Below are positions 1-64,000 of a stretch of 64,000 bases of DNA, piece by piece. Source of the stretch: an uncultured Anaerolineales bacterium (GTDB taxonomy: Bacteria > Chloroflexota > Anaerolineae > Anaerolineales > UBA11858); assembly GCA_964582965.1 (NCBI GenBank), contig CAZOUN010000001.1, positions 4,745 to 68,744 of the forward strand, written 5' to 3'. Under the pieces are notes generated by a model. It was not told where the DNA came from, ran no database searches, and saw only the letters and a list, made by a program, of their open reading frames with translations. Positions within the stretch are counted from its first letter, which is position 1, and every line of letters begins with the position of its first letter. Both the position numbers and the translations under genes were made by a program.

Positions 1-1
1 C

Positions 2-877
2 TCCCCTTGGGAAGTTTTGGCTGCTCGACGGGAAGCTGAACTCGCTCTCCAGGCAGCCAATATTGCAGGACGGCCTGGAATATGTTTAGGCTGTGTAGAA
101 CTGTCAGCTACAGCCCTGGGTGGTCTGGCTGGTGTGTCCTATGGAGGATATCGGACTACGGACTGGCTCCATGCTCCCATTATGTCTGAGTTGAAGACCA
201 ACTACGAAATGCTCTCGATCGTGACTCACTCAGTACGGACGGGTACTCTCCTTGAGGCTTATTACAATCCTATTTACGGAGGTTATGTTGGTGGTGCGGA
301 GGGTGTGGCAGTAGCAGTGGTTGGCGGATTGATCCTGCTCAACCAGTGCCATCCAGGACATACTTATAATACCCGGCCCAACCATCCTTTCTTCAACTGT
401 GATACCACCCCGGAATTGATCTGGGCAATTGCTTTAGGTGTGCAGGGATTGACCCGCAATACCAACCTGCTAGTGGATACTCTGGTTGGACCTGCTGGCG
501 GACCTGGTACCAAGACCATGTTGTATGAGAATGCCGCTTTTGTAGCAGCCACGACGGTTTCTGGACAATCATTAATGACTTCCTGCCATTCATCATCCGG
601 CGGTAGCAATCCTCGTCATGCAAGCGGTTTGGACTCCAAGATATGCGGAGAGGTTACTCATGCCGTACGCGGTATGAAACGCGACGAAGTTAATGAGATT
701 GTGAAGCAGATCATTCCTCTCTATGTGGATGATTTGGATAAAAAACCAATCGGGAAACCCTTTGAAGAAGTTTATGACATTGATAAAGTGGAACCCACCC
801 CGGAATGGCAGGGTATGTACGACGAAGTCAGGGAAGAGTTGATCAAACTCGGACTTCCTCTGGATCGGCTGGTCTAG
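2..877 (+). CDS. MtmB-family corrinoid methyltransferase, non-pyrrolysine, 5'-truncated by window edge (paralog 1, class B)
   Basis: The frame is open from base 2 (SPWEVLAARREAELAL...), so the TTG at 17 in the ORF track is not the true start. Carries GRPGICLG, IYGGYVGGAEG, NPRHASGLDSKICGEV and C-terminal KPFEEVYDIDKVEPTPEWQGMYDEV..LGLPL. It is collinear with the full-length paralogs at 17130 and 29171 and with the C-terminal half of Methanosarcina MtmB as I recall it. Confidence 0.85.
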   Translation, partial: SPWEVLAARREAELALQAANIAGRPGICLGCVELSATALGGLAGVSYGGYRTTDWLHAPIMSELKTNYEMLSIVTHSVRTGTLLEAYYNPIYGGYVGGAEGVAVAVVGGLILLNQCHPGHTYNTRPNHPFFNCDTTPELIWAIALGVQGLTRNTNLLVDTLVGPAGGPGTKTMLYENAAFVAATTVSGQSLMTSCHSSSGGSNPRHASGLDSKICGEVTHAVRGMKRDEVNEIVKQIIPLYVDDLDKKPIGKPFEEVYDIDKVEPTPEWQGMYDEVREELIKLGLPLDRLV

Positions 878-990
878 GTAGATAGATTTCCCGCCCGGTT
901 CAACACTCCGGGGGGAACGTTTCACAACCATGATAATTTTGACCTGGGTTGTTTTATCAAGATAACGGAAGGGGAAACTCAAGGAAAACT

Positions 991-1749
991 ATGAATAATA
1001 ATCAAAACTCACTCAGCTTACGAGATCGCCGGCCGTTGTATATGCAGGCGATTGACGCGATCACAAAGATGATCGATTCCGGCGATTTAAAAACCGGGTC
1101 CCAGCTTCCACCGGAAGAGGATTTTGCGGTCCAATTGGGGATCTCCCGCTCTACCTTAAGGGAGGCCCTGGGGCATCTGGAGACCAGGGGCTATATTGCC
1201 CGGAGGCAGGGCGTCGGCACCTTTGTAACCATACCAACCAGCCCCGGATTTTTTGGTGGTTTACAGCGGCTGGAACCATTTAAGAAGTTGGCAGAAGCTG
1301 CCGGAATGAAACACTCCTTAGTGGATAAAAAAGTAACCCTGGTGGGGGCGGATCAGCAATTTGCAGCACTCCTGGATACCGAGGAAGGCACAAAACTTGT
1401 CCGCGTGCAAACGGTTGAAGCTATCGATGAGATCCGCTGTGTTTATTTTGATGATTATTTCCTCTACAAGGAAGGATTGGACAAGGAATTGTCTCAACAA
1501 TCCGTCTTGACTTATATGTTTGATCTATGCTGCCCGCCGTTATCCCATACCCGGTCAGAGATCTTTGCTATTGAAGCTGATAAGGACGTAGCCGAGACAC
1601 TGGATATTCAACCGGGAAAACCAGTCTTCCACCTGGAAGAGACTTATTTTGCAGACGATGGAGGAATTGTTGGGGGAGGGTTAATGTATTTTGTGACCGA
1701 CCGCTTCCGTTTTTATATTACCCGACGAGCAGTCCGCGATCTTTTGTGA
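991..1749 (+). CDS. GntR-family transcriptional regulator, HutC/UTRA type (regulator 1)
   Basis: Winged-helix signature QLPPEEDFAVQLGISRSTLREALGHLETRGYIARRQGVGTFV, followed by a ~150-aa effector domain. The ORF-track start at 949 is TTG; the ATG at 991 follows AAGGA (981-985). Confidence 0.8.
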   Translation: MNNNQNSLSLRDRRPLYMQAIDAITKMIDSGDLKTGSQLPPEEDFAVQLGISRSTLREALGHLETRGYIARRQGVGTFVTIPTSPGFFGGLQRLEPFKKLAEAAGMKHSLVDKKVTLVGADQQFAALLDTEEGTKLVRVQTVEAIDEIRCVYFDDYFLYKEGLDKELSQQSVLTYMFDLCCPPLSHTRSEIFAIEADKDVAETLDIQPGKPVFHLEETYFADDGGIVGGGLMYFVTDRFRFYITRRAVRDLL

Positions 1750-1765
1750 TATCAGGAGAAAATGA

Positions 1766-3019
1766 ATGGACCTAACAATACACAACGCATTGCATGACAA
1801 GACCCTTGAAACTGTCCACCTGGGTATCCAGGACGGGAAGATTGCCAAGGTATCCAAAGAGGAGATTCCAGCAGGGGATAAGGCCATCGACGCCAAAGGT
1901 GCCATGGTCTCCCCGGCTTTGATCGAACCGCATTTTCATATCGAGAATGCCCTCTTATGGGACACGAACAACCTCAATAACAGCGGCACCTTATTGGAAG
2001 CTATTGATATCTATGCTGATGTGAAAGTAAAACTTACTGACGAAGATATCATGCAGCGGGCTTCTTTGACCATTCACGAAGCTTTGAAACACGGCACGTT
2101 GTGGATGCGCAACCATGTCGATATTGACCAATATGCCAAACTGGATCTGCTGCGCGGTGTTGTAGCCGCTAAAGAAAGGTTCAAGGATGTCTTTGATCTG
2201 CAGATCATTGCCTTCCCGCAGCACGGCCTGGCGAAAAATCCTGAGTCAGTCGATCTGATGTGGCAGGCGATGGAAAATGGCGCTGAGCTGGTTGGCGGTA
2301 TTCCGCACCACGAAGAATCCATGGAAGACGGCGCCAAACAGATCGAGATCGTCTTTGAAATCGCCAAGAAATATGATGTGAATATTGATATGCACATTGA
2401 CGAGACCGATGATCCTTACTGGATGTCATTGGAACTTCTAGCGGATAAAACCATAGAAGAAGGTTACCAGGGGCGAGTGACCGCTGGGCACTGCACCTCG
2501 ATGGCAGCCTGGGATAAAAAGACTTTGGCCCGGGTGATTGACAAAGTTAAGAAAGCAGAGATCAGCGTGGTTTCAAACACCCCAATTAATTTGTTGCTTC
2601 AGGGGCGGTCGGACGAGATCCTGGTTCGGAGGGGTATTGCCCGCATCAAGGAACTGATCGAAGCGGGTGTAAATGTCTGCTGTGGTCAGGACGACCTGAT
2701 GAATATGTTCTACCCGTTTGGGCGAATGGACCCCCTTGAAGTGGCCAATATAGCGGCCCATGCTGGACACCTGACTTCGCCGGATGAGATCCAGATAGTA
2801 TTTGACATGCCGCGCTATAACGCTGCTAAAAATATCGGCCTGAAAAATTATGGTGTTTACGAAGGCGCAGACGCCAACCTGATTTTAATAAACGCTGCTA
2901 CAGCAGTGGAAGCCTTGCGCCTCAAACCCGAGCGGCTGTATGTAATCAAGGAAGGGAAGATACTGGTTGAGAATTCTGTCCAAACAACCTACGCAGACTG
3001 GATTCCGACCATTGATTAA
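1766..3019 (+). CDS. CodA-type (cytosine deaminase family) metal-dependent amidohydrolase, substrate unknown
   Basis: 417 aa, collinear by eye with E. coli CodA: PHFHIE (HxH), QIIAFPQHG, GGIPHHE, IDMHIDETDD, VTAGHCTSM, RRGIARIKEL, CCGQDDLMNMFYPFG. Confidence 0.8.
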   Translation: MDLTIHNALHDKTLETVHLGIQDGKIAKVSKEEIPAGDKAIDAKGAMVSPALIEPHFHIENALLWDTNNLNNSGTLLEAIDIYADVKVKLTDEDIMQRASLTIHEALKHGTLWMRNHVDIDQYAKLDLLRGVVAAKERFKDVFDLQIIAFPQHGLAKNPESVDLMWQAMENGAELVGGIPHHEESMEDGAKQIEIVFEIAKKYDVNIDMHIDETDDPYWMSLELLADKTIEEGYQGRVTAGHCTSMAAWDKKTLARVIDKVKKAEISVVSNTPINLLLQGRSDEILVRRGIARIKELIEAGVNVCCGQDDLMNMFYPFGRMDPLEVANIAAHAGHLTSPDEIQIVFDMPRYNAAKNIGLKNYGVYEGADANLILINAATAVEALRLKPERLYVIKEGKILVENSVQTTYADWIPTID

Positions 3020-3097
3020 GGGCCTATATCCCCGAGCGAGATGGGACTGCAAAAGAAATTAACTATTGCTGAAAACAATTTATTAAGGAGATCCTTG

Positions 3098-4489
3098 ATG
3101 GAAAAATCAAAAGTCTATGATTATATGCTTTCGGTTTTGGATAAAGCTGAAAACGGACCGATTCTGGAAGAGAAGGATTGGGACAGACAGTATATTAATC
3201 AATCGATCAAAGACCTGATCAAGAAATATGATATTCAGTGGGATAAAGAAACCATGGTCCCATCAGATGACGCCCTGGCAGACCGCCTCTTTGAGGCCGG
3301 TATGGAGCTGGCCCGAGAGGTGGGCGTGTATTGCCTGGATACCAAGCGCCAGATGAAATGGAACCAAGCGGAGCTGGACTATATTTTATCCACAGCCCCG
3401 GATGAGGAAACTATCGGCTTAGGTGATGACAGTGTCACTATTCGACACAGGCTTCCGGATACAGATGCTGATATCACCACCATCGGCGGCCCTTATGGAA
3501 CACCGGTTCCTGAAGAATTATTTGTGCCGATCATGACCAGCTATGCCCAGGAACGAGATCTGGACTATATAGATAACGCTACTTTGAGCACCACCCACGG
3601 CCGTCCCATTAAAGCTGGTTCACCCTGGGAAGCAGTAGGATGCTGGCAGGAAGCCCAGCTTTCCTTTGAGGTATTGGAACGAGTTGGCCGTCCTGGCATG
3701 CCCATTGGCTGTGCGGAGGATTCGCCTTCCGAGATTGGCGAACTGGCTACCTGCACCTATAACGGGTTCCGGCAAACTGACTGGCACCATGCCTCCTTTA
3801 TTTCAGAATTGAAAGTGGCTTATGCCGAATTGACAAAAGCAATGCACTATCAGCATACCGGATCCTTTGCGCATAATTTCTACAACACAATTTACGGCGG
3901 ATATGTAGGTGGCGCAGATGGATTAGCCGTCGCAATCGTAGCTGGTGTTCTGTTAATGAAAGCAGCCCTGAATGGAAACACATTCAATCCAGGACCCAGT
4001 CATGCCCACCTGAGCTGTAGCACTTTCCCGGCCATGATCCCGGCCTTATCTCTGGGATTCCAGGCCATCAGCCGCAATACCAAATTGCTAACCTCATCAT
4101 TCCCACGCCCTATTGGCGGCCCTTGCACCAAGGAGCTTCTATATGAATCGGCAGCGGTGGGAATTGCTACTGTACCTTCAGGAATTTCAATTCTGGAAGG
4201 CATCCAATCAGCCGCGGGCCGAATCGAAGGGCATGTGACCGGACTGGAAGCCAGATTCCTGGCCCAGGTTGGCCGGGCGACAGTGGGAATGACCCGGGCA
4301 GAAGCCGATCCACTCGTCAGAAAATTGACGCCGTTATATGCGGAACAGCAGAAAACAGGAATCGCGCTGAAAGGAAAACATTTCACAGAGGCTTACGATC
4401 TCGAAACTATCCAGCCTACCGCGGAATGGCAAGGAATTTATGAAGAAGTCTGCCAGGAAATGGAAGACATGCTTGGATTGAAACTATAG
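3098..4489 (+). CDS. MtmB-family methyltransferase, non-pyrrolysine (paralog 2, class A)
   Basis: AAGGAG (3085-3090) lies 7 nt before ATG 3098, so the ORF-track start at 3041 is less likely. Motifs: VPSDDALADRLFEAG, GLGDDSV, GRPGMPIG (Gly at the Pyl-aligned site), IYGGYVGGADG, NPGPSHAHLSC, C-terminal FTEAYDLETIQPTAEWQGIYEEV...LGLKL. Confidence 0.88.
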   Translation: MEKSKVYDYMLSVLDKAENGPILEEKDWDRQYINQSIKDLIKKYDIQWDKETMVPSDDALADRLFEAGMELAREVGVYCLDTKRQMKWNQAELDYILSTAPDEETIGLGDDSVTIRHRLPDTDADITTIGGPYGTPVPEELFVPIMTSYAQERDLDYIDNATLSTTHGRPIKAGSPWEAVGCWQEAQLSFEVLERVGRPGMPIGCAEDSPSEIGELATCTYNGFRQTDWHHASFISELKVAYAELTKAMHYQHTGSFAHNFYNTIYGGYVGGADGLAVAIVAGVLLMKAALNGNTFNPGPSHAHLSCSTFPAMIPALSLGFQAISRNTKLLTSSFPRPIGGPCTKELLYESAAVGIATVPSGISILEGIQSAAGRIEGHVTGLEARFLAQVGRATVGMTRAEADPLVRKLTPLYAEQQKTGIALKGKHFTEAYDLETIQPTAEWQGIYEEVCQEMEDMLGLKL

Positions 4490-4516
4490 GTTTTGGAATC
4501 GAAAAGGATTAATAAC

Positions 4517-5896
4517 ATGAAAAAAGAAAATTACGAATATCTGGCTTCAGTTTTAGAGAAAGCTGATACCGGCCCGGTAATTGAGGAAAAAGAGTGGGAT
4601 TACCAGTATATTGGCGCCAAGACCAAGGATCTGATCAAAAAATATGATATCAGCTGGGACAAAGATACCTATGTGCCCGCTGATGATGATCTGGCGGATC
4701 GCCTGTATCAGGCAGGTTGGGAGCTGGCCCTGGAAAGCGGTGTATACTGCCGCAATACAAAGAAGCAAATGCTTTGGACAGAGGATGAACTAAAAGGAAT
4801 TATCGATTCAGGACCTTCCGAATTGGTTGTTGGAACTGGTGATGATGAAGTTGTAATTCGTCAACGCCGGCCGGAACAGCCCTCCCGGGTCACTATCCTG
4901 GGCGGCGCTTACGGTACCCTGATCGAAGAAGACCTTTTTGGCGCAATGGTGGAAGCCTATGCAAAAGAACCTCTGATCGATATTGTTGAACCCCCTTCCA
5001 TTCCCACTGCTTTTGGCAGGACCATCCGCATTCAATCTCCCTGGGAAGTGATGGCGGCCAGGCGGGAATCGGATCTGGCCCTGGCAGCAGTCAAGCGGGC
5101 TGGCCGACCGGGAATTTGCATTGGCGCGGCAGCTACATCAGGAAGTGAAATTATCGAGCTGGCTGCAACCAGCTATAACGCTTATCGACAAACCGATTGG
5201 CATCACACTTCTTTCGTCAGTGAAAACAAGGTCACTTATGCGGACCTGACCCGGGCAGCTCATTTCTACCTGACCGGATCGGTTGCACACACTTTTTGCG
5301 ATCCGATCTACGGAGGCTACCTTGGGGGTAAAGAGGGCATAGCAATTGGCTGCGTCGCCGGCCCAATCCTCCTGAGAGCAACATTGCTCGGGGATACGGT
5401 TAATGCAGGCCCCAGCCACGCCCATCTAAGCTGTGATACTCATGCGGATCTGCTCGCCGCTCAGGCCCTCAGCTTCCAGGCTATCGCCCGCAACACCCAT
5501 TTGCTGAAAGGGATTCATATTCGACCGGCCCACGGACCGGGAACCAAAGAGATCCTCTATGAAGTAGCAGCCATGGCCATCATGGGTGTGACTTCCGGAG
5601 TGGATTACCTTAAATCTGTCCAATCTGCCTGCGGAGTAAATATGGGACATACATCCCCGGTTGAAGCCCGGTTATGCGCCCGGGTTGCCCATGCTTCGGA
5701 AGCCCTCAGCAGAGAAGAAGGAAACGCCCTGGTGACCCAGCTGGTGAACAAATACCAGGATTTGATACCGACTGCAGATACAGGAATACATTTCCGCGAT
5801 AGCTACAATTTGGAAACCTTGGAACCGGCCCAAGCCTGGCAGAAAATATATGAAGAAGTTGTCTCCGAACTTAGAGAATTGGGTCTATCTATCTAA
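4517..5896 (+). CDS. MtmB-family methyltransferase, non-pyrrolysine (paralog 3, class A)
   Basis: ATG 4517 follows AAAGGA; the ORF-track start at 4493 is TTG. Motifs: VPADDDLADRLYQAG, GTGDDEV, GRPGICIG, IYGGYLGGKEG, NAGPSHAHLSC, C-terminal FRDSYNLETLEPAQAWQKIYEEV..LGLSI. Confidence 0.88.
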   Translation: MKKENYEYLASVLEKADTGPVIEEKEWDYQYIGAKTKDLIKKYDISWDKDTYVPADDDLADRLYQAGWELALESGVYCRNTKKQMLWTEDELKGIIDSGPSELVVGTGDDEVVIRQRRPEQPSRVTILGGAYGTLIEEDLFGAMVEAYAKEPLIDIVEPPSIPTAFGRTIRIQSPWEVMAARRESDLALAAVKRAGRPGICIGAAATSGSEIIELAATSYNAYRQTDWHHTSFVSENKVTYADLTRAAHFYLTGSVAHTFCDPIYGGYLGGKEGIAIGCVAGPILLRATLLGDTVNAGPSHAHLSCDTHADLLAAQALSFQAIARNTHLLKGIHIRPAHGPGTKEILYEVAAMAIMGVTSGVDYLKSVQSACGVNMGHTSPVEARLCARVAHASEALSREEGNALVTQLVNKYQDLIPTADTGIHFRDSYNLETLEPAQAWQKIYEEVVSELRELGLSI

Positions 5897-5917
5897 CCAA
5901 GATTTAAAGAGGCAGAA

Positions 5918-7306
5918 ATGATCGAACCAAAAGTAAAGATCGATGAATTCGTAAATATTTTGGATAAAGCAGAAAATGGCCCCAGGGTGGATATCAAAGA
6001 ATGGGACCAGGTTTATATTTACCAAACCATCAAGGATCTGGTTGAGAAATATGATATCCGTATAGATGTCAAAAATCCGGGAGTTCCTTCTGATGACGAT
6101 CTTGCAGACCGGGTCTTTGAAGCGGCCATGGACCTGGCGGTCCAGAGCGGTGTTTACTGCACGGATACCCAACGCCAGATGATTTTCAGCAGGGATGAAT
6201 TGGAAAAAGTCCTTGCCCGGGTTCCGGAAGAGGTCCAGATCGGCGAAGGACCAGACACTCGTGTAATCAAGAAGAGAATGGTGGACCAGGAAGGCCATGT
6301 AACTATAGGGGGAGGCTTCTGGGGTGTTGTGGTGCCTGAGGACATGCTATTACCCATGACCATGGCGTATGCCCAGATAGAGGAAAATGATTTTCTCTGC
6401 ACCGGGGCTTTGAGAACCACCTATGGGCGCCCCATCCGGGCATACTCTCCTTGGGATACCCTGGCCTGCTGGCAGGAAATGCGCCAGACCTTTGAAGCCA
6501 TTGATCGTGTGGGGCGTCCCGGGATGACAATTTCCGGGCCGAATACCAGTGCCAGCGCCATCGGAACAGTTACTACGGTCACACATGGATGTCTCCGCCC
6601 ATCAGATTATGGAAGTGTTGCCTTCATGAGCGAATTGAAGGTGTCATATGATGACCTGATCCGTGCCTGCCATTACGTCCAGACCAATTCCTTTGCGCAC
6701 AATTTTTACAACCCGATCTATGGCGGTTATGCAGGCGGGGCTGAAGGTGTGGCGGTCGCCCATGTGGCAGGTTTCATATTAATGAAAGCCACTTTGTTTG
6801 GTGAAGCCTTCAATGCCGGGCCCAGTCATGCCCATATGAGCACCAATACTTTCCCACCCTTGATCCCGGCCCAGGCACTGGCACATCAGGCTTTGAGCCG
6901 GAATACCAATATCACCTGCGCGAATTTCACCCGGCCCAATGCTGGCCCGGGAGAGAAAGACCTGCTCTATGAAATTGCAGCCTACCAATTGGCGACTGTG
7001 ACCTCTGGAGTTGAAATAGCTACAGGTGTGCAAACTGCTACTGGACGTCATGAAGCTCATTGTTCACCGTTAGAGGTCCGGTTTTTGATCAAGGTTGTTC
7101 GGGCTGCAGAAAAAATGACCCGAAAAGAGGCAGACCCGATTGTTAAGAAACTGATCGCCCTCTACAGAGACGGCCAGAAAGAACAAAAGATCGGCAAGCC
7201 ATTTAATGAAGTCTATGATTTAGAGACTTTGGAACCCAAATCAGAATGGCAGTCCGTTTTTGATGAAGTAGTAGATGAACTCGTAAGTTTGGGACTAAAG
7301 CTTTAA
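5918..7306 (+). CDS. MtmB-family methyltransferase, non-pyrrolysine (paralog 4, class A)
   Basis: RBS AGAGG precedes ATG 5918. GRPGMTISGPNTS resembles archaeal GRPGMGV-Pyl-GPETS; the Pyl-aligned codon is TCC (Ser206) at 6533-6535. Also IYGGYAGGAEG, NAGPSHAHMST, C-terminal FNEVYDLETLEPKSEWQSVFDEV..LGLKL. Confidence 0.88.
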   Translation: MIEPKVKIDEFVNILDKAENGPRVDIKEWDQVYIYQTIKDLVEKYDIRIDVKNPGVPSDDDLADRVFEAAMDLAVQSGVYCTDTQRQMIFSRDELEKVLARVPEEVQIGEGPDTRVIKKRMVDQEGHVTIGGGFWGVVVPEDMLLPMTMAYAQIEENDFLCTGALRTTYGRPIRAYSPWDTLACWQEMRQTFEAIDRVGRPGMTISGPNTSASAIGTVTTVTHGCLRPSDYGSVAFMSELKVSYDDLIRACHYVQTNSFAHNFYNPIYGGYAGGAEGVAVAHVAGFILMKATLFGEAFNAGPSHAHMSTNTFPPLIPAQALAHQALSRNTNITCANFTRPNAGPGEKDLLYEIAAYQLATVTSGVEIATGVQTATGRHEAHCSPLEVRFLIKVVRAAEKMTRKEADPIVKKLIALYRDGQKEQKIGKPFNEVYDLETLEPKSEWQSVFDEVVDELVSLGLKL

Positions 7307-7326
7307 TTATTTTGAAAGGATTAGCT

Positions 7327-8193
7327 ATGAATAAACCCGAATACCTGGCACCAAAAACCTTAGAGGAAGCCTTCGAGGCGCTTAAGAGTAATCCGGACGG
7401 CACGATGATCATTGCCGGCGGTACCGACATGGTTCCCCGCATGCGAGCTGGTGTTTTTAAACCAGATTTACTGGTTGATCTCCGCCTGTTGGCCTTGGAT
7501 GAGATAACACTTGAGGATGACTTTGTTCGGATTGGCGCTTATGTTACCCATTCCGACATCCTTGGATCACAGCTCTTGAGTGATCAGTTCCCTGCCCTAG
7601 TGGAAGCAGCCAAAGATATTGCTGGGCCTCCTATCCGCAATCGCGGTACGCTGGGTGGCAATCTAGTAAATGCATCACCTGCTGCAGACCTGGCAACACC
7701 CCTGATCGCCTATGATGCGCTAGCGGTCATAGCTGACCAGAGTGGCGAGCGAGATGTGCCGCTGAGTAGATTTTTCACTGGCCCTGGAAAGACAGTGTTA
7801 AAGCCAGAAGAAATTCTTACAGCAATTAAGATCCAGAAAATCTCCAGTAAGACAGGCGCAAAGTTTACCAAGTTGGGTAAAAGAAAAGCAATGGCCATTG
7901 CTGTTGTCAGCGCGGCAGTAAGGATTTCCCTGAACGAAGAAGGAAAAATTCAAACAGCCAGGATTGCCCTGGGGTCTGTCGCACCGGTTCCTCTGCGAGT
8001 TCCAAAAGCCGAGGAAGTTTTGGAGGGGAAAACACCTGACGAAAAATTATTTGCCAACGCCGGACAGACTGCCAGTGAGCAATGCACTCCGATCTCGGAC
8101 CTACGCTCAACGGGTGATTACCGAAAAAAAATGGTCGCGGTTTTGGTCAGAAGGGCTTTATCAGCGGCCTGGGAAAATCTGCAGGCGGAGTGA
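7327..8193 (+). CDS. Molybdenum hydroxylase FAD-binding medium subunit (CoxM/XdhB-like)
   Basis: ~290 aa with IIAGGTDMVP and GTLGGNLVNASPAADL motifs. ATG 7327 follows AAAGGA; the ORF-track start at 7312 is TTG. The 2Fe-2S subunit gene starts 3 nt after its stop. Confidence 0.8.
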   Translation: MNKPEYLAPKTLEEAFEALKSNPDGTMIIAGGTDMVPRMRAGVFKPDLLVDLRLLALDEITLEDDFVRIGAYVTHSDILGSQLLSDQFPALVEAAKDIAGPPIRNRGTLGGNLVNASPAADLATPLIAYDALAVIADQSGERDVPLSRFFTGPGKTVLKPEEILTAIKIQKISSKTGAKFTKLGKRKAMAIAVVSAAVRISLNEEGKIQTARIALGSVAPVPLRVPKAEEVLEGKTPDEKLFANAGQTASEQCTPISDLRSTGDYRKKMVAVLVRRALSAAWENLQAE

Positions 8194-8196
8194 TCT

Positions 8197-8670
8197 ATGA
8201 CTAATATTACTTTGAATTTTACTGTCAACGGAGATCCACAGGAAGTGACCACATCTCCCACAAGCACTTTGCTCAGTGTTTTGCGGGACGAATTGAAATT
8301 GAAAAGCCCTAAGGAAGCTTGCGGTCAGGGAGATTGCGGCGCGTGTGTAGTCCTGCTGGATGGAAAAGCGGTCAATTCCTGTTTGGTCTTGGCTGCCCAG
8401 GCCCAGGGAGCAGAGGTGCTCACTATTGAAGGTTTGGCCGAGCATGGAAAACTACATCCCCTGCAGCGGAACTTTATCGATAATTGGGCCTTCCAATGCG
8501 GCTACTGTACCTCAGGGATGTTGATGTCAGTTTACGGATTGCTCCTGGATAATCCCAAACCGACACGAGAGGAAATTAAAACAGCCATTTCCGGCAATCT
8601 TTGCCGCTGCACAGGTTATGAGGAAATCATTGAAGCTGTGGAAATGACTGCGACCGAGTTAAGTAAATAA
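8197..8670 (+). CDS. Molybdenum hydroxylase [2Fe-2S] small subunit (CoxS/XdhC-iron-sulfur type), set 1
   Basis: 157 aa with both cluster motifs: CGQGDCGACVV..NSC and CGYCTSGM...CRCTGY. Confidence 0.9.
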   Translation: MTNITLNFTVNGDPQEVTTSPTSTLLSVLRDELKLKSPKEACGQGDCGACVVLLDGKAVNSCLVLAAQAQGAEVLTIEGLAEHGKLHPLQRNFIDNWAFQCGYCTSGMLMSVYGLLLDNPKPTREEIKTAISGNLCRCTGYEEIIEAVEMTATELSK

Positions 8671-8698
8671 TCAAGATCTATATGACAAGGAGAACAAT

Positions 8699-9361
8699 AT
8701 GAGTGACTGGAATACATTACAACCGCAATTTATCGATTTGATATTAGCTGGTGATGATGCTGCTGCCATTAAGATGGCCAAGGATTCCCTTGATGGCGGG
8801 ACTACCCCGGTAGAGTTTTTTGAAAATTGTATAGCTCCCTCCTTGAAGGAAGTAGGCAAACGTTTTGAAACGCTGGATATCTTCCTGCCGGAAATGGTCA
8901 CTGCAGCGGATACTGTAGAAGCCGTAAATACTGAAGTGATCAACCCTGCCGTTGCGGAAGCTAATGATGGCACCAGCATGTCCCAGGGCAAAGTACTCCT
9001 AGCGACAGTCCAGGGCGATTTGCACGATATCGGTAAAAACATGGTTGGCCTGATGTTAAAAGTAAATGGCTTTGAAGTTGTTGACCTGGGCACCAATGTT
9101 TCCCCAGCTGATATCGTCGCCAGAGCGGAGCAGGAAGAAGTTGACATCATCGGTATGTCAGCCCTCTTAACCACCTGCCTTCCGTATATGAAAGATGTAG
9201 GCGACCACCTGGTAGCCAAAGATATCCGGGGAAAATATGAGGTCATTATCGGTGGCGCTGCTGCAACCCCAGATGTAATGGAAGAGATGGGTGCCAATGC
9301 CTACGGAAGCTCTGCAGCCGATGGCGTAAAGAAATGTAAGATGCTTTTGGGAAAATTATAA
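8699..9361 (+). CDS. Corrinoid (cobalamin-binding) methyl-carrier protein 1, MtmC/MtbC-like
   Basis: 220 aa with an N-terminal helical cap and a Rossmann B12 domain. Carries GDLHDIGKN (DxHxxG), MSALLTT and IIGGAA. RBS AAGGAG is upstream. Confidence 0.88.
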   Translation: MSDWNTLQPQFIDLILAGDDAAAIKMAKDSLDGGTTPVEFFENCIAPSLKEVGKRFETLDIFLPEMVTAADTVEAVNTEVINPAVAEANDGTSMSQGKVLLATVQGDLHDIGKNMVGLMLKVNGFEVVDLGTNVSPADIVARAEQEEVDIIGMSALLTTCLPYMKDVGDHLVAKDIRGKYEVIIGGAAATPDVMEEMGANAYGSSAADGVKKCKMLLGKL

Positions 9362-9403
9362 CGACAACAGGTTGCTGCTAAGACCTTACGGAAGGAGAAG
9401 ATC

Positions 9404-9862
9404 ATGGCACAGCGCAATAATATGGGCGTGATTGTCGCAGGCGTTACTGGAATGGTGTTTGGTGGTGTTACAGCCGTAGAAGGTTATGTTTCCCGGTCTG
9501 TTGGCGCAGTGAATGCCAGCTTGATCGAACATGTTTTTGCAGCGATGGTGGCTGTTCCCGCGGTGATTTATTTATTCATGCGGGGCAACTTGACATGGGA
9601 AGGGACCAAATCTATCCTTCCTATATCGGCTGTAGCCGGCGTAATGGTCATTATCGCTGTGGCTGGTGTCGCCTATGCCATACCCAAGACCGGTGTTGCG
9701 GCTGGCAATATGGCCATGATGTTTGGTCAGATGGCAGTTGCGGTAGTGATCGATATGATCGGAGTCGGTGGATATGATAAAGTCCCGCTGACCTTACCGC
9801 GAGTTCTTGGCCTTTTACTGATGATCGTTGGTGTTTACTTAGTGCTGCCACGGCAGTCTTGA
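9404..9862 (+). CDS. DUF606/YdcZ-type small DMT-superfamily membrane protein 1
   Basis: 152 aa, about 5 hydrophobic helices. Its C-terminal pattern AIPKTGVAAGNMAMMFGQMAVAVVIDMIG...LLMIVGVYLV parallels the second copy at 48323. RBS GGAGAAG. Confidence 0.6.
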   Translation: MAQRNNMGVIVAGVTGMVFGGVTAVEGYVSRSVGAVNASLIEHVFAAMVAVPAVIYLFMRGNLTWEGTKSILPISAVAGVMVIIAVAGVAYAIPKTGVAAGNMAMMFGQMAVAVVIDMIGVGGYDKVPLTLPRVLGLLLMIVGVYLVLPRQS

Positions 9863-9877
9863 AAACAAGGATGATAT

Positions 9878-12145
9878 ATGCACGACTATGAAATAGTTGG
9901 AAAGGGAATGGCTGCTATTGGGGGGAAGGACGTTGTCACAGGAAAAGCGGTGTACGCACCGGATATTGAATTTTCGGATATGCTGGTTGGGAAACTGCTG
10001 TACAGCCCCTATGCCTGCGCCCGGATTCTCAAGCTGGATGTTGCAAAGGCCAGAGAGTTACCTGGTGTGGTTGCAGTCATGACAGCAGAGGATATTCCTG
10101 GTGAAAACAGCTACCAATACTGGTACAGTGACCAGCCCTTACTGGTGAAGGATCAAATCCGTTATCGAGGAGACCCGCTTGCAGCCGTAGCAGCGGAAAC
10201 AGAAGAGATTGCCCTGCTTGCCCTGGCTGCTATTGAAGTTGAATATGAACCCCTGGAAGGGATATTTGATGTCGATGAAGCCATGCGGCCGGGCGCGAAG
10301 AAGGTCTGGGCAGAGAAAGAGAATATCCACAGCCATCATGTTGAGAGCTGGGGGGATATCGAAGAGGGTTTTTCAAAAGCGGACGTGATCGTTGAAAACA
10401 CCTTCCAAACCTCATATCAGGAACATGCTATGCTGGAAACTGAATCAGCGGTTGCAAAATTGGATCTAGACGGCTCGGTAGTGGTGTATGCCTCCGCCCA
10501 AGCTCCTCACCGCGACCGGATCCAGATTGCCAGGGCTTTAGGTGTGCCTGAAGCGATGGTGCGTGAGATCACTCCTCATATCGGAGGTGCATTTGGCGGG
10601 AAGGATGAAGCCAATATCCAGATTCATGCCGCATTGCTGGCTAACCAGACCAAACGACCGGTCCGCATTGTTAGGACCCGGGAAGAATCTATCCTGACCC
10701 ATGTCAAACGCCACCCGATCAAGGTGAAATACCGCATGGGCGCAACTAAAGAGGGTAAATTAACTGCAATTCATCTGGTGGGTATCGGGGATACCGGTCC
10801 TTATGTGAATGCCGGTGAAGAAGTCATGATGGTGATGGGCGCGTATGGATTCTCACCCTATTTTGTTCCTCACGCCAAGACTGAAGCATATACGATATTT
10901 ACGAATAATCCGATAGGCGGCGCCTTCCGCGGATTTGGTGTACCGCAGGCAACCCTTGCTTTTGAGGGTTCGATGGATGCGCTGGCCAGAGAACTGGAAA
11001 TGGACCCCCTGGAGATCCGGAAGATCAATGGATTAAAAACAGGTCAGAAATTCCAGCCTAATTCTGTAGTACGGCAGGCAGAAGGGCTGCTGGCTTGCCT
11101 AGATAGAGCTGCTGAATTATCAGACTGGAAGAATAGAGGGGAAAAAGAGCGCCAACCTGCCCCGAATCTGCGCCGCGGTTGGGGATTGGCTTTATCCTTT
11201 CATAAAGTAGGTTTTGGACGTAATATACCGGACCACGCCGCCGCTGGCATCAATATGGCCCCGGATGGCTCGGTTTTGGTTCGGACCGGCGGGGCAGATC
11301 TGGGACAGGGCTTACATACACTGATCGCACAATTTGTTGCTGAACAGTTGGGGGTTCCCTTTGATCAGGTGAAGGTATTTAAACCGGATACCACCCTCGC
11401 TGCAGATGCTGGTGCGTCAGTTGCCAGCCGCGCGACCGTTTTTTCTGGAAACGCAACCCTGCGAGCCGCAGCACCCATTCGTCAAGTTCTAATTGATCTT
11501 GCCGCCGCTGAGGTTGGCGCTGATCCAGAACTGATTGATCTAAAAAAAGGATATGTATATGTAGAAAATGAACAGGTCCAGCTTTCTATCCAGGAACTTG
11601 CATCTATGGCTTATGAGAAGAACCTGCCAATGCAGGCGACCGGTTTTTTCACCATGGATTATCCCGAGGTGAAATTGGATGACGGTTCCACCGGATTTGA
11701 ACAAGTGGTTGGATTTGGAGCTCATGTGGCACAGGTCCTGGTTGATGTGGAAACAGGACAGGTTGAGGTGGAGCGGGTCATCGCTGTGCACGATGCTGGC
11801 ACTATCATCAACCCTAAAGGAGCCCGTGGTCAGGTGGAGGGGGCCGTTTCGATGGCCTGCGGTTATGCCTTGATGGAAGAGTTGATTGTGGACCAGGGAT
11901 TGATCCAGAATCCTTCCTTGGAGAGTTATTTGATCCCCACGGTATGGGACGTGCCAGAGATTATTGCGGACTTCGTCGAGATCGAAGATGCTGCGGGACC
12001 ACTTGGGGCCAAAGGATTGGGTGAACCGCCCATGAATATCACTCCAGCTGCGATCGCCAACGCGGTAACTGACGCCATCGGTGTACCCGCTACCCATCTT
12101 CCTATCACGCCTGAACGAGTCTTGTCGTTATTAGAAACTAAGTAA
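9878..12145 (+). CDS. Molybdenum hydroxylase large (molybdopterin) subunit, xanthine dehydrogenase family, set 1
   Basis: 755 aa with GGAFGGKDE, GGAFRGFGVPQ and GLGEPPM (catalytic Glu region). The form I CO-dehydrogenase VAYRCSFR loop was not seen. Confidence 0.88.
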   Translation: MHDYEIVGKGMAAIGGKDVVTGKAVYAPDIEFSDMLVGKLLYSPYACARILKLDVAKARELPGVVAVMTAEDIPGENSYQYWYSDQPLLVKDQIRYRGDPLAAVAAETEEIALLALAAIEVEYEPLEGIFDVDEAMRPGAKKVWAEKENIHSHHVESWGDIEEGFSKADVIVENTFQTSYQEHAMLETESAVAKLDLDGSVVVYASAQAPHRDRIQIARALGVPEAMVREITPHIGGAFGGKDEANIQIHAALLANQTKRPVRIVRTREESILTHVKRHPIKVKYRMGATKEGKLTAIHLVGIGDTGPYVNAGEEVMMVMGAYGFSPYFVPHAKTEAYTIFTNNPIGGAFRGFGVPQATLAFEGSMDALARELEMDPLEIRKINGLKTGQKFQPNSVVRQAEGLLACLDRAAELSDWKNRGEKERQPAPNLRRGWGLALSFHKVGFGRNIPDHAAAGINMAPDGSVLVRTGGADLGQGLHTLIAQFVAEQLGVPFDQVKVFKPDTTLAADAGASVASRATVFSGNATLRAAAPIRQVLIDLAAAEVGADPELIDLKKGYVYVENEQVQLSIQELASMAYEKNLPMQATGFFTMDYPEVKLDDGSTGFEQVVGFGAHVAQVLVDVETGQVEVERVIAVHDAGTIINPKGARGQVEGAVSMACGYALMEELIVDQGLIQNPSLESYLIPTVWDVPEIIADFVEIEDAAGPLGAKGLGEPPMNITPAAIANAVTDAIGVPATHLPITPERVLSLLETK

Positions 12146-12162
12146 ATTTAACCGGGATATAC

Positions 12163-13392
12163 ATGACAGCCGCTTATCAAAATCGCTTGGATAATCTGAA
12201 TAAAGCCTTTCGCCTGGAACTCAAGGAAAAGGTGCTGCTGGCGCCATTCTCGGATCACTTTTTCTCCACCAGAAGGACGGGACTCTCGAATAAAGACGCC
12301 ATGGTGGATCACAAGAAGCGCTATCAGGCAATCAAACAAACTGTCTTGGATTTTGATTTGGATCTGGCGATGCAGTCCGGAGTCTACCCGGCGCAGTGGT
12401 TCTCAGCACTGGATGCTAAACATTATTATTGGCCAGGCGGTGAGCTGCCTGAGGATAAAACCTTCCAATTCAATGAAAAAGAGAACTTGATGGCGGATGA
12501 ATATGACCAATTCCTTGCTGATCCGACAGATTTCACGATCAGGGTGCTCTGGCCGCGTATGACGGGTAAACTGGAACCTATGGCAGCGTTTCCGCCCATA
12601 TTTTCGCTGGGACCGGACCCCATTTTCCTGGGGCCGGCTTTTTCGTATCCTGAGAACCTGGAAGTATTACGGGCGTTGATCAAACTGGGTGAAGCTGCGG
12701 CAGAGTCGGATCAGGCTGGAGCGGAATATGTAGCAGACATGAAAGAGCTTGGTTATCCGGTATCCTATCAGGCTAATTTCACACCCCCCTTTGATATCGT
12801 TGCAGATTTTCTGAGAGGATTAAAGGGAACCATGTTGGATCTGTACAGGCAGCCGGAAAAATTACTAGCTGCAGTTGAACTCTACGTGGAACCCCAGATC
12901 GAAGCCGCAATCAGCTGGGCAGAGGCAGTAGGCAATCCACGGATCGTATTTTGGATGCATAAAGGTGCAGCAGGTTTTATGTCAGATGAGCATTATAAGG
13001 ATTATTACTGGCCCAGCACCAGGAAAGTTATGCTCCGCCTGGTTGAAGCGGGGCTGACGCCGATACTTCATGTCCAGGGAGACTACACCCCCAGGCTAGA
13101 ATATCTAGCCGAGCTTCCCCGCGGCAAAGTGCCCATTCATTATGATCGGGTTGATCACCAGAAAGCCCTGGAGATCATGGGTGACCGCCAGTGCTTCTGG
13201 GGAGGGATCTCTTCGGCATTGTTGGTGACTGGAAACCAGGAGCAGGTGAAGGATGAAGTAATTAAGTTGATAGAATCATTTGGACCACTAGGCGGTTTGA
13301 TTGTGGATGGAAGCGTAGGCATCCCTGACGAAGCCAAGCCCGAGAACATTCAAGCCCTGGTGGACACAGTCCGGTCATACAACGCAGGCTAA
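12163..13392 (+). CDS. URO-D (uroporphyrinogen decarboxylase / MtaA-MtbA-CmuA) family methyltransferase-like protein
   Basis: 409 aa. C-terminal GGLIVDGSVGIPDEAKPENIQALVDTV and LHVQGDYTPRLEYLAELP resemble the URO-D family pattern. The H-x-C zinc motif position of MtaA-type enzymes reads H-V-Q here. The family call is from memory of motifs only. Confidence 0.55.
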   Translation: MTAAYQNRLDNLNKAFRLELKEKVLLAPFSDHFFSTRRTGLSNKDAMVDHKKRYQAIKQTVLDFDLDLAMQSGVYPAQWFSALDAKHYYWPGGELPEDKTFQFNEKENLMADEYDQFLADPTDFTIRVLWPRMTGKLEPMAAFPPIFSLGPDPIFLGPAFSYPENLEVLRALIKLGEAAAESDQAGAEYVADMKELGYPVSYQANFTPPFDIVADFLRGLKGTMLDLYRQPEKLLAAVELYVEPQIEAAISWAEAVGNPRIVFWMHKGAAGFMSDEHYKDYYWPSTRKVMLRLVEAGLTPILHVQGDYTPRLEYLAELPRGKVPIHYDRVDHQKALEIMGDRQCFWGGISSALLVTGNQEQVKDEVIKLIESFGPLGGLIVDGSVGIPDEAKPENIQALVDTVRSYNAG

Positions 13393-13404
13393 GGATAATT
13401 AAAT

Positions 13405-14808
13405 ATGGAGAAGAAACAACGCTGCGATTTATTATTGACCAGAGGAATTGTCATCACAGTAGATGAGGGCAGGCAAGTTTTTGATCCTGGAACGGTGGCG
13501 ATCCAGGGAGATAAGATACTGGCTGTCGGTCCTGCCAGCGAGATGGATCATTTTCAAGCTGATCGCGTGATCGATTGTAAGGGGAAGATGATCACTCCCG
13601 GTTTTGTCGATTGCCACAACCACCTCTTTGAGTCGCTGCTGCGCGGTGTAGGAGAAGGGATGGAGTTATATCCCTGGCTGGCTGAACTGTTGGAACCTTT
13701 CAGCGACAGGGTCACACGGGAGGAAGCTGTCTCGGCGGTATTAAACTGCTCCCTTGAAGCCATTCGAAATGGGACGACATGTATTATAGATAATCATTAT
13801 GGGCCAACCGACCTCGATACGACCCTTGCTGTTGCTGATGCGATCCAGCAGACCGGGTTGCGAGGTGCTGTTGCCCGTGGGATGTATGGGCCCGCTACAG
13901 ATATCTCTGGAGAACATGGATACCAGTTGGAGCGCACCTTTATGTACAGCGTCCAGGAGGAGATAGATATTTCCCGGGATGCCATGAAAGCCCGGCCAGC
14001 TGGCAGTAAAGTCACTGTTTGGCCTGCTCCGGAAAATGTTTCTTATAATCCACATGAACTCGTGATCGGAGCTGTTGAGCTGGCCCGTGAATTTGGAACC
14101 CGGTGGCATACTCATATGGCAGAGGGGGAAATAGAAGACGGCCTTTACAGAAAAGAAAATGGCGTCGGGATGGTTGAGAAGCTTAATCAAGATGATCTAT
14201 TAAGAGATGGAACCTTTGCTCATGCGATCTGGTTGAGCGATCAGGATATTAAAATATTGGGTGAAGCAGAGGCTGGTATCGCCCACTGCCCCGTGAGCAA
14301 TCAGTATTTGGCCACCGGGATCATGAGATTGCGCGACCTCCAGGCTGCCGGCTCAGTAGTAGGCTTGGGTAGTGATGGTTCTTGCTGCGGCAACCAGGAC
14401 TTGATCCTGGCGATGCGGTCCGCAGTACTCCTGCAGCGCGTGAATACCCTGGACCCCACGGTGGCAACAGCCGAACGGGTTTTTGAAATGGCAACTGTAA
14501 ATGGCGCACGTTATGCGGGAATTGATGCTGGTCAAATAGAACCAGGGAAGCTGGCAGATATCATTGTAATAGGCATGGAAGGATCAAGTACTAAACCATT
14601 TAACCGGGCTCTGGGATCGCTGGTTTATAACGGTTCCGGCGCGGATGTTGAGATGACTATTGTAGGAGGTGAAATAATCTTCGAAAACGGAACAATTATT
14701 AATGTTGACGAGATTTCCATCAAAGATGAAGTTCAAAGAAGAGCAGATGAGCTATTCGAACGACTTGGATTGGAAAACTATCGGACGCATTGGATAAAGC
14801 AACCTTAA
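13405..14808 (+). CDS. Amidohydrolase, MtaD/AtzA/guanine-deaminase-like subfamily (copy 1)
   Basis: 467 aa with PGFVDCHNH (HxH), HTHMAEGE, FAHAIWLS and GLGSDGSCCGNQD. These metal and catalytic positions are typical of this subfamily. Confidence 0.8.
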   Translation: MEKKQRCDLLLTRGIVITVDEGRQVFDPGTVAIQGDKILAVGPASEMDHFQADRVIDCKGKMITPGFVDCHNHLFESLLRGVGEGMELYPWLAELLEPFSDRVTREEAVSAVLNCSLEAIRNGTTCIIDNHYGPTDLDTTLAVADAIQQTGLRGAVARGMYGPATDISGEHGYQLERTFMYSVQEEIDISRDAMKARPAGSKVTVWPAPENVSYNPHELVIGAVELAREFGTRWHTHMAEGEIEDGLYRKENGVGMVEKLNQDDLLRDGTFAHAIWLSDQDIKILGEAEAGIAHCPVSNQYLATGIMRLRDLQAAGSVVGLGSDGSCCGNQDLILAMRSAVLLQRVNTLDPTVATAERVFEMATVNGARYAGIDAGQIEPGKLADIIVIGMEGSSTKPFNRALGSLVYNGSGADVEMTIVGGEIIFENGTIINVDEISIKDEVQRRADELFERLGLENYRTHWIKQP

Positions 14809-14812
14809 GGGC

Positions 14813-14831
14813 ATCCCTGTAATTCAGGGAT
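14813..14831 (+). promoter_or_regulatory. Short stem-loop after the amidohydrolase stop codon
   Basis: ATCCCTG (14813-14819) / CAGGGAT (14825-14831) form a 7-bp stem with a 5-nt loop. No T-run follows. Confidence 0.25.
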
Positions 14832-14903
14832 AGCTTAAGTCTAAAACAAAAAATCCGTGCTGATGAAATTGTCCAGAATATTTAGAAAATGGAGAGTTTA
14901 CAG

Positions 14904-15605
14904 ATGACGGAAGATAAATTTATCAAAGATCTTCGAGATGTGATTGCAAATGGCGATGAAGATCAGGCCGCTCCTGCGGCCCAAGCAGCCATTGATGCCG
15001 GCGTGAATCCAGGAACCTTGATTAAGGAAGCTATTAACGGTCCCATGGATGAGGTTGGAAAATCATTCCAGAATGGGGATATATTCCTGCCTGAATTAAT
15101 TATGATCGGAGATGCAGCAAGGGTAGCATCTGATGTGATTCTGCCCTATATATCCGTCGAAGAACAGGATGCTTCCTCGGGTGGAAAAGTGGTCATCGGT
15201 ACTATTCAGGGCGATATGCATGATATTGGCAAGAGTATTGTCTCGGCTTACTTGATGTCGACCGGATTTAAAGTAAAAGATTTGGGATCCGACGTTACAC
15301 CAAAGGATTTTATACGGGCAGCGGTAGATGAAAAAGCAGACGTGATCGCGATATCTACTTTGTTATCAACCACCCAGCCCCTCTTCGCCAATATCGTCAA
15401 GACCTTGGTGGATTCTGGACAGCGAGACAAAGTCTACGTTGTTGTAGGGGGTGGCCCCGTGACACCTGAATGGGCAGCAGACATTGGTGCTGATGGTTAT
15501 GGTCGGGATGCTGCGGATGCTGCTGATCTGGTTCGCCAGGTCCTTACATCTGGTGAAAAACCACCCTTCGCCAAACCAATAGTCATCGGTGCTTTGAAAC
15601 AATAA
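14904..15605 (+). CDS. Corrinoid methyl-carrier protein 2
   Basis: GDMHDIGKS (DxHxxG), ISTLLSTT, VVGGGPV. GGAGAG (14890-14895) sits 8 nt before ATG 14904. The upstream in-frame ATG at 14889 is the alternative start. Confidence 0.85.
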   Translation: MTEDKFIKDLRDVIANGDEDQAAPAAQAAIDAGVNPGTLIKEAINGPMDEVGKSFQNGDIFLPELIMIGDAARVASDVILPYISVEEQDASSGGKVVIGTIQGDMHDIGKSIVSAYLMSTGFKVKDLGSDVTPKDFIRAAVDEKADVIAISTLLSTTQPLFANIVKTLVDSGQRDKVYVVVGGGPVTPEWAADIGADGYGRDAADAADLVRQVLTSGEKPPFAKPIVIGALKQ

Positions 15606-15628
15606 AAGAGGAAAAAAGAGGAGCAATT

Positions 15629-17005
15629 ATGAATAAACCTGAGATTATCAATATCCTGGATCGATCCCAGAACGGAGAATATTGTACGGTGAAAGAATGG
15701 GATATCAAACGCATTCCCAAGGCCGTGAAAGAAAAACTTGAAAAATACGATCTGAAAGGCGCCTGTGATCCTGAAAACCCGGTCAATATGGATGCCGAGC
15801 TGGCTGACCGCTTTTTTAAGGCTGGTTATGAAATGGCCCTGGATCTGGGCATGCTCTGCGAAACAACCGATAGAATAATCAAAGTGTCTAAGGAAGAATT
15901 AGATGCTGCTTTGGAAAAAGCCCCGTCTGAATTAACTATTGGGACTGGCGATGATGCCACGGTAATAAAAACCCGAACACCATCTGACCCCTATGAATGT
16001 AAATTTGGGGCCTCCCTGGGCATCACCGTATCAGAAGACGTTTGGCCAGCCTTGACCGAAGGTATTGCCCGACAGGAAGCTGTGGACGTGCTGGAAGGCG
16101 GCTCATTGAAGTCCATTTATGGACTGGATGTCATTCCTGATGCACCCTCAGAGACCCTGGTAGGTTTTGAGCAGGCTAAACTGCACGTGGAGATCCGCAA
16201 AAAAGCCGGACGTCCGGGGATGGGCGGTATAGGTCAGATCTCGGCCGTGACTGAATATGGTCAGTTTGGCGGCTACGGTATCCCCGGAGCATTACCTATT
16301 ACAGATCTGTCATTGATCTTGTTCCCGTCGGAACTGAAGGTCAATTATCAGACTTTGCACAAGGTGGTGCATACCCTGAATGTTGGCGGTATGATCTTTG
16401 CCGGTTCCCCGGCTATGATCGGCGGTATGCCCGGCCCACCCGAGGGTGCTGTGCTTTCCTGTATTGCTTGTGCCTTGCTGCAGTATCCGATTTTGCAGGC
16501 GGACGTGGGTGGAGGTGAGATCTACGATATCCGCTATCTGTCCAACGTCAATCGCGATGGCATCTGGGCTCTGAGTGTGACTCACCAGGCCCTCAGCCGC
16601 AATACCAATCTTTTGACCCACGGCATTGCCAACCAGGTTTCTGGTCCGGGAACCAAGGAACTTCTTTATGAAACCCTGGTCGGTGTTTCAACCATTGCAG
16701 CTTCCGGAGCTGCATTCTCAACAGGTCCGCGATCGGCGGGTGGAAAATTGGATGACTATCTATCCCCGCTGGAATGTGGTTTCTGCGCTGAAGTATCACA
16801 CGCGGCTTCTGGACTTTCACTTGAAAAAGTGAATGAGATCGCAAAGGCAGTACTGCCGAAATTTGAAGATTCCATCAAGGATCCCCACATCGGCAAGATT
16901 GTTCAGGATGTTTACGACCTTGAGAATTTCAAAGCCAAACCGGAATGGCAGCAAATGTACGATGAGGTTAAACAAGAAGCGATTGACTTGGGATTACCTC
17001 TCTAA
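15629..17005 (+). CDS. MtmB-family methyltransferase, non-pyrrolysine, divergent singleton (paralog 5)
   Basis: Its N-terminus is the closest of the set to archaeal MtmB (MDAELADRFFKAGYEMALDLGMLCETTDRIIKVSKEELDAAL). GRPGMGGIG places ATA (Ile201) at 16229-16231 on the Pyl-aligned site. The GGYxGG motif is replaced by IGGMPGPPEG. C-terminal VQDVYDLENFKAKPEWQQMYDEV..LGLPL. Confidence 0.85.
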   Translation: MNKPEIINILDRSQNGEYCTVKEWDIKRIPKAVKEKLEKYDLKGACDPENPVNMDAELADRFFKAGYEMALDLGMLCETTDRIIKVSKEELDAALEKAPSELTIGTGDDATVIKTRTPSDPYECKFGASLGITVSEDVWPALTEGIARQEAVDVLEGGSLKSIYGLDVIPDAPSETLVGFEQAKLHVEIRKKAGRPGMGGIGQISAVTEYGQFGGYGIPGALPITDLSLILFPSELKVNYQTLHKVVHTLNVGGMIFAGSPAMIGGMPGPPEGAVLSCIACALLQYPILQADVGGGEIYDIRYLSNVNRDGIWALSVTHQALSRNTNLLTHGIANQVSGPGTKELLYETLVGVSTIAASGAAFSTGPRSAGGKLDDYLSPLECGFCAEVSHAASGLSLEKVNEIAKAVLPKFEDSIKDPHIGKIVQDVYDLENFKAKPEWQQMYDEVKQEAIDLGLPL

Positions 17006-17025
17006 GGAAAGATTTGAGATAAGAA

Positions 17026-17063
17026 TTAGTAACTCCTGTTTGATAACAAACAGGAGTTACTAA
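17026..17063 (+). terminator. Strong hairpin after paralog 5: possible terminator or processing/stability element
   Basis: Perfect 17-bp inverted repeat (17026-17042 / 17047-17063, core GTAACTCCTGTTTG ATAA CAAACAGGAGTTAC) with a 4-nt loop, starting 21 nt after the stop. No T-run follows, so it is not a canonical intrinsic terminator. Confidence 0.4.
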
Positions 17064-17129
17064 AACGAAGTTAATTGATGGATGCTTTTTCGGCAAATCG
17101 GAGTCTGACTAAGCTAGGAGGGGTAGTTT

Positions 17130-18506
17130 ATGAAACATAGAGGGCGATTACATGAAGTGATCAGAAGGGCAGAGAACGGCCCAATGATCGAAGAAAAAGA
17201 GTTCGAAAAGAACCTGATCACATCAACTGTCGCACGGCTGATTAAGAAATATAACATCAAATTCAACAAGGAAACGATCGTTCCTGCTGATGATGATCTA
17301 GCTGATCGCCTTTACCAGGCTGGACTCGAATTCGCAGTTGAAGTTGGTATGTTTTGTAAAGATACCAGTCGACGAATTTTGTGGTCACGTGAAGAGTACG
17401 AAGACGCCCTTCGTTATTGTCCATCCGAGGCTATTATTGGCGAGGGAAATGACGCGGTAAAAATATTGGCCAGAAGACCTGAGTCCTCAACTCGTGTAGT
17501 TGTCAGCGGCGGAGCGGTTGGTGTACCTGTGCCTGAAGATATGTATCTTCCGCTCATGATGAGTTATGCCAAGGAACCAGTTATTGATCTGCTCGAGCCG
17601 GCCTCAATACAATCTGCTTATGGTATGCCTATGAAAGCGGGATCCCCCCTGGAAATCATCGCAGGATGGCGGGATGCAGAGCTCGCCTTACAGGTCATTA
17701 ATTTAGCGGGCAGGCCCGGGATGGGTTTGGCTTGCGTCACGATCTCAGCTACCGCCATTGGTCAAATTTCCCCTGCCTCTTATGGCGGATTTCGTCAATC
17801 CGATTGGCATCATTGTTCAGTGATGAGTGAATTTAAGACCAGCTATGATCTGTTGTCTAAGGTTACTCACACGACCCGGATCGGCGCAAATATGGAAGCC
17901 TATCTGAACATCATTTTTGGAGGTTACTTTGGAGGCGCTGAAGGGGTCGCGATTGGATTAGCAGCTGGCCCGATCATTCTTAACCAGAATTATATGGGCA
18001 CCACCTACAGTGTCGCCCCCAGCCATCCATTTCTCCACTGTGGTTCCACGTCGGAGATGATCTGGGCGCAAAGCCTGGCGTTCCAGGCAGTTTCCAGGAA
18101 TACAAATCTCCTGACCGCTTCCATGATCAAACCTGCGGGCGGTCCGGGAACCAGATCGATCCTCTATGAGAATGCGGCACTATCGATAGCCAATGTCACT
18201 TCTGGCCTTTCGGTTGTTGAATCCTGTATGTCTGCCAGCGGCACAAATCCCAGGCATGCCAGTGGGCTGGATTCCAAGATATGTGGTGAAGTTGCCCACG
18301 CAGCTACCGGACTCAGTCGGGAACAGGCCAATAAAATCGTAAAACAGTTGACCGAAAAATATGAAAAGGGCCTGAGTGAAAAACCAGCAGGCAAACCTTT
18401 TGAGGAAGTTTATGATCTTGAGACGATCACACCTACGGTTGAATGGCAGGGAATGTACGACGAAGTAAAGGTTGAGCTGCAGCAGATGGGTCTTCCGATT
18501 AATTAG
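17130..18506 (+). CDS. MtmB-family methyltransferase, non-pyrrolysine (paralog 6, class B)
   Basis: RBS TAGGAGGGG. Motifs VPADDDLADRLYQAG, GEGNDAV, GRPGMGLA with GCT (Ala201) at 17730-17732 on the Pyl-aligned site (Methanosarcina barkeri Pyl202), IFGGYFGGAEG, APSHPFLHC, C-terminal KPFEEVYDLETITPTVEWQGMYDEV..MGLPIN. Confidence 0.9.
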   Translation: MKHRGRLHEVIRRAENGPMIEEKEFEKNLITSTVARLIKKYNIKFNKETIVPADDDLADRLYQAGLEFAVEVGMFCKDTSRRILWSREEYEDALRYCPSEAIIGEGNDAVKILARRPESSTRVVVSGGAVGVPVPEDMYLPLMMSYAKEPVIDLLEPASIQSAYGMPMKAGSPLEIIAGWRDAELALQVINLAGRPGMGLACVTISATAIGQISPASYGGFRQSDWHHCSVMSEFKTSYDLLSKVTHTTRIGANMEAYLNIIFGGYFGGAEGVAIGLAAGPIILNQNYMGTTYSVAPSHPFLHCGSTSEMIWAQSLAFQAVSRNTNLLTASMIKPAGGPGTRSILYENAALSIANVTSGLSVVESCMSASGTNPRHASGLDSKICGEVAHAATGLSREQANKIVKQLTEKYEKGLSEKPAGKPFEEVYDLETITPTVEWQGMYDEVKVELQQMGLPIN

Positions 18507-18514
18507 GAAAGGAA

Positions 18515-19903
18515 ATGAACATGCTTTTTGAAAACGCAACTATCTTAACCATGAATCCCAAACGGGAGATTATCACCCAGGGTGCAGTGGTGGTTTCGGG
18601 CAGTCAGATCGTTGCAGTCGGTAAAACCAAAGACCTGGTTGAAAAATACCCTGAAAAAAAGAGGATCAATTGCAACGGTAACGTGATCCTGCCTGGCTTG
18701 ATTGATACCCATGTACACACGGCCCAAGCAATGATCCGGGGCTGTGCCGATGACCTGGGCTTGCTCGATTGGTTATTCAAAAGGGTTTGGGTGCTGCAGG
18801 GCAGCTACACTGAGGAAGACGGCCGGGCAAGTGCTGCCTTATGTGCCCTGGAAATGATCAAGTCAGGCACTACTAGTTTTCTGGAATGTATGCTGGCTGA
18901 AGTATACGGCTTTGATGGTGTAGCAGAAGTGCTGATCCAATCAGGTATGCGGGCAGCTATTGGAAAGATCGTCATGGATATGCCCTCCTATGCCGGAGCG
19001 CGAGATGTCATGCATCCGGGCATGGTAGAGGATGGGGAAACTTGCATAGCGAATACCCTTACTGCCTATGATAAATGGAATGGCGCAGGAGATGGCCGCA
19101 TCCAGGTCTGGTTCGGGGCCCGTACCCCTGGTGGCGTCACGCCTGAGTTATATGACCAGATCAGCCAATTAGCGAAAGAGCGTGATATGGGTATCACTGT
19201 CCATCTCTCTGAGGTAAAAGAGGATATTGAATACGCCGTATCTCAAGGTTTTCGATCCCCAATTGAGTTTGCTCAAGAACATGGATTATTGGGGCCTCGG
19301 TCTGTCCTGGCCCACTGTGTCTGGACTGATGAAAAGGATTGGGAACTGATCGCTAAAACCGGTACAACCGTTTCTCACAATCCTGCTTCAAACGCAAAAA
19401 CCGCTACTGGTATCGCTGATGTGCACGGCATGCTGAAAGCTGGCGTGAATGTCACGCTGGGCTGCGATGGTGGTCCAAGCAATAATTCCTATGACATGAT
19501 CCGCGATATGCGCTTGGTGAGCTACCTGGCGAATCTAGAGCATAACGATCCAACCGTAGTGCCTGCGGAAAGTGTTTTAGAGATGGCCACGATTAATGGG
19601 GCCAAAGCACTCGGGCTGGAAGATCAGATCGGTTCGCTTGAAGTGGGAAAGAAAGCAGACTTCATCCTAATCGATATGGATAAACCGCATTTAACCCCGG
19701 CACCAGATCCGGTATCAACCATTGCCTATGCAGCGCATGGAAGTGATGTGGATACCGTTGTGATTGACGGCAAGATTGTTATGGAAAACAGAAAAGTGCT
19801 GTCCTTGGATGAAAGACAGATACTTGACGAAGCACGTAAACGCTACCCGAATGTAGCAAAACGAGGAGATTTAGATATCAAACCCCGTTGGCCAGTAATT
19901 TAG
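18515..19903 (+). CDS. Amidohydrolase, MtaD/AtzA/guanine-deaminase-like subfamily (copy 2)
   Basis: 462 aa with PGLIDTHVH, TVHLSEVKED, LAHCVWTD, LGCDGGPSNN. Starts 8 nt after paralog 6. Confidence 0.82.
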   Translation: MNMLFENATILTMNPKREIITQGAVVVSGSQIVAVGKTKDLVEKYPEKKRINCNGNVILPGLIDTHVHTAQAMIRGCADDLGLLDWLFKRVWVLQGSYTEEDGRASAALCALEMIKSGTTSFLECMLAEVYGFDGVAEVLIQSGMRAAIGKIVMDMPSYAGARDVMHPGMVEDGETCIANTLTAYDKWNGAGDGRIQVWFGARTPGGVTPELYDQISQLAKERDMGITVHLSEVKEDIEYAVSQGFRSPIEFAQEHGLLGPRSVLAHCVWTDEKDWELIAKTGTTVSHNPASNAKTATGIADVHGMLKAGVNVTLGCDGGPSNNSYDMIRDMRLVSYLANLEHNDPTVVPAESVLEMATINGAKALGLEDQIGSLEVGKKADFILIDMDKPHLTPAPDPVSTIAYAAHGSDVDTVVIDGKIVMENRKVLSLDERQILDEARKRYPNVAKRGDLDIKPRWPVI

Positions 19904-19999
19904 AATTTGTCTGGAAGAAATAATAGGAGGTGAAAATTATAATGTATATTTGTTTTGGTGTACTGAAGATTGATTATTAGATTTACAAAGGAGTTCGAA

Positions 20000-21154
20000 A
20001 TGGCTAAAAAACTGAGAATCTGGACAATTATTTCCCTGCTGTTAATCGCATCCATGCTGGTTCTATCGGCATGTGGTCCACAACCTGCAGCAGAAGAACA
20101 GGTTGTCGAAGAAGCAGCTGAGGAAACAATAGAAGAATCAGTGGCTATGCAAAAAGCTTGTTTTATCCACAGTTCAACTGTCAGCGATATGGGCTGGACA
20201 TACGCCAATGAACGAGGTCGCTTGTATTTGAATGAAAATGTTGAAGGTGTCGAAACTACATTAATCGAAAACATCTCAGATTTTGGTGGCTCTGATGTCG
20301 AAAAGGTCATTGAGGATTTCATTCAAGCAGGATGCACCATCATTGTTGGCACAAGCTTTGGCTACACCGAGGCGATTGCTGCTAAAGCAGAAGAACATCC
20401 GGATGTGTTTTTCCTCAATGAGAGCCAGTATATACCTGGAGATAACATTCAGTCACATTGGCTCCGCCTCTACGAAGGTTTCTTCCTGACAGGTGTACTG
20501 GCTGGGAGCATGACGGAGAGTGACGTTATCGGTATTGTTGCAACCTTCCCGATTCCTGAATTACTTCGCCGGTTGAATGGTTTCGCACGCGGTGTCCAGG
20601 AAGTCAACCCAGACGCAACTATTAAAGTTGTTTGGATCAACAGCTGGTATGACCCTGCAAAAGAGACAGAGGCAGCTGAAAGTCTCATTGCGGCAGGTGC
20701 AGATGTGGTCCAGCACTTGTCTTCATCGCCCGCATCCCTGCAGGCAGCGCAAGCAGCTGGCATTTTCGGGATCGGCTACCAGAATGACCAGAGTGAATAC
20801 GGCCCAGACGCCTACCTGGGATCAATGCTCATTGAATGGGGTCCTTTGTTTGCGGATTCGATCGAGAAGATCATGGATGGTACCTGGGAAGCAGGAGAGA
20901 TTTGGTATGGCCTGGCAAGCGGCGCGCTTGATGCGGGTCCATTCTCAGACCTTGTTCCTCAAGACGTCCAGGATCTGATTGCTGATTATAAAGCACAGAT
21001 AATTTCGGGCGAATATCAAATCTGGGAAGGCCCGATGTATAGCCAGGATGGCACACTACAGATCCCGGCTGGAGAAGTACGAGATGATGCAGATATCGAC
21101 CAGATCGATTGGTTGCTCCAGGGTATCGACGGCACAATTCCGAGTATGGAGTAG
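20000..21154 (+). CDS. BMP-family (PnrA/Med-like) ABC substrate-binding lipoprotein, transporter 1
   Basis: AAGGAG (19987-19992) precedes ATG 20000; the ORF-track start at 19970 is TTG. Signal peptide with lipobox LSAC. BMP-like core: SDMGWTYANERG, IIVGTSFGY. Confidence 0.8.
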   Translation: MAKKLRIWTIISLLLIASMLVLSACGPQPAAEEQVVEEAAEETIEESVAMQKACFIHSSTVSDMGWTYANERGRLYLNENVEGVETTLIENISDFGGSDVEKVIEDFIQAGCTIIVGTSFGYTEAIAAKAEEHPDVFFLNESQYIPGDNIQSHWLRLYEGFFLTGVLAGSMTESDVIGIVATFPIPELLRRLNGFARGVQEVNPDATIKVVWINSWYDPAKETEAAESLIAAGADVVQHLSSSPASLQAAQAAGIFGIGYQNDQSEYGPDAYLGSMLIEWGPLFADSIEKIMDGTWEAGEIWYGLASGALDAGPFSDLVPQDVQDLIADYKAQIISGEYQIWEGPMYSQDGTLQIPAGEVRDDADIDQIDWLLQGIDGTIPSME

Positions 21155-21180
21155 AAAAGTTTATCAGTAGAAGTAGATCA

Positions 21181-21216
21181 ATGGCAGCCGGCTTTACGGT
21201 TTAGGCCGGCTGCCAT
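21181..21216 (+). promoter_or_regulatory. Intra-operon stem-loop after the substrate-binding-protein gene
   Basis: Perfect 12-bp arms ATGGCAGCCGGC (21181-21192) / GCCGGCTGCCAT (21205-21216) with a 12-nt loop. It is followed by an A-run, not a T-run. Confidence 0.4.
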
Positions 21217-21236
21217 ATCAAAAAATAGGATTTTAG

Positions 21237-22781
21237 ATGACACAGAACCGAGATGATAAGAACCAGTTGCTGATCGATATGCGGGATATTGTCAAGCGTT
21301 TTCCAGGAGTATTGGCAAACGATGGTGCTAATCTTACTCTTCGTCGAGGAGAGGTGCACGCTGTCCTGGGCGAGAACGGAGCAGGCAAGAGCACATTAAT
21401 GAACATCCTTTCCGGTTTATATAGACCAGATAGTGGAGAAATCTATGTTGGCGGCGCACGAAAAGAATTTGGCTCTGCACGTGATGCTCTATTAGCGGGA
21501 ATTGGCATGGTCCATCAGCATTTCTGCCTGGTTGATATTTTTTCTGCCGCAGAGAATATCACTCTCGGAATGAATGAACCTCGAGTTCATTTGAATATGG
21601 CCAATATAGAAGAAGAGATTGGCGAATTAGGACGTAAATACAATCTGGGTATTGATCCCCATGCCAGGATTTGGCAACTTTCTATCGGAGAACAGCAGCG
21701 TGTTGAAATTCTCAAATTACTTTACCGCGATGCACAAGTTCTCATCCTTGATGAACCAACATCGGTTCTCACGCCTCAAGAATCGGACGAGCTCAGTGAT
21801 ACATTACGCCGCCTGGCAGATTCGGGACGCGGGATTATTTATATTAGCCATCGTTTAAGCGAGGTTTGTGCGGTTGCCGATCGAGTGACAATCATTCGTG
21901 GCGGCCGTAATATTGCCACACTTGAGCTTGAAGAAATTGACGAAGCCCGGGTCGCAAATCTTATGCTTGGGGCAGATGTGTCAGATTTTGTGCAAGTAGA
22001 TCACACTAAAAAGCCAGGAAACGTTGTCCTCGAGATCAAGGATTTAGACGTGACCAGCGATCGGGGTTTACCAGCAGTGCGAGCAGCAAATATATCCGTT
22101 CAGGCAGGCCAGATTGTTGGTTTGGCCGGAGTAGCAGGAAATGGCCAAAAAGAACTTGCTGGTGCGATTGCTGGCATGCGCGCTGTTGATTCGGGAATAA
22201 TCAATATTTCAGGCAAGCCCATTGCTGGTAAGGGAACGCGCGAGATTATTAACGAGGGAGTAAGTTTGATCCCGGAAGATCGGACGGGAACAGGATTGGT
22301 AACAAATTTAAGTATTAAAGATAACACCATATTGCGTGGGTATTGGAAGAAACGGTTTTCCCGCGGGATATTGATTAATTGGAAAGAAGTAGAAGAGCAT
22401 ACAGAGAAACTTGTAGAGGATTTTAATGTTGTAACTCCCCATATTAATGAGGAGATTTGGAAACTTTCTGGAGGAAACCAACAACGATTATTGTTGGCCC
22501 GTGAAATGACCTCAGAGCCTAAAGTAATCGTCGCCAGCCACCCTACAAGTGGGCTGGATGTCCAGGCAGCAATGGATGTTCATAATTTATTAATTGAACA
22601 AAGAGATAGGGGAGCAGCTATCCTGGTGATATCTGAAGATTTGGAGGAGCTAATGACGCTTTCTGATCAGATCATTGTGATCTATGACGGGCGCGTAACC
22701 CCTCCGATTCCAGCGACAGAAGCAGATCGATCAGAGTTGGGATTATTGATGATGGGGTCCGGCGTGAAGGAGCAAGTGTAA
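21237..22781 (+). CDS. ABC transporter ATP-binding protein, duplicated-ATPase CUT2/nucleoside type, transporter 1
   Basis: 514 aa with two ABC domains. Walker A GENGAGKST, LSIGEQQRVEI, second-domain GVAGNGQKEL, LSGGNQQR. Confidence 0.9.
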   Translation: MTQNRDDKNQLLIDMRDIVKRFPGVLANDGANLTLRRGEVHAVLGENGAGKSTLMNILSGLYRPDSGEIYVGGARKEFGSARDALLAGIGMVHQHFCLVDIFSAAENITLGMNEPRVHLNMANIEEEIGELGRKYNLGIDPHARIWQLSIGEQQRVEILKLLYRDAQVLILDEPTSVLTPQESDELSDTLRRLADSGRGIIYISHRLSEVCAVADRVTIIRGGRNIATLELEEIDEARVANLMLGADVSDFVQVDHTKKPGNVVLEIKDLDVTSDRGLPAVRAANISVQAGQIVGLAGVAGNGQKELAGAIAGMRAVDSGIINISGKPIAGKGTREIINEGVSLIPEDRTGTGLVTNLSIKDNTILRGYWKKRFSRGILINWKEVEEHTEKLVEDFNVVTPHINEEIWKLSGGNQQRLLLAREMTSEPKVIVASHPTSGLDVQAAMDVHNLLIEQRDRGAAILVISEDLEELMTLSDQIIVIYDGRVTPPIPATEADRSELGLLMMGSGVKEQV

Positions 22782-23869
22782 TGAAGATCAAAATTGAGAA
22801 ACGACTTGACGCGCCCCGCATCCTAGTAATCCTAATGCCTCTGGTTGCGGTAATTATTGCATTTGTTATCAGCGGGATCTTAATTGCCACAACTGGAGCA
22901 AATCCTTTCGCAGCTTTTGATACGATGTGGAAAGGTGCCTTTGGGACAACATATTCTCTATCAGAAACAATTGTTAGTTCTATTCCCCTTATGCTTGCAG
23001 GACTCGGCGTAGGTATTGCTTCACATGCGAAACTTTGGAATATTGGTGGCGATGGCCAGATCATCATGGGTGCTTTTGCCGCTTCTGGTTTGGCCTTGTT
23101 CTATCCTGATCTACCACGGCCGATCTTAATTGGGGGGATGATGATTCTTGGCTTCTTGGCTGGAGGCTTATGGGCAGTTATTGCTGCGCTGCCACGCATC
23201 TACTTGGGTATAAATGAGATCATCACTACAATGATGTTTAATTTCATTGCCGGCTTTTGGGTAAGTTATATCGTTCAAGGTCCATGGCGGGATCCGATTT
23301 TGGTGGGCTTCCCATTTACGGCAAAATTTACAAAAGAAGCTTGGTTGCCAAGATTCTTCGGAACCAGGATACACCTTGGATTAGTGATTGCATTGATCGC
23401 CGCGGTAATTATCGCCATCTTGCTATATCGTTCAAAATGGGGTTATGAATTAAGGGTGATCGGCGGAAGTCTTGATTCTGCAAATTACGCGGGAATTAAT
23501 GTCAAGAGAAGTTTGCTATTGGCGATGTTGCTCAGTGGAGGTTTGGCGGGCTTGGCAGGGATGGCCGAGGTTTCCGGGATTCTTCACAGATTACAAGAAG
23601 GCATTGCTGCCGGGGCGGGTTTCAGCGCTTTTATTCTGGTTGCATTGGCTAATGGAAACCCGTTTGGAATAATAGTATCAGGTTTTTTGCTGGGCGCTTT
23701 ATTAACTGGAGGGACGTCTGCCCAAACGATGGGAGTGCCGCCACAAATAGCAGATATTATGCAAGGTCTTATTCTATTCTTTGTTCTTGCTTCGACTTTC
23801 TTTACACGGTATCGGGTAAAGTTTGATCGGCCTGAACTTAAGAGCGCTAATGTGGAAAGCGGAGATTGA
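22781..23869 (+). CDS. ABC transporter permease, transporter 1
   Basis: 362 aa polytopic membrane protein. Its start overlaps the ATPase stop. Typical CUT2/BMP-system permease layout. Confidence 0.85.
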   Translation: MKIKIEKRLDAPRILVILMPLVAVIIAFVISGILIATTGANPFAAFDTMWKGAFGTTYSLSETIVSSIPLMLAGLGVGIASHAKLWNIGGDGQIIMGAFAASGLALFYPDLPRPILIGGMMILGFLAGGLWAVIAALPRIYLGINEIITTMMFNFIAGFWVSYIVQGPWRDPILVGFPFTAKFTKEAWLPRFFGTRIHLGLVIALIAAVIIAILLYRSKWGYELRVIGGSLDSANYAGINVKRSLLLAMLLSGGLAGLAGMAEVSGILHRLQEGIAAGAGFSAFILVALANGNPFGIIVSGFLLGALLTGGTSAQTMGVPPQIADIMQGLILFFVLASTFFTRYRVKFDRPELKSANVESGD

Positions 23870-23871
23870 TT

Positions 23872-24798
23872 ATGGATGTATATATGTTCAGCGCTTTACT
23901 TCACACAATGATCACCGCTGGAACACCTATCGTTTATGCAGCACTTGGGGAATTGATCACAGAACGAGTCGGTATTCTCAACCTTGGCCTTGAGGGGGTA
24001 ATGTTAATTGGATCCATCGCTGGTTTTGCTACAGCCTCCCATTTTTCAAACCATTGGATAGGCCTGGGAGCTGCGATCATTGCCGGCGCATTGACAGGGT
24101 TATTCTTCGCGTTATTATGTGTGGGATTTAAGGTGGATCAAGTCGTAGCCGGGATCGCATTATCTACTTTTGGAATTGGATTCAGCGCTTTTGTTGGAAA
24201 ACCCTGGCTGGGAAAACCATTTTCTGTGCCGTTTGAGGACATAAGACTGCCGATTTTGGCCGATATTCCCATTATTGGTGAACCGTTTTTTAACCAGGAT
24301 GCCCTTGTATATATCTCCTACTTGCTGGTTCCGATTCTCTGGTATTTTGTTTACAAAACACGCCCTGGACTGCACCTGCGCTCAGTGGGAGAGAATCCAC
24401 GAGCGGCAGACACTTTGGGAATTAATGTTACCCGGATGCGATATGTTTACACGATGATAGGTTGTGCAATTGCTGCTATCGGTGGCGCTTATCTAACAAT
24501 GGCCTTTGTTCCCACCTGGTTTGAAGAAATTACGGTTGGTCGGGGCTGGATTGCTGTCTCACTAGTGATATTCTCGGGATGGAATCCATTAATCGTTATT
24601 TTTGGTGCCTACTTGTTTGGGGGTCTGGACGCTGCCACTCTTTATATCCAGGCAATAGGTACAAATATTCCCTCTCATTTCCTGGGAATGGGCCCATATA
24701 TTCTAACGATCCTTGTATTGGTTCTTGCGGCTCGTAAACGCCAGGGAGGGTTGGGGCCAGCGGCTCTTACGATACCATACGACAGTGAAGGGCAGTAG
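23872..24798 (+). CDS. ABC transporter permease, transporter 1 (second subunit)
   Basis: Polytopic membrane protein. GGAGA (23861-23865) precedes ATG 23872; the ORF-track TTG at 23866 is the alternative start. Confidence 0.85.
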   Translation: MDVYMFSALLHTMITAGTPIVYAALGELITERVGILNLGLEGVMLIGSIAGFATASHFSNHWIGLGAAIIAGALTGLFFALLCVGFKVDQVVAGIALSTFGIGFSAFVGKPWLGKPFSVPFEDIRLPILADIPIIGEPFFNQDALVYISYLLVPILWYFVYKTRPGLHLRSVGENPRAADTLGINVTRMRYVYTMIGCAIAAIGGAYLTMAFVPTWFEEITVGRGWIAVSLVIFSGWNPLIVIFGAYLFGGLDAATLYIQAIGTNIPSHFLGMGPYILTILVLVLAARKRQGGLGPAALTIPYDSEGQ

Positions 24799-24842
24799 CT
24801 AAGCTATCTTATTAATCTAATCTTATTAGAGGTCAAAGTAAT

Positions 24843-25319
24843 ATGTCAAAGGTCGAAATAAAATTTCAGGTCAACGGCGAAGAAAAAACTGTAAAGACAG
24901 CCCCTGACCGAACTCTGTTAAAGGTCTTGCGAGAAGACTTGAATCTGACAGGCACCAAAGATGGCTGCAGCCAGGGGGACTGCGGCGCCTGTTTGGTGAT
25001 GATGAATGGCAAGGCAGTAAATTCCTGCCTGGTTCTGGCTCCTCAGGCAGACGGGGCAAAGATAATAACCGTAGAGGGATTGGCCGAAAATGGAGAACTC
25101 AGCAATCTGCAGCAGGCTTTCGCGGAAAGATGGGGATTTCAGTGCGGATTTTGCACACCTGGCATGTTGATCTCCAGTTATGCCCTGTTGCAGAGTAATC
25201 CTGATCCAACCCTGGAGGAGATCAAGCGAGCACTGGCTGGAAATCTCTGCCGTTGTACTGGCTATAAGCCAATATTTGATTCGGTCAAGATGGCTGCTGA
25301 ACTGACAATGGATAAATAA
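24843..25319 (+). CDS. Molybdenum hydroxylase [2Fe-2S] small subunit, set 2
   Basis: 158 aa with CSQGDCGACLV..NSC and CGFCTPGM...CRCTGY. Paralog of 8197-8670. Confidence 0.9.
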   Translation: MSKVEIKFQVNGEEKTVKTAPDRTLLKVLREDLNLTGTKDGCSQGDCGACLVMMNGKAVNSCLVLAPQADGAKIITVEGLAENGELSNLQQAFAERWGFQCGFCTPGMLISSYALLQSNPDPTLEEIKRALAGNLCRCTGYKPIFDSVKMAAELTMDK

Positions 25320-25321
25320 TC

Positions 25322-26731
25322 ATGAATTATCAAAGAATGTTAGAAACTCTTGATAAAGCCGAAACCGGTCCCATTCTCGAGGAAAAGGATTTTGATAAAA
25401 AGCAGATAGGAGCCGCGATCCAGGAAATCGTCAAGAGATTCGATATCTCTTGGCCAAAAGACATTATGGTTCCTTCAGATGACCAACTCGCCGACCGCTT
25501 ATTTGAAGCGGGGTTGACTCTTGCCGAAGAAAGTGGACTGTTCTGCGTGGATACTGGGCGGCATATGACCTGGACACGCAATGAACTGCTGGATAGATTG
25601 GGAAATATTCCATCTCGAATAACGCTTGGTACTGGCGACGATGAAGTGACTATTAAAAGGCGTTTGCCTGATGAAAATTCGCGAATTGTGGTCAGCGGGG
25701 GAGCATATGGTGTCCCCGTGCCCGAAGATCTCTATCTGCCAGTTATGCTAAGTTATGCTCAAGAACCCAGCCTAGATTTCATTGAAGGACCAATGTTAAC
25801 AACAACTCATGGACGGCCGCCTCGTGCTAACTCACCCTGGGAATCCGTTTGGTGCTGGCAGGAGAAGGATCTTGCGCTGGAAGCAGCTCGACGAGCCGGA
25901 AGACCGGGCATTGCTATTGGGACTGCGGTAGGCTCAGCAAGCGAACTCGGTGAATTGTCAACCATGACTTGTGGTGGATTTAGGACAACTGATAAACACC
26001 ATCTGGTATTTACCAGTGAATTGAAAGTTAACTATGCAGAGCTGACCAAGGCTGTTCATTTTATGCACACGGGTGCAAAAGTACTGGGATACTATAATCC
26101 TATCTTTGGTGGATATGGAGGCGGTGTTGAAGGAATGGCTATCCTGATGGTTGCAGGCCAGATTCTGCTTGATGCCTGTTTCTATACATCAATAGTTAAT
26201 GCTGGACCCGGGCATGCTCATCTCAGTTGTAATAGTTATCCAGCAATGTTATCTGGCCAAGCGCTAGCTTTCCAAGCCTTAAGCCGTAATACGAACTTGC
26301 TGTTTTCGTCTTTCCTTAGACCAACTGCTGGCCCTTGTGTGCCCCACATATTTGATGAGATCGCTGCCATTGTCATAGCTTCAGCGCCATCCGGAATCTC
26401 TTTTATCGAAGGTGTGCATACCGCTACTGGACGATTTGAAAGTCATTGTTCTGGACTTGAAGCGCGTTTCATGGCGGATATCACACATGCTGCTGAAAAA
26501 CTAACCCGGCTTGACGCTGATGGTGTGGTTAAGAAAATTGTGGAGAAGTATGAAGATAAGCATAGAACGATCCAAAAGGGGAAGTCATTTTCTCAATGTT
26601 ACGATCTGGAGTCTTTGAAGCCTACGCCAGAATGGCAAGGGATGTATGAGGATGCTTGCATGGAGATGGAAAAAGAATACGGCCTGATTATTTCTAATCC
26701 CCCCCGTGAACATAACGTTGATAACAAATAA
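25322..26731 (+). CDS. MtmB-family methyltransferase, non-pyrrolysine (paralog 7, class A)
   Basis: Starts 2 nt after the 2Fe-2S subunit stop. Motifs VPSDDQLADRLFEAG, GTGDDEV, GRPGIAIG, IFGGYGGGVEG, NAGPGHAHLSC, C-terminal FSQCYDLESLKPTPEWQGMYEDA. Confidence 0.88.
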   Translation: MNYQRMLETLDKAETGPILEEKDFDKKQIGAAIQEIVKRFDISWPKDIMVPSDDQLADRLFEAGLTLAEESGLFCVDTGRHMTWTRNELLDRLGNIPSRITLGTGDDEVTIKRRLPDENSRIVVSGGAYGVPVPEDLYLPVMLSYAQEPSLDFIEGPMLTTTHGRPPRANSPWESVWCWQEKDLALEAARRAGRPGIAIGTAVGSASELGELSTMTCGGFRTTDKHHLVFTSELKVNYAELTKAVHFMHTGAKVLGYYNPIFGGYGGGVEGMAILMVAGQILLDACFYTSIVNAGPGHAHLSCNSYPAMLSGQALAFQALSRNTNLLFSSFLRPTAGPCVPHIFDEIAAIVIASAPSGISFIEGVHTATGRFESHCSGLEARFMADITHAAEKLTRLDADGVVKKIVEKYEDKHRTIQKGKSFSQCYDLESLKPTPEWQGMYEDACMEMEKEYGLIISNPPREHNVDNK

Positions 26732-26907
26732 GTCATACGGCGATCAGCGCTTTTTGGGGATCTTTTTATCAACCGTATTCAAATAAATGAAAATATATTG
26801 TTGGAGAAGAAAATAATGGTCAATAGAAATCGATTGATAAAGAAGCAACCGTTAGCCATTAATAGAATTGGTTCAGATGGATGCAGGACTGGGGAAGGAG
26901 GTAGCAA

Positions 26908-29178
26908 ATGACGCATAATGTGATTGGAAAACCATCCCCCAACCTAATCAATTATCAGATCCTGACCGGGGGTGCTCACTATTTGGACGATCTGAGCCTG
27001 GAAGGCACACTGGTTGGTAAATTACTTTACAGCCAGCATCCTTGTGCATTGATCAAAAAAATTGATATTGCTAAGGCCAAAAACCTGCCCGGTGTTGTCG
27101 CAGTACTTACCCATGAGGACATTCCCGGTGAGAACAGCTTCTTGCTGCAAACACCAGACCAGCCGGTCTTGATGTCGGACCGGGTGAATTACCTGGGAGA
27201 TGCGGTTGCGGCCGTAGCTGCCGAAACAGAAGAAGCTGCCCAGGCAGCCCTTGCTGCCATTGAAGTGATTTATGAACCTCTGCCGGGTACTTACAATATC
27301 GAGGATTCCATGAATACGGATGCTTCCAAGGTATTGCCCGGTTACGAGAATATTATTCCAGCCAGCACGCACGAACAGGGTGATCTGGAGGCTGGTTTCC
27401 AAGAAGCGGATGTGATCATTGAAAACACGTACCAATCTCAGTTGATCGAACAAGCTTTTCTAGAACCTGAAGGAGCTTTGTCCTATATCGACCCGGAAGG
27501 GAATATGGTGGTATATGCATCTAATCAGGCCCCTAATCGGGACAGGATGCAGATTGCCCGCTCTTTGAATATGCCGGAGCATAAAGTCAGGGTAATCACA
27601 CCTTATGTCGGGGGAGCCTTTGGAGGTAAAGACGAAGTCCACGTCCAGATCCATGCCGCCTTGCTGACTCAGGCAACCGGTAGGCCGGTCCAGATTCTCA
27701 GGACTCGAGAGGAATCCATCCTTACCCACGTTAAACGTCACCCGATCACGGTCCATCACAAGCTGGGAGCAACAAAGGACGGTAAGATCACAGCAGTCAG
27801 CCTCAAGGCTATTGCAGATACAGGTCCTTATGTAAATGCAGGAATACATGTGATGTGGTTTGTTGGAACGGTTGCCAGTGGGCCTTATTATTTGCCCAAT
27901 GTGCGAGTTGAAACTCTTGCCGTAAGAACCAATAATCCGATTGGCGGAGCCATGCGCGGTTTTGGCGGACCTCAAGTCTGTCTGGCCCATGAGGGCCAGA
28001 TGGATGAATTGGCCAAGGCTCTGAACATGGATCCGGTTGAAATCCGCCGTATCAATGCCATCCAGAGCGGCCAGGTCACACCAAATGGAGGTATTGTCCG
28101 CAATGCGGATGCGGTCCCTGCCAGTATTGATGAAGCAGCTCGTATGATTGGCTGGGAGAAACGTGATCGAATCGACCGACAACCGGAGCCGCGCTTGAGA
28201 AGAGGCTGGGGAATGGCAGCGAGCTGGTTTGTGATTGGATTGGGAAGGGGACAGGATAACGCAGGCGCGATCGTTGAAATGGCTCCGGATGGCTCGGTTT
28301 TGATTCGGACCGGTGCTGTAGAAATGGGTCAGGGAGTGTTCACGACTCTGGGGGCTATGGTGGCCGAAAACCTGGGTATTGATCTGGGATCGATCAGGGT
28401 CATTGGCCCGGATACCGATATTACGCCGGATGCGATGCAAACCGCAGCCTCTAGGCAGACGTTCATGTCAGGAAATGCTGTCAATAAAGCTTCCCTGGTG
28501 ATCAGGAATAGCCTGCTGGAAACAGCCGCAGAGGAAACTGGCCTGCCGATAGAGATCCTGGATCTCAAGAGTGGACAGCTCCGGGCGGAAGGTGAGGAAT
28601 TATCAATTTCCATTCCGGAACTGGCTGCCAAGGCTACGGTTGCCAATCGCCCCATGTATGCCAATGGGTTTTATGTGATGGATTTCCCTGAAGAAAAAAC
28701 CAATGAAGGCACTTTTTATGCAGTTGGACCCTCAGCATTCGGCACCCAGATTGCGCAGGTCCTGGTGGATATTGAAACCGGGGAAGTGCAAATTGAGAAG
28801 CTAATAGCAGTCCAAAATGTTGGCAAGATTATCAATTACGGGGGCGCCTATGGTCAGATGGAAGGAGGCTGCGTGATGGGCATAGGCTATGCCCTGATGG
28901 AAGACCTGGTAGTTGAACAGGGAAAGACCCTGAATGATTCCCTGGAAAGCTACCTCATTCCAACCGTGATGGATATCCCGGATATTGAGATCAAATTACT
29001 AGAGATCCCCGAGCCCTTTGGTCCATTTGGTGCCGTGGGTATTGGTGAACCATCTATGATGGGAACTGCTCCAGCGATTGCCAATGCAGTGTCAGATGCA
29101 ATAGGAAAAAGGATGACCCAAATACCATTGACCCCGGAACGAGTCCTGGCGGCCATTGAAGGAGAAGACAATGAATAA
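26908..29178 (+). CDS. Molybdenum hydroxylase large (molybdopterin) subunit, xanthine dehydrogenase family, set 2
   Basis: 756 aa with GGAFGGKDE, GGAMRGFGGPQ, GIGEPSM. Clear paralog of 9878-12145. RBS GGAAGGAGG. Confidence 0.88.
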   Translation: MTHNVIGKPSPNLINYQILTGGAHYLDDLSLEGTLVGKLLYSQHPCALIKKIDIAKAKNLPGVVAVLTHEDIPGENSFLLQTPDQPVLMSDRVNYLGDAVAAVAAETEEAAQAALAAIEVIYEPLPGTYNIEDSMNTDASKVLPGYENIIPASTHEQGDLEAGFQEADVIIENTYQSQLIEQAFLEPEGALSYIDPEGNMVVYASNQAPNRDRMQIARSLNMPEHKVRVITPYVGGAFGGKDEVHVQIHAALLTQATGRPVQILRTREESILTHVKRHPITVHHKLGATKDGKITAVSLKAIADTGPYVNAGIHVMWFVGTVASGPYYLPNVRVETLAVRTNNPIGGAMRGFGGPQVCLAHEGQMDELAKALNMDPVEIRRINAIQSGQVTPNGGIVRNADAVPASIDEAARMIGWEKRDRIDRQPEPRLRRGWGMAASWFVIGLGRGQDNAGAIVEMAPDGSVLIRTGAVEMGQGVFTTLGAMVAENLGIDLGSIRVIGPDTDITPDAMQTAASRQTFMSGNAVNKASLVIRNSLLETAAEETGLPIEILDLKSGQLRAEGEELSISIPELAAKATVANRPMYANGFYVMDFPEEKTNEGTFYAVGPSAFGTQIAQVLVDIETGEVQIEKLIAVQNVGKIINYGGAYGQMEGGCVMGIGYALMEDLVVEQGKTLNDSLESYLIPTVMDIPDIEIKLLEIPEPFGPFGAVGIGEPSMMGTAPAIANAVSDAIGKRMTQIPLTPERVLAAIEGEDNE

Positions 29179-30544
29179 TCGTGGAAGGCTGCTGGAAGTA
29201 CTGAACAAGGCTGAAACTGGTCCTATTATTGACGAAAAGGAATTCGAAGCCAAACTTATCACACAGACAATTCGCAAACTTATTAAAAAGTATGATCTAA
29301 AGTTTGACAAATCCGTCTTGGTGCCAGCCAAAGACGAGTTGGCAGACCGTATCTTTCAGGCAGGTTTGGAATTTGCGGTTGAAGTGGGTATGTTCTGTCA
29401 GGACACCAGCCGCAGGATACTATGGACTGAAGGTGAATATCTCCGCGGTCTGGAAAGCTGTAGTGGGAAGGCTGTGATGGGTACAGGTAATGATACGGTT
29501 GAAATTATTGCCCGGACACCTGAATCGAATATAATTCCAACTTTTGTGGGCGGCCCCTTTGGTGTACCGGTTCCCGAGGATATGTTTGTTCCTATTATGC
29601 TGAGTTATGCCCAGGAACCACTGATCGATGTGATAGAAAATCCAACCATCGAAAAAGTATATGGTTATCCTGTTAAGGCCGATTCGCCCTGGGAAGTGTT
29701 GGGTGGCTGGCGAGAAGCTGAGCTTGCTTTTGAAACAATCAATCGAGCCGGACGGCCCGGTATGCCGATTGGCTGTATTGAAATTTCACCTACTGCCCTG
29801 GCCCAGATTTCTGCCGCCTCCTGGGGAGGTGTCCGTCCCAGCGACTGGCACCATGTCTCAGCGCCAAGTGAATTTAAAACAAATTACGACCTGCTTTCAA
29901 AGACAGCCCATATCACTCGAATCGGCGCTAACATGGAAGGCTACCTGAATATTATCTATGGCGGATTCCTGGGCGGTGCGGAAGGAGTGGCAATAGGTTT
30001 GGCCGCCGGCATGATCGTTGTCAACCAAAACTACATGGGCACGACCATCAGCGCCAGTTCGGCCCATCCCTTCCTGCACAGCGATGCGACCCCGGAATCT
30101 ATCTGGGCCCAGAGCCTGGCATTCCAGGCTATCTCACGCAATAGCAAAATGTTGACCGCTTCCCTCTGCAAACCAGCAGCAGGGCCAGGAACAAAGACGC
30201 TTCTCTATGAATGTGCGGCTTTTGTTTTGTCCGGCGTGGCTTCTGGTCTGGCCGTACCCCAAGCTGCTATGACAGCTACTGGAACAAACCGCTGCCATTG
30301 CAGTGGGTTGGAATCCCGTTTCAGTGCTGAGGTGTCCCGGGCGGCGGCAGGAATGAGCAGGGAACAGGTCGATGAGATTACCAAAAAACTAATGGCGATC
30401 TATGAAGACGATTTACCCAACAAGCCTGTGGGTAAACCATTCCAGGAAGTATATGATATGAAATCTCTCCAGCCAACAGCGGAGTGGAACGGTTTATACG
30501 AAGAAGTAAAAGAGGAATTAATGGGTATGGGAGTGCCCCTCTAA
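29171..30544 (+). CDS. MtmB-family methyltransferase, non-pyrrolysine (paralog 8, class B)
   Basis: GGAGAAG (29161) precedes ATG 29171. The start overlaps the large-subunit stop by 8 nt (ATGAATAA, 29171-29178). The N-terminus MNNRGRLLEVLNKAETGP aligns with paralog 6. Also GRPGMPIG, IYGGFLGGAEG, SSAHPFLHS. Confidence 0.88.
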   Translation: MNNRGRLLEVLNKAETGPIIDEKEFEAKLITQTIRKLIKKYDLKFDKSVLVPAKDELADRIFQAGLEFAVEVGMFCQDTSRRILWTEGEYLRGLESCSGKAVMGTGNDTVEIIARTPESNIIPTFVGGPFGVPVPEDMFVPIMLSYAQEPLIDVIENPTIEKVYGYPVKADSPWEVLGGWREAELAFETINRAGRPGMPIGCIEISPTALAQISAASWGGVRPSDWHHVSAPSEFKTNYDLLSKTAHITRIGANMEGYLNIIYGGFLGGAEGVAIGLAAGMIVVNQNYMGTTISASSAHPFLHSDATPESIWAQSLAFQAISRNSKMLTASLCKPAAGPGTKTLLYECAAFVLSGVASGLAVPQAAMTATGTNRCHCSGLESRFSAEVSRAAAGMSREQVDEITKKLMAIYEDDLPNKPVGKPFQEVYDMKSLQPTAEWNGLYEEVKEELMGMGVPL

Positions 30545-30637
30545 GCCAGGAAAAGTAAAAAATAAGCTTGTCAATGGGCCAAAAACACCCCCTTATATAA
30601 TAATTCTGGAATTTCAGGTGTTGTGAACGAAGCTTCG

Positions 30638-30666
30638 TTGACAGGAAACCGGGTTCGGGTTAAACT
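30638..30666 (+). promoter_or_regulatory. Candidate sigma70-type promoter in the 263-bp gap
   Basis: TTGACA (30638-30643), 17-nt spacer, TAAACT (30661-30666). A 14-bp palindrome, AACGAAGCTTCGTT (30626-30639), abuts the -35 element. Confidence 0.4.
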
Positions 30667-30807
30667 ATTAATGTCAGATGGCTGCCAAGTAAAGCATCAA
30701 AGATATTGATTTCGCCCAGCCCCGAGAAGAAACGAAAAATCTGACCTCAAGCTAAGAAGACCCCGGAAATTTCCGGGATAAAAAATTGCCCAGTCAGGAG
30801 AAATTTA

Positions 30808-32157
30808 ATGTCATCAATTCTTATCAAGAATGGCTATCTCGTTACCATGGACGCCTCGGATCGCAGGGGATATTTTGATATATATATCGAAGATAAATCC
30901 ATTAAGGAAATCGCCCCTGAAATCAACAAAAAGGCCGATAAAGTGATTGATGCCAAGGACCAGTTGATTCTGCCAGGATTTGTGCAGTCCCATACCCACC
31001 TCTGCCAGAGTCTTTTAAGAGGCCAGGCGGATGACCAGCCCCTGCTGGAATGGCTTGATACCATTACTGGTTTGGAGTTTCGGCATTCCCCGGAGACGTT
31101 GTATGCCTCGGCGCGGATTGGATTAGCAGAAATGATCAAATCGGGGACAACCTCGATCATTGACATGGGCACACTGCATCATCAGGACAGTGTCTTTGAA
31201 GCGATCCTTGAATCTGGGATGCGAGCCCAGGCGGGAAAGGCAATGATGGATCTAACCGAAAACCTGCCGCCGCTTTTACAGGAGACCACAGAAGATTCCA
31301 TAAATGAAAGTGTGGATTTGATGCATCGCTGGCATGGCAAAGCCGATGGCAGGATCCGCTATGGATTTGCTCCCCGCTGGCAGTTATGGAATACTACTGA
31401 GCTGCTGCAGGAGATCAAACAGGAAGCCGATAATCATCCCGGGGTGGGAATTCATGGCCATGCAGGCGAGATAGAGTTTGAGATCAAAGCCATGATCGAA
31501 CAGACCGGGTACAGGAACTTCGTTTATCTTGAGAAGATCGGTGTGGTTGGTCCCAATGTCCAAATGGCTCACTGCATTTGGCTGGATGAAGATGAATATC
31601 GGGTTATGGCTGAAACAGGATCCAACGCCCTGCATTGCCCCTGCTGCAACGCCAAACTTGGCTCCGGGATCGCCAAGGTGCCGGAAATGCTAGAGAAGGG
31701 TATCAATGTTTCCCTAGGTTCTGATGGAGCCCCCAGCAACAATAATATGGATATGTTCATTGAAATGCGCCTGGCATCGCTAGTTCATAAATACAGGCTG
31801 GGTGCTGAAAAATTACCCGCGGAAGATGTGCTGCGAATGGCTACTATGGGCGGCGCAAAATCACTTGGCATGCAAGATCAAATAGGCTCACTGGAAGAAG
31901 GTAAAATAGCTGATATCATCATTCTGGATGATGGCGGCTTGTATGCGGCGCCAATCCGAGATTTTGAGGAAGACAATATTGTCAAGCGTTTGGTATCTTC
32001 CTACCAATCGGCCAGCGTGCAGACCAGTATAATTGATGGCCAATTAGTGATGGAAGATCGCCAACTGCTTACTATGAAAGAAAATGAGATTCTCAGCGAT
32101 GGGAAAATTGCTCTTGCTGCTCTGTGGGCCAGGAAACGGGCGGCTGAAGTAAACTAA
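30808..32157 (+). CDS. Amidohydrolase, MtaD/AtzA/guanine-deaminase-like subfamily (copy 3)
   Basis: 449 aa with PGFVQSHTH, GIHGHAGEIE, MAHCIWLD, LGSDGAPSNNN. RBS CAGGAGA. Confidence 0.82.
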   Translation: MSSILIKNGYLVTMDASDRRGYFDIYIEDKSIKEIAPEINKKADKVIDAKDQLILPGFVQSHTHLCQSLLRGQADDQPLLEWLDTITGLEFRHSPETLYASARIGLAEMIKSGTTSIIDMGTLHHQDSVFEAILESGMRAQAGKAMMDLTENLPPLLQETTEDSINESVDLMHRWHGKADGRIRYGFAPRWQLWNTTELLQEIKQEADNHPGVGIHGHAGEIEFEIKAMIEQTGYRNFVYLEKIGVVGPNVQMAHCIWLDEDEYRVMAETGSNALHCPCCNAKLGSGIAKVPEMLEKGINVSLGSDGAPSNNNMDMFIEMRLASLVHKYRLGAEKLPAEDVLRMATMGGAKSLGMQDQIGSLEEGKIADIIILDDGGLYAAPIRDFEEDNIVKRLVSSYQSASVQTSIIDGQLVMEDRQLLTMKENEILSDGKIALAALWARKRAAEVN

Positions 32158-32194
32158 TCAACAATATTTATTTTTTTAGTAAAAGGAATGAAGC

Positions 32195-33049
32195 ATGGAA
32201 ACAATTGTCAAAAGTGAAACAAAAGAAGTTGTTATCAGTATTGATCGGCCGTTTGTGATCATCGGTGAAAAAATCAACCCGACTGGCCGGAAGAAATTGG
32301 CCGCGGCTCTGAAGGGTGGTGATTTTGAGTATGTAAAACAAATTGCTCTTCGGCAGGTTGCAGCGGGTGCAGATATCCTGGATGTGAATGTCGGTGTTCC
32401 CGGGGTGGATGAAGTTGACCTTCTGCCTAAAGTAGCAAAAATTGTTTCTGAAACAGTAGATGTCCCCCTTTGTCTTGATTCTGCCAACCGGGATGCACTG
32501 GCTGCTGCGCTGGCTGTGCTGCCTGGCCGACCCCTGGTAAATTCAGTGAATGGAGAAGAAGATTCAATGGAAGCAGTCCTTCCTGTGATCAAGGAATTTG
32601 GTGTGCCGGTCATCGCTTTGGTAATGCATGATGATGGCATTCCCAATGATGCAGATACCCGGGTTGCTGTGGCAGGAAAGATTATTGAACGAGCTGCCAA
32701 ACTGGGCATTCCTGCAGAAGATATTGTGGTTGATCCCCTGGTCCTCACAGTCGGTGCAGATAGCAGTTCCGGTGCAGTTACCCTGGAAACCGTCAGGCGT
32801 ATAAAAGAAGAATTTGCCGTGAATATGAACCTTGGTGCCAGCAACGTTTCCTTTGGCCTGCCGGATCGACACACCCTTAACCAGGCATTTTTAGCATTGG
32901 CGATTGGTGCTGGAGCGACCTGCGCCATTACAGATCCAATGAAATTGACCCCGATTATCCATGCCTCTGATTTGTTGATAGGCCGGGACAAATTTGGATC
33001 TCGATATATTGGGTACTGGCGAGATCACAAACCCGAAGAAGCAAAATAA
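32195..33049 (+). CDS. Pterin-binding methyltransferase (methyl-corrinoid:tetrahydrofolate type; MtrH/AcsE/MtgA-like)
   Basis: 284 aa with IGEKINPTG, ILDVNVG, LVNSVNGEE, VDPLVL, GASNVSFGLP. This is the motif series of the pterin-binding TIM-barrel fold. Confidence 0.85.
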   Translation: METIVKSETKEVVISIDRPFVIIGEKINPTGRKKLAAALKGGDFEYVKQIALRQVAAGADILDVNVGVPGVDEVDLLPKVAKIVSETVDVPLCLDSANRDALAAALAVLPGRPLVNSVNGEEDSMEAVLPVIKEFGVPVIALVMHDDGIPNDADTRVAVAGKIIERAAKLGIPAEDIVVDPLVLTVGADSSSGAVTLETVRRIKEEFAVNMNLGASNVSFGLPDRHTLNQAFLALAIGAGATCAITDPMKLTPIIHASDLLIGRDKFGSRYIGYWRDHKPEEAK

Positions 33050-33052
33050 TCT

Positions 33053-33739
33053 ATGAAGATATGGCGGGTTGAAGATTTAAACATAACTGTGGATGGCGTT
33101 CTGCGGGGGCAGGGCGCCGATCCTGATATCATCCGTTCCCGAAGTCCGCGGTTGGTTGCTGTTGCAGAAAAAGCCCTGGCCTCTGTGATCGATTTACTTG
33201 AACCAGAGGTCTTGGTTAAGGAATTCAAGGTTACTGGTTTCAAACATGACAGCCTAGAACTTGAGGGAGGAAAGAAAATATCTGGCCCGCTGGTCACTGG
33301 GCACCTGGTTGGCGCAAGTTATATCACAGTAGCTGTTTGTACTGTTGGCTCCAAGATCGATGGTTACGCTTCAGACGTCATGGATGATGATATTGTGTTG
33401 GGGTTAGCGGTGGATGGTGTTGGATCTGCCGCGGTGGAGTCACTGGCCAATGCGGTCTGTAGGCAGATCGAAATGAAGGCAGCGGCAGATGGATTTCAAA
33501 CAACCATTCCACTGAGCCCAGGTATGATAGGCTGGGGTGTTCAGGAAGGACAACCGCTGATTTTTGACCTGGTTGATCCGAATCAAATTGGAATGTCCCT
33601 GACCCCTTATCATCTGATGGTTCCCCGTAAATCTCTATCAATGATTATAGGTATTGGTGCAGGAATAAATTCAGGCGAGTGCATTTGTGATTATTGCGCC
33701 ATGCGTGAGACCTGCCGATACCAGGAGCATAACAAGTAA
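33053..33739 (+). CDS. MetH activation-domain-like protein (vitamin B12-dependent methionine synthase activation region family)
   Basis: 228 aa. LSPGMIGWGVQEGQPLIFDLV...IGMSLTPYHLMVPRKSLSMIIGIG matches the SPGYGDW...LMxPxKS pattern. C-terminal Cys cluster CICDYCAMRETC. Confidence 0.6.
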   Translation: MKIWRVEDLNITVDGVLRGQGADPDIIRSRSPRLVAVAEKALASVIDLLEPEVLVKEFKVTGFKHDSLELEGGKKISGPLVTGHLVGASYITVAVCTVGSKIDGYASDVMDDDIVLGLAVDGVGSAAVESLANAVCRQIEMKAAADGFQTTIPLSPGMIGWGVQEGQPLIFDLVDPNQIGMSLTPYHLMVPRKSLSMIIGIGAGINSGECICDYCAMRETCRYQEHNK

Positions 33740-33743
33740 ACCC

Positions 33744-35564
33744 ATGAATAAAAAACACACTTTAGTAGTTGATATGCAGCCGGTGGGACGTCGGATAGAA
33801 ATTGAAAAGGGAAAGACCCTGCTGGACGCATCCCGTGAAGCTGGCGTAGGTATTGTATCCCTTTGTGGAGGAGAAGGCTGGTGTAATAGCTGTTTGGTGA
33901 GAATTGCCAGTGGTGAGGTTAATCCACCCACTCAATCAGAAATCGATTCATTAGGTCCGGATAAAATTGATGAAGGATACCGATTAGCATGTCAGGCAAT
34001 ACCGCTCTCAGATGTACGGATCGATATACCGCCGGATTCTCTCTCAACCCCGCAGCGGTTACAGGTCGAAGGCAAGGATTTTGATATTGATATTGCTCCA
34101 ATAGTTAAAGTGGTTGATCTGGAACTGGCACCCCCGGAGATTAAGGATTTACGGGCAGATGCAGGCAGGGTCATAGAAGCTTTGGCTGCTGCGGGACATC
34201 CTGATGTTCACATTGATTTACCCATCCTGGAAATTTTATCCGATCTGATCAGAAAATATAAATGGTCTGCCCGTTTTGTCTTGCGGGAAAACGAAATCAT
34301 TGCAGTTCTTCCTCGGGAAGCGGAGATTTTTGGAATTTCTGTTGATATTGGGACCACGAAGGTAGCTGTGTACCTGGTTAATCTGTCCACCGGACAGATC
34401 GTGGAAAAAGTCGGTGAAATGAACCCCCAGATCGCTTATGGAGAGGACATTATCAGCCGTATATCCTATACTCGGGATAATGAGGACGGCAGGGAAAAAC
34501 TTCAAAAAGCAGTCGCGAATACATTAAACGATAAGATCCACGAGCTGTGCAAGCTGGCTGATATTCAGCAAGACCAGGTTGTGGATTCGGTCATCGTTGG
34601 CAATACAGCCATGCACCATTTATTCGCTGGAATGCCGGTCGGACAGCTGGTATTTGCCCCCTATGTTCCTGCTTTGAATCAATCGATCGATCTGCGCGCT
34701 AGAGAGCTGGGGGTCAATATGGCCCCGGGAGCATACATCCATTTACTGCCCAACATTGCTGGTTATGTTGGCGCCGATCATGCTGCAGTGATCCTGTCCA
34801 CAGAATTGTGGAAGACAAAAGAAACTATACTGGCTATCGATATTGGTACAAATACAGAGATCTCCCTGGTTTCAAAAGGGAAAATATCCAGTTGTTCCTG
34901 TGCCTCTGGCCCCGCTTTTGAAGGTGCTCACATCACTCATGGTATGCGGGCAGCACCAGGAGCTATTGAACGTGTTCAGATCAAGGACGGGGAAATTAAA
35001 TTATTTACCATAGACAATCAGCCGCCAGTGGGGATCTGTGGTTCCGGTATTTTGGATGTTGTGGCGGAAATGAAAACAGCAAACTTGATGGATGAAAAAG
35101 GAGCAATTAAGGCTGACAGCCACTTTACTCGTCCAGACGTAAAAAATTTGAATGAACTGTTGTTGGTGCCGGAGAAAGAATCTGGCAATCAGAAGGACAT
35201 CACGATTTCCCGGAAGGATGTGAATGAGATCCAATTGGCAAAAGCCGCTATCCGGGCTGGCCTGGATATTTTACTAGCCGAAGCCGGGATTGGGGCAGAA
35301 GATGTGGACAAGGTTCTGGTAGCTGGCGCTTTTGGGACATATATCAGCGTCCCCAATGCCATTGAAATTGGCATGTTCCCCAAAATCCCACTGGGCTATT
35401 TCCAACAGGTAGGCAATGCGGCTGGTATGGGTGCTGTACAGGCTTTGATCTCGATGAAACACAGGCATTTGATCTCTGAAGTATGTAAAGATGTGGACTA
35501 TATCGAGTTAACCACCTATGGTGATTTTCAGAAACTGTATATGAATGCTATGTATTTGCGTTAG
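33744..35564 (+). CDS. RACo-type reductive activase of corrinoid proteins (2Fe-2S ferredoxin domain + ASKHA/DUF4445 ATPase)
   Basis: ATG 33744 lies 4 nt after the upstream stop; the ORF-track start at 33687 overlaps the upstream gene. N-terminal LCGGEGWCNSCLV...ACQ ferredoxin motif, then VDIGTTKV, GNTAMHHLF, AIDIGTNTE. Confidence 0.85.
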   Translation: MNKKHTLVVDMQPVGRRIEIEKGKTLLDASREAGVGIVSLCGGEGWCNSCLVRIASGEVNPPTQSEIDSLGPDKIDEGYRLACQAIPLSDVRIDIPPDSLSTPQRLQVEGKDFDIDIAPIVKVVDLELAPPEIKDLRADAGRVIEALAAAGHPDVHIDLPILEILSDLIRKYKWSARFVLRENEIIAVLPREAEIFGISVDIGTTKVAVYLVNLSTGQIVEKVGEMNPQIAYGEDIISRISYTRDNEDGREKLQKAVANTLNDKIHELCKLADIQQDQVVDSVIVGNTAMHHLFAGMPVGQLVFAPYVPALNQSIDLRARELGVNMAPGAYIHLLPNIAGYVGADHAAVILSTELWKTKETILAIDIGTNTEISLVSKGKISSCSCASGPAFEGAHITHGMRAAPGAIERVQIKDGEIKLFTIDNQPPVGICGSGILDVVAEMKTANLMDEKGAIKADSHFTRPDVKNLNELLLVPEKESGNQKDITISRKDVNEIQLAKAAIRAGLDILLAEAGIGAEDVDKVLVAGAFGTYISVPNAIEIGMFPKIPLGYFQQVGNAAGMGAVQALISMKHRHLISEVCKDVDYIELTTYGDFQKLYMNAMYLR

Positions 35565-35591
35565 TTTTGGTATTGCTATTTCAGAGACTGG

Positions 35592-35975
35592 ATGATGGAA
35601 AAAAATTTCTTGGCTGTAAATGGCTCATTGATGCGCGGTTTGGCTCTAAACCAAAATCTGGTGGACGCCCGGGCTCAATTTGTGCAGGAGTCTAAAACAA
35701 GCGCGAATTACCGTCTGTGGTCTATCGATGACTCTTACCCAGCAATGCTGCGAGATGAAGGCGAAGGAACCGAAATCGACCTCGAGATCTGGGAAATACC
35801 CCTTGAAGGGCTTCTTGATGTGCTTAAAAAGGAACCTCCCGGATTATGCATGGGTAAGATTGAAATCCAGGATGGTGAATGGGTTTTTGGGATTCTTGGA
35901 GAATCCTATCTGTGTCATGGCAATAAAGAGATTTCCTCGTGGGGTGGTTGGAAGAAGTATCTGAACAAAAAATAG
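35592..35975 (+). CDS. GGCT-fold protein resembling the stand-alone C-terminal domain of allophanate hydrolase
   Basis: 127 aa. LAVNGSLMRGLALNQNL...YRLWSI..YPAML....IDLEIWEIP...PPGLCMGKIEIQDGEWVFGILGE follows the pattern I recall for the allophanate-hydrolase C-terminal / gamma-glutamylcyclotransferase-like fold. Confidence 0.5.
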   Translation: MMEKNFLAVNGSLMRGLALNQNLVDARAQFVQESKTSANYRLWSIDDSYPAMLRDEGEGTEIDLEIWEIPLEGLLDVLKKEPPGLCMGKIEIQDGEWVFGILGESYLCHGNKEISSWGGWKKYLNKK

Positions 35976-36029
35976 GGATCGGCGAGTCCCTGAGTATTGA
36001 TAAACAACCGCTAACCTGGGTTAACAAAA

Positions 36030-36058
36030 AAAGGCTGCAAAATCAATTTGCAGCCTTT
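36030..36058. terminator. Bidirectional intrinsic terminator at the junction of the two convergent arms
   Basis: AAAGGCTGCAAA (36030-36041) / TTTGCAGCCTTT (36047-36058) form a perfect 12-bp stem with a 5-nt loop. An A-run lies upstream and a T-rich run downstream (GAATTTT). Confidence 0.75.
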
Positions 36059-36077
36059 GAATTTTAAGATCCAAGCG

Positions 36078-36734
36078 TCACTTCTTCATCAGGGTTTTAC
36101 AAAGTTCTACTGCACCAGCTGCATCCGCCGAATATCCATCACTGCCAACTTCTTTGGACCATTCTTCAGAAACGGCACCACCGCCAACCACAATAAAGTA
36201 TTCCTCGCGTTTGCGGACCTCAGAGAACAGATTAATGGTTCTTTTCTGAGCTGGCAGCGTGGTTGTCATTAAGGCAGAAAGCGCGACAATGTCAGCGTTT
36301 TCCTTTTCTGCTGCATCTAGGAACGCGCTGGCTCGAACATCACGGCCCAGATCGACCACTGTAAACCCATGAGATTTTAAGAGCATGCCGACTATGTTGC
36401 GTCCAATATCGTGCATATCTCCTTCAACCTGTCCCAGGATAATAGTCCCCTTGCTGAGAGAAGGCTGGCCCGCATCCAGGGTTGCTTTTTCGACGATTGC
36501 AGTGATTGCTTCGGCTGCTTCTCCAGCCATCATTAATTCTGGCAAGAATATCTCGAATTCCTGGAAACGCCGGCCAATCTCGGTTAATGTGGGAACTAAT
36601 ATTTCTTCAATGATTGCCAGTGGTTCCATGCCACCTTCAAGTGCTGCTTCGGTCAGGGCTTTTGCCTCATCGCTCAGCCCATTTTTTAGTGCATCACCAA
36701 GATCAGAGATCACTTTTTCGTTTTTGTTTGCCAT
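36078..36734 (-). CDS. Corrinoid methyl-carrier protein 3
   Basis: 218 aa with GDMHDIGRN (DxHxxG), LSALMTTT, VVGGGAV. Confidence 0.88.
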   Translation of the reverse strand: MANKNEKVISDLGDALKNGLSDEAKALTEAALEGGMEPLAIIEEILVPTLTEIGRRFQEFEIFLPELMMAGEAAEAITAIVEKATLDAGQPSLSKGTIILGQVEGDMHDIGRNIVGMLLKSHGFTVVDLGRDVRASAFLDAAEKENADIVALSALMTTTLPAQKRTINLFSEVRKREEYFIVVGGGAVSEEWSKEVGSDGYSADAAGAVELCKTLMKK

Positions 36735-36773
36735 ACTGCCTCCAGGGTTCTATTATATGCTGGTTCCTGATTA

Positions 36774-38150
36774 TTAATCGAAGGATAAGCCCCATTTTGC
36801 GACTTCGTTCTTTACATCGTCATACATGCCCTGCCATTCCGCGGTGGGCTGGATGGTTTTTAGATCGTAAACATCTTTAAAGTGCTTCCCATATGGTTTC
36901 TGAGTAAGATCGTTCTCATATTTTTTATAAGCTTTTTGAACGATCTCTTCGGCCTGACTTCGTGAAATTTTACTAGCTGCGGACAATAACTCGCCAGTAA
37001 ATCTAGCTTCTAATCCACTGAAGTGCCCGGTGATCGAACCCGTCGCGGATCGTGGGCCCAGGATGCGGCTGCCGCCAGATACGGTCATCATCACGGTGAG
37101 GGCTACACATTCATATAATAGCGTTTTCGTGCCAGGGCCGCCAACAGGCGTATTGGTCAAATTAGTCATCAAATGCGAATTCCTGGCGAGGGCCTGGAAT
37201 GACAATCCTGAGGAAATTAATAGTTCCTTTCCTGTATCGTTGAAATTAAAGGGGTGGGTCGGTGAGGTGCCTACACATGTGGCCATGAAGAACACATTTA
37301 GGGCAATCATAGCTGCTGTGATTAGGACAGCCTGTCCATCCATACCTCCACCCAATCCGCCATATATAGGGTTGGCATAGGGGTCGACTACACCATCCCG
37401 CATCAAGATATGGGTGAGTTTGTTTAGAATTTCAAAATTGGTTTTGAGCTCAGAAATAATTCCAAAAGTATGTAGGTCAGTTTGACGCAACCCACCAGGT
37501 CCATCTGCGGATAATTGCCCTATATCGCTAATGCTGGAGCCTACCCCTGTGAAAGCCATTCCTGGCCTTCCAGCTCTGCGCATGGATTCCAGAGTTAATT
37601 CAACTTCACGCCAGGAGGAGAGAATTTCCAATGGAGAGCGAGTTCTGATATCGTACCCGTAAATATTGGTCAGGGTGGGCGCCATGGTGACATCCACTTC
37701 GGGTTCCTGGATGTAGCTGATCATGGAAGGTACAAAAAATTCATCCTCGATCGGCGTCCCAATGGAGGACCCCATCAATAATGGCCGCCTGGAATCTTCT
37801 ACGTTCCGGGCATATTCCTCTACAGCGTCTGTTCCCGCTCCAACTCTGACCCGATCGGGAGCATATTTAAGAATATCTTTGATTTCTTGAACACTGAATT
37901 TGATGACGCGATTTGTGGTCTGACAATAAACGCCGCATTCTGCCAGAAAATCAACTGCAGCTTCCCAGACTCTGTCAGCCAGGGCATCATCCTGATTGAT
38001 GATCTGGTCCTGATTTATCTGAATATCATATTTCTTCACAACCCGGGAAAGGCCCTGGGTCACGTGTTGATCATTAAAGTCCTCTTCTTCCATTAATGGC
38101 CCTGAGAGGCTTCTTTCAATAATATCCAGCAACCTTGTTGTATGTCTCAT
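36774..38150 (-). CDS. MtmB-family methyltransferase, non-pyrrolysine (paralog 9, class-B-related singleton)
   Basis: 458 aa with NQDDALADRVWEAA, GAGTDAV, GRPGMAFTG (Thr at the Pyl-aligned site), IYGGLGGGMDG, SPTHPFNF, C-terminal FKDVYDLKTIQPTAEWQGMYDDV..WGLSFD. Flanked on both sides by corrinoid protein genes. Confidence 0.88.
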   Translation of the reverse strand: MRHTTRLLDIIERSLSGPLMEEEDFNDQHVTQGLSRVVKKYDIQINQDQIINQDDALADRVWEAAVDFLAECGVYCQTTNRVIKFSVQEIKDILKYAPDRVRVGAGTDAVEEYARNVEDSRRPLLMGSSIGTPIEDEFFVPSMISYIQEPEVDVTMAPTLTNIYGYDIRTRSPLEILSSWREVELTLESMRRAGRPGMAFTGVGSSISDIGQLSADGPGGLRQTDLHTFGIISELKTNFEILNKLTHILMRDGVVDPYANPIYGGLGGGMDGQAVLITAAMIALNVFFMATCVGTSPTHPFNFNDTGKELLISSGLSFQALARNSHLMTNLTNTPVGGPGTKTLLYECVALTVMMTVSGGSRILGPRSATGSITGHFSGLEARFTGELLSAASKISRSQAEEIVQKAYKKYENDLTQKPYGKHFKDVYDLKTIQPTAEWQGMYDDVKNEVAKWGLSFD

Positions 38151-38166
38151 TTATTCTCTCCCATAA

Positions 38167-38799
38167 TTAATTACTCAATAGTTCTTTAACGAGAGCAACT
38201 GCATCAATAGCATTATCTCCGTATCCGTCTGCCCCATGTTCGTCTGCCCATTCGTTACTGACCGGTCCACCGCCCACAATGACCTTGGTGGAAGGGCTGG
38301 ATTCCATAAACTCAATCACATCCTGAACAAAAGGTAAAGACGGGAGCATCAATGCCGAGAGAGCAATAATGTCAGCATCAAATTCCTTGGCTTGCTTGAC
38401 GATCGTTTGAGTGGATGCATCCACGCCCAGGTCATGGACTTCGAAGCCATTAACCTCCAACATTGCTTTGACAATATTCTTGCCGATATCGTGGAGGTCT
38501 CCTGATACAGTGGCGATGATAATTTTTCCTTTGGATTTAGTGGTTTGATCTGCTGTTAGATGGGGTTGGATTGCTTTATGGATGGCTTTTACGACTTTTG
38601 AAGCATTAACCATTTCTGGAAGGAATATTTCCAGACGGCTGAATTTTTGACCAATATCATCCAGTAGGGGCTCGATGGATTCGGAAAAGAGCAGCAGGGG
38701 ATCTATTCCTCTTGTGATCAGGCGGACAGCTTCTGCTGTTCCAGCTTCTGTATCGCCAGACAGGATGGATTTTTCTAAGGATTCATACGGTGATGACAT
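38167..38799 (-). CDS. Corrinoid methyl-carrier protein 4
   Basis: 210 aa with GDLHDIGKN, LSALMLPS, IVGGGPV. Confidence 0.88.
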   Translation of the reverse strand: MSSPYESLEKSILSGDTEAGTAEAVRLITRGIDPLLLFSESIEPLLDDIGQKFSRLEIFLPEMVNASKVVKAIHKAIQPHLTADQTTKSKGKIIIATVSGDLHDIGKNIVKAMLEVNGFEVHDLGVDASTQTIVKQAKEFDADIIALSALMLPSLPFVQDVIEFMESSPSTKVIVGGGPVSNEWADEHGADGYGDNAIDAVALVKELLSN

Positions 38800-38833
38800 A
38801 CGGTGCCTCCGAAATTTGAAAAGAAAGCTTGAA

Positions 38834-39586
38834 TTATCCCCATCTACGGATCATATTGAAATTCATCCAATTTCCTGGATGATATTCTATGGTACTAATG
38901 ATCGGTCGGTCAGCATTGTTATATCCAATTTGATCAATAATTAAAGTGGGTGAGTGAGGTTGATAATCGCTCATTAGGTCCGGAGGGTTGATATTCTCAA
39001 ATAGATCAGCCCGAACCTGGGAAATAAAATAGGAAACTTGTTGATTACAGAAAATTTCAAAAAACTCTTTAAAATCCCTGGTAAAGTCAGGATCCAGCGC
39101 TTGTTTTGAGGAAGAGGTATCTTTGATCAGCCAGAATGGGATGTGATTGATCACAAAAATGATTGGATCGCCATTGGCCGTAAATACCTTGCTGATCTTT
39201 AAAACCTCATCATCCCCACTTAATTGCAGTTCCTTCTGTATCATCTCGTCCGCTTTGATGATTTCGGAAGAGACGTGAATATACCCCGGCTCAAAACCGT
39301 TTTCTTCGATTAGCTTGGAAAATTCTATAAATTCGTTGAGAGGATTGGATATATTGATGTTTTCGCTGACGTAAGTGCCCACGCCGGGTTTTCTATGAAC
39401 GATCTTCCTGTCTTCCAACCGGAAGATTGCCGTCCGAATGGTATCCCGACTAACGCTGAATTCAGAAGCCAACTCATTTTCGGTTGGCAGTTGGCTGCCG
39501 GCAGGGTAGATTTCGTCCGTGATCCTGTTGATCAGAACGCTGAAGACCTGGTTCGCAAGAGAGGTATTTCTAATGGGGGCATCCAT
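38834..39586 (-). CDS. GntR-family transcriptional regulator, HutC/UTRA type (regulator 2)
   Basis: QLPTENELASEFSVSRDTIRTAIFRLEDRKIVHRKPGVGTYV, followed by a UTRA-length effector domain. Confidence 0.8.
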   Translation of the reverse strand: MDAPIRNTSLANQVFSVLINRITDEIYPAGSQLPTENELASEFSVSRDTIRTAIFRLEDRKIVHRKPGVGTYVSENINISNPLNEFIEFSKLIEENGFEPGYIHVSSEIIKADEMIQKELQLSGDDEVLKISKVFTANGDPIIFVINHIPFWLIKDTSSSKQALDPDFTRDFKEFFEIFCNQQVSYFISQVRADLFENINPPDLMSDYQPHSPTLIIDQIGYNNADRPIISTIEYHPGNWMNFNMIRRWG

Positions 39587-39591
39587 TTTTG

Positions 39592-40992
39592 TTAAGCTGT
39601 CTTCTTTACGTCTTTCCAGCGATTGTTGATATCCAAACCGATCTTAACAATTGCATCACTTACTGTGTGGTATTTGTCCAGCCATTCGTTAGTAGGTTCT
39701 AGGATGTCAACATTATAGATCTCAGAGAAAGGCTGGCCAGCCGGCGGATTTTTGTGGGATTCTTCGTATTTGCTCAAGAATTCAAGCACATATCCATTGG
39801 CTTCTTCTCTGGTCATACCCAGGGATGAATGGGATACCTGGGCGGTGAAACGATTTTCCAGGCCGCTGGTATGGTCTTCTGAGCTGCCGCCAGTGGCGCC
39901 AACGCCGCCTTGATGGATTCCGCTCACAGTACAGGCGACAGAGGCTGCAGCAATTTCCCACAGGACTTGTTCGGTTCCTAATCCTGCTTGGGTGTAAATG
40001 GCATTGATTGATTGAATGGGAGTGTTCAGCGCCAACGCCTGCCCTCCGGCAGCATATCCCCAGAGCCCCATTCGATCAGTGTCTGTGCTGTGGAGGAGAT
40101 GCATATGTCCATATACATGATAGGAGGCCTGGTAACACATAACGCCCAATAAATGACAAGCGATAATAATGATTACGGTGCCTACAGGCCCGCCGCCCAA
40201 ACCACCTACCAGGGGTGTCATCAGATCTACAATATGCATGCCCAGTGTATTCATGCGGGCTACGCGCGAAAGCTGGTCGTAATCAGTTTTTAATTCCACC
40301 ATCTGGGAGATCAGTAGCCCGTCGGTGGAACGCATGCCCCACTCCGGGTTATAGGTTGCCATTTTTCCTGCACATGTTAGAGGAGATGCGACATCATTGA
40401 TGTGCATTTCTGGCCTGCCAGCTTTTCTGGTCGCTTCCCGAGCAACCGCTGCATCGCGCTGGACAGCAAGAATTTCTAACGGAGTACCGGGAATGATCAT
40501 TTCACCCTGGTAAGTAGATACTGAGCCGGCTCCGAGGCAATCGACCAGGGGTTCCTGGGCGCAGCTCTCCAGGATGAAGGGGTGGTATTTCTCGCTGCAA
40601 GGAGTTCCTGTGGGACCGCTGTGGATCACACAGGGGATATCGCTTTCTACACCCCGGTGTTGCATAACCACCGCATCTTTTCCTGCACCGACTGTAAAAC
40701 TTCTGGGGACCAGCGCCACGGCTTCTTCAACTTCATCCCTTGAAAACATGATCCTGCGCTGGGTGCTCATGTTATAGACACCCATTTCAAGGAATAGATC
40801 CAATCCTGCTTGATAGAGACGATTGGCGAGATCATCATCGGCAGGTACCAAAACCTGCGGGTCATAAACCAGACCATATTCCTTGATCAGTTCTGGAATC
40901 CGCTTGGTGATCTTCATATCAAAATCTGATTCTTTGATATAAGGACCTGCTTCTGAACGTTTGACAATCTCGGGCAGCCAATTATGTTTCAC
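39592..40992 (-). CDS. MtmB-family methyltransferase, non-pyrrolysine, divergent class C (paralog 10)
   Basis: GTG start at 40992 after AAGGAG. Motifs VPADDDLANRLYQAG, GAGKDAV, GRPEMHIND (Asn at the Pyl-aligned site), LVGGLGGGP in place of GGYxGG, C-terminal FSEIYNVDILEPTNEWLDKYHTV..IGLDI. Confidence 0.82.
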   Translation of the reverse strand: MKHNWLPEIVKRSEAGPYIKESDFDMKITKRIPELIKEYGLVYDPQVLVPADDDLANRLYQAGLDLFLEMGVYNMSTQRRIMFSRDEVEEAVALVPRSFTVGAGKDAVVMQHRGVESDIPCVIHSGPTGTPCSEKYHPFILESCAQEPLVDCLGAGSVSTYQGEMIIPGTPLEILAVQRDAAVAREATRKAGRPEMHINDVASPLTCAGKMATYNPEWGMRSTDGLLISQMVELKTDYDQLSRVARMNTLGMHIVDLMTPLVGGLGGGPVGTVIIIIACHLLGVMCYQASYHVYGHMHLLHSTDTDRMGLWGYAAGGQALALNTPIQSINAIYTQAGLGTEQVLWEIAAASVACTVSGIHQGGVGATGGSSEDHTSGLENRFTAQVSHSSLGMTREEANGYVLEFLSKYEESHKNPPAGQPFSEIYNVDILEPTNEWLDKYHTVSDAIVKIGLDINNRWKDVKKTA

Positions 40993-41137
40993 TAAGTTCT
41001 CCTTTTATAAGGATAAAAGATATTGCAGCTAAGTTTTATAATTAACAAAATGCTCAGTTCTTATTTATTCTTACATCAATTACGATTCCCCTCATTTTGG
41101 GATGACAACCTACAAAGCATATCTATTTACAGAATAA

Positions 41138-42088
41138 TCAGCGTTCTTCTTTGGAAAATGATTGTCCAAGAGATGTGGGTTGTGAAAGCCTTTGCCCCGC
41201 GGTTAATAAAGCTAAGATCGTTATTATGTAGGGCAACATTAGGAATATTTCATAAGGTATTATTTCAGATCCAAATGCTTGAAGGCGGAATTGAATTGAG
41301 TCAGCTGTACCAAAGATAACTGCGCCAATTATCGCTAATCCTGGATTCCATCGAGAGAAAATAACTAGGGCCAGGGCTACCCATCCCCGACCCGCGATAA
41401 CTCCTTCAATATAAAGGCCTAACTGACCAGTTGTCAGGAATCCTCCCCCTAAACCAACTAATGCTGAGCCTAGAATTACCGCCTCATATCGAATTAATGA
41501 AACATTAGTACCGGCACTTTGTAATGCGCTAGGTACTTCTCCACTCGCTCGTAGTTTTAAACCCCAGGTTGTGTGATTGATCGTGAACCACAAGATTAAT
41601 GCTATAGGGAGTATTAGATAGACAAACATACTTTGAGAGAAGAATATTTCACCAATATATGGAATATCACTGAGGTATGGAATTGGCATAGCGGGAAGCG
41701 GATCGATGCGCGGAGGACTACCAGAAAGACCAAAAATTTGGCGATATAAAAAATTACCTAAACTACTTCCTAATAGAACCAGCACGAGGCCGGCCAGAAA
41801 CTGGTCTATTTTTAAAGATATACTCAAGTATGACATTAGTAGGCCCATGACGCAACCTGTGATTGCTGAAGCGAGCAGACCCCACCAGGTGTTGCCTGTT
41901 ACAAAAGCAATGGCAAATCCAGCAAAAGCACCAATTGTCATTATCCCCTCTAGTCCTAAATTTGAGACTCCAGATAATTCTGTAATAATTTCTCCCAATG
42001 TGGCGAGTAATACTGGCATGGCCAATCGAATAGCCGCTGCAAATAAAGAAACTATAAAAGCTTCACGTAAGAGAAGATCCCAAGGCAT
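41138..42088 (-). CDS. ABC transporter permease, transporter 2
   Basis: 316 aa polytopic. Paralogous layout to 23872-24798. Confidence 0.85.
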   Translation of the reverse strand: MPWDLLLREAFIVSLFAAAIRLAMPVLLATLGEIITELSGVSNLGLEGIMTIGAFAGFAIAFVTGNTWWGLLASAITGCVMGLLMSYLSISLKIDQFLAGLVLVLLGSSLGNFLYRQIFGLSGSPPRIDPLPAMPIPYLSDIPYIGEIFFSQSMFVYLILPIALILWFTINHTTWGLKLRASGEVPSALQSAGTNVSLIRYEAVILGSALVGLGGGFLTTGQLGLYIEGVIAGRGWVALALVIFSRWNPGLAIIGAVIFGTADSIQFRLQAFGSEIIPYEIFLMLPYIITILALLTAGQRLSQPTSLGQSFSKEER

Positions 42089-42089
42089 A

Positions 42090-43127
42090 TTAATCCTTTT
42101 TTCTCATAATGGCACTGCCGATTAAAAAGAACATTACAATAGTAGCCTGAATGAAATGTACTAACGCTTGTTCCAGGCCGACAGCGCGATGCATAAAATC
42201 AGCACCAATAACCAGTGCGGCAAACAGAAATGCTGCAAATAACACACCAAATGGATTTAATTGCCCGAGGATAGCAATCAGAACTGCTGTATATCCATAC
42301 CCAGACGCGAACCCTTGGGCGGCGAAGTAGTATACGCCCATTATCTGAATTGCCCCAGCTAAACCAGCAAATGCACCACTAATCAACATGACTGATACAA
42401 TAGAACGTTCGACTTTAATTCCTGCACCTTCAGCAGCTGAAGCATTTGATCCAACAGCACGGAGCTCATAACCAAAAGCTGTTTTCCAAAGAATAAATTG
42501 CACCAAGAATACACATGCAATAGCGATGAGAAAACCGATATGGATTCGTGAGCCGAATAAATTAGGTAAGCGGGCTGATAAATCCAGTTGAGCTGTTTGG
42601 GGGAGATAATATTCTGGATTTTTTAGGGGAATGCGCACAATATACGCCAGTCCAAAAAGGGCCACAAAATTCATCATAAGACTAACTACAATTTCACTCA
42701 ATCCTAATCTCGCCTTGAGAAGTCCTGGCAACAATGCCCATAATGCTCCACACACAACCCCCATGATTAACATAACGGGGATTATAACGGCGGAAGGAAT
42801 ATAGCCACCCCATTCTAGTCCTATCCAAATTGCACCAAGCCCACCGGCAATATATTGGCCTTCAGCACCAATATTCCAAATCTGACACCGATATGCAATT
42901 ACGAGGCCTAAACCGATAAGTAGTAATGGCGTGGCTAATCGAGCCGTTTCTGATATAGCCCTCATTGTTCCAAAGGCGCCCTCGAGCAACGAGGCGAATG
43001 CTTGAATTGGATTAACCCCCAATAAAAGAATGATGATCCCTGTAATAGGTAAAGATAATGAAGTGATTAAAATAATGAGTACATTGCGGGCGATTGGATT
43101 TTCTCTGCTTTTTTCAATTAATCCCAT
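42090..43127 (-). CDS. ABC transporter permease, transporter 2 (second subunit)
   Basis: 345 aa polytopic. Paralogous layout to 22781-23869. Confidence 0.85.
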   Translation of the reverse strand: MGLIEKSRENPIARNVLIILITSLSLPITGIIILLLGVNPIQAFASLLEGAFGTMRAISETARLATPLLLIGLGLVIAYRCQIWNIGAEGQYIAGGLGAIWIGLEWGGYIPSAVIIPVMLIMGVVCGALWALLPGLLKARLGLSEIVVSLMMNFVALFGLAYIVRIPLKNPEYYLPQTAQLDLSARLPNLFGSRIHIGFLIAIACVFLVQFILWKTAFGYELRAVGSNASAAEGAGIKVERSIVSVMLISGAFAGLAGAIQIMGVYYFAAQGFASGYGYTAVLIAILGQLNPFGVLFAAFLFAALVIGADFMHRAVGLEQALVHFIQATIVMFFLIGSAIMRKKD

Positions 43128-43169
43128 GTGCTTGTACCTCTAGTCGCCGTGGTAGGATAGATTAATATT

Positions 43170-44690
43170 TTATTTCCCCTCTGACACCCCAGCCATAAGC
43201 AGGCCGAGAGTTTCTTTCTTGGTCTCCGATGTTATCAAAGCGCTCATAATTCGACCCTGATATATAATTGCAATTCGATCGCTCAATTTAATTACTTCAT
43301 CAAGATCAGCAGAGATGAGTAGAACTCCAACACCACTATTTCGCTGTTCAAGAAGTTTTCCATGTACAAATTCTATTGCACCTACGTCAAGGCCGCGAGT
43401 TGGCTGACATGCGACTATTACTTCGGGTTTAGAACTCAGTTCGCGAGCGAGAATCAAGCGTTGAGCATTCCCCCCAGATAGTTTTCCACCTTTTGTGGAT
43501 ATGTTTGGGGTTCGAATTTGGTATTCGTTCACTAACTCTGTGGAGTGACCATTGATTTCTTTTAATCTGAGAAAACCGTGGGAGGAATAAGGTTCTTTTA
43601 AGTGCTTTCCTAGCATGAGGTTTTCTGAAACTGTAAAATTTCTAATAATCCCACGTAAATATCTATCAGATGGAATATAAGCAAGGGTTTGTCTTCGATG
43701 TCGTACCGATGCTTTGGTAATATCTTTTCCATTAAGAGATATTGAACCACTTATTGATGGGCGTAATCCTATGATAGACTCTTCCAACTCAACTTGACCA
43801 TTACCATCCACGCCCGCGATCCCTAATATTTCTCCAGGTTTTACATTAAGGGTGACATTATTTACAGCTGATAAGCCGCGGTCATCTTCTACATGAAGAG
43901 CATTTACTCCCAAAACCGGTTTATTTGAAGGTTTATTTTTTTCTCTTGGAGGTATTTTCTTGATATCAGTTCCTACCATCATTCGGGCTAATTCGTATCG
44001 GTCTGTATCTTTTGTGTTCAGAGTGTTAATGACTTTCCCATCGCGCATAACTGTTACTCGGTGAGTCATCATCATTACTTCATCGAGTTTATGGGAAATG
44101 AAAATAACAGACTTCCCGACTGAGATCAGAGCATTTATTATTGATGTTAATTGTATGACTTCTTGAGGAGTGAGCACAGATGTGGGTTCATCAAGGATGA
44201 GAGTCTGAGCACCTCGATACAATGCTCGCAGGATTTCAATACGCTGCTGTTCACCTACAGACAGTTGCCACATTAAGCGATTAGGATCAACCGGCAGCTG
44301 ATATTTTTCGGATAAGTTTTTAATTCTCGAAGATACTTGATTTTTGTCTTCAAGAAGAGGTTCTCTGGGTGATGAGGCTCCAAGTAAAAAATTCTCAAGA
44401 ACAGTGAATCGAGGAACAAATTGAAAATGTTGATGCACCATCCCGATTCCAAAACTAATGGCAGCATTAGAACTCCCGATTTTTACAGGTTTTCCATTTA
44501 TCTCTATTTCACCTTCGTCTGGATTATATAAACCGTAAAGAACATTCATTAAAGTGGTTTTTCCTGCCCCATTCTCGCCAAGTAACCCATGCACCTCGCT
44601 TTCCCTGAGGCTGAAATCCACTTTGTGGTTTGCTATTACGCCAGGAAAAGATTTGGTAATTCCTGACATTTTTACGGCATCTACCACCAT
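43170..44690 (-). CDS. ABC transporter ATP-binding protein, duplicated-ATPase CUT2/nucleoside type, transporter 2
   Basis: 506 aa with GENGAGKTT, LSVGEQQRIEI, GVDGNGQVEL, LSGGNAQR. Confidence 0.9.
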   Translation of the reverse strand: MVVDAVKMSGITKSFPGVIANHKVDFSLRESEVHGLLGENGAGKTTLMNVLYGLYNPDEGEIEINGKPVKIGSSNAAISFGIGMVHQHFQFVPRFTVLENFLLGASSPREPLLEDKNQVSSRIKNLSEKYQLPVDPNRLMWQLSVGEQQRIEILRALYRGAQTLILDEPTSVLTPQEVIQLTSIINALISVGKSVIFISHKLDEVMMMTHRVTVMRDGKVINTLNTKDTDRYELARMMVGTDIKKIPPREKNKPSNKPVLGVNALHVEDDRGLSAVNNVTLNVKPGEILGIAGVDGNGQVELEESIIGLRPSISGSISLNGKDITKASVRHRRQTLAYIPSDRYLRGIIRNFTVSENLMLGKHLKEPYSSHGFLRLKEINGHSTELVNEYQIRTPNISTKGGKLSGGNAQRLILARELSSKPEVIVACQPTRGLDVGAIEFVHGKLLEQRNSGVGVLLISADLDEVIKLSDRIAIIYQGRIMSALITSETKKETLGLLMAGVSEGK

Positions 44691-44729
44691 CTAACATCCT
44701 TTGGTAATCAGTAAATTTGAGAAAATCCA

Positions 44730-44765
44730 GACCCACCTCGTAATAAATTAATTACAAGGTGGGTC
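44730..44765 (-). terminator. Stem-loop / attenuating terminator after the substrate-binding-protein gene of transporter 2
   Basis: GACCCACCT-C-GTAAT ... ATTAC-A-AGGTGGGTC forms 14 bp with one mismatch. On the transcribed (minus) strand it is followed by TGGATTTTCTC. Confidence 0.45.
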
Positions 44766-44795
44766 ATTCTTAGAAAGATGCTACTTGTTCAGTTT

Positions 44796-45887
44796 TTACT
44801 CTGCGGCTGCAGGGATATAAGGCACCTCAAATGAGCCGTTTTTGATTTCCTGAATTGCATCATTAGCCATTTGTAAAGCATCGTCTTGGATCAAGTAGGC
44901 CAAAGCAGGATTGACATCAACTCGCAATGCATCGTCCGCTACACCAAAGCTATAGAACTTTCCAGGCATGAATGTTCCTTCTTCAATCTCTTCAATAAAG
45001 AGGGAGACCAAAGGGTAAAGATCCCAAATCATGCTTAGAGCAACGTTGTCTGGCGCAATACTGCTCATGTCACCGACGTAACTAGATGCATAAATGCCAG
45101 CTTCTTCAGCGGCCTCGATAGCCCCTAGTGTTGGCCCAAATCCGCATGATGCAACGTAGTCTGCACCTGCAGAAACATGGGCCAATGTCGCTTCTTTCGC
45201 TTTAGCAACGTCTGCCCAGTCCCCAACAACAGTATAGAGGACATCCGCATCGGGATTTACTGCCTGAGCGCCTAATTTGAAAGATTCATACATGGAATGG
45301 CATACTGGAATATCAAAGCCCGAAAGGAAGCTGTATAACCCCGTTTCACTTATGCCACCGGCCGTAATGCCCAATAGATAAGCTGCCTGATAAAATGGTT
45401 GATCATAGTCAGCAACATTTTCTGCGGTTTTTTGTATTCCACCCGGCCATGCAAAACTTACTTCGGGATAGTCTGGAGCTACATTAAATAATGTTTCTCC
45501 ATAGCCAAAGCTGTGGGTTATTATGAAATTATATCCATTATCAGCGTATTCTCGAATTACCCGCTCTGCATCAGCTGCAGCCACACTTTCTGAAAAATCG
45601 ACCTCAAATCCATGCTCGGTTGCAACTTGGAGAGCTGCCTGTTGCATTTGGTAATTCCAGCTGAGATCATCAACGGTTCCTGAGAGCAATACAGCCATAC
45701 GAATCGTTGGTTCGGTAGATACTTCTTCTGTGTCAGCAGCTGTTTCTTCTTCGGCAGCGGGAGCTTCTCCCACAACTTCATCGGCAATTGTTACTTCCTC
45801 GGTTGGGACCGCTGGAGAACAACCTGCGGCAACGATGGAAAGAATCATTAGGATAGAAAACACCCACCCAATTTTCTTTATTGTCAT
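44796..45887 (-). CDS. BMP-family ABC substrate-binding lipoprotein, transporter 2
   Basis: Signal peptide with lipobox VAAGC. BMP-like core: VDDLSWNYQMQQA, FIITHSFGYGE. RBS AAAGGAGA. Confidence 0.8.
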   Translation of the reverse strand: MTIKKIGWVFSILMILSIVAAGCSPAVPTEEVTIADEVVGEAPAAEEETAADTEEVSTEPTIRMAVLLSGTVDDLSWNYQMQQAALQVATEHGFEVDFSESVAAADAERVIREYADNGYNFIITHSFGYGETLFNVAPDYPEVSFAWPGGIQKTAENVADYDQPFYQAAYLLGITAGGISETGLYSFLSGFDIPVCHSMYESFKLGAQAVNPDADVLYTVVGDWADVAKAKEATLAHVSAGADYVASCGFGPTLGAIEAAEEAGIYASSYVGDMSSIAPDNVALSMIWDLYPLVSLFIEEIEEGTFMPGKFYSFGVADDALRVDVNPALAYLIQDDALQMANDAIQEIKNGSFEVPYIPAAAE

Positions 45888-45992
45888 TTCTGTCTCCTTT
45901 TACTTATTCTCCAATAGGTTAATAAATCTATCATCACGGTTTATTAAATCTAATAAAACCTCCTTTACGGCAATATAAAGGGGGCGGGCAAT

Positions 45993-47387
45993 TTAGTCCC
46001 AGGGCCCGACGGTGAATTGCAGTCCCCATTTGGCCAGGTCTGCTTTGACCCGGCGGTAGCATTCTTTCCATTCTTCGATCGGCTGCAGAGATTTCAGGTC
46101 ATAAGCTTCTTGGAATGGTAAACCTCGTTTGGGAGTATCAAATGTGGACTCATATTTCTCGAGGCATTTAAGGGCAATTTCATTTGCCTTTTCGCGGGTG
46201 ATGCCGCTATTTGCGGTTGCTACACCAACTTCACCCTGGAAACCAGCTTCCAGGCCGGTATGGTGGTTGGTTTCAAATCCACCGGTGGCGCCCACACCAT
46301 GTTGGGTGTAACCACAAACAGTACTGATGACTGCGTGCTGGGCGACTTCGTAAAGCAGCTCATCAGTCACGGGGCCGGAAACACAGAAGGGATCACAGGT
46401 CCAGACGATATGGGAATTGCGGGCCATGGCCTGTCCGGCCATTGCAAGCACATACATACCCCATTCATCCGAGTTGTTGGCTCGTTTGATGTGGGTGATG
46501 CTGAGGTAATGATAGTCAGCAAAGTACGCAATTACACCTAGGAGTGTTTCTGCTACGGAAACAACGGCAACGCCGTCAGGACCGCCGCCTATGCCGCCGG
46601 TCAGGGGAGTCATGAGGTTAATAATATGTCCGCCATAATTGAGCAGGTGGGGAACACGGTTGAGCTGATCGTCGTCGATTTTTAATTCGCACATCTGGGC
46701 TACAAGACGTCCGTCGCAGGGGCGCAGACCGTTGATAGGTTCACTAGCGGCCATTTTGCCGATGGCGGTCATGCCAGTCGCGGCATCGCCAATATGCATG
46801 CCGGGTTTTCCAACACGTCGAACAGCCTCGCGAGCTGTAGCGGCATCACGCTGAACAGCCATGACTTCCATGAGGGTGCCGGCCATGATGTCGTATCCAT
46901 TAAAGGTCCGGGTGGCGCCAGATTCTATTGCGTCCACAAATGGTTCCTGGGCGTAGCTGGTCAGGTTAGCCAGGTAGTATTCTTCGTCGCAAGCCTGTCC
47001 AGCAGGACCGGTCAGATTGAGAGGGGGATTGGGATCTTCAATGTTCCTGTGTTTGGCAATAACCATGTCTTTTCCCTCGCCGAGATAGAGTGTGTCGGGA
47101 GCGAGTCGGAGAGCGTCAAGGATCTCTTCTTTGGAAAATTTAATTACGCGCTGGGTGTCGAGGTGGTATGCACCACAATCGACCAACAGCTGCAAACCAG
47201 CCTGGAAGACGCGGTCAGCCATAGCGTCGTCAGTGGGGCAGACATTCTTGGGGTCGTATTTGATGTCGTATTCTTTGAGCAGTTCCTGCACTCGTTTGGC
47301 AAGCATGAGGTCATATTCCACCTCTTTCATAAACTTCCCGCTGCGGGAACGCTGGTAAATTTCTATTAATCGTTCTCTTGTTAACAT
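45993..47387 (-). CDS. MtmB-family methyltransferase, non-pyrrolysine, divergent class C (paralog 11)
   Basis: 464 aa with CPTDDAMADRVFQAG, GEGKDMV, GKPGMHIGD, LTGGIGGGP, C-terminal FQEAYDLKSLQPIEEWKECYRRV..WGLQF. Confidence 0.82.
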   Translation of the reverse strand: MLTRERLIEIYQRSRSGKFMKEVEYDLMLAKRVQELLKEYDIKYDPKNVCPTDDAMADRVFQAGLQLLVDCGAYHLDTQRVIKFSKEEILDALRLAPDTLYLGEGKDMVIAKHRNIEDPNPPLNLTGPAGQACDEEYYLANLTSYAQEPFVDAIESGATRTFNGYDIMAGTLMEVMAVQRDAATAREAVRRVGKPGMHIGDAATGMTAIGKMAASEPINGLRPCDGRLVAQMCELKIDDDQLNRVPHLLNYGGHIINLMTPLTGGIGGGPDGVAVVSVAETLLGVIAYFADYHYLSITHIKRANNSDEWGMYVLAMAGQAMARNSHIVWTCDPFCVSGPVTDELLYEVAQHAVISTVCGYTQHGVGATGGFETNHHTGLEAGFQGEVGVATANSGITREKANEIALKCLEKYESTFDTPKRGLPFQEAYDLKSLQPIEEWKECYRRVKADLAKWGLQFTVGPWD

Positions 47388-47444
47388 AATATTTCCTCCA
47401 GAATTAGGAGAATGGTTTCCTTTCTCCCTGGGTTCAGCGTTAAA

Positions 47445-48104
47445 TTATTTGAGCAAAGAATTGACTAACTCCACTGCGCCAGAGGCAGTAAAGGAATAAC
47501 CATTTGCGCCGATTTCATCAGCATAAGGCTGGTCGGTTGACCCGCCGCCGATAATGAATTTGTATTTGTCTGCCAGATTGAGCTCTCTGAGCAGGTCTGC
47601 CACTTCGCGGCATCCTGCGCGGGTGATGCTCATTAACGCTGAGGCAGCGATCACGTCAGCGCTGTTCGTTTCTGCGGTTTCAATAAAAGTAGCTGCTGAA
47701 ACATCTTTACCAACATCTACAACTTTGTAACCGTGGGCTTTGAACAAGCTTCCAACAATGTTTTTACCAATATCGTGAATGTCACCCTTGACAGCACCGA
47801 GGACAATTGTGCCTTTGGTATAAGATTCGGCGCCACTTTTAGTTAAAGCATCTTCAATGACTTTGGAGCAAGCGTTGCCGGCTTCACCCGCTGCCATTAG
47901 TTCCGGAAGGAAAATATCCAGATCCTCGAATTTTTGTCCTACTTCTGAAAGGGTGGGCACAACTACCTGCTGGATCAAGTCCAGAGGATCTACTCCTTCT
48001 TTAATAGCTGCTTCGGTTACTGCTGTGGCTACCTGGGTGTCGCCACTCGCAAGCGACTTGGCTAGTTCCTCGGCATACTTCTTGGGGACTGTTGCATCGG
48101 TCAT
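47445..48104 (-). CDS. Corrinoid methyl-carrier protein 5
   Basis: 219 aa with GDIHDIGKN, ASALMSIT, IIGGGS. Confidence 0.88.
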   Translation of the reverse strand: MTDATVPKKYAEELAKSLASGDTQVATAVTEAAIKEGVDPLDLIQQVVVPTLSEVGQKFEDLDIFLPELMAAGEAGNACSKVIEDALTKSGAESYTKGTIVLGAVKGDIHDIGKNIVGSLFKAHGYKVVDVGKDVSAATFIETAETNSADVIAASALMSITRAGCREVADLLRELNLADKYKFIIGGGSTDQPYADEIGANGYSFTASGAVELVNSLLK

Positions 48105-48211
48105 GATTTGCCTCCTGAGATAAGGGATAAAGAGATATTTTTTGCTAGGTGGGTTGAAAAATAATCAAGTAGAGCACAAGGACAGCAGCCAAGGCGACAA
48201 CGAAGGTGATA

Positions 48212-48230
48212 TAGGATGGCTGCCATCCTA
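48212..48230. promoter_or_regulatory. 19-bp perfect palindrome, candidate operator
   Basis: TAGGATGGC-T-GCCATCCTA lies immediately downstream of the -10 of the minus-strand promoter. It also overlaps the -35 region of a possible plus-strand promoter. Confidence 0.5.
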
Positions 48231-48235
48231 CAAAA

Positions 48236-48264
48236 AGTATATAATAAGGGGCATCGAGTGTCAA
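48236..48264 (-). promoter_or_regulatory. Near-consensus sigma70-type promoter for the minus arm (corrinoid 5 / paralog 11 operon)
   Basis: The minus strand reads TTGACA (48264-48259), 17-nt spacer, TATACT (48241-36). This is about 125 nt upstream of the corrinoid protein start at 48104. Confidence 0.55.
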
Positions 48265-48322
48265 TATGACTTTTATAACGGGTTTTAGAGTATACTTTTG
48301 AAAGCTTATCTTAGGAGGATTG

Positions 48323-48760
48323 ATGACTTCAGCGCTATCATATGTTGTGTTTGTGGGGTTGGTGGGTGGAGTTGCGGTTGCCGTTCAGGCAGCTTTTGCT
48401 GGCATTATCACAGAACAGCTGGGAGTCTTGGAGAACGCATTTATTGTCTTTGGCGGTGGTTCTCTGGTTGCTCTGATCTTGATCCTGCTAAATCAAGGGG
48501 GGAAGATCAGGGAGTGGCAATCTTTGCCATGGTATGTCTTTCTGGCAGGTCCCCTGGGTATTGTGATCATTACTTCGATCGGTTATGCTATCCCCCGGAT
48601 CGGTCTGGCATCAACCTTGACCGTAATTGTTGTTAGTCAACTGATTATCGGAGTGGTTTTTGATCATTTTGGCTGGTTTGCCGCCTTAAGACCCCTGGAC
48701 CTCAATCGTGCCATAGGGATATTGCTGCTCTTTATTGGCACCTGGGTAGTTTTACGGTAG
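48323..48760 (+). CDS. DUF606/YdcZ-type small DMT-superfamily membrane protein 2
   Basis: AGGAGG (48313-48318) precedes ATG 48323; the ORF-track TTG is at 48320. About 5 helices. AIPRIGLASTLTVIVVSQLIIGVVFDHFGWF...LLLFIGTWVV. Confidence 0.6.
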   Translation: MTSALSYVVFVGLVGGVAVAVQAAFAGIITEQLGVLENAFIVFGGGSLVALILILLNQGGKIREWQSLPWYVFLAGPLGIVIITSIGYAIPRIGLASTLTVIVVSQLIIGVVFDHFGWFAALRPLDLNRAIGILLLFIGTWVVLR

Positions 48761-48805
48761 TCTAAAAAACTCTTTAATAGCGGGATTTATTTAATGAAGA
48801 TATAT

Positions 48806-49570
48806 CTAAGAAGATGCCACGTGGCGGATTACGTGGAAATATCCAGCATCTTTAAACAGGTGTTCTTTAGACAAGAACAATTTAGAGTTATCAGAACTGA
48901 ATCCAATATCCTCAACTACCAGAACTGCCATTGATGGATCATATCCAGTAAACTCATCTGGAAGATGACAATCCCGTAATAAAGCTGGATGAATTATTGA
49001 AGTTAGAAATTTTACTTCTTGCTGGCAAGTATGAGCAAAGAATTGGAAAAAAGGCTCTGTCGCCCCTGGTTCCATGACATCGGTATCAGATAAACACTTT
49101 TGATAGATCCATTCTGGAATATAGTTCTCAAAATAGATGATTGGATCAGCGTCAGCGGTAAACATTTTCTGTATGTGGAGCACATTGCTGCCGTTATTAA
49201 TATCCAGCTTATCTGATATGTCCTTATCTGCAGATATTATTTGAGCGCTCAATTGCTTAAACCCGGGTGTATGGCCACGGGTCGAAATTCGCTCCATTAC
49301 ATCATAGGATAGATATAAGGGATTGACGATGCTTGGGGTATTGCTGACAAAAGTCCCTATACCTCTTTTCTTAATTACATATCCCAATTCTCCCAGTCTG
49401 GAAAAAGCAGTTCGGATCGTTGGCCTGCTTACTTTGTACAGATCAGCCAGCTCATTTTCGGATGGCAGCTTGCTGCCCGGTGTAAATTCACCATTGAGGA
49501 TGCTGTTCAGGATGATGTCATATACTTGATCTGCAAGGGGAGGGTTTTGGATGGGAAGATTCTCGGTCAT
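48806..49570 (-). CDS. GntR-family transcriptional regulator, HutC/UTRA type (regulator 3)
   Basis: KLPSENELADLYKVSRPTIRTAFSRLGELGYVIKKRGIGTFV plus a UTRA-length effector domain. Closely parallels regulator 2. Confidence 0.8.
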   Translation of the reverse strand: MTENLPIQNPPLADQVYDIILNSILNGEFTPGSKLPSENELADLYKVSRPTIRTAFSRLGELGYVIKKRGIGTFVSNTPSIVNPLYLSYDVMERISTRGHTPGFKQLSAQIISADKDISDKLDINNGSNVLHIQKMFTADADPIIYFENYIPEWIYQKCLSDTDVMEPGATEPFFQFFAHTCQQEVKFLTSIIHPALLRDCHLPDEFTGYDPSMAVLVVEDIGFSSDNSKLFLSKEHLFKDAGYFHVIRHVASS

Positions 49571-49771
49571 GAAATATGTGATCCTTTATAATTGTCAGCT
49601 GCAATTTCTGGAGCCTGGTGGACTGCAATCCACTATAAATGAGACTGCCTTGCTTGTCAATAAATTTCTGCATAATCCTTTAGATCTTGTATTGATTTTT
49701 GGGAATTTCCCCGTTGGTTGTAATTCTTTCATTACCCAGATAAAATATAGCCATTGCCAGAGGAGAGAATA

Positions 49772-50626
49772 ATGACCAACAAGATAGCTTTGTTAACTGA
49801 CAGTACCTGTGATATCCCCAAGGATTTCTTAAATACATATGACATCCAGGTTGTTCCCTTGACAATTATCTGGGGGGAGGAGCAATTCAGGGATGGTGTT
49901 GATCTCTCCGCGGAGGATTTTTACAAACGACTGGAAGCAGCCCCAACCCTTCCGACTACGTCCCAGCCCACACCGCAGCAAATGGTGCAGGCCTATGACG
50001 AAGCCAAAAGAAAGGGGGCCGACGAGATCCTTATCATCACCATTAGCAAGGCCATGAGTGGAACTTACGAGTCAGCCAAAGCAGCCTCGAAGCTGGTTGA
50101 TATTCCTGTTCGAGTGCTGGATTCAAAAGCCAATTCCATGAGTCTTGGCTGGCAGGTATTGGCTGCTGCCAGGGCGCGGGAAAGTGGTGGCGATCTGGAT
50201 GCTATGGTCGATGCAGCGGAGAAAGCCCGCAGCACGATGGTGTATATCATTACCCTGGATACGCTAGAATACCTTCGCAAAGGTGGACGCATTGGTGGAG
50301 CAAGTCATTTTATAGGTAATTTGCTGAACTTAAAACCACAGATCTCTGTTGATCACAAAAGTGGAGAAGTCGCTGGAGGGAGGAGGTCGCGAACCCGGAG
50401 AAAAGCGCTGAAAGACCTGTTTGTAGATTTCTTTGACCAGGTCGATCAGGAAAAAAATCTCAAGATTGCGGTTTTACATAATGCGGCCCCGGAAGAAGCC
50501 AAAACTCTGGCGGAAAAGATAAAAGCCGAGATCGATCCTGAAGAGATCATCATTAGCATCGTGTCCCCGGTACTGGGTGTTCATACCGGACCGCGGGCAG
50601 TGGCAATTTGTGGTTATTCAGAGTAA
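49772..50626 (+). CDS. DegV-family fatty-acid-binding protein
   Basis: IALLTDSTCDIP start motif and ~285 aa DegV layout. AGGAGAG precedes ATG 49772. Confidence 0.85.
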   Translation: MTNKIALLTDSTCDIPKDFLNTYDIQVVPLTIIWGEEQFRDGVDLSAEDFYKRLEAAPTLPTTSQPTPQQMVQAYDEAKRKGADEILIITISKAMSGTYESAKAASKLVDIPVRVLDSKANSMSLGWQVLAAARARESGGDLDAMVDAAEKARSTMVYIITLDTLEYLRKGGRIGGASHFIGNLLNLKPQISVDHKSGEVAGGRRSRTRRKALKDLFVDFFDQVDQEKNLKIAVLHNAAPEEAKTLAEKIKAEIDPEEIIISIVSPVLGVHTGPRAVAICGYSE

Positions 50627-50677
50627 AGAGTTTATGCGTTCCCATCAGATATCCTTATTGGAAGATCTCATATAGAT

Positions 50678-52810
50678 ATGTCTAACTCAAAATATTTAGC
50701 TGATGCTTTGAGCATCCCTCATTCTGGTGTTGATGCTGTTATCTCTCTGCTTGATGATGGCAATACTATTCCCTTTATCGCCCGCTACAGAAAAGAAGCC
50801 ACTGGCGGCCTGGACGAAGAACAGCTCAGAAACATTTCTGAAGAGCTCAATCGATTGCGGGCGCTGGATGAACGCCGGGCAACGATCCTGAAAAGCATAA
50901 AAAAGCAAGGAAAGCTGACGCCTGATCTGGAAGAAGAAATCAATTCAACTAACTCCAAGGCAGACCTGGAGGATCTATACCAGCCCTATAAACCCAAGAG
51001 AAAAACCCGGGCAAGCAGCGCCCGAGAAAAAGGATTGGAACCTCTGGCGGATATGATCTTGGGGCAACAAAAAATTTCGCAATCCCTGGAAGAAATTGCA
51101 GGGGCTTATATTAATGAAAAGGTTCCAACAGTAGAGGATGCCTGGCAGGGTGCCAGGGATATTGCCGCAGAGATCATCAGCGATCATCCGCGGATCAGAA
51201 AGCAGCTTCGAAAAAAATCTTTGCAAAACAGTCTGTTATCGACATCGAAGAAAAAGGGTGGAGAGGATGAACGGCAGGTCTATCGGGATTATTATCAGTT
51301 TGAGATCCAATCTAGTCGCATTCGGCCTCATCAAACCCTGGCAATAAACCGGGCAGATGAACAAGGCATCCTGACCGTTAAGCTCACACTTCCCGAAAAA
51401 TTATGGGAACCATTGGTTCGGAACCAGTTTCCCTTGGATCCGGGATCGCCTTTATCTAGAGAACTTAGGAAAAGTATTTCTGACGCAGCCGCCAGATTAT
51501 TACTCCCGGCTATATTTCGAGATGTCCGTCGTCTGCTGACTGAAAAGGCAGAAGATAGGGCGCTGCAAATATTTTCCAAAAACCTTCGGGCACTGCTTCT
51601 GCAGCCACCCTTGGCGGGATATATCGTCATGGGTCTGGATCCGGGCTATCGGACTGGATGCAAGGTGGCAGTTGTGGATCCCACCGGTAAAGCGCTTGAC
51701 ACCGGAACGATCTTTCCTGTTCCTCCCCGTAACCAGGTAGAACAGGCTCGAGATTATCTTATTAAGAACATTCCACGATGGAATGTGTCCCTGATCGTGA
51801 TCGGAAACGGGACAGCATCACGTGAGACCGAGTTATTTGTGGCGGATGTTATCAAGGATCTTGACGGTGTGAATTATCTGATTACCAGTGAAGCTGGTGC
51901 GAGTGTCTACAGCGCCAGTAAATTGGCAGGAAGGGAACTGCCGGATATGGACGTCAGCTTCAGGGGTGCTGTGTCCATCGCCCGCCGAGTTCAGGATCCG
52001 CTGGCTGAGTTAGTAAAGATCGACCCACAATCTCTAGGTGTGGGCATGTACCAGCATGATGTGAACCAGACAAAGCTGAAAGAAAAATTGGAACAGGTCG
52101 TTGAAAGCGTGGTAAATCAAGTTGGTGTGGAGATCAACACAGCCTCTCCAGCTCTACTATCTTTTATCTCGGGTATTGGCCCGGGGTTAGCTGAACGGAT
52201 CGTGGCTCACCGGGATAAAGCAGGCCATTTTAAGAACCGAGGAAAATTGCAGGATGTTCCCGGTATGGGTGAAAAGACCTTTCAGCAGGCTGCCGGATTT
52301 TTGCGTATCAGGGGGGGTGATAACCCCCTGGACACAACCGCAATTCATCCAGAAAGTTATTCTGCGGCAGAGCAGGTCATACGCCAGGCTGGTATCGTCC
52401 TGACTGAAAAATCGAAATCCAAAAAGAGTGCCCTGGTCCGGTTGAGTGAAAAGAAGACGGCTGAGGACATGGCAACTTCTTTGAAGATCGGGGTTCCAAC
52501 ACTGACGGATATTTATAAACAGCTGGTCCAACCTGGACGTGATCCAAGGGAAGATCTGCCCAAGCCATTCCTGCGCAAAGACGTATTAACCGTTGAGGAT
52601 CTGGTTGAAGGCATGGAGCTGCCGGGGACTGTGCAAAACGTGGTTGAGTTCGGCGCCTTTATTGACTTAGGAGTAAAAAACGCCGGGTTGCTGCATAGAT
52701 CGAAGATACCGGCGGATGTGGACTTGAATTTGGGGGATATAGTCAGGGTAAATATCCTGAGTGTAGACCTGGATCGGGGGAGGATCAGCCTGGGTTGGGC
52801 CGGGCGATGA
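50678..52810 (+). CDS. tex: Tex-like transcription accessory protein (S1 RNA-binding domain)
   Basis: 710 aa with TIPFIARYRKEATGGLDE, a YqgF-like middle region and a C-terminal S1 domain (GTVQNVVEFGAFIDLG). Confidence 0.9.
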   Translation: MSNSKYLADALSIPHSGVDAVISLLDDGNTIPFIARYRKEATGGLDEEQLRNISEELNRLRALDERRATILKSIKKQGKLTPDLEEEINSTNSKADLEDLYQPYKPKRKTRASSAREKGLEPLADMILGQQKISQSLEEIAGAYINEKVPTVEDAWQGARDIAAEIISDHPRIRKQLRKKSLQNSLLSTSKKKGGEDERQVYRDYYQFEIQSSRIRPHQTLAINRADEQGILTVKLTLPEKLWEPLVRNQFPLDPGSPLSRELRKSISDAAARLLLPAIFRDVRRLLTEKAEDRALQIFSKNLRALLLQPPLAGYIVMGLDPGYRTGCKVAVVDPTGKALDTGTIFPVPPRNQVEQARDYLIKNIPRWNVSLIVIGNGTASRETELFVADVIKDLDGVNYLITSEAGASVYSASKLAGRELPDMDVSFRGAVSIARRVQDPLAELVKIDPQSLGVGMYQHDVNQTKLKEKLEQVVESVVNQVGVEINTASPALLSFISGIGPGLAERIVAHRDKAGHFKNRGKLQDVPGMGEKTFQQAAGFLRIRGGDNPLDTTAIHPESYSAAEQVIRQAGIVLTEKSKSKKSALVRLSEKKTAEDMATSLKIGVPTLTDIYKQLVQPGRDPREDLPKPFLRKDVLTVEDLVEGMELPGTVQNVVEFGAFIDLGVKNAGLLHRSKIPADVDLNLGDIVRVNILSVDLDRGRISLGWAGR

Positions 52811-52845
52811 AAGATTAGACCTCCGAGGTCGAAAAGTCATCGAAG

Positions 52846-52889
52846 AAAAAAACCTCCGCCGAAAATTTCCAGCAGAGGTTTTTGTTTTT
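52846..52889. terminator. Bidirectional terminator between convergent tex and lpd
   Basis: A-run, then stem AAAAACCTC / GAGGTTTTT (52848-52856 / 52875-52883) with an inner GC pair, then TTTGTTTTT. Confidence 0.5.
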
Positions 52890-52902
52890 GCTATGGCATA
52901 CC

Positions 52903-54297
52903 TCAGGCGTGAATGGCTTCGCCCGTGACGGATTTGGCGGCTTCGTGCAGCACTTCGCTTAATGTTGGATGGGCATGGACGTTATGCCCGATATCGGCTG
53001 GCGTGAGTCCATTGGCCTGGGCCAGGGTCAGCTCCGGAAGCAGCTCGGTCACTTCAGGTCCGATCATGTGAGCGCCTAGAATCTGGTTGGTTTTTTTATC
53101 AACAACGATCTTGACCCAGCCGGCATAATCACTCAAGCCAAGAGCTTTTCCGTTGGCCTGAAAATTAGACTTCCCGGTTACCACATCATATCCTTCGTTT
53201 TGAGCCTGTTCCTCAGTTTTTCCAAAGGATGCCACCTGGGGATGGCAATAGGTTGCCTTGGGCATGTTTTGGTAGTTCAGTATCTCAGGCGTTTTTCCTG
53301 AAATGACCTCAGCACAAACTGTTCCCATCGCCATGCCTGCGTGAGCCAGCATCAATTTGCCGGTAACATCACCTATGGCCCATATTCCAGGAACGTTGGT
53401 CGCCATTTGATCATCCACTTCAACAAAACCCCGCCGATCTAGAGCGACACCGATTTTTTCAAGACCGAGTTTGTCCGAATTGGGTATAAAACTTGCAGCC
53501 AAAAGGACCTGGTCAGTTGAAATCTCTACCTCTCCGCCTGGTCCCTCAACGAGCACATTCACTTCTCCCGGCAGCGTATTAACTTTAGAGACCTTGCTAT
53601 TGGTTAGGGTCTTGATCCCTAATTTGTTGATGGCTTTTTCAAGTTCAACGCTGACTTCTGGATCTTCATTGGGCACAACTCTGTCCATCATTTCAACTAC
53701 AGTGACAGGAACACCATAGCTGTTCCAGATGGTGGCGAATTCCATCCCAATTGCGCCGGCACCGACGATCACTGCTGATTTTGGTAGGGTTTCTTGGAGG
53801 ATGGCTTCTTTGTAGGTAACTACTTGTTTTCCATCTACTTCAATCCCGGGAATGATAAAAGGCCGGGCTCCAGTGGCGATGATGATATTGCCAGCCTCTA
53901 GTTCGGTTTCGCCGTCAGGCCCGGTCACTTTAATAACAGTAGGGGAAATGAATTCAGCTGTGCCATCATGTTGAGTAATCCGGTTTTTCTTCAGCAGGAA
54001 TCCAACACCTTTTGTCAGGCGTTTTGAAACCTGGCGGCTCCGCTTTACTGCCGCGGAATAATCGAACTGCAAATTATCGAAAGAGACACCGAAGATTTTA
54101 GCCTTTTTGGTGAGAGTGTGAGCCAAATCGGCGTTTTTCAATAAACTCTTTGAAGGAATGCAACCGACATTTAGACATACTCCCCCCAGAAATTCTTTCT
54201 CAACAATGGAGACTTCCTGGCCCAACTGGGCTGCGCGAATGGCTGCCACGTACCCGGCTGGTCCCGCTCCAATTACGATCAAATTTGTTTTTTTCAT
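52903..54297 (-). CDS. lpd: Dihydrolipoyl dehydrogenase
   Basis: 464 aa with GAGPAGY, the redox disulfide GGVCLNVGCIPSK and a C-terminal HAHPTLSE interface motif. Confidence 0.92.
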   Translation of the reverse strand: MKKTNLIVIGAGPAGYVAAIRAAQLGQEVSIVEKEFLGGVCLNVGCIPSKSLLKNADLAHTLTKKAKIFGVSFDNLQFDYSAAVKRSRQVSKRLTKGVGFLLKKNRITQHDGTAEFISPTVIKVTGPDGETELEAGNIIIATGARPFIIPGIEVDGKQVVTYKEAILQETLPKSAVIVGAGAIGMEFATIWNSYGVPVTVVEMMDRVVPNEDPEVSVELEKAINKLGIKTLTNSKVSKVNTLPGEVNVLVEGPGGEVEISTDQVLLAASFIPNSDKLGLEKIGVALDRRGFVEVDDQMATNVPGIWAIGDVTGKLMLAHAGMAMGTVCAEVISGKTPEILNYQNMPKATYCHPQVASFGKTEEQAQNEGYDVVTGKSNFQANGKALGLSDYAGWVKIVVDKKTNQILGAHMIGPEVTELLPELTLAQANGLTPADIGHNVHAHPTLSEVLHEAAKSVTGEAIHA

Positions 54298-54333
54298 AGA
54301 TACCTTTGTTTTGACTATAATATTTTTTTGGAA

Positions 54334-55161
54334 TTATTTTCCGTCTTGAAGTGATTGAGCATTAAATATAGCAGCAATGTCATCTAGGGAAACCCGTGAG
54401 GTTAAATCGATACTTAAAGGAGTGATCGATACCCATCCTTTTGAGAGGGCATAGGCATCAGTACCTGTTTCTGAATAGAATCCTTTTTGAGCAAAATGTT
54501 TAACATTAGCTGGTGAAGAAAAGAACGATTCTCGCTCCTCAATCTTGGTTCCGTAATATTGTTTTCTGTCCAACCGGGTTACCACGCACTTCGTTTCTGG
54601 AGAGGCAGAAAGTGGTATTTCCAGCTTGATCACATCGGCATCAAATGGAAGTTCTTTATTAAGAATGACTTCTGCTGTTTGGCGTGTAAAATAGGCCGCG
54701 GAAGAGAAGTCAACTGATTTGCTGTAGCTGTGATAATCAGTCCCAGCAATTTCTTGAGAAACGGCCAGCGCTGGCACGCCCCAATCTGCGGCCTCAAGAG
54801 CAGCCCCAACTGTACCGGATACGGTAATTATTGTGCTGACGTTTTCCCCATAATTTATACCGGATACAACCAAAGACAGCGGTCGGTCAGCGATTTCTTT
54901 TACGGCATGTTCAACTGCCCGGGCGGGTGATGCTTCTATACCATACCCGATCCAACTCTGGTCTTGGTAAGTGACCTTGATTTCTTTTAAAGTACTATCC
55001 CCAGCGCCATACGCCTTTCTGCTTCGCCCCATGCTGGTTTGCTGATCAAGAGGGGCGATAATCAGTAATTCTCCAAGCGAGTCAAGGCCGCTGGCAGCAG
55101 CAGCAAGTCCAGGTGAGTTGATGCCGTCATCGTTGGTTAATAGAATTAATGGCTTTGTCAT
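54334..55161 (-). CDS. surE: 5'/3'-nucleotidase SurE
   Basis: ILLTNDDGINSPG N-terminal signature, ~275 aa. Confidence 0.88.
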   Translation of the reverse strand: MTKPLILLTNDDGINSPGLAAAASGLDSLGELLIIAPLDQQTSMGRSRKAYGAGDSTLKEIKVTYQDQSWIGYGIEASPARAVEHAVKEIADRPLSLVVSGINYGENVSTIITVSGTVGAALEAADWGVPALAVSQEIAGTDYHSYSKSVDFSSAAYFTRQTAEVILNKELPFDADVIKLEIPLSASPETKCVVTRLDRKQYYGTKIEERESFFSSPANVKHFAQKGFYSETGTDAYALSKGWVSITPLSIDLTSRVSLDDIAAIFNAQSLQDGK

Positions 55162-55982
55162 AAGTAAACCTCAATGAGTGATCGATGCAGAGCTTCAATA
55201 TTCTTAAAAATGTAGGTGGGTTTGATGGTGCTTTCTTCGATCTCTTCCTTGGAGCTGACGCCGGAAAGGACAGCTGCACTGTCGATGCCAAGCTGGTTAG
55301 AGCCCAGAATATCTGTATCCAGGCGATCACCAACCATCAGGGTCTCTGCGGGTACCACTTCGAGATCTTTGAGAGCAGCTTCGAATATGGCCCGATATGG
55401 TTTGCCAACTACATAAGGGGTTACCCCCGAAGCGGCCTGAATTGCTCCGATCACCATGCCGGTTGCGGGATTGATTCCTTCAATCGTTGGATACGATCCA
55501 TCAGTATTAGTAGCCACAAAAGGTGCACCATTCATTATCAGGCGCATGGCAACCTTGATTTTTTGATAGTTTATCTGAAGGTCCATACCGGCAACTACAG
55601 CGTCGACCTGTCCGCGGGGAGCATCCTTACCATCGGATAAAATAAATCCGTATTCCTGGAGGGTGCTAATAAGCCCGGGATTGCCCACCACATGCAGGGA
55701 AGCTCCCGGTCCATATTGATCCAATAGATAAACAGCAGTCACTGTTGCGCTGGTAAAGACAGACCTTTCCTGAACATGAATACCAAATCCAATAAACTTG
55801 TCAAGATAATGCTGTACTGTATGGGAATTATTATTGGTTAACAACGCCCAACGGATCTCATTTTCAGATAAATATTTAAATAGAGCATTTATTCCCTTTT
55901 GCGGCTGATCGGATGTCCACAATACTCCATCACCGTCAAATAGGATGGCCTTGTATTTTTTCATGCCTATAATATTTTTCAT
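55158..55982 (-). CDS. HAD-superfamily subfamily IIA hydrolase (NagD-like sugar phosphatase)
   Basis: ILFDGDGVLW (DxD), LTNNNS and MVGDRLDTDI motifs. Overlaps surE by 4 nt. Confidence 0.85.
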   Translation of the reverse strand: MKNIIGMKKYKAILFDGDGVLWTSDQPQKGINALFKYLSENEIRWALLTNNNSHTVQHYLDKFIGFGIHVQERSVFTSATVTAVYLLDQYGPGASLHVVGNPGLISTLQEYGFILSDGKDAPRGQVDAVVAGMDLQINYQKIKVAMRLIMNGAPFVATNTDGSYPTIEGINPATGMVIGAIQAASGVTPYVVGKPYRAIFEAALKDLEVVPAETLMVGDRLDTDILGSNQLGIDSAAVLSGVSSKEEIEESTIKPTYIFKNIEALHRSLIEVYL

Positions 55983-56118
55983 GTTATTTTGCTGTCCAAT
56001 TGCGTTAATTCTATCACGCGGATTTTTTTGTGCCCGGTCACTGGTTGGATTGAAAATACCTTAAATTGCCGGCACCTGCCTTGGCGTATAGAAAATTAGC
56101 TGAGTAATGTATATTGGG

Positions 56119-56147
56119 CTGTCAATATTCATATTGCTGTTTATAAT
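56119..56147 (+). promoter_or_regulatory. Candidate sigma70-type promoter upstream of glk
   Basis: CTGTCA (56119-56124), 17-nt spacer, TATAAT (56142-56147). About 70 nt upstream of the start codon. Confidence 0.35.
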
Positions 56148-56216
56148 GGAAACGATTATTCATATTCAATCAGATGAGATATCGGAATTACAGAACCATT
56201 TTTATGAGGAGTGATA

Positions 56217-57218
56217 ATGGCCACAAAAATGTTATTGGCCGGAGATCTCGGAGCAACCAATACAAGACTGGCGTTCTACTCGACTGAAAAAGGTTTATTC
56301 CAACCAATTAATGAATCTACTCTGGAAAATAAAGACTTCAAAAGTTTTGATGACTTGTTTGAGAATTTCCTCAATCAGCACCAGGTAGCGTTCAGCGGGA
56401 TTTGCCTTGGTATTGCAGGTCCCGTCATAAATAACACTGTGAATATCACAAACCTTGGCTGGGATATTGATGGCGAAGAATTGAAGGAACGCTACAATCT
56501 CCAGGGAGTTTGGTTGCTAAATGACCTTAAGGCATTATCCTATGCGGTGCTGAATTTACCGGACGAGGAATGTGAAGTGATCAGGTCGGGAAAAAAGGTT
56601 GAAAATGCATCTATTGCCTTGATTGCCCCCGGGACTGGCTTGGGGGAAGGTTTCTTGATCTGGGATGGTGAAAAATATCTGGCAGTTTCCACCGAAGGCG
56701 GGCATACTGATTTTGGCCCTACAAACGAGATGCAGGAAAATCTGGTGGGGTACCTGCATAAAAAAGGTATCAGGGTAAGTTACGAACGTGTTTGTTCTGG
56801 AATTGGCATTCCTAATCTTTATGAGTTCTTGAAGGATGAAGGTTATGCCGAAGAACCTGATTGGCTGCGAGACGAGATCGCTCAGGCCGAGGATATGCCT
56901 CCGGTAATTATTGGTGCAGCCCTTGATGAAAAGAAGGATTGTGAGATCTGCAATATGACAGCTGACTTATTTGTAGAGATTCTGGGTGCAGAAGCTGGCA
57001 ATCTAGCATTAAAAACGCTGGCCCAGGGTGGAATTTTTATCGGTGGAGGTATTCCTCCCCGAATCCTTCCCTGGTTCAAAGAAGAGAAATTCCTCAATTC
57101 AATAGATAGCAAAGACCCACACAAGGATCTGATGTCATCAATCCCGATTAAAGTGATCTTGAATCCCATTGCCAACCTGATCGGCGCGGCGTTTTATGGA
57201 TTGCAGGAGTTAAAGTAG
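56217..57218 (+). CDS. glk: Glucokinase (Glk family)
   Basis: LAGDLGATNTRLA ATP-binding start motif and a Glk-length protein. AGGAG precedes ATG 56217; the ORF-track GTG at 56211 is the alternative start. Confidence 0.85.
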   Translation: MATKMLLAGDLGATNTRLAFYSTEKGLFQPINESTLENKDFKSFDDLFENFLNQHQVAFSGICLGIAGPVINNTVNITNLGWDIDGEELKERYNLQGVWLLNDLKALSYAVLNLPDEECEVIRSGKKVENASIALIAPGTGLGEGFLIWDGEKYLAVSTEGGHTDFGPTNEMQENLVGYLHKKGIRVSYERVCSGIGIPNLYEFLKDEGYAEEPDWLRDEIAQAEDMPPVIIGAALDEKKDCEICNMTADLFVEILGAEAGNLALKTLAQGGIFIGGGIPPRILPWFKEEKFLNSIDSKDPHKDLMSSIPIKVILNPIANLIGAAFYGLQELK

Positions 57219-57548
57219 TTTGTTGCCAACGGCCTATTTTTCTTTCAAAAGAACTTTTTTTATCCACGCCACCAAAAAGCTTCGGCCGAGGAAAGAACAT
57301 CCGCAAAGCAGCGACACCCATTTCTTCTAGCAGGGACTGCATATTTTCATCAGTTATTCTTCCTACTTGATAGATGATATTATTAATACAATGCAGTGGA
57401 TCACCTCCAGGGAAGTTGTCATAGAAAAGCTGATCGTCTTGATTACGGTTCTGGATTCCTTGCTGGATCCAGTGAAGAATTTCATTCAAAACGACTTTAA
57501 GATAATTGTAAATCCGCAAAAAAGAAATAAATAGGAAGTATTTTTAAA

Positions 57549-59552
57549 ATGGAAAATATTGACAGATTAGCCATTAACACAATTCGAACCCTGGCGATGG
57601 ATGCTGTGCAGTCAGCTGGTACCGGTCACCCCGGAACGGCTATGGGAGCAGCAGATAGCGTTTATACACTATGGACCAGGCACCTAAAACACAACCCAAA
57701 AAACCCTAATTGGTTGAATAGGGACAGATTTGTATTATCTGCAGGACACGCATCCATGCTCCTGTACAGCATGCTTTTTCTGACAGGTTATGAAAACTTG
57801 ACCCTGGATGAAATAAAAAAATATCGCCGGTATGGCGGCTTGACACCCGGACACCCCGAGAATTACCTGACCGCAGGTGTGGAAGTGACAACCGGTCCTT
57901 TGGGGCAAGGTTTTTCGAATGCAGTAGGCATGGCAATTGCTGAAGCTCATTTAAGTGAATATTTCAATCGCCCTGGGTTCGATATTATTGATAACTATAT
58001 TTATACATTTGCCGGAGATGGTGATTTGATGGAAGGTGTGTCCCAGGAAGCAGCATCCCTGGCAGGTCACCTGAAACTGGAAAAACTGATCGTTATATAT
58101 GATGACAACCGGGTAACCATAGAAGGTGATACCGGTATTGCCTTTACCGAAGATCGAGCGAAACGTTTTGAAGCATATCATTGGCATGTTCAAAAAGTTG
58201 ATGGTTATGACACCGAGGCAGTTTCCGCGGCTTTGAAAGCGGCCAGAGCAGATCCCCGTCCCTCAATCATTATGAGCCGCAGTCATATTGCCTATGGCAG
58301 CCCGAATAAGCAGGACTCTTCCTCTGCGCACGGGGCTCCCTTGGGTGATGAAGAAGTACGGTTGACAAAAGAAAAACTGGACTGGCCCGTAGCGCCGGCA
58401 TTCTTTGTTCCAGATGAGGTGCTGACCCATACCCGTTCAGCCATTCAAAAAGGGGAAAATGCAGAAAAAGAATGGCAGACACTGTTCGATGGTTATATAA
58501 AGGAATACCCGGAATTGGCATCGGAGATGCTAGATGCGTTTGCTAGGAAACTGCCTGCGGGTTGGAATAAAGGTCTGCCAGAATTTTCTCCAGAAGATGG
58601 CCCAATGCCTGCCCGAGTAGCGAGTGGAAAAGTGCTCAACAACCTGGCCGGGAAAATTCCAATGATCTTTGGTGGTGCGGCCGATGTTGGCCCATCCATC
58701 AAAACAGTTCTTGATGATGCTGGAGATTTTACAGCGGACGACCGTGCTGGCCGGAACATGCATTTTGGGGTTCGTGAACATGCAATGGGCGGCATATTGA
58801 ATGGAATGGCGCTTTATGGTGGATTGATCCCTTTCGGGGGCACATACTTTATATTTTCTGATTATATGCGGCCAAGTATGCGAATGGCTGCGTTGATGGG
58901 ATTGCCGGTGATCTATGTCTTCAGCCATGATAGTGTGCTGATTGGAACTGATGGGCCAACCCATCAACCCGTTGAGCATATTGCCTCGTACAGAGCTGTA
59001 CCGAATATGACAGTACTGCGTCCAGGTGATGCGAATGAAGTGACAGCTGCCTGGCAGGTTGCCTTGGAAAACCAAACCGGACCCACCTTATTACTTTTGG
59101 CCCGGCAGGCTATACCGATCATGGCTGAAACAAAAGATCATTGCTTTGAGAACCTGTCTCGCGGTGCATATGTGTTATCCCCAGCCGATAATGAAAAACC
59201 AGACCTGTTGTTAATGGGTACCGGCTCAGAAGTCCACCTGCTCCTGGAAGCCCAGAAAATTTTATTGGCAGAGGGGATTCATTCTTCGGTGATCAGTGTT
59301 CCAAGCATGGAACTCTTTGAAAAACAACCTGATGATTACAAAAACCGGGTTCTTCCTCAAAATGTTCTCCCACGATTAGCTGTGGAAGCCGGCAGCTCAA
59401 TGGGCTGGTGGAAATATGTTGGCAGCGCAGGAGATGTGTTTGGTGTAGACAGGTTTGGTATTCCTGGGTCAATTGAAGACGTCATAGAAACCTTTAATTT
59501 AACAGGTGAAGGTGTTGCAGACAGAGCCAGAAAAGTACTGGCAAAAAAGTAG
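57549..59552 (+). CDS. tkt: Transketolase
   Basis: 667 aa with NTIRTLAMDAVQSAGTGHPG, SAGHASMLLYS, GDGDLMEGV, HDSVLIGTDGPTHQPVEH. Confidence 0.95.
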   Translation: MENIDRLAINTIRTLAMDAVQSAGTGHPGTAMGAADSVYTLWTRHLKHNPKNPNWLNRDRFVLSAGHASMLLYSMLFLTGYENLTLDEIKKYRRYGGLTPGHPENYLTAGVEVTTGPLGQGFSNAVGMAIAEAHLSEYFNRPGFDIIDNYIYTFAGDGDLMEGVSQEAASLAGHLKLEKLIVIYDDNRVTIEGDTGIAFTEDRAKRFEAYHWHVQKVDGYDTEAVSAALKAARADPRPSIIMSRSHIAYGSPNKQDSSSAHGAPLGDEEVRLTKEKLDWPVAPAFFVPDEVLTHTRSAIQKGENAEKEWQTLFDGYIKEYPELASEMLDAFARKLPAGWNKGLPEFSPEDGPMPARVASGKVLNNLAGKIPMIFGGAADVGPSIKTVLDDAGDFTADDRAGRNMHFGVREHAMGGILNGMALYGGLIPFGGTYFIFSDYMRPSMRMAALMGLPVIYVFSHDSVLIGTDGPTHQPVEHIASYRAVPNMTVLRPGDANEVTAAWQVALENQTGPTLLLLARQAIPIMAETKDHCFENLSRGAYVLSPADNEKPDLLLMGTGSEVHLLLEAQKILLAEGIHSSVISVPSMELFEKQPDDYKNRVLPQNVLPRLAVEAGSSMGWWKYVGSAGDVFGVDRFGIPGSIEDVIETFNLTGEGVADRARKVLAKK

Positions 59553-59661
59553 GTGAAATTCAGCTTTTATGATTTTAAATTGAGTAGTACAATATGCCAT
59601 CAAAGATACCGTACTGAATATAATTCAGGTAACCATTTATTGTTATCGGATTGGAGTTAAT

Positions 59662-59928
59662 ATGCCAGAAATCAAAATAACAATTGATCATGAAGTGGGC
59701 CTTCATGCCCGTCCAGCGTCAATCTTTGTACAGACTGCCGCGAAGTTCTCAAGCGATATAGAGGTCACCCACGGTGAAAAAACTGTTAATGCCAAAAGCA
59801 TTTTGGCAGTTCTCACGCTGGGAGCCCACCAGGGTGCCGAGCTCGTGATCAGCGCCGAAGGTGCTGATGCAGACGATGCCTTAAAAGCGCTGGAAGAGCT
59901 CGTTGCCGATAATTTTGGTGAAGCCTAA
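59662..59928 (+). CDS. ptsH: Phosphocarrier protein HPr
   Basis: 88 aa with the GLHARPAS active-site His region and the [10 protein letters not shown] Ser region. Confidence 0.92.
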
Positions 59929-61655
59929 TGAAAATAATTTCTGGAATTCCCGCTTCATATGGCATTGCGATTGGTCCAGCATTTATTTTCTCAAGGGTCG
60001 AGATCGTAATTGAACCATGTACTATTCAGGATTCAGAAAAGGAATGGAAACGATTCATTCAAGCCCAGGAAGCGACATTCCAGCAACTGGATAAAGCATA
60101 TTTAAAAGCCCAGGAGGAATTGGGGGAAGAGGAAGCCGGAATATTTGGGGCCCAGAAATTAATGCTGCAAGATCCGGAACTGCTCAACACTGTTAAGACA
60201 CGTGTTAACTCAGAACTAATCAATGTTGAAACCGCCCTGTATGAAACTGCAGAATCTTTTGCCAAACAACTGGAAGCGATTGATGACGAATACCTGAGCG
60301 CTAGAGCACTCGATATCCGGGATGTAACCTCCCGCTGCTTGAGGAATCTGCTTGGATTGAAGGATTCTCCAGCAGATGGATTAAAGGTTCCTTCGATTAT
60401 CACCTCCCAGGACCTGACTCCCTCGGATACAGTCTTGCTAAACAAGGATCTTGTTCTGGGGTTTTGTACGGAAGTTGGGGGTTCAACTTCCCATACAGCC
60501 ATATTGGCTAGAGGATTAGGGATTCCGGCAGTGGTTGGTGCAGGTGAACCATTAAGGAAGATCAAAAACGGAGATAACCTCGTTATTGATGGTGATGCCG
60601 GTAAGATCGTCATTGACGCGGACAAAAAATCCCTTATAGAATTCAGGGAACGCCAGGAAAAATTCCTTAAGATTAAAACAGACGCGGAAGCGGTGAGTCA
60701 TCAACCAGCAATTACTACTGATGGGCAACAGGTTGAAGTAGTTGCCAACATTGGTAGTGTGGATGATGTTCAGCCTGCGTTGCTCTCAGGTGCTGAAGGG
60801 GTTGGTTTGCTCCGGTCCGAGTTTCTGTACCTGGAACGCCAAAATTTGCCCTCGGAAGAGGAACAATACCAAAGTTATAAAACAATAGCGGACGCGTTCG
60901 GTGAGCTGCCTGTTATCTTGAGAACATTGGATGTAGGTGGAGATAAAGATATTCCCTATATTGATATGCCACCAGAGGCCAATCCTTTCCTGGGTGTCAG
61001 GGCAATCAGGCTCTGTTTAACACGCCCGGATCTGTTCAAGCCGCAGCTGCGAGCAGCCCTCAGGGCTGGATATGGGAACAACCTGAAATTGATGTTCCCT
61101 ATGGTTGCGACTGTGAATGATGTTGAATCCATCCGGGAACTTTTGGAGGAATGCAAGGAAGAATTGCGGGCGGAAGGTCAGCAGGTAGCAGAAAATATGG
61201 ATATAGGGATAATGATCGAGATTCCCTCCGCGGCCATTTTGGCTGATCAATTGGCTGATGTGGTAGATTTCTTTTCCATCGGCACCAACGATCTCAGCCA
61301 GTACACAATGGCTGCTGACCGAACCAATGCTCATGTAGCACCTCTCGCTTCCGGTTTTCAGCCAGCGGTTTTTCGTTTGATTAAGAATGTGATCGACTCT
61401 GCGCACGCTAAAGGTAAATGGGTAGGTTTATGCGGGGAAATGGCGGGGGAATTACTTGCGATACCTATTTTGCTTGGATTGGGCCTGGACGAATTCAGTA
61501 TGAATCCTCCGGCGATACCTTTTGCAAAAAAGTTAATTAGTTCGATTTCCTATGAGCAAGCAAAAGAGATTGCAGAAAACGCTCTTCAGCTCAGGTCTGA
61601 CCAAGAAATACGCGACTATATCAAAAGTGAAGTTCCAGAAGTAAATCCAGGATAA
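59928..61655 (+). CDS. ptsI: Phosphoenolpyruvate-protein phosphotransferase (PTS Enzyme I)
   Basis: 575 aa with GGSTSHTAILARGLGIPAVVG and SIGTNDLSQY. Its start overlaps the ptsH stop (TAATG). Confidence 0.93.
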   Translation: MKIISGIPASYGIAIGPAFIFSRVEIVIEPCTIQDSEKEWKRFIQAQEATFQQLDKAYLKAQEELGEEEAGIFGAQKLMLQDPELLNTVKTRVNSELINVETALYETAESFAKQLEAIDDEYLSARALDIRDVTSRCLRNLLGLKDSPADGLKVPSIITSQDLTPSDTVLLNKDLVLGFCTEVGGSTSHTAILARGLGIPAVVGAGEPLRKIKNGDNLVIDGDAGKIVIDADKKSLIEFRERQEKFLKIKTDAEAVSHQPAITTDGQQVEVVANIGSVDDVQPALLSGAEGVGLLRSEFLYLERQNLPSEEEQYQSYKTIADAFGELPVILRTLDVGGDKDIPYIDMPPEANPFLGVRAIRLCLTRPDLFKPQLRAALRAGYGNNLKLMFPMVATVNDVESIRELLEECKEELRAEGQQVAENMDIGIMIEIPSAAILADQLADVVDFFSIGTNDLSQYTMAADRTNAHVAPLASGFQPAVFRLIKNVIDSAHAKGKWVGLCGEMAGELLAIPILLGLGLDEFSMNPPAIPFAKKLISSISYEQAKEIAENALQLRSDQEIRDYIKSEVPEVNPG

Positions 61656-61662
61656 TATAAGA

Positions 61663-62517
61663 ATGCGTACTTTCCCTGAATGTTATATCTGCATTTTGCA
61701 GCAAGCGCAGTCCGAAATGGATCTTTTGGATATTGATATCGAGATCCAGGTCGATGCTATGAAGAAGATGCTGCAGATCCTTGGCAAATCAGATGGGTCC
61801 GAGACTCCGCCATATCTATCCGACCAGCTCCACTCAATCCTTCGGGAAATCCCCGGCTATTCGAATCCCTACGCGGAAGCAAAGAGGAACAGCAACCAGA
61901 TTGCCCTTGGATTCCTGAATAAACTTCGTGACCTGGCAAAACAGGGGTCAGATCCGCTTGAACAGGGACTGAAGATTGGAGCAGCTGGGAATATTGTTGA
62001 CATTCTCAATGCTCGAGAATACCACCTTTGGGATGAGGTAGAGAATGTAATTCGTCAAGACTTGCTTGGCGGCGGACTTGGAAATTTCAGGAGGATGCTC
62101 TCTGAATCGTCCTATTTGCTGTATCTAGCAGATAATGCGGGGGAAACCGTTTTTGATAGGGTATTTATTGAAACTCTGGATATCCCTGTGATCTACGTTG
62201 TAAAGGGCGGTCCAATCTTAAATGATGCCACAATGGATGATGCCTTGGAATCTGGTATTAATCAGGTCGCAGAGATAGTGGATACGGGGTCAAGCGCACC
62301 GGGTACGATCCTGGAGATCTGCTCTCAGGATTTCAAAGACCTTTTCGACGAGGCACCTCTCGTGCTGGCAAAGGGACAGGCGAATTTCGAAACGATAGAA
62401 GAACAAGGGGAGAAGGTTTTCTATTTGTTGAGGGCAAAATGCCCTCTTATTGCAAGGGTGATTGGAGAACCCCACGGCAGTTTGATTTTGAAACAGAGTC
62501 CCCGTATTGCTATATAG
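61663..62517 (+). CDS. DUF89 / ARMT1-like damage-control phosphatase family protein
   Basis: 284 aa with N-terminal FPECYICILQQA, LADNAGETVFD and the AKGQANFET pattern typical of DUF89. Confidence 0.7.
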   Translation: MRTFPECYICILQQAQSEMDLLDIDIEIQVDAMKKMLQILGKSDGSETPPYLSDQLHSILREIPGYSNPYAEAKRNSNQIALGFLNKLRDLAKQGSDPLEQGLKIGAAGNIVDILNAREYHLWDEVENVIRQDLLGGGLGNFRRMLSESSYLLYLADNAGETVFDRVFIETLDIPVIYVVKGGPILNDATMDDALESGINQVAEIVDTGSSAPGTILEICSQDFKDLFDEAPLVLAKGQANFETIEEQGEKVFYLLRAKCPLIARVIGEPHGSLILKQSPRIAI

Positions 62518-62607
62518 GCCATCAATTTCTTTCCGGTAACATTTCAACGCAGCAACATTCAAAAACCTGTCTATTGGCCAAACATGTATGTCTTTTTTGG
62601 ATTAACG

Positions 62608-62642
62608 AGTCAGGGGCATATCAATTTGATATGCCCCTGACT
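62608..62642. terminator. Bidirectional intrinsic terminator between DUF89 and the PTS IIC gene
   Basis: Perfect 17-bp arms AGTCAGGGGCATATCAA (62608-62624) / TTGATATGCCCCTGACT (62626-62642). A TTTTTT run lies upstream and GTTTT downstream. Confidence 0.7.
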
Positions 62643-62670
62643 GTTTTAAATCAGCTGTTATTGTTGTGGA

Positions 62671-63948
62671 TTATCCACCGAATAATCTGCCGATCAAACT
62701 GATTAAGATTCCAACCCACTGGAAGTCTGCGTCACCATAGGTGGCGTTTTCAAGACCTAAACTTCCCATTGCGGGGAGCAGCAGAGCTGCGCCGAGGCTG
62801 ATGATTATGCCGTTGACAAAACCACCGATGATTGCGCCGCGCCGTCCGCCAAAGGCGTTACCGATCACGCCTGCACCGCCGCCCACGAAGAAGTGGGGCA
62901 CCAGGCCAGGAACAATCGCGGCCAAACCAATCGGGCCCATGATCAGCATCATAACTACACCTGCCACGAAGCTGGACAGGAAACCGATGATGACTGAATT
63001 GGCGCCAAAGGGGAATACCACAGGGATATCCAGGGCGGGTTTTGCATCGGGTACCAACTTTTCTGCGATTCCGGAGAAGGCGGGAACGATTTCCGCCAGG
63101 ATAACGCGCACACCGTAAATAACTACTGCCACGCCGGCTGAGAAGGTCAGGGCCTGGATGAGGAGGAATACGAACCAGTTAGTTCCTCCGCCGAGAGCGG
63201 CTCGGTCTGCACCAGGAAGGAAGAAAGCTGGCACCAGGAAAATGATCAGCATGATCAATCCGGTGGCAACCAGAGATTCTCGTAAGAAGCCCAATCCCTT
63301 CGGGAAATCCATATCTTCAGCACTGGTTTTTTCCGGATCGCCGCCAGTGACTTTGGCAGCCCAACCAGCAACGACATAGCTCAGAGAGCTGAAGTGGCCG
63401 ATGGTCCAATCATCGTTTCCGGAAACCTTAGTGGCCAGGTGCTGGGTCCATTTTGGAAGGATAACCTGCAGGAAACCTAAGACGATACCACCAACTAACC
63501 ATAGAACAACACCGTTCAAGCCAATCACAGAGAATGTAACAGCCAGAAGTGTGGCCATGTACAGACTGTGGTGACCGGTCAGCCAGATATATTTAAAGGG
63601 TGTAAAGCGGGCAAAAAGGATGTTGAAGATAAAACCCAAGACCATGATCAGAGCGGCAGCTTGTCCCACTTCACCCACCGCAATTGCTACGATGGCCTCA
63701 TTGTTGGGGATCACACCCTGAACATTAAAAGCTTGCTCAATCATTGGGCCAAGTATGTCAAGGGACCCAATGAGGGTGCCAGCGCCGGCGCCAAGAATTA
63801 AAAAGCCAATTGTTGCTTTAATTCCGCCCGCCAGGGCGTCTGAGAAGTTTTTATCTTTCAGCGCTAAGTATCCAGCAAAGGCGGTTAACCCGACCAATAG
63901 AGCTGGGACACTTAGAAAATCAACAAGTACTTTAATTACAGCAGACAT
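62671..63948 (-). CDS. ulaA: PTS ascorbate-type transporter subunit IIC (UlaA/SgaT family)
   Basis: 425 aa polytopic membrane protein. The N-terminus VLVDFLSVPALLVGLTAFAGYLAL...IKATIGFLILGAGAG follows the UlaA/SgaT pattern. AGGAGAT precedes the start. Confidence 0.8.
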   Translation of the reverse strand: MSAVIKVLVDFLSVPALLVGLTAFAGYLALKDKNFSDALAGGIKATIGFLILGAGAGTLIGSLDILGPMIEQAFNVQGVIPNNEAIVAIAVGEVGQAAALIMVLGFIFNILFARFTPFKYIWLTGHHSLYMATLLAVTFSVIGLNGVVLWLVGGIVLGFLQVILPKWTQHLATKVSGNDDWTIGHFSSLSYVVAGWAAKVTGGDPEKTSAEDMDFPKGLGFLRESLVATGLIMLIIFLVPAFFLPGADRAALGGGTNWFVFLLIQALTFSAGVAVVIYGVRVILAEIVPAFSGIAEKLVPDAKPALDIPVVFPFGANSVIIGFLSSFVAGVVMMLIMGPIGLAAIVPGLVPHFFVGGGAGVIGNAFGGRRGAIIGGFVNGIIISLGAALLLPAMGSLGLENATYGDADFQWVGILISLIGRLFGG

Positions 63949-64000
63949 TTCTATCTCCTAGATAATATTATTTGTTTAATTTCAACGCCGAGCGAACACT

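Follow-up and report, generated by a model that had tools for sequence, protein, structure and literature searches.

An island of MtmB-family methyltransferase paralogs interleaved with purine-style genes in an uncultured Anaerolineales bacterium

Layout of the island and the methyl-transfer genes

The window (the whole stretch of 64,000 nucleotides analysed here) contains a gene island arranged as two convergent arms, which meet near 36.0 kb. As described in the first-pass annotation, the intergenic gaps are mostly shorter than 50 bp (27 of 41; median, 28 bp). The left window edge cuts through the island, and the gene cluster continues upstream. The independently assembled contig L057 is identical to the window across a 14.5-kb overlap, and upstream of the window it carries one more MtmB gene, the complete first MtmB gene, two corrinoid protein genes and a third ABC set. 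The earlier counts of 11 MtmB and five corrinoid proteins are correct for the window, but the island extends to the left and holds at least 12 MtmB paralogs and seven corrinoid proteins. The right-hand end is GntR/UTRA regulator 3, and housekeeping genes (DegV, Tex, Lpd-like, SurE, HAD, glucokinase, transketolase and PtsI) are located past it. The methyl-transfer genes are as follows (E values for MT1 'a' to 'k' refer to Pfam MtmB).

2..877, +, MtmB-family MT1 'a', C-terminal 291 aa, starting upstream of the window (E 4.9e-50)
3098..4489 (ORF from 3041), +, MtmB-family MT1 'b' (E 1.9e-94); Anaerolineales MAG orthologs up to 93% identical
4517..5896 (ORF from 4493), +, MtmB-family MT1 'c' (E 7.3e-93); 87% identical ortholog
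5918..7306, +, MtmB-family MT1 'd' (E 4.3e-91)
8699..9361, +, corrinoid protein 1 (DLHDIG, residue 107; Pfam B12-binding, B12-binding_2)
12163..13392, +, URO-D-superfamily methyltransferase, CdmB-like (Pfam URO-D E 8e-19)
14889..15605, +, corrinoid protein 2 (DMHDIG; Pfam, motif)
15629..17005, +, MtmB-family MT1 'e', the most divergent (E 2.8e-66); 82% identical ortholog
17130..18506, +, MtmB-family MT1 'f' (E 9.3e-97)
25322..26731, +, MtmB-family MT1 'g', flanked by XDH subunit genes (E 5.8e-95)
29171..30544 (ORF from 29156), +, MtmB-family MT1 'h' (E 7e-94)
32195..33049, +, pterin-binding methylcorrinoid:tetrahydrofolate methyltransferase, MT2 (Pfam Pterin_bind E 7e-31)
33053..33739, +, MetH-activation-domain-like protein without a Pfam family (AF2 pLDDT 90, Foldseek)
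33687..35564, +, RACo-type ATP-dependent reductive activase (Pfam Fer2, RACo_linker, Raco_middle, RACo_C_ter)
36078..36734, -, corrinoid protein 3 (DMHDIG; Pfam, motif)
36774..38150, -, MtmB-family MT1 'i' (E 9.2e-92)
38167..38799, -, corrinoid protein 4 (DLHDIG; Pfam, motif)
39592..40992, -, MtmB-family MT1 'j', Asn at the Pyl position (E 2.8e-103)
45993..47387, -, MtmB-family MT1 'k' (E 1.1e-95)
47445..48104, -, corrinoid protein 5 (DIHDIG; Pfam, motif)

The DxHDIG motif is present in all five window corrinoid proteins. According to the Pfam and motif analyses, these proteins, the pterin-binding methyltransferase, the URO-D-family protein and RACo were correctly recognized in the first pass. 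MT2 matches 4O0Q (E 4e-46), MeTr/AcsE and the MetH folate module in the PDB. The model of the 33053..33739 protein matches 1J6R (TM0269; E 1.6e-11) and then 18 MetH reactivation domains by Foldseek. In five further loci, its gene likewise adjoins those of MT2 and RACo. The sole PDB match of the URO-D-family protein is the chloromethane MT1 CdmB (9RUI, E 3.7e-32). The NCBIfam MtaA/MtbA models are far below cut-off, and the protein resembles an MT1 (CdmB) more than an MT2; it is probably a further, CdmB-like MT1. The methyl-transfer chain of MT1, corrinoid proteins, MT2 and RACo is gene-complete in the island. No Wood-Ljungdahl or methyl-oxidation genes are found within the window.

The MtmB-family paralogs

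All 11 ORFs match PF05369 (MtmB) end to end with 171-347 bits (cut-off, 25 bits; E 4.9e-50 to 2.8e-103). Ten ORFs are full-length, and 'a' is cut by the window edge; its complete gene encodes 462 aa (L057:6392-7780), and the overlapping part is identical to the window. The motif series noticed in the first pass ([PS]xDDxLADR, GxGxDxV, GRPG[MI], GGYxGG and C-terminal YDLE..EW) is located at equivalent positions in every copy. The AF2 model of MT1 'g' (pLDDT 92) is fitted by Foldseek to Methanosarcina barkeri MtmB (1L2Q/1NTH/1TV2) with a TM of 0.93-0.95 and an rmsd of 1.4 Å, whereas the TM against MttB/MtgB is about 0.5. MtmB is also the sole Pfam match. These results rule out membership of the MttB family, in line with the original assignment. 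MT1 'j' matches the PDB entries of MtmB (1TV2/1L2Q) with E 2e-65 over residues 11-452.

The paralogs had also been described as non-pyrrolysine enzymes. No in-frame stop is present in any of the 11 ORFs, and the column of M. barkeri Pyl202 is G, S, A, T, N or I in the window copies. Among 132 homologs, this position is Gly in 83 and Lys or a stop in none, which bears out the description. Positions 229 and 259, both Glu in M. barkeri, are replaced in the homologs by His/Leu and Phe/Tyr/Leu, respectively.

Each paralog has an ortholog in other genomes with 64-93% identity, whereas its nearest sibling is only 34-61% identical. Inside 13 orthologous groups, the residues at positions 202-205, 228-229, 257-261, 267 and 332-335 are conserved to 85% or more, but they differ from group to group. 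The identities and the group-specific residues at the former Pyl site are consistent with a different donor for each paralog. The first-pass idea of multi-substrate demethylation is plausible. The same annotation regarded the MT1 family as uncharacterised and knew of no non-Pyl MtmB with an assigned substrate. This is contradicted by MtqB of Methanococcoides methylutens, a non-Pyl MtmB using tetramethylammonium and choline, with trace methylamine activity, which a report of March 2026 presents as the first of its kind (PMC13044021). The MtmB family is therefore no longer wholly uncharacterised.

The interleaved heterocycle-type genes

The locus was previously called a methyltransferase supercluster. 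The name fits the methyl-transfer parts, but about half of the island was overlooked, namely the subunits of two xanthine dehydrogenase (XDH)-family Mo enzymes, five amidohydrolases of the nucleobase-deaminase type, two Bmp-type ABC importers, three GntR/UTRA regulators and two small DMT proteins. The genes listed here were assigned with Pfam unless noted otherwise.

949..1749, +, GntR/UTRA (HutC-type) regulator 1 (GntR, UTRA)
1766..3019, +, amidohydrolase, cytosine-deaminase-like (Amidohydro_3/1)
7312..8193, +, XDH-family FAD-binding subunit (FAD_binding_5, CO_deh_flav_C)
8197..8670, +, XDH-family [2Fe-2S] subunit 1 (Fer2_2, Fer2)
9404..9862, +, small DMT/YdcZ membrane protein (DMT_YdcZ E 1.1e-17)
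9878..12145, +, XDH-family molybdopterin subunit 1 (Ald_Xan_dh_C, MoCoBD_1, MoCoBD_2)
13405..14808, +, amidohydrolase, nucleobase/nucleoside-deaminase-like (Amidohydro_1)
18515..19903, +, amidohydrolase, deaminase-like (Amidohydro_1 E 5.6e-75; NCBIfam)
19970..24798, +, Bmp-type ABC importer set 1 (Bmp, ABC_tran, BPD_transp_2): binding protein 19970-21154, ATPase 21237-22781, permeases 22781-23869 and 23866-24798
24843..25319, +, XDH-family [2Fe-2S] subunit 2 (Fer2_2, Fer2)
26908..29178, +, XDH-family molybdopterin subunit 2
30808..32157, +, amidohydrolase, deaminase-like
35592..35975, +, small AH_C/GGACT-fold protein (AH_C E 6e-38)
38834..39586, -, GntR/UTRA regulator 2
41138..45887, -, Bmp-type ABC importer set 2: permeases 41138-42088 and 42090-43127, ATPase 43170-44690, binding protein 44796-45887
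48320..48760, +, second small DMT/YdcZ-like membrane protein, 146 aa, in a 701-bp gap (BLASTP against 9404-9862: E 3e-10, 33% over 72 aa)
48806..49570, -, GntR/UTRA regulator 3

The top-scoring models of the amidohydrolases are cytosine, guanine, 8-oxoguanine and adenosine-type deaminases, and no amidohydrolase or XDH subunit reaches an NCBIfam equivalog cut-off. The 1766..3019 protein scores 384 bits with the cytosine deaminase subfamily (cut-off, 438) and matches CodA (E 1.4e-75) and AtzC (E 1e-51) in the PDB. The 13405..14808 protein matches 5'-deoxyadenosine, 8-oxoguanine and guanine deaminase and TRZ/ATZ models, all below cut-off. The 30808..32157 protein scores 518 bits with 5'-deoxyadenosine deaminase (cut-off, 522), and its PDB matches are MTA/SAH, guanine and 8-oxoguanine deaminases. 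As AtzB/AtzC-type relatives cleave N-alkylamines off rings, the amidohydrolases might release methylamine or dimethylamine from N-methylamino heterocycles (N6-methyladenine, N2-methylguanine), in which case the MtmB homologs would act as methylamine methyltransferases that do without pyrrolysine. The name and fold of MtmB, which are those of the methylamine enzyme, and the trace activity of MtqB agree with this. However, the Pyl position and both Glu positions are all replaced, and one or two small substrates would hardly account for 12 orthologous lines that are each conserved separately and differ in their pocket residues. We regard this explanation as very unlikely.

Some XDH subunit genes are translationally coupled to MtmB genes: MT1 'd' is 5 bp upstream of the FAD subunit gene, the [2Fe-2S] subunit 2 gene is 2 bp upstream of MT1 'g', and the end of the molybdopterin subunit 2 gene overlaps the start of MT1 'h' by 8 bp. 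An XDH subunit, amidohydrolase or Bmp protein is located within 10 kb in 41 of 50 related loci and in 28 of 34 MAGs, as raw counts without a genome-wide background, from loci that are mostly of one order (Anaerolineales) and hence non-independent. The block GntR-amidohydrolase-3xMtmB-XDH-corrinoid-DMT-XDH-UROD-amidohydrolase is syntenic in locus L012 and shows small variations in L014 and L019; the 9404..9862 DMT/YdcZ gene keeps its position in these three loci and in L044/45. The association also occurs in Oscillospiraceae MAGs, one of which combines genes for an NCS1 cytosine/purine permease, an amidohydrolase, GntR, RACo, XDH, a corrinoid protein, MtmB and URO-D. The Moorella naiadis genome has a compact seven-gene row (GntR, corrinoid, MtmB, amidohydrolase, pterin MT, Bmp and XDH). 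The association is thereby seen in three phyla, including minimal one-MT1 modules.

This coupling and recurrence, together with the lack of a betaine/choline-type transporter (BCCT or OpuA-type) in the island, whose sole importers are Bmp-type, argue against the MT1 paralogs demethylating small quaternary or tertiary amines (choline, tetramethylammonium, betaines), with the XDH, amidohydrolase and Bmp genes serving a separate N-heterocycle pathway. MtqB, the only non-Pyl MtmB of shown function, does act on quaternary amines (PMC13044021), which speaks against a purine substrate, and the change from Pyl to a small residue is compatible with a pre-charged substrate. On balance, amines as the substrates are unlikely.

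The XDH-family enzymes and binding proteins bear on the nature of the ring. The best NCBIfam match of molybdopterin subunit 1 is PucD/XdhA, below cut-off, and its catalytic Glu is kept. In the PDB ranking of molybdopterin subunit 2, 4-hydroxybenzoyl-CoA reductase and nicotinate dehydrogenase (3HRD) come before XDH. The Mo subunits lack the xanthine-binding Arg at the R310 position (Rhodobacter capsulatus numbering), whereas canonical xanthine dehydrogenases use that Arg. These features leave room for a ring other than a purine (pyridine, pterin, triazine or another heterocycle), and the Mo enzymes could act like nicotinate-type hydroxylases. The substrates might then be pyridinium compounds (trigonelline, homarine, 1-methylnicotinamide), pterins, creatinine/N-methylhydantoin or alkylated s-triazines. 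The CodA-like family includes creatinine deaminases, and the amidohydrolases also resemble AtzB, AtzC and TrzN, as the binding protein resembles AtzT. However, pyridine carboxylates would not need four or five amino-group deaminases, and the Oscillospiraceae version has the cytosine/purine-family permease. The set 2 binding protein matches 3S99 (E 1e-32) and AtzT (E 6.5e-29) and is far from PnrA (E 4e-8). These nearest solved relatives of the binding proteins hold adenine (modelled in 3S99) or guanine (AtzT, Kd 0.11 uM; PMC6834077). A binding-site comparison with AtzT and 3S99, which covered the set 1 binding protein, shows that the aromatic sandwich is retained: Trp194 is present in 23 of 23, and position 45 is Trp or Tyr in 20 of 23. 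The residues that form hydrogen bonds are variable, and they are hydrophobic (Val, Cys, Phe) in one window copy. N-methylated rings other than purines or pyrimidines appear unlikely, though the least so of the alternatives.

Proposed function

The best pointer to the kind of substrate is the conserved link between the MtmB genes and those of XDH-family enzymes, nucleobase-type deaminases and purine-type binding proteins. The island is best read as catabolic and belongs to an uncultured Chloroflexota (Anaerolineales-type) bacterium. In principle, corrinoid methyl transfers can run either way, and methyl-tetrahydrofolate could instead be used to N-methylate heterocycles, for example in a secondary metabolite. 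However, importers, deaminases, hydroxylases and GntR/UTRA regulators of the catabolic type prevail in the island, which contains no biosynthetic scaffold genes; we give this direction hardly any credence. No Rfam family, including the purine-type riboswitch, is present, which counts against the purine reading.

The best reading, which we hold with about even confidence, is that methylated purine-like heterocycles are N-demethylated with specificity for a position or a base, and that the methyl groups go to tetrahydrofolate. The Bmp-type importers, with binding proteins of the purine-base-binding kind, would bring in N-methylated purine-like N-heterocycles; methylated nucleobases, methylxanthines and close analogues are candidates. 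The non-pyrrolysine MtmB-family MT1s, each specialised for a base or methyl position of its own, would move the N-methyl group onto Co(I) of the neighbouring corrinoid protein, and the CdmB-like MT1 may also methylate a corrinoid. The single MT2 would then pass the methyl group to tetrahydrofolate, and RACo, possibly with the MetH-activation-like protein, would bring oxidised Co(II) back into the active cycle. The ring, presumably after demethylation, would be deaminated by the amidohydrolases and hydroxylated by the XDH-family molybdenum enzymes, and the GntR/UTRA regulators would switch the sub-operons. The interleaving of MtmB copies with purine-style genes points to an undescribed oxygen-free demethylation of methylated purine-like compounds.

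Family, fold and pyrrolysine site of the paralogs

All 11 ORFs that the first-pass annotation had placed in one family match the Pfam MtmB family (PF05369) with 171–347 bits against a cut-off of 25 bits, and the ten complete copies cover positions from about 4 to 450 of the 450-position profile. The motif series described for them is found at equivalent positions in every copy. MtmB was the sole Pfam family returned for the 11 ORFs at an E-value limit of 0.01, and none of them matched MTTB (PF06253). One window copy is aligned with the crystal sequence of Methanosarcina barkeri MtmB over residues 11–452 (E 2e-65). The AF2 model of the MtmB at 25322-26731 (pLDDT 92) was compared with known structures using Foldseek, resulting in an E of 1e-46, TM values of 0.93–0.95 and an r.m.s. 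difference of 1.4 Å for 1TV2, 1NTH and 1L2Q, whereas the MttB and MtgB structures gave a TM of about 0.5 only. The distinction from MttB drawn in the first pass is thus borne out by both the profiles and the fold.

No internal stop is present in any window copy, and none has the in-frame UAG-Pyl of Pyl-MtmB proper. According to the alignment, the Pyl202 column (GRPGMGV-O-G in M. barkeri) is occupied by G, S, A, T, N or I in the window copies. Among 132 homologs, Gly is located at this position in 83, and Lys or a stop in none. Because of the Pfam match, the Pyl column and the superposition of the model on 1L2Q, 1NTH and 1TV2, the window paralogs are assigned as non-pyrrolysine MtmB-family members outside the MttB superfamily. 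No tRNA was detected in the window, and therefore tRNA-Pyl is absent there.

The residues R196, P197, G198, D226, E235, K237 and GG..GG (G265-G266, G269-G270) are nearly invariant between the homologs and M. barkeri MtmB. Positions 229 and 259, both Glu in M. barkeri and presumably in contact with the pyrrolysine ring, are mostly His/Leu and Phe/Tyr/Leu, respectively, in the homologs. The window copies thus resemble M. barkeri MtmB (1L2Q, 1NTH, 1TV2) in Pfam family, length, TIM-barrel fold, scaffold motifs and the DxHxxG corrinoid protein as partner. They differ from it in the low identity (27–32% for 12 paralogs), in lacking UAG/Pyl, in the replaced positions 229 and 259, in the bacterial host, in a back end linked to tetrahydrofolate instead of coenzyme M, and in the heterocycle-catabolic gene neighbours. 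Among the 1.84 billion representative proteins of one library, 1,596 fall into the MtmB family at E ≤ 1e-3, and 444 do so at E ≤ 1e-30. By exact protein look-up, a record exists for the 25322-26731 copy; the 39592-40992 and 45993-47387 copies gave no record.

Extent of the island and the methyl-transfer chain

The island is composed of two convergent arms meeting near 36 kb, with gaps mostly below 50 bp (27 of 41), as the first pass had described. The right boundary is the GntR gene at 49570, and housekeeping genes lie beyond it. On the left side, a contig of an independent assembly (L057; Logan, SRR8862235) overlaps the window over 14.5 kb with identical sequence and extends 6.9 kb further leftward; in this contig the first window MtmB is complete (462 aa). 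Because L057 carries further genes left of the window, the island contains at least 12 MtmB paralogs and at least seven corrinoid proteins. About half of the island consists of genes other than methyltransferase genes.

Genes of the extended island
L057:1-6903, directly left of window position 1: an ABC ATPase and two permeases (a third ABC set), and an EamA protein
L057:1-6903: two corrinoid proteins, beyond the five in the window
L057:1-6903: the twelfth MtmB paralog, with Ser at the Pyl position and GQPGR replacing GRPGM
Island: XDH-family genes, namely one FAD, two [2Fe-2S] and two molybdopterin (Mo) subunits
Island: five amidohydrolases, two Bmp-type ABC importers, three GntR/UTRA regulators and two small DMT/YdcZ membrane proteins

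The heterocycle-type genes and the MtmB genes are interleaved at operon spacing. The end of the MtmB gene at 5918-7306 and the FAD subunit gene are 5 bp apart, the end of the second [2Fe-2S] gene and the MtmB gene at 25322-26731 are 2 bp apart, and the second Mo subunit gene and the MtmB gene at 29171-30544 overlap by 8 bp. This gene coupling, like the parts list, is observed directly.

Several other genes were found within or near the island. A 146-aa membrane ORF at 48320-48760 (+), in the 701-bp gap 48104-48806, shows similarity to the DMT/YdcZ protein encoded at 9404-9862 (E 3e-10) and is the sole plus-strand gene within the minus-strand arm. At the end of the plus arm, 35592-35975 (+) encodes a stand-alone allophanate-hydrolase C-terminal (GGACT-fold) domain protein, which was observed in none of the 50 related genome loci. 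At 54334-55982 (-), 5 kb off the island, a SurE 5'/3'-nucleotidase is located beside a NagD-type HAD phosphatase; the two could degrade nucleotides to nucleosides or bases, or have housekeeping roles that are unrelated to the island. The PTS enzyme I, ARMT1-like damage-control phosphatase and PTS EIIC (galactitol/ascorbate type) at the right window end (59928-63948) appear unrelated to the island.

For every one of the 12 paralogs, an ortholog with 64–93% identity exists in other genomes, whereas the nearest sibling within the island is 34–61% identical. The closest orthologs, 83–93% identical and with shared gene order, belong to MAGs labelled uncultured Anaerolineales (L008, L012), from which the host is probably a member of this order. 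Judging from the ortholog and sibling identities, the island paralogs are old duplicates maintained as separate lines. Within each of 13 orthologous groups, conservation reaches at least 85% at positions 202-205, 228-229, 257-261, 267 and 332-335, and the residues at these positions vary from group to group. This observed divergence has the pattern that would be expected for differing substrate specificities on one scaffold.

The five corrinoid proteins, the pterin-binding methyltransferase, the URO-D-family protein and the RACo noted in the first pass were all recovered. Thus corrinoid protein, pterin-binding methylcorrinoid:tetrahydrofolate methyltransferase (MT2) and RACo-type activase of a four-part corrinoid system are all present in the window beside the substrate:corrinoid methyltransferases (MT1). 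All five corrinoid proteins have B12-binding domains with DxHxxG, in each case as DxHDIG. The MT2 encoded by the 32195 gene matches Pterin_bind (Pfam, E 7e-31); its closest PDB entry is the Desulfitobacterium pterin-binding methyltransferase 4O0Q (E 4e-46), and MeTr/AcsE and the MetH folate module were also matched. The RACo at 33687-35564 shows the full architecture of Fer2, RACo_linker, Raco_middle and RACo_C_ter.

Between MT2 and RACo, 33053-33739 (+) encodes a 228-aa protein that matches no Pfam family and has about 760 homologs annotated as hypothetical. The model of this protein (pLDDT 90) matches TM0269, a stand-alone MetH activation (AdoMet-binding) domain, with an E of 1.6e-11, and 18 MetH reactivation domains follow in the fold-search list. 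Cys residues 96, 136, 212, 215 and 221 are invariant, and the homologs adjoin MT2, RACo or both in five other loci. This protein may offer the corrinoid proteins an additional way of being reactivated, dependent on AdoMet. A diverged DUF1638, as present in the Oscillospiraceae locus, was considered and rejected; no real similarity was detected by BLASTP, and the fold is that of the MetH activation domain.

The URO-D-family protein at 12163-13392 (+) has as its sole PDB relative CdmB, the chloromethane:corrinoid MT1 of Acetobacterium dehalogenans (E 3.7e-32). It scores far under the cut-offs of the MtaA/MtbA models, and its N-terminal half matches no URO-D model. Since CdmB is an MT1, a role as MT2 is less likely, and the protein is provisionally read as an additional MT1. 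The order XDH Mo subunit, URO-D, amidohydrolase is kept in L012 and L044/45, and URO-D directly precedes the Mo subunit in L010.

Substrate clues and recurrence of the gene association

The two binding proteins (copy 1, 19970-21154; copy 2, 44796-45887) have the Bmp fold (Pfam). Their closest PDB entries are Brucella 3S99 and AtzT 6PI5, and they are far from the nucleoside-binding PnrA. Adenine is modelled in 3S99, and AtzT binds guanine with a Kd of 0.11 µM; in AtzT the ligand lies between Tyr45 and Trp194, and Ser97, Glu165, Asn218 and Asn220 form hydrogen bonds with it (PMC6834077). In both window copies, Trp is located at AtzT positions 45 and 194. Among the 23 MtmB-linked binding proteins, all have Trp194, and 20 have Trp or Tyr at position 45. 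The positions of Glu165, Asn218 and Asn220 are Glu/Leu/Ser in copy 1 and Val/Cys/Phe in copy 2, and are variable across homologs. Because this set is not retained, the ligand is presumably not plain guanine. The sites would suit heteroaromatic ligands that are planar and, as after N-methylation, have a smaller number of N-H donors than guanine.

The best model for the amidohydrolase at 1766-3019 is cytosine deaminase, and the other four score best with 5'-deoxyadenosine, 8-oxoguanine and guanine deaminase and with the TRZ/ATZ group; all five are under the equivalog cut-offs. The amidohydrolases could also be read as setting free methylamine, which would then be used independently of Pyl, and we regard this as very improbable. 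No riboswitch was found in the window with Rfam at gathering and permissive thresholds.

Both Mo subunits are three-domain proteins (Pfam) in which the catalytic Glu (E730 in R. capsulatus, E1261 in the bovine enzyme) and the GxGEP motif are kept. The position of R310 in R. capsulatus (R880 in bovine), which we take to be the xanthine-binding Arg of XDH, is Val or Phe in the window, and Arg is found in none of 21 MtmB-linked homologs. The surrounding residues are hydrophobic (VMMV and VMWF in the two subunits). Scores against the PucD/XdhA models are 549–578 bits, with cut-offs of 780–784, and structures of 4-hydroxybenzoyl-CoA reductase and nicotinate dehydrogenase score above XDH. A canonical xanthine dehydrogenase was rejected because of the missing Arg and the sub-threshold scores, and the Mo subunits are predicted to be non-canonical hydroxylases of the XDH family. 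Such non-canonical enzymes would also fit other N-methyl heterocycles as substrates of the island, namely pyridinium compounds, pterins, creatinine or triazines; we consider these unlikely and prefer purine-like bases. The regions 7312-12145 and 24843-29178 contain two Mo and two [2Fe-2S] subunits and one FAD subunit, so that the FAD subunit is either common to both XDH-like sets or dispensable for the second.

A profile scan was performed over one genome per species with the subfamily alignment as query (a single-protein query gave no relative), and 50 loci in 34 MAGs were obtained. They carry mostly Anaerolineales/Chloroflexota labels, with a few from Oscillospiraceae/Clostridia, Verrucomicrobiota, Acidimicrobiia and Bathyarchaeia. 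Window proteins were matched to the ORFs of these loci; the resulting counts are raw, and many come from related organisms. An XDH subunit, amidohydrolase or Bmp binding protein is located within 10 kb of an MtmB homolog in 41 of the 50 loci (28 of the 34 MAGs), a corrinoid protein is present in 40, and a GntR regulator in 23. The window block 949-14808 (GntR, amidohydrolase, three MtmBs, XDH FAD and FeS subunits, corrinoid protein, DMT, XDH Mo subunit, URO-D, amidohydrolase) keeps its synteny in L012 and, slightly varied, in L014 and L019; the second half of the block is found again in L044/45. Metagenome contigs with 67–72% identical orthologs show the same gene mixture.

The most telling cases are two distant ones, those of Oscillospiraceae and Moorella. 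In the Oscillospiraceae MAG (L048:1278-13162), an NCS1 cytosine/purine-family permease, amidohydrolase, GntR/UTRA, RACo and XDH Mo subunit are found together with a corrinoid protein, MtmB, URO-D and DUF1638. In Moorella naiadis GCA_051020825.1 (L058:8420-17612), GntR/UTRA, corrinoid protein, MtmB with Gly at the Pyl position, amidohydrolase, pterin methyltransferase, Bmp and XDH Mo subunit form a single row. The Moorella version has the Bmp binding protein and pterin MT2, whereas the Oscillospiraceae version has the NCS1-family permease, URO-D and DUF1638. Both are compact one-MT1 versions in Bacillota.

Further genes were observed beside the related MtmB clusters: a peptidase-M20 amidohydrolase in five Anaerolineales MAG loci (L014, L016, L017, L019, L037) and a luciferase-like oxidoreductase in five (L014, L016-L019). 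An MttB-family gene is carried by L009 and by L055, and L007 and L035 contain a Rieske/VanA-type oxygenase.

Proposed role and comparison with known systems

The multi-substrate demethylation proposed in the first pass is reasonable in outline, although the XDH, amidohydrolase and Bmp genes, from which most can be learned about the context, were missed there. We hold with good confidence that the island is a multi-substrate corrinoid demethylation system; for the full statement, in which the substrates are purine-like, the arguments are evenly balanced. N-methylated purine-like heterocycles would be imported, and a specific MtmB-type MT1 would hold the ring in the pocket vacated by Pyl and offer the N-methyl group to corrinoid Co(I). 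Then MT2 would hand the methyl group to tetrahydrofolate, and the oxidized cofactor would be repaired by RACo, perhaps together with the MetH-activation-like protein. The demethylated ring would be broken down by the deaminases and Mo hydroxylases. We infer to which class the substrates belong, which way the methyl groups flow and that each paralog uses one substrate; a biosynthetic direction of methyl transfer is hardly to be expected.

Non-pyrrolysine MtmB homologs have been recognized for years. The first-pass description of the MT1 family as uncharacterised is outdated by MtqB of Methanococcoides methylutens Q3c, a non-Pyl MtmB for tetramethylammonium and choline and the first with a function (PMC13044021, March 2026). 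The rest of the 1,061-sequence MtmB tree is described as of 'unknown function' in the same paper. MtqB resembles the window proteins as a non-Pyl MtmB-family member methylating an adjacent corrinoid protein, and it shows that the family can use substrates other than methylamine. Compared by description and context, MtqB belongs to a single mtqBC pair in a methanogen, passes methyl groups from quaternary amines to coenzyme M, and has no XDH, amidohydrolase or Bmp neighbours described, whereas the window has a bacterial host, a pterin-binding MT2, at least 12 paralogs and all three kinds of neighbour. Quaternary amines might be the substrates of the island as well, but it encodes no betaine-type transporters and its MtmB genes are coupled to XDH genes, and we judge this distinctly unlikely.

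The MttB-superfamily systems of MtgB (glycine betaine), MtpB (proline betaine), MtcB (carnitine) and MtyB (gamma-butyrobetaine) show the same Pyl loss with substrate diversification. They are found in anaerobic bacteria and likewise combine a corrinoid protein with a pterin-binding MT2 and an activase. Their MT1 belongs to another protein family, with no MTTB match in the window and a TM of about 0.5. These systems are accompanied by betaine-type transporters.

The O-demethylase and Cdm systems of acetogens and Desulfitobacterium (PMC13222342) also have many substrate-specific MT1 paralogs that are served in common by corrinoid proteins, a pterin-binding MT2 and an activase. One CdmB-like MT1 is present in the window, and the window MT2 is nearest to Desulfitobacterium 4O0Q. 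However, their expanded MT1 is of the URO-D superfamily and that of the window is MtmB. Their substrates are methoxylated aromatics or chloromethane, whereas the window neighbours point to N-heterocycles.

The aerobic caffeine and methylxanthine route of Pseudomonas would share with the island the proposed substrate class, multiple position-specific demethylases and an XDH-family enzyme. In that route, N-demethylation is performed by Rieske NdmABCDE and C8 oxidation by caffeine dehydrogenase. Several position-specific demethylases act together with an XDH-family enzyme, the process is oxygen-dependent, and formaldehyde is released. The Rieske monooxygenases have neither sequence nor chemical kinship to corrinoid methyl transfer.

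In 'Ca. Formimonas warabiya' grown on dichloromethane, the most strongly induced protein is a non-Pyl MtmB-superfamily member with no assigned role (PMC9768040). Slight anaerobic N-demethylation of caffeine in sediment is described in a 2026 preprint, in which no enzyme is named for it. In the open-access literature, we found no paper joining MtmB homologs with XDH or purine-type genes, or a corrinoid protein with methylxanthine, methylguanine or trigonelline. The corrinoid methyltransferase system itself is of a known kind; its paralog richness is unusual, and its probable substrate class is new.

We tentatively propose, somewhat short of even confidence, that the island may encode an anaerobic N-demethylase system, dependent on corrinoid and the first of its kind, that acts on methylated bases of the purine type; these could be modified nucleobases set free from RNA and DNA, or methylxanthines such as caffeine. 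About 12 position- or base-specific non-Pyl MtmBs would feed tetrahydrofolate, and the ring would be consumed by non-canonical XDH-family enzymes and deaminases; the system would be widespread in uncultured Anaerolineales and compact in Moorella and gut Oscillospiraceae.

The conserved operon-level link to purine-type binding proteins, nucleobase-type deaminases and XDH-family enzymes gives a testable substrate class for a large share of the family. Since it is found in a named species, the seven-gene module of Moorella should lend itself to testing more readily than the MAGs. Metagenome studies count bacterial mtmB, including that of Anaerolineae, as evidence for methylamine use (e.g. PMC11264602); if the substrate class is true, this common annotation error would be set right. 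The paralog set would then be a panel of natural specificity variants on one scaffold, and the island would provide an oxygen-free N-demethylation route for methylated nucleobases or methylxanthines and an additional C1 source for the abundant Anaerolineales of sediments.

Follow-up and report, generated by a model that had tools for sequence, protein, structure and literature searches.

Corrinoid and DUF606 genes within a molybdenum hydroxylase operon in a methyltransferase island of an uncultured Anaerolineales bacterium

Why are the subunit genes of a molybdenum hydroxylase separated by genes for a corrinoid protein and a membrane protein, and does their separation tie demethylation to ring hydroxylation? 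The locus belongs to a MAG of an uncultured Anaerolineales bacterium (GCA_964582965.1, contig CAZOUN010000001.1); the window, i.e., the whole stretch analysed, is 64,000 nt long (positions 4,745-68,744, forward strand). From the gene content, we think it probable that the island around the hydroxylase encodes a co-expressed anaerobic pathway in which methylated purine-like heterocycles are N-demethylated by corrinoid-dependent enzymes, deaminated and hydroxylated. We found no description of such a pathway in the literature searched.

The interrupted hydroxylase and its island

The genes of the first hydroxylase and its direct neighbors are as follows.

949..1749, plus strand: GntR/UTRA (HutC-type) regulator, first gene of the co-directional block (Pfam GntR 2.6e-19, UTRA 5.5e-16)
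1766..3019, plus strand: amidohydrolase A, CodA/AtzC-like (cytosine/isoguanine-deaminase type; PDB and NCBIfam comparison)
3041-4489, 4493-5896 and 5918-7306, plus strand: MtmB_1-3, full-length (Pfam MtmB 4e-91 to 2e-94, full model)
7327..8193, plus strand: FAD (medium) subunit M of hydroxylase 1 (FAD_binding_5 1.3e-48, CO_deh_flav_C 5.3e-28)
8197..8670, plus strand: 2Fe-2S (small) subunit S of hydroxylase 1 (Fer2_2 9.2e-33, Fer2)
8699..9361, plus strand: corrinoid carrier Corr_1, between S and L (B12-binding_2, and B12-binding 3.9e-25)
9404..9862, plus strand: DUF606/DMT_YdcZ membrane protein (DMT_YdcZ 1.1e-17, above the Pfam cut-off)
9878..12145, plus strand: Mo (large) subunit L1 (Ald_Xan_dh_C, MoCoBD_1 and MoCoBD_2, 1e-29 to 3e-82)
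12163..13392, plus strand: URO-D-superfamily methyltransferase, MT I-like (CdmB-like; Pfam URO-D 8.2e-19)
13405..14808, plus strand: amidohydrolase B, ATZ/TRZ or guanine-deaminase-like (Pfam Amidohydro_1 4.8e-53)

The gaps from the FAD to the Mo subunit are, in order, 3, 28, 42 and 15 nt. This gene order, the gaps of 3-42 nt, the upstream MtmB trio and the URO-D and amidohydrolase genes downstream are as originally described, and so is the FAD gene start at 7327, where an ATG follows an AAAGGA ribosome-binding site at a distance of 7 nt. A TTG at 7312 is a mechanical ORF start only and was rejected in its favor. The FAD subunit carries AGGTD and TLGGNL motifs and a single Cys in the whole protein, and thus no HcrB-type 4Fe-4S insert. 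All eight cluster cysteines are present in the 2Fe-2S subunit. In L1, which falls below the cut-off of every NCBIfam equivalog, Gln208 and the catalytic residue Glu716 are conserved. Purifying selection is strong on every gene of the block (dN/dS 0.03-0.13, with dS saturated). With the catalytic residues, cysteines and FAD motifs kept and dN/dS far below 1, hydroxylase 1 is not the pseudo-enzyme that the original prediction had allowed for.

The original prediction also described the inserted genes as methyl-transfer components. This holds for Corr_1, which has the DLHDIG (DxHxxG), SALL and GG motifs and is better conserved than any other gene of the block (81-92% identity, dN/dS about 0.03), but not for the DUF606 protein, a member of a membrane transporter family with about 5 transmembrane segments by hydropathy. 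The homologs of the latter form a tight subfamily of 111 proteins from Chloroflexi/Anaerolineales, nearly all of 152 aa, and many are on contigs as long as those that bear L1 orthologs. The Pfam URO-D match covers only residues 196-406 of the 12163-13392 product. Its sole PDB match (3.7e-32) is CdmB, which serves as MT I in the chloromethane system (PMC13222342).

The island spans ~49 kb, from about 949 to 35975 on the plus strand with a minus-strand arm reaching 49570. It holds 12 non-pyrrolysine MtmB paralogs (one truncated at an edge of the window), five corrinoid proteins, two hydroxylases, a pterin-binding methyltransferase, a RACo activase, five amidohydrolases of cytosine-/guanine-deaminase type, two ABC transporters and three GntR regulators. 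Beyond the first block we identified the following (by Pfam unless noted).

14889-15605, plus strand: corrinoid Corr_2, second methyl-transfer module
15629-17005, plus strand: MtmB_4, same module
17130-18506, plus strand: MtmB_5, same module
18515-19903, plus strand: amidohydrolase C, same module
19970..24798, plus strand: Bmp/PnrA-type ABC transporter (binding protein, ATPase, two permeases)
24843-25319, plus strand: S2, second hydroxylase
25322-26731, plus strand: MtmB_6, between S2 and L2
26908-29178, plus strand: L2, second hydroxylase
29156-30544, plus strand: MtmB_7, after L2
30808-32157, plus strand: amidohydrolase D
32195-33049, plus strand: pterin-binding methyltransferase, putative MT II (Pterin_bind 7e-31)
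33053-33739, plus strand: 228-aa protein with no family given, between the pterin-binding methyltransferase and RACo
33687-35564, plus strand: RACo corrinoid reductive activase (four RACo domains)
36078..49570, minus strand: Corr_3, MtmB_8, Corr_4, GntR, MtmB_9, second Bmp ABC transporter, MtmB_10, Corr_5, GntR
48320-48760, plus strand: second DUF606 gene, within the region of the minus-strand arm

The second hydroxylase is likewise interleaved (S2-MtmB-L2) and lacks its own FAD subunit gene.

Recurrence of the arrangement and the question of co-expression

Related loci were annotated by BLAST with the window's own proteins as reference, which makes visible only the families present in the window; contigs from metagenomes come without taxonomy, and duplicates among them were removed by identical L sequence only. 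The arrangement is not unique to this genome, the case that would have spoken against the original prediction. At least 15 further orthologous loci, all distinct and taken from independent assemblies, also carry inserts between S and L, at 65-88% L-subunit identity. The inserted content is Corr-DUF606 (n = 11), DUF606 only (n = 2) or Corr-MtmB-DUF606 (n = 2), and the DUF606 gene precedes L in all 15. The URO-D gene directly follows L1 in 13 loci, the order of the second methyl-transfer module (14889..19903) is kept in L002, L005, L008, L011 and L023, and orthologs of the GntR/UTRA regulator occupy an equivalent position in L001, L002 and L023.

Gene order is otherwise variable. Among the loci in a methyltransferase context, 15/33 are interleaved and 18/33 have contiguous S and L genes. 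The inserts differ even among loci of the L1 clade, and L006, L024 and L026 have lost or never gained them, the first two reading Corr-MtmB-...-M-S-L. L038 reads MtmB-L-DUF606-Amido. A JGI metagenome contig has L-MtmB-(M~S fusion) bordered by amidohydrolases, corrinoid proteins and MtmB genes. A clade at 54-58% identity has MtmB-Amido-Amido-M-S-L-Amido-Corr-MtmB, with a divergent Bmp ABC transporter and an unsplit M-S-L. No gene separates S2 from L2 (7-52 nt apart) in the six L2-clade orthologs located in methyltransferase islands, nor in L042, a more distant locus, and MtmB_6 has no ortholog among the fetched loci. An Acidimicrobiia MAG carries five MtmB genes with an amidohydrolase, two Bmp proteins and an ABC transporter. 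The hydroxylase is absent from some MtmB/Bmp/amidohydrolase clusters (L098, L099), so hydroxylation may be an optional add-on.

The original prediction read the split as an argument for obligatory co-expression. The contiguous S-L genes of the 18 loci and the variable inserts of the L1 clade mean that the split is no proof of this. Gaps of 3-42 nt run throughout 1766-14808, and promoter-like and terminator-like sites are no commoner than in shuffled sequence; on these grounds the block is probably co-transcribed as a single transcript. The link between demethylation and hydroxylation, which had been proposed from the split, is independent of it. MtmB, corrinoid, amidohydrolase and Bmp neighbors persist at 54-58% identity, and S2-MtmB-L2 and L-MtmB-(M~S fusion) are independent cases of interleaving. 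Where genes stay together despite rearrangement, a functional link between them is well supported. The placement of Corr_1 and DUF606 is a lineage-specific order from the L1-clade ancestor that was remodelled afterwards and is not required for the pathway link. Within that lineage, it would tie the expression of both genes to that of the hydroxylase.

A predicted demethylation and hydroxylation pathway

The pathway steps, their order, the substrate class and the role of DUF606 are inferred from family membership. The substrates would be N-methylated, amino-/oxo-substituted N-heterocycles (the likeliest are methylated purine or pyrimidine bases), which would be imported, demethylated and degraded at the ring. 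Uptake would be via the AtzT-like, guanine-type Bmp ABC transporters, probably with the small DUF606 DMT protein, which could alternatively export a product. The non-pyrrolysine MtmB paralogs would act as MT I and transfer an N-methyl group from the substrate to Co(I) in their cognate corrinoid proteins, with Corr_1 predicted to serve the adjacent MtmB_1-3. From there the methyl group would go to tetrahydrofolate by way of the pterin-binding methyltransferase, with RACo returning oxidised corrinoid to its reduced state. Exocyclic amino groups would then be stripped by the CodA-like and guanine-deaminase-like amidohydrolases, and ring hydroxylation would fall to the two molybdenum hydroxylases. 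Neither ring-cleavage (downstream) genes nor Wood-Ljungdahl genes were found within the window.

Pointers to this substrate class include the AtzT-like binding protein and the amidohydrolases resembling cytosine, guanine and 8-oxoguanine deaminases. The binding protein of the 19970..24798 system, the only one of the two transporters compared, has AtzT as its best PDB match (2e-77), and AtzT was co-purified with guanine (PMC6834077). The best PDB match of amidohydrolase A is E. coli cytosine deaminase (1.4e-75), with AtzC next; its score against the NCBIfam cytosine-deaminase subfamily is 384, below the cut-off of 438. Every NCBIfam match of amidohydrolase B is under its cut-off. Amidohydrolase D scores 518 against 5'-deoxyadenosine deaminase (cut-off 522), and its PDB neighbors include guanine deaminase and 8-oxoguanine deaminase. 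The substrate inference rests on distant family resemblances, and members of these families are also found in triazine, pterin and pyrimidine metabolism. A search of Rfam gave no purine-type riboswitch or other element indicating a ligand.

Pyrrolysine is the residue that activates methylamine. At the Pyl-202 column, the 10 full-length MtmB paralogs have Gly, Ser, Ala, Thr, Ile or Asn (Gly, Gly and Ser in MtmB_1-3) in uninterrupted ORFs. They are only 29-61% identical to each other, and the orthologs recovered for eight of them are 70-94% identical across genomes (80-94% for MtmB_1-3). Paralogs so divergent in the island yet conserved across genomes imply many distinct methyl donors. The only non-Pyl MtmB of known function, MtqB, acts on tetramethylammonium and choline (PMC13044021).

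Alternative readings and comparison with known systems

A different substrate class, such as N-methylated pyridinium/pyridine compounds (trigonelline, 1-methylnicotinamide), pterins/flavins or s-triazines, is somewhat unlikely. The closest structural relatives of L1 are 4-hydroxybenzoyl-CoA reductase (best) and the nicotinate dehydrogenase of Eubacterium barkeri (second), cationic N-methyl heteroaromatics would be chemically ideal for Co(I) attack, as with the quaternary amines of MtqB, and resemblances to AtzT, AtzC and ATZ/TRZ hydrolases occur across the island. However, guanine is the native ligand of AtzT (PMC6834077), five deaminase-type amidohydrolases suit amino-purines/pyrimidines better than pyridines, and L1 has Val at the Arg880-equivalent loop position where nicotinate dehydrogenase keeps Arg.

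It is unlikely that these genes are unrelated neighbors, with MtmB and corrinoid proteins for quaternary amines, hydroxylases and amidohydrolases for a separate purine salvage or catabolism, and interleaving by neutral shuffling in a plastic island. The substrates of MtqB (PMC13044021), the MtmB clusters that lack a hydroxylase and a very fluid order, comprising five distinct interleavings as well as many relatives with contiguous genes, would fit such a history. Nevertheless, the co-localisation spans 49-88% L identity despite rearrangement. The subunit genes of one enzyme are split in methyltransferase contexts only, whereas 40/40 related hydroxylase loci outside the islands, with no methyltransferase genes nearby, are plain M-S-L (no inserts; S-L distance -5 to 55 nt). 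The transporters are of the Bmp nucleobase type and not of the betaine/choline type, and the DUF606 subfamily is restricted to the L1 hydroxylase clade.

More doubtful still is that hydroxylation comes first or is physically coupled to methyl transfer. The hydroxylase might attack the still-methylated ring at C8, as caffeine dehydrogenase does, and make the ring N a better leaving group for Co(I), or it might supply low-potential electrons to the corrinoid protein and RACo. The interleaved order would then reflect a hypothetical complex of the hydroxylase with Corr_1 and the DUF606 membrane protein. The conservation of Corr_1, the constant 9-21 nt from DUF606 to L1 in the interleaved L1 loci with a subfamily dedicated to that clade, the caffeine dehydrogenase precedent (PMC4408171) and a loop without the residue pair that binds unmethylated xanthine are in keeping with it. 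However, Corr_1 is located elsewhere in L009, L006 and L024 with the cluster retained in all three, and RACo brings its own 2Fe-2S domain. We know of no role of DMT proteins as redox anchors.

AtzB and AtzC release alkylamines. That the amidohydrolases likewise hydrolyse N-methylamino groups (e.g., those of N6-methyladenine or N4-methylcytosine) and free monomethylamine for MtmB homologs to demethylate as in methanogens is very unlikely, even though MtmB is by Pfam the monomethylamine methyltransferase family, amidohydrolase A is close to AtzC, an N-alkylamine remover, and amidohydrolases B-D are akin to ATZ/TRZ hydrolases, since all 10 full-length paralogs lack pyrrolysine, the window has no pyl genes, and one small substrate needs no twelve divergent paralogs conserved across genomes.

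The favored pathway of demethylation, deamination and hydroxylation can be compared with known hydroxylases. L1 has Asp243/Val319 in place of the xanthine-binding Glu802/Arg880 pair, and thus xanthine and hypoxanthine, suggested originally, are not obvious substrates. The substrate loop of the two hydroxylases lacks the basic residue of xanthine dehydrogenases, and it is also unlike the loop in relatives found outside such islands: at the Arg880-equivalent position the methyltransferase-linked clades have Val or Phe, and the relatives without that link have Lys. A hydroxylase of the same family that acts on a methylated purine is known in caffeine dehydrogenase (reviewed in PMC4408171).

Hydroxylase 1 and the surrounding island

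An ORF listing and Pfam searches confirmed the gene order of the original prediction, in which a corrinoid protein gene and a DUF606 gene lie between the subunit genes of a molybdenum hydroxylase (hydroxylase 1):

7327-8193, + strand: FAD subunit, M1 (Pfam FAD_binding_5 1.3e-48, CO_deh_flav_C 5.3e-28)
8197-8670, + strand: 2Fe-2S subunit, S1 (Pfam Fer2_2 9.2e-33)
8699-9361, + strand: corrinoid protein, Corr_1 (Pfam B12-binding 3.9e-25, B12-binding_2 5e-13)
9404-9862, + strand: DUF606/DMT_YdcZ protein (Pfam 1.1e-17)
9878-12145, + strand: molybdopterin subunit, L1 (three Pfam domains, 1e-29 to 3e-82)

The short gaps (3, 28, 42, and 15 nt) and the flanks, three full-length MtmB-family genes upstream and a URO-D-family gene and an amidohydrolase downstream, are also as predicted. 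The S1 and L1 genes are 1.2 kb apart, with two unrelated genes between them. For M1, the ATG at 7327, which has AAAGGA upstream, was preferred over the mechanical TTG start at 7312. An assembly artefact is ruled out, as the same order is found in many independent assemblies. A promoter and terminator scan of 1-20000, using a consensus that may not suit Chloroflexi promoters, returned counts equal to the shuffled expectation. Thus, internal signals are neither supported nor opposed.

The block is at the centre of an island of ~49 kb, which contains 12 MtmB genes (one of them truncated at the window edge), five corrinoid proteins, five amidohydrolases, two hydroxylases, and two DUF606 genes. Housekeeping genes begin at 49754. 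The island is arranged in two arms:

949-35975, + strand, first part: GntR/UTRA regulator, amidohydrolase A, three MtmB genes, interleaved hydroxylase 1
+ strand, next: URO-D, amidohydrolase B, corrinoid protein, two MtmB genes, amidohydrolase C
+ strand, next: Bmp-type ABC transporter, split hydroxylase 2, MtmB_7
+ strand, end: amidohydrolase D, pterin-binding methyltransferase, 228-aa protein, RACo reductive activase
36078-49570, - strand: three corrinoid proteins, three MtmB genes, two GntR regulators, second Bmp ABC transporter
48320-48760, + strand: second DUF606 gene (146 aa, Pfam 1.1e-29)

The second DUF606 gene is at the right island edge, between corrinoid and GntR genes and distant from any hydroxylase, and its product shares 33% identity with that of 9404-9862 over 72 residues only. 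The 124-nt gap between MtmB_4 and MtmB_5 contains a perfect 17+17 bp palindrome with a 4-nt loop (17026-17063; TTAGTAACTCCTGTTTG ttat CAAACAGGAGTTACTAA). It occurs once in the window and could be an operator, attenuator, or terminator. The 228-aa protein (33053-33739) has no Pfam or NCBIfam match; three compared loci (L012, L040, and L055) encode a 53%-identical counterpart at the equivalent place. The mechanical RACo start, a GTG at 33687, gives a 53-nt overlap with its gene, and the true start probably lies further downstream. The + strand block ends with a small protein (35592-35975) carrying an allophanate-hydrolase C-terminal/GGACT-like domain (6.3e-38), which could bear on downstream nitrogen release.

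L1, S1, and M1 have the general features of a xanthine-dehydrogenase-family molybdenum hydroxylase. L1 contains an a/b-hammerhead and both MoCo-binding domains (Pfam 1e-29, 9e-78, and 3e-82). In an alignment with Rhodobacter capsulatus XdhB, Gln197 is conserved in L1 as Gln208, and the catalytic Glu730 as Glu716 (in GEPP); these correspond to bovine Q767 near Mo=O and the catalytic base E1261. Both residues are conserved in the L1 clade, the L2 clade (L2 being the molybdopterin subunit of hydroxylase 2), and a clade of relatives 54-58% identical to L1. S1 has 8/8 cluster cysteines in two motifs for two 2Fe-2S clusters. M1, the FAD subunit, carries the AGGTD and TLGGNL motifs and has a single cysteine, and therefore no HcrB-type 4Fe-4S insert. 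Compared with five orthologous loci, the seven genes MtmB_3 through URO-D all have dN/dS values of 0.03-0.13; as dS is saturated, these are qualitative only. The intact motifs and dN/dS together rule out a pseudo-enzyme.

Two specific enzymes of the family were considered for hydroxylase 1 and rejected. At the substrate positions, L1 has Asp243 at Glu232 (bovine Glu802) and Val319 at Arg310 (bovine Arg880). These replacements, together with the scores of 561 for pucD (cut-off 784) and 549 for XdhA (cut-off 780), reject a bona fide xanthine dehydrogenase. A 4-hydroxybenzoyl-CoA reductase is rejected by the missing 4Fe-4S insertion in M1 and an HcrA score of 551 (cut-off 995). L1 and L2 fall below the cut-off of every NCBIfam equivalog model. 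Asp at the Glu802 position was considered as a marker of the methyltransferase-linked clades and rejected, since its motif, GGAFGGKDEA, is common to all clades compared, including unlinked relatives, and is not diagnostic. Only the loop equivalent to Arg880 differs.

Loop at the Arg880-equivalent position in the molybdopterin subunits compared
L1 clade: GEEVMMVM, Val at the Arg880 position
54-58% clade: GRDVMNFV, Phe at the Arg880 position
L2 (window): GIHVMWFV, Phe at the Arg880 position
Relatives without methyltransferase neighbours: THEVLNKF, Lys at the Arg880 position

Recurrence and remodelling of the split

Compared loci came from context look-ups, a genome scan, and a metagenome scan in which L1 orthologs were aligned. 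They were annotated by BLAST against the window proteins, so that only families present in the window are visible, and the metagenome contigs carry no taxonomy. The closest protein relatives are from Chloroflexi, and the genome scan names Anaerolineales MAGs among its matches.

Genes between S and L in the compared loci (counts are distinct L sequences with an S gene upstream)
Loci without an MtmB or corrinoid gene, n = 40: no genes between S and L, S-L distance -5 to 55 nt
Loci with MtmB or corrinoid genes, n = 33: 15 split, 11 by Corr-DUF606, 2 by DUF606 only, 2 by Corr-MtmB-DUF606

The interleaved loci (15/15) all belong to the L1 clade and are 65-88% identical to the window. In three other members of the clade (L024, L026, and L006) the S and L genes are contiguous, and a search of all three, including the 387-nt S-L gap of L006, found no decayed remnant of DUF606 or the corrinoid gene. 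In a neighbour-joining tree, which is an approximation, the interleaved L025 is sister to the non-interleaved L006, and L024 is within the L1 clade. From these positions, the interleaved state is old and was remodelled or lost more than once. Interleaving is thus a lineage-specific, repeatedly remodelled gene order that ties Corr_1 and DUF606 to the hydroxylase. On a JGI metagenome contig (3300072015), an L gene (759 aa) is followed by MtmB and then a fused M~S gene (467 aa), amid amidohydrolases, corrinoid proteins, and MtmB; this is an independent mode of interleaving hydroxylase and methyl-transfer genes.

Hydroxylase 2 is also split:

24843-25319, + strand: S2
25322-26731, + strand: MtmB_6
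26908-29178, + strand: L2, followed by MtmB_7

S2 and L2 have no FAD subunit gene of their own, and hydroxylase 2 may borrow M1, encoded 17 kb upstream. S2 and L2 are contiguous in 6/6 L2-clade orthologs from methyltransferase islands and in the more distant L042. L043 has the Perm-Perm-S2-L2-MtmB order of the window, but without MtmB_6, and none of the fetched loci contains an ortholog of MtmB_6. The second split therefore arose recently and has so far been seen only in the window. As to the source of MtmB_6, a recent duplication of a neighbour was rejected (identity <=54%), as was orthology to the MtmB at the junction in L011 and L094 (identity <=48%).

The association of hydroxylase and methyl-transfer genes extends beyond the split loci. 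In the 54-58% relatives M-S-L is unsplit, and 9/12 are found amid MtmB or corrinoid genes, typically with amidohydrolases too (the typical order is MtmB-Amido-Amido-M-S-L-Amido-Corr-MtmB, beside a divergent Bmp ABC transporter). L038 has the order GntR-MtmB-L-DUF606-Amido, with DUF606 downstream of L. Nearly all loci at <=53% identity are plain M-S-L without methyltransferases, the exception being L079 (5 MtmB and 3 corrinoid genes). A search from MtmB_3 led to two more contexts. An Acidimicrobiia MAG (L098, GCA_029980125.1) has five MtmB genes, an amidohydrolase, two Bmp genes, an ABC transporter, a homocysteine S-methyltransferase-domain protein, and two GCV_T proteins; no corrinoid protein or hydroxylase was called within 10 kb. 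This gene set hints at another methyl acceptor in another phylum. The second context is Corr-MtmB-Bmp-ABC-Amido. Given these hydroxylase-free contexts, the core association is that of MtmB, Bmp, and amidohydrolase, and the hydroxylase is a regular partner of this core in Anaerolineales lineages. In the 71% clade (L005, L008, and L013), luciferase-like monooxygenase-family and M20 peptidase-family genes lie among the upstream MtmB and amidohydrolase genes (at ~2200-4400 of those loci).

The original prediction had taken the split as an argument for obligatory co-expression, and for demethylation and hydroxylation as parts of one pathway. The pathway link is supported, and it is independent of interleaving; the step from the split to obligatory co-expression is not supported. 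Chance neighbours in a plastic island would be another explanation for so remodelled an order, and the recurrent company of MtmB, corrinoid, and amidohydrolase genes around unsplit relatives speaks for a shared pathway.

Methyl-transfer components and DUF606

All parts of a putative corrinoid methyltransferase system are encoded: the 12 MtmB proteins and a CdmB-like URO-D protein as predicted MT I, a Pterin_bind protein (32195-33049) as MT II candidate, and RACo (33687-35564). Corr_1 has two domains (B12-binding_2 and B12-binding) with the motifs DLHDIG (DxHxxG), SALL (SxL), and GG. All full-length MtmB copies (10/10) are uninterrupted, and at the column of Pyl202 in the Methanosarcina barkeri MtmB reference the ten paralogs have G, G, S, I, A, G, G, T, N, and G. 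With intact ORFs and no in-frame UAG/Pyl at this position, the pyrrolysine-dependent monomethylamine methyltransferase (MtmB proper) is rejected. The paralogs are only 29-61% identical in pairs, and 8/10 have orthologs in other genomes at 70-94% identity. MtmB_9 reaches 58% with its best match, and for neither MtmB_6 nor MtmB_10 was a close ortholog found among the fetched loci. The first non-Pyl MtmB for which a function was demonstrated is MtqB, which acts on tetramethylammonium and choline (a 2026 paper; PMC13044021). In a tree of 1,061 MtmB homologs from that work, the rest are of unknown function, apart from the pyrrolysine-encoding MtmBs (PMC13044021).

Only residues 196-406 of the URO-D protein (12163-13392) match Pfam. 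Among solved structures it has a single relative, CdmB, which is the MT I of a chloromethane dehalogenase system (PMC13222342), and by this likeness it is probably a further substrate-side methyltransferase rather than MT II. In L009 and L010, a pterin-binding methyltransferase occupies the URO-D slot after L1.

The DUF606 protein scores 65.1 bits in Pfam (gathering cut-off 24), and hydropathy gives ~5 hydrophobic segments in 152 aa, the five-helix, half-size architecture of the DMT superfamily. Single-gene DUF606 members are described as homodimeric, and the homodimer type is therefore expected here, where DUF606 is encoded by a single gene (PMC3962082). At E<=1e-5 it has 111 homologs, a narrow group in which almost every protein has a length of exactly 152 aa and an identity of at least 45%. 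Those with a named source come from Chloroflexi or Anaerolineales. Contigs equal in size to L1-ortholog contigs carry at least 20 of the homologs, and in every interleaved locus DUF606 is 9-21 nt directly upstream of L1. The narrow group and the constant adjacency make DUF606 a dedicated companion of the L1 hydroxylase clade. DMT family membership argues for a transporter, and no DUF606 member with a demonstrated substrate was found in the literature searched.

A candidate route for methylated purine-like heterocycles

Among solved structures, the Bmp binding protein is closest to AtzT (2e-77), a protein that was purified together with guanine (PMC6834077). For amidohydrolase A the resemblance is to E. 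coli cytosine deaminase and AtzC, and for amidohydrolases B-D it is to guanine deaminase, 8-oxoguanine deaminase, adenosine-type deaminases, and ATZ/TRZ hydrolases. Rfam gave no match at the gathering threshold over the whole window and only a chance snoRNA match at E<=0.5 over 1-50000, and hence no riboswitch naming a ligand.

The best-supported reading is that the island is one co-expressed catabolic system for methylated purine-like heterocycles, a substrate class that we infer. The system would first take up these compounds. Many specialised non-Pyl MtmB enzymes are predicted to carry out corrinoid-dependent N-demethylation, the amidohydrolases hydrolytic deamination, and the hydroxylases molybdenum-dependent hydroxylation. 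We infer both the order of the steps and the part of DUF606 in the pathway. The substrates may belong to another heterocycle class; ATZ/TRZ hydrolases are among the amidohydrolase relatives, as are the guanine- and adenosine-type deaminases. Hydroxylation may come first, or the interleaved proteins may form a physical complex. A further alternative is that the amidohydrolases release methylamine, which the MtmB proteins would then demethylate; against this, the MtmB paralogs lack the pyrrolysine of the methylamine enzyme.

More broadly, we propose, tentatively and with rather more doubt than confidence, that the bacterial non-pyrrolysine MtmB proteins (~1,000) include O2-independent corrinoid N-demethylases of methylated purine and pyrimidine bases, in Anaerolineales encoded in one operon with deaminases and dedicated molybdenum hydroxylases. 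If true, this would be an undescribed anaerobic route of methylated-nucleobase degradation, feeding methyl groups into C1 metabolism, with the bases coming from RNA and DNA turnover (modified nucleobases) or from plant methylxanthines such as caffeine. To our knowledge, anaerobic degradation of methylated purines (caffeine-type alkaloids, 7-methylguanine, methyladenines) is essentially unknown, and oxygenases are required for the aerobic routes. A route built on corrinoids would close this gap, with consequences for how carbon, nitrogen, and methyl groups cycle in anoxic sediments, lakes, and wastewater, and for what becomes of caffeine as a micropollutant. The island offers concrete candidate substrates for the large bacterial branch of the orphan non-Pyl MtmB family, and opens both the function of that family and what happens to methylated purines under anaerobic conditions to direct tests. 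Repeated splitting of hydroxylase subunit genes by pathway partners is unusual, and would mark hydroxylases of new specificity and a dedicated DUF606 transporter subfamily. In anoxic caffeine microcosms, an Anaerolineae genus was enriched 8.7-fold, with demethylation ascribed to archaea (preprint, bioRxiv 10.64898/2026.01.06.697959). The literature searched, with few subscription papers covered, held no earlier description of MtmB-plus-hydroxylase clusters and none of corrinoid-dependent demethylation of methylxanthines or methylated nucleobases.

Hydroxylase 1 shares the three-subunit M-S-L order, cofactor motifs, and catalytic Glu and Gln with PucCDE/XdhABC, Eubacterium barkeri nicotinate dehydrogenase, 4-hydroxybenzoyl-CoA reductase, and CoxMSL. 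It differs in the 1.2 kb between its S and L genes, Asp and Val at the Glu802 and Arg880 positions, the lack of an equivalog-level score, and an M1 without the HcrB-type 4Fe-4S insert; S2-L2 differs in having no FAD subunit gene of its own. Like the three-component systems MtmB/MtmC/MtbA (methanogens), MtgBCA (Desulfitobacterium), MtqBC (Methanococcoides; PMC13044021), and CdmBCA (Acetobacterium; PMC13222342), the island has MtmB-family MT I and DxHxxG corrinoid proteins, a pterin-binding MT II candidate, and a RACo activase, plus the CdmB-like URO-D member. Unlike them, it has 12 MtmB paralogs together, without pyrrolysine, and its modules are set among molybdenum hydroxylase, deaminase-type amidohydrolase, and nucleobase-type transporter genes, with one corrinoid gene inside a hydroxylase gene set. 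Its host is a Chloroflexi bacterium, not a methanogen or acetogen. AtzT, AtzB, and AtzC of the atrazine pathway are the closest solved relatives of the island binding protein and amidohydrolases, but that pathway, itself put together from parts of purine and pyrimidine metabolism, has no corrinoid methyltransferases or molybdenum hydroxylase. Aerobic caffeine degradation proceeds by Rieske N-demethylases (NdmABCDE) or by C-8 oxidation with the xanthine-dehydrogenase-family caffeine dehydrogenase (PMC4408171). If the purine reading is right, the island follows the same logic of N-demethylation and molybdenum-dependent ring hydroxylation, but its demethylation would be oxygen-independent and corrinoid-dependent, whereas the Rieske oxygenases of the aerobic routes depend on O2. 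The components are thus of known kinds; what is new is how they are combined and that the hydroxylase genes are split repeatedly.
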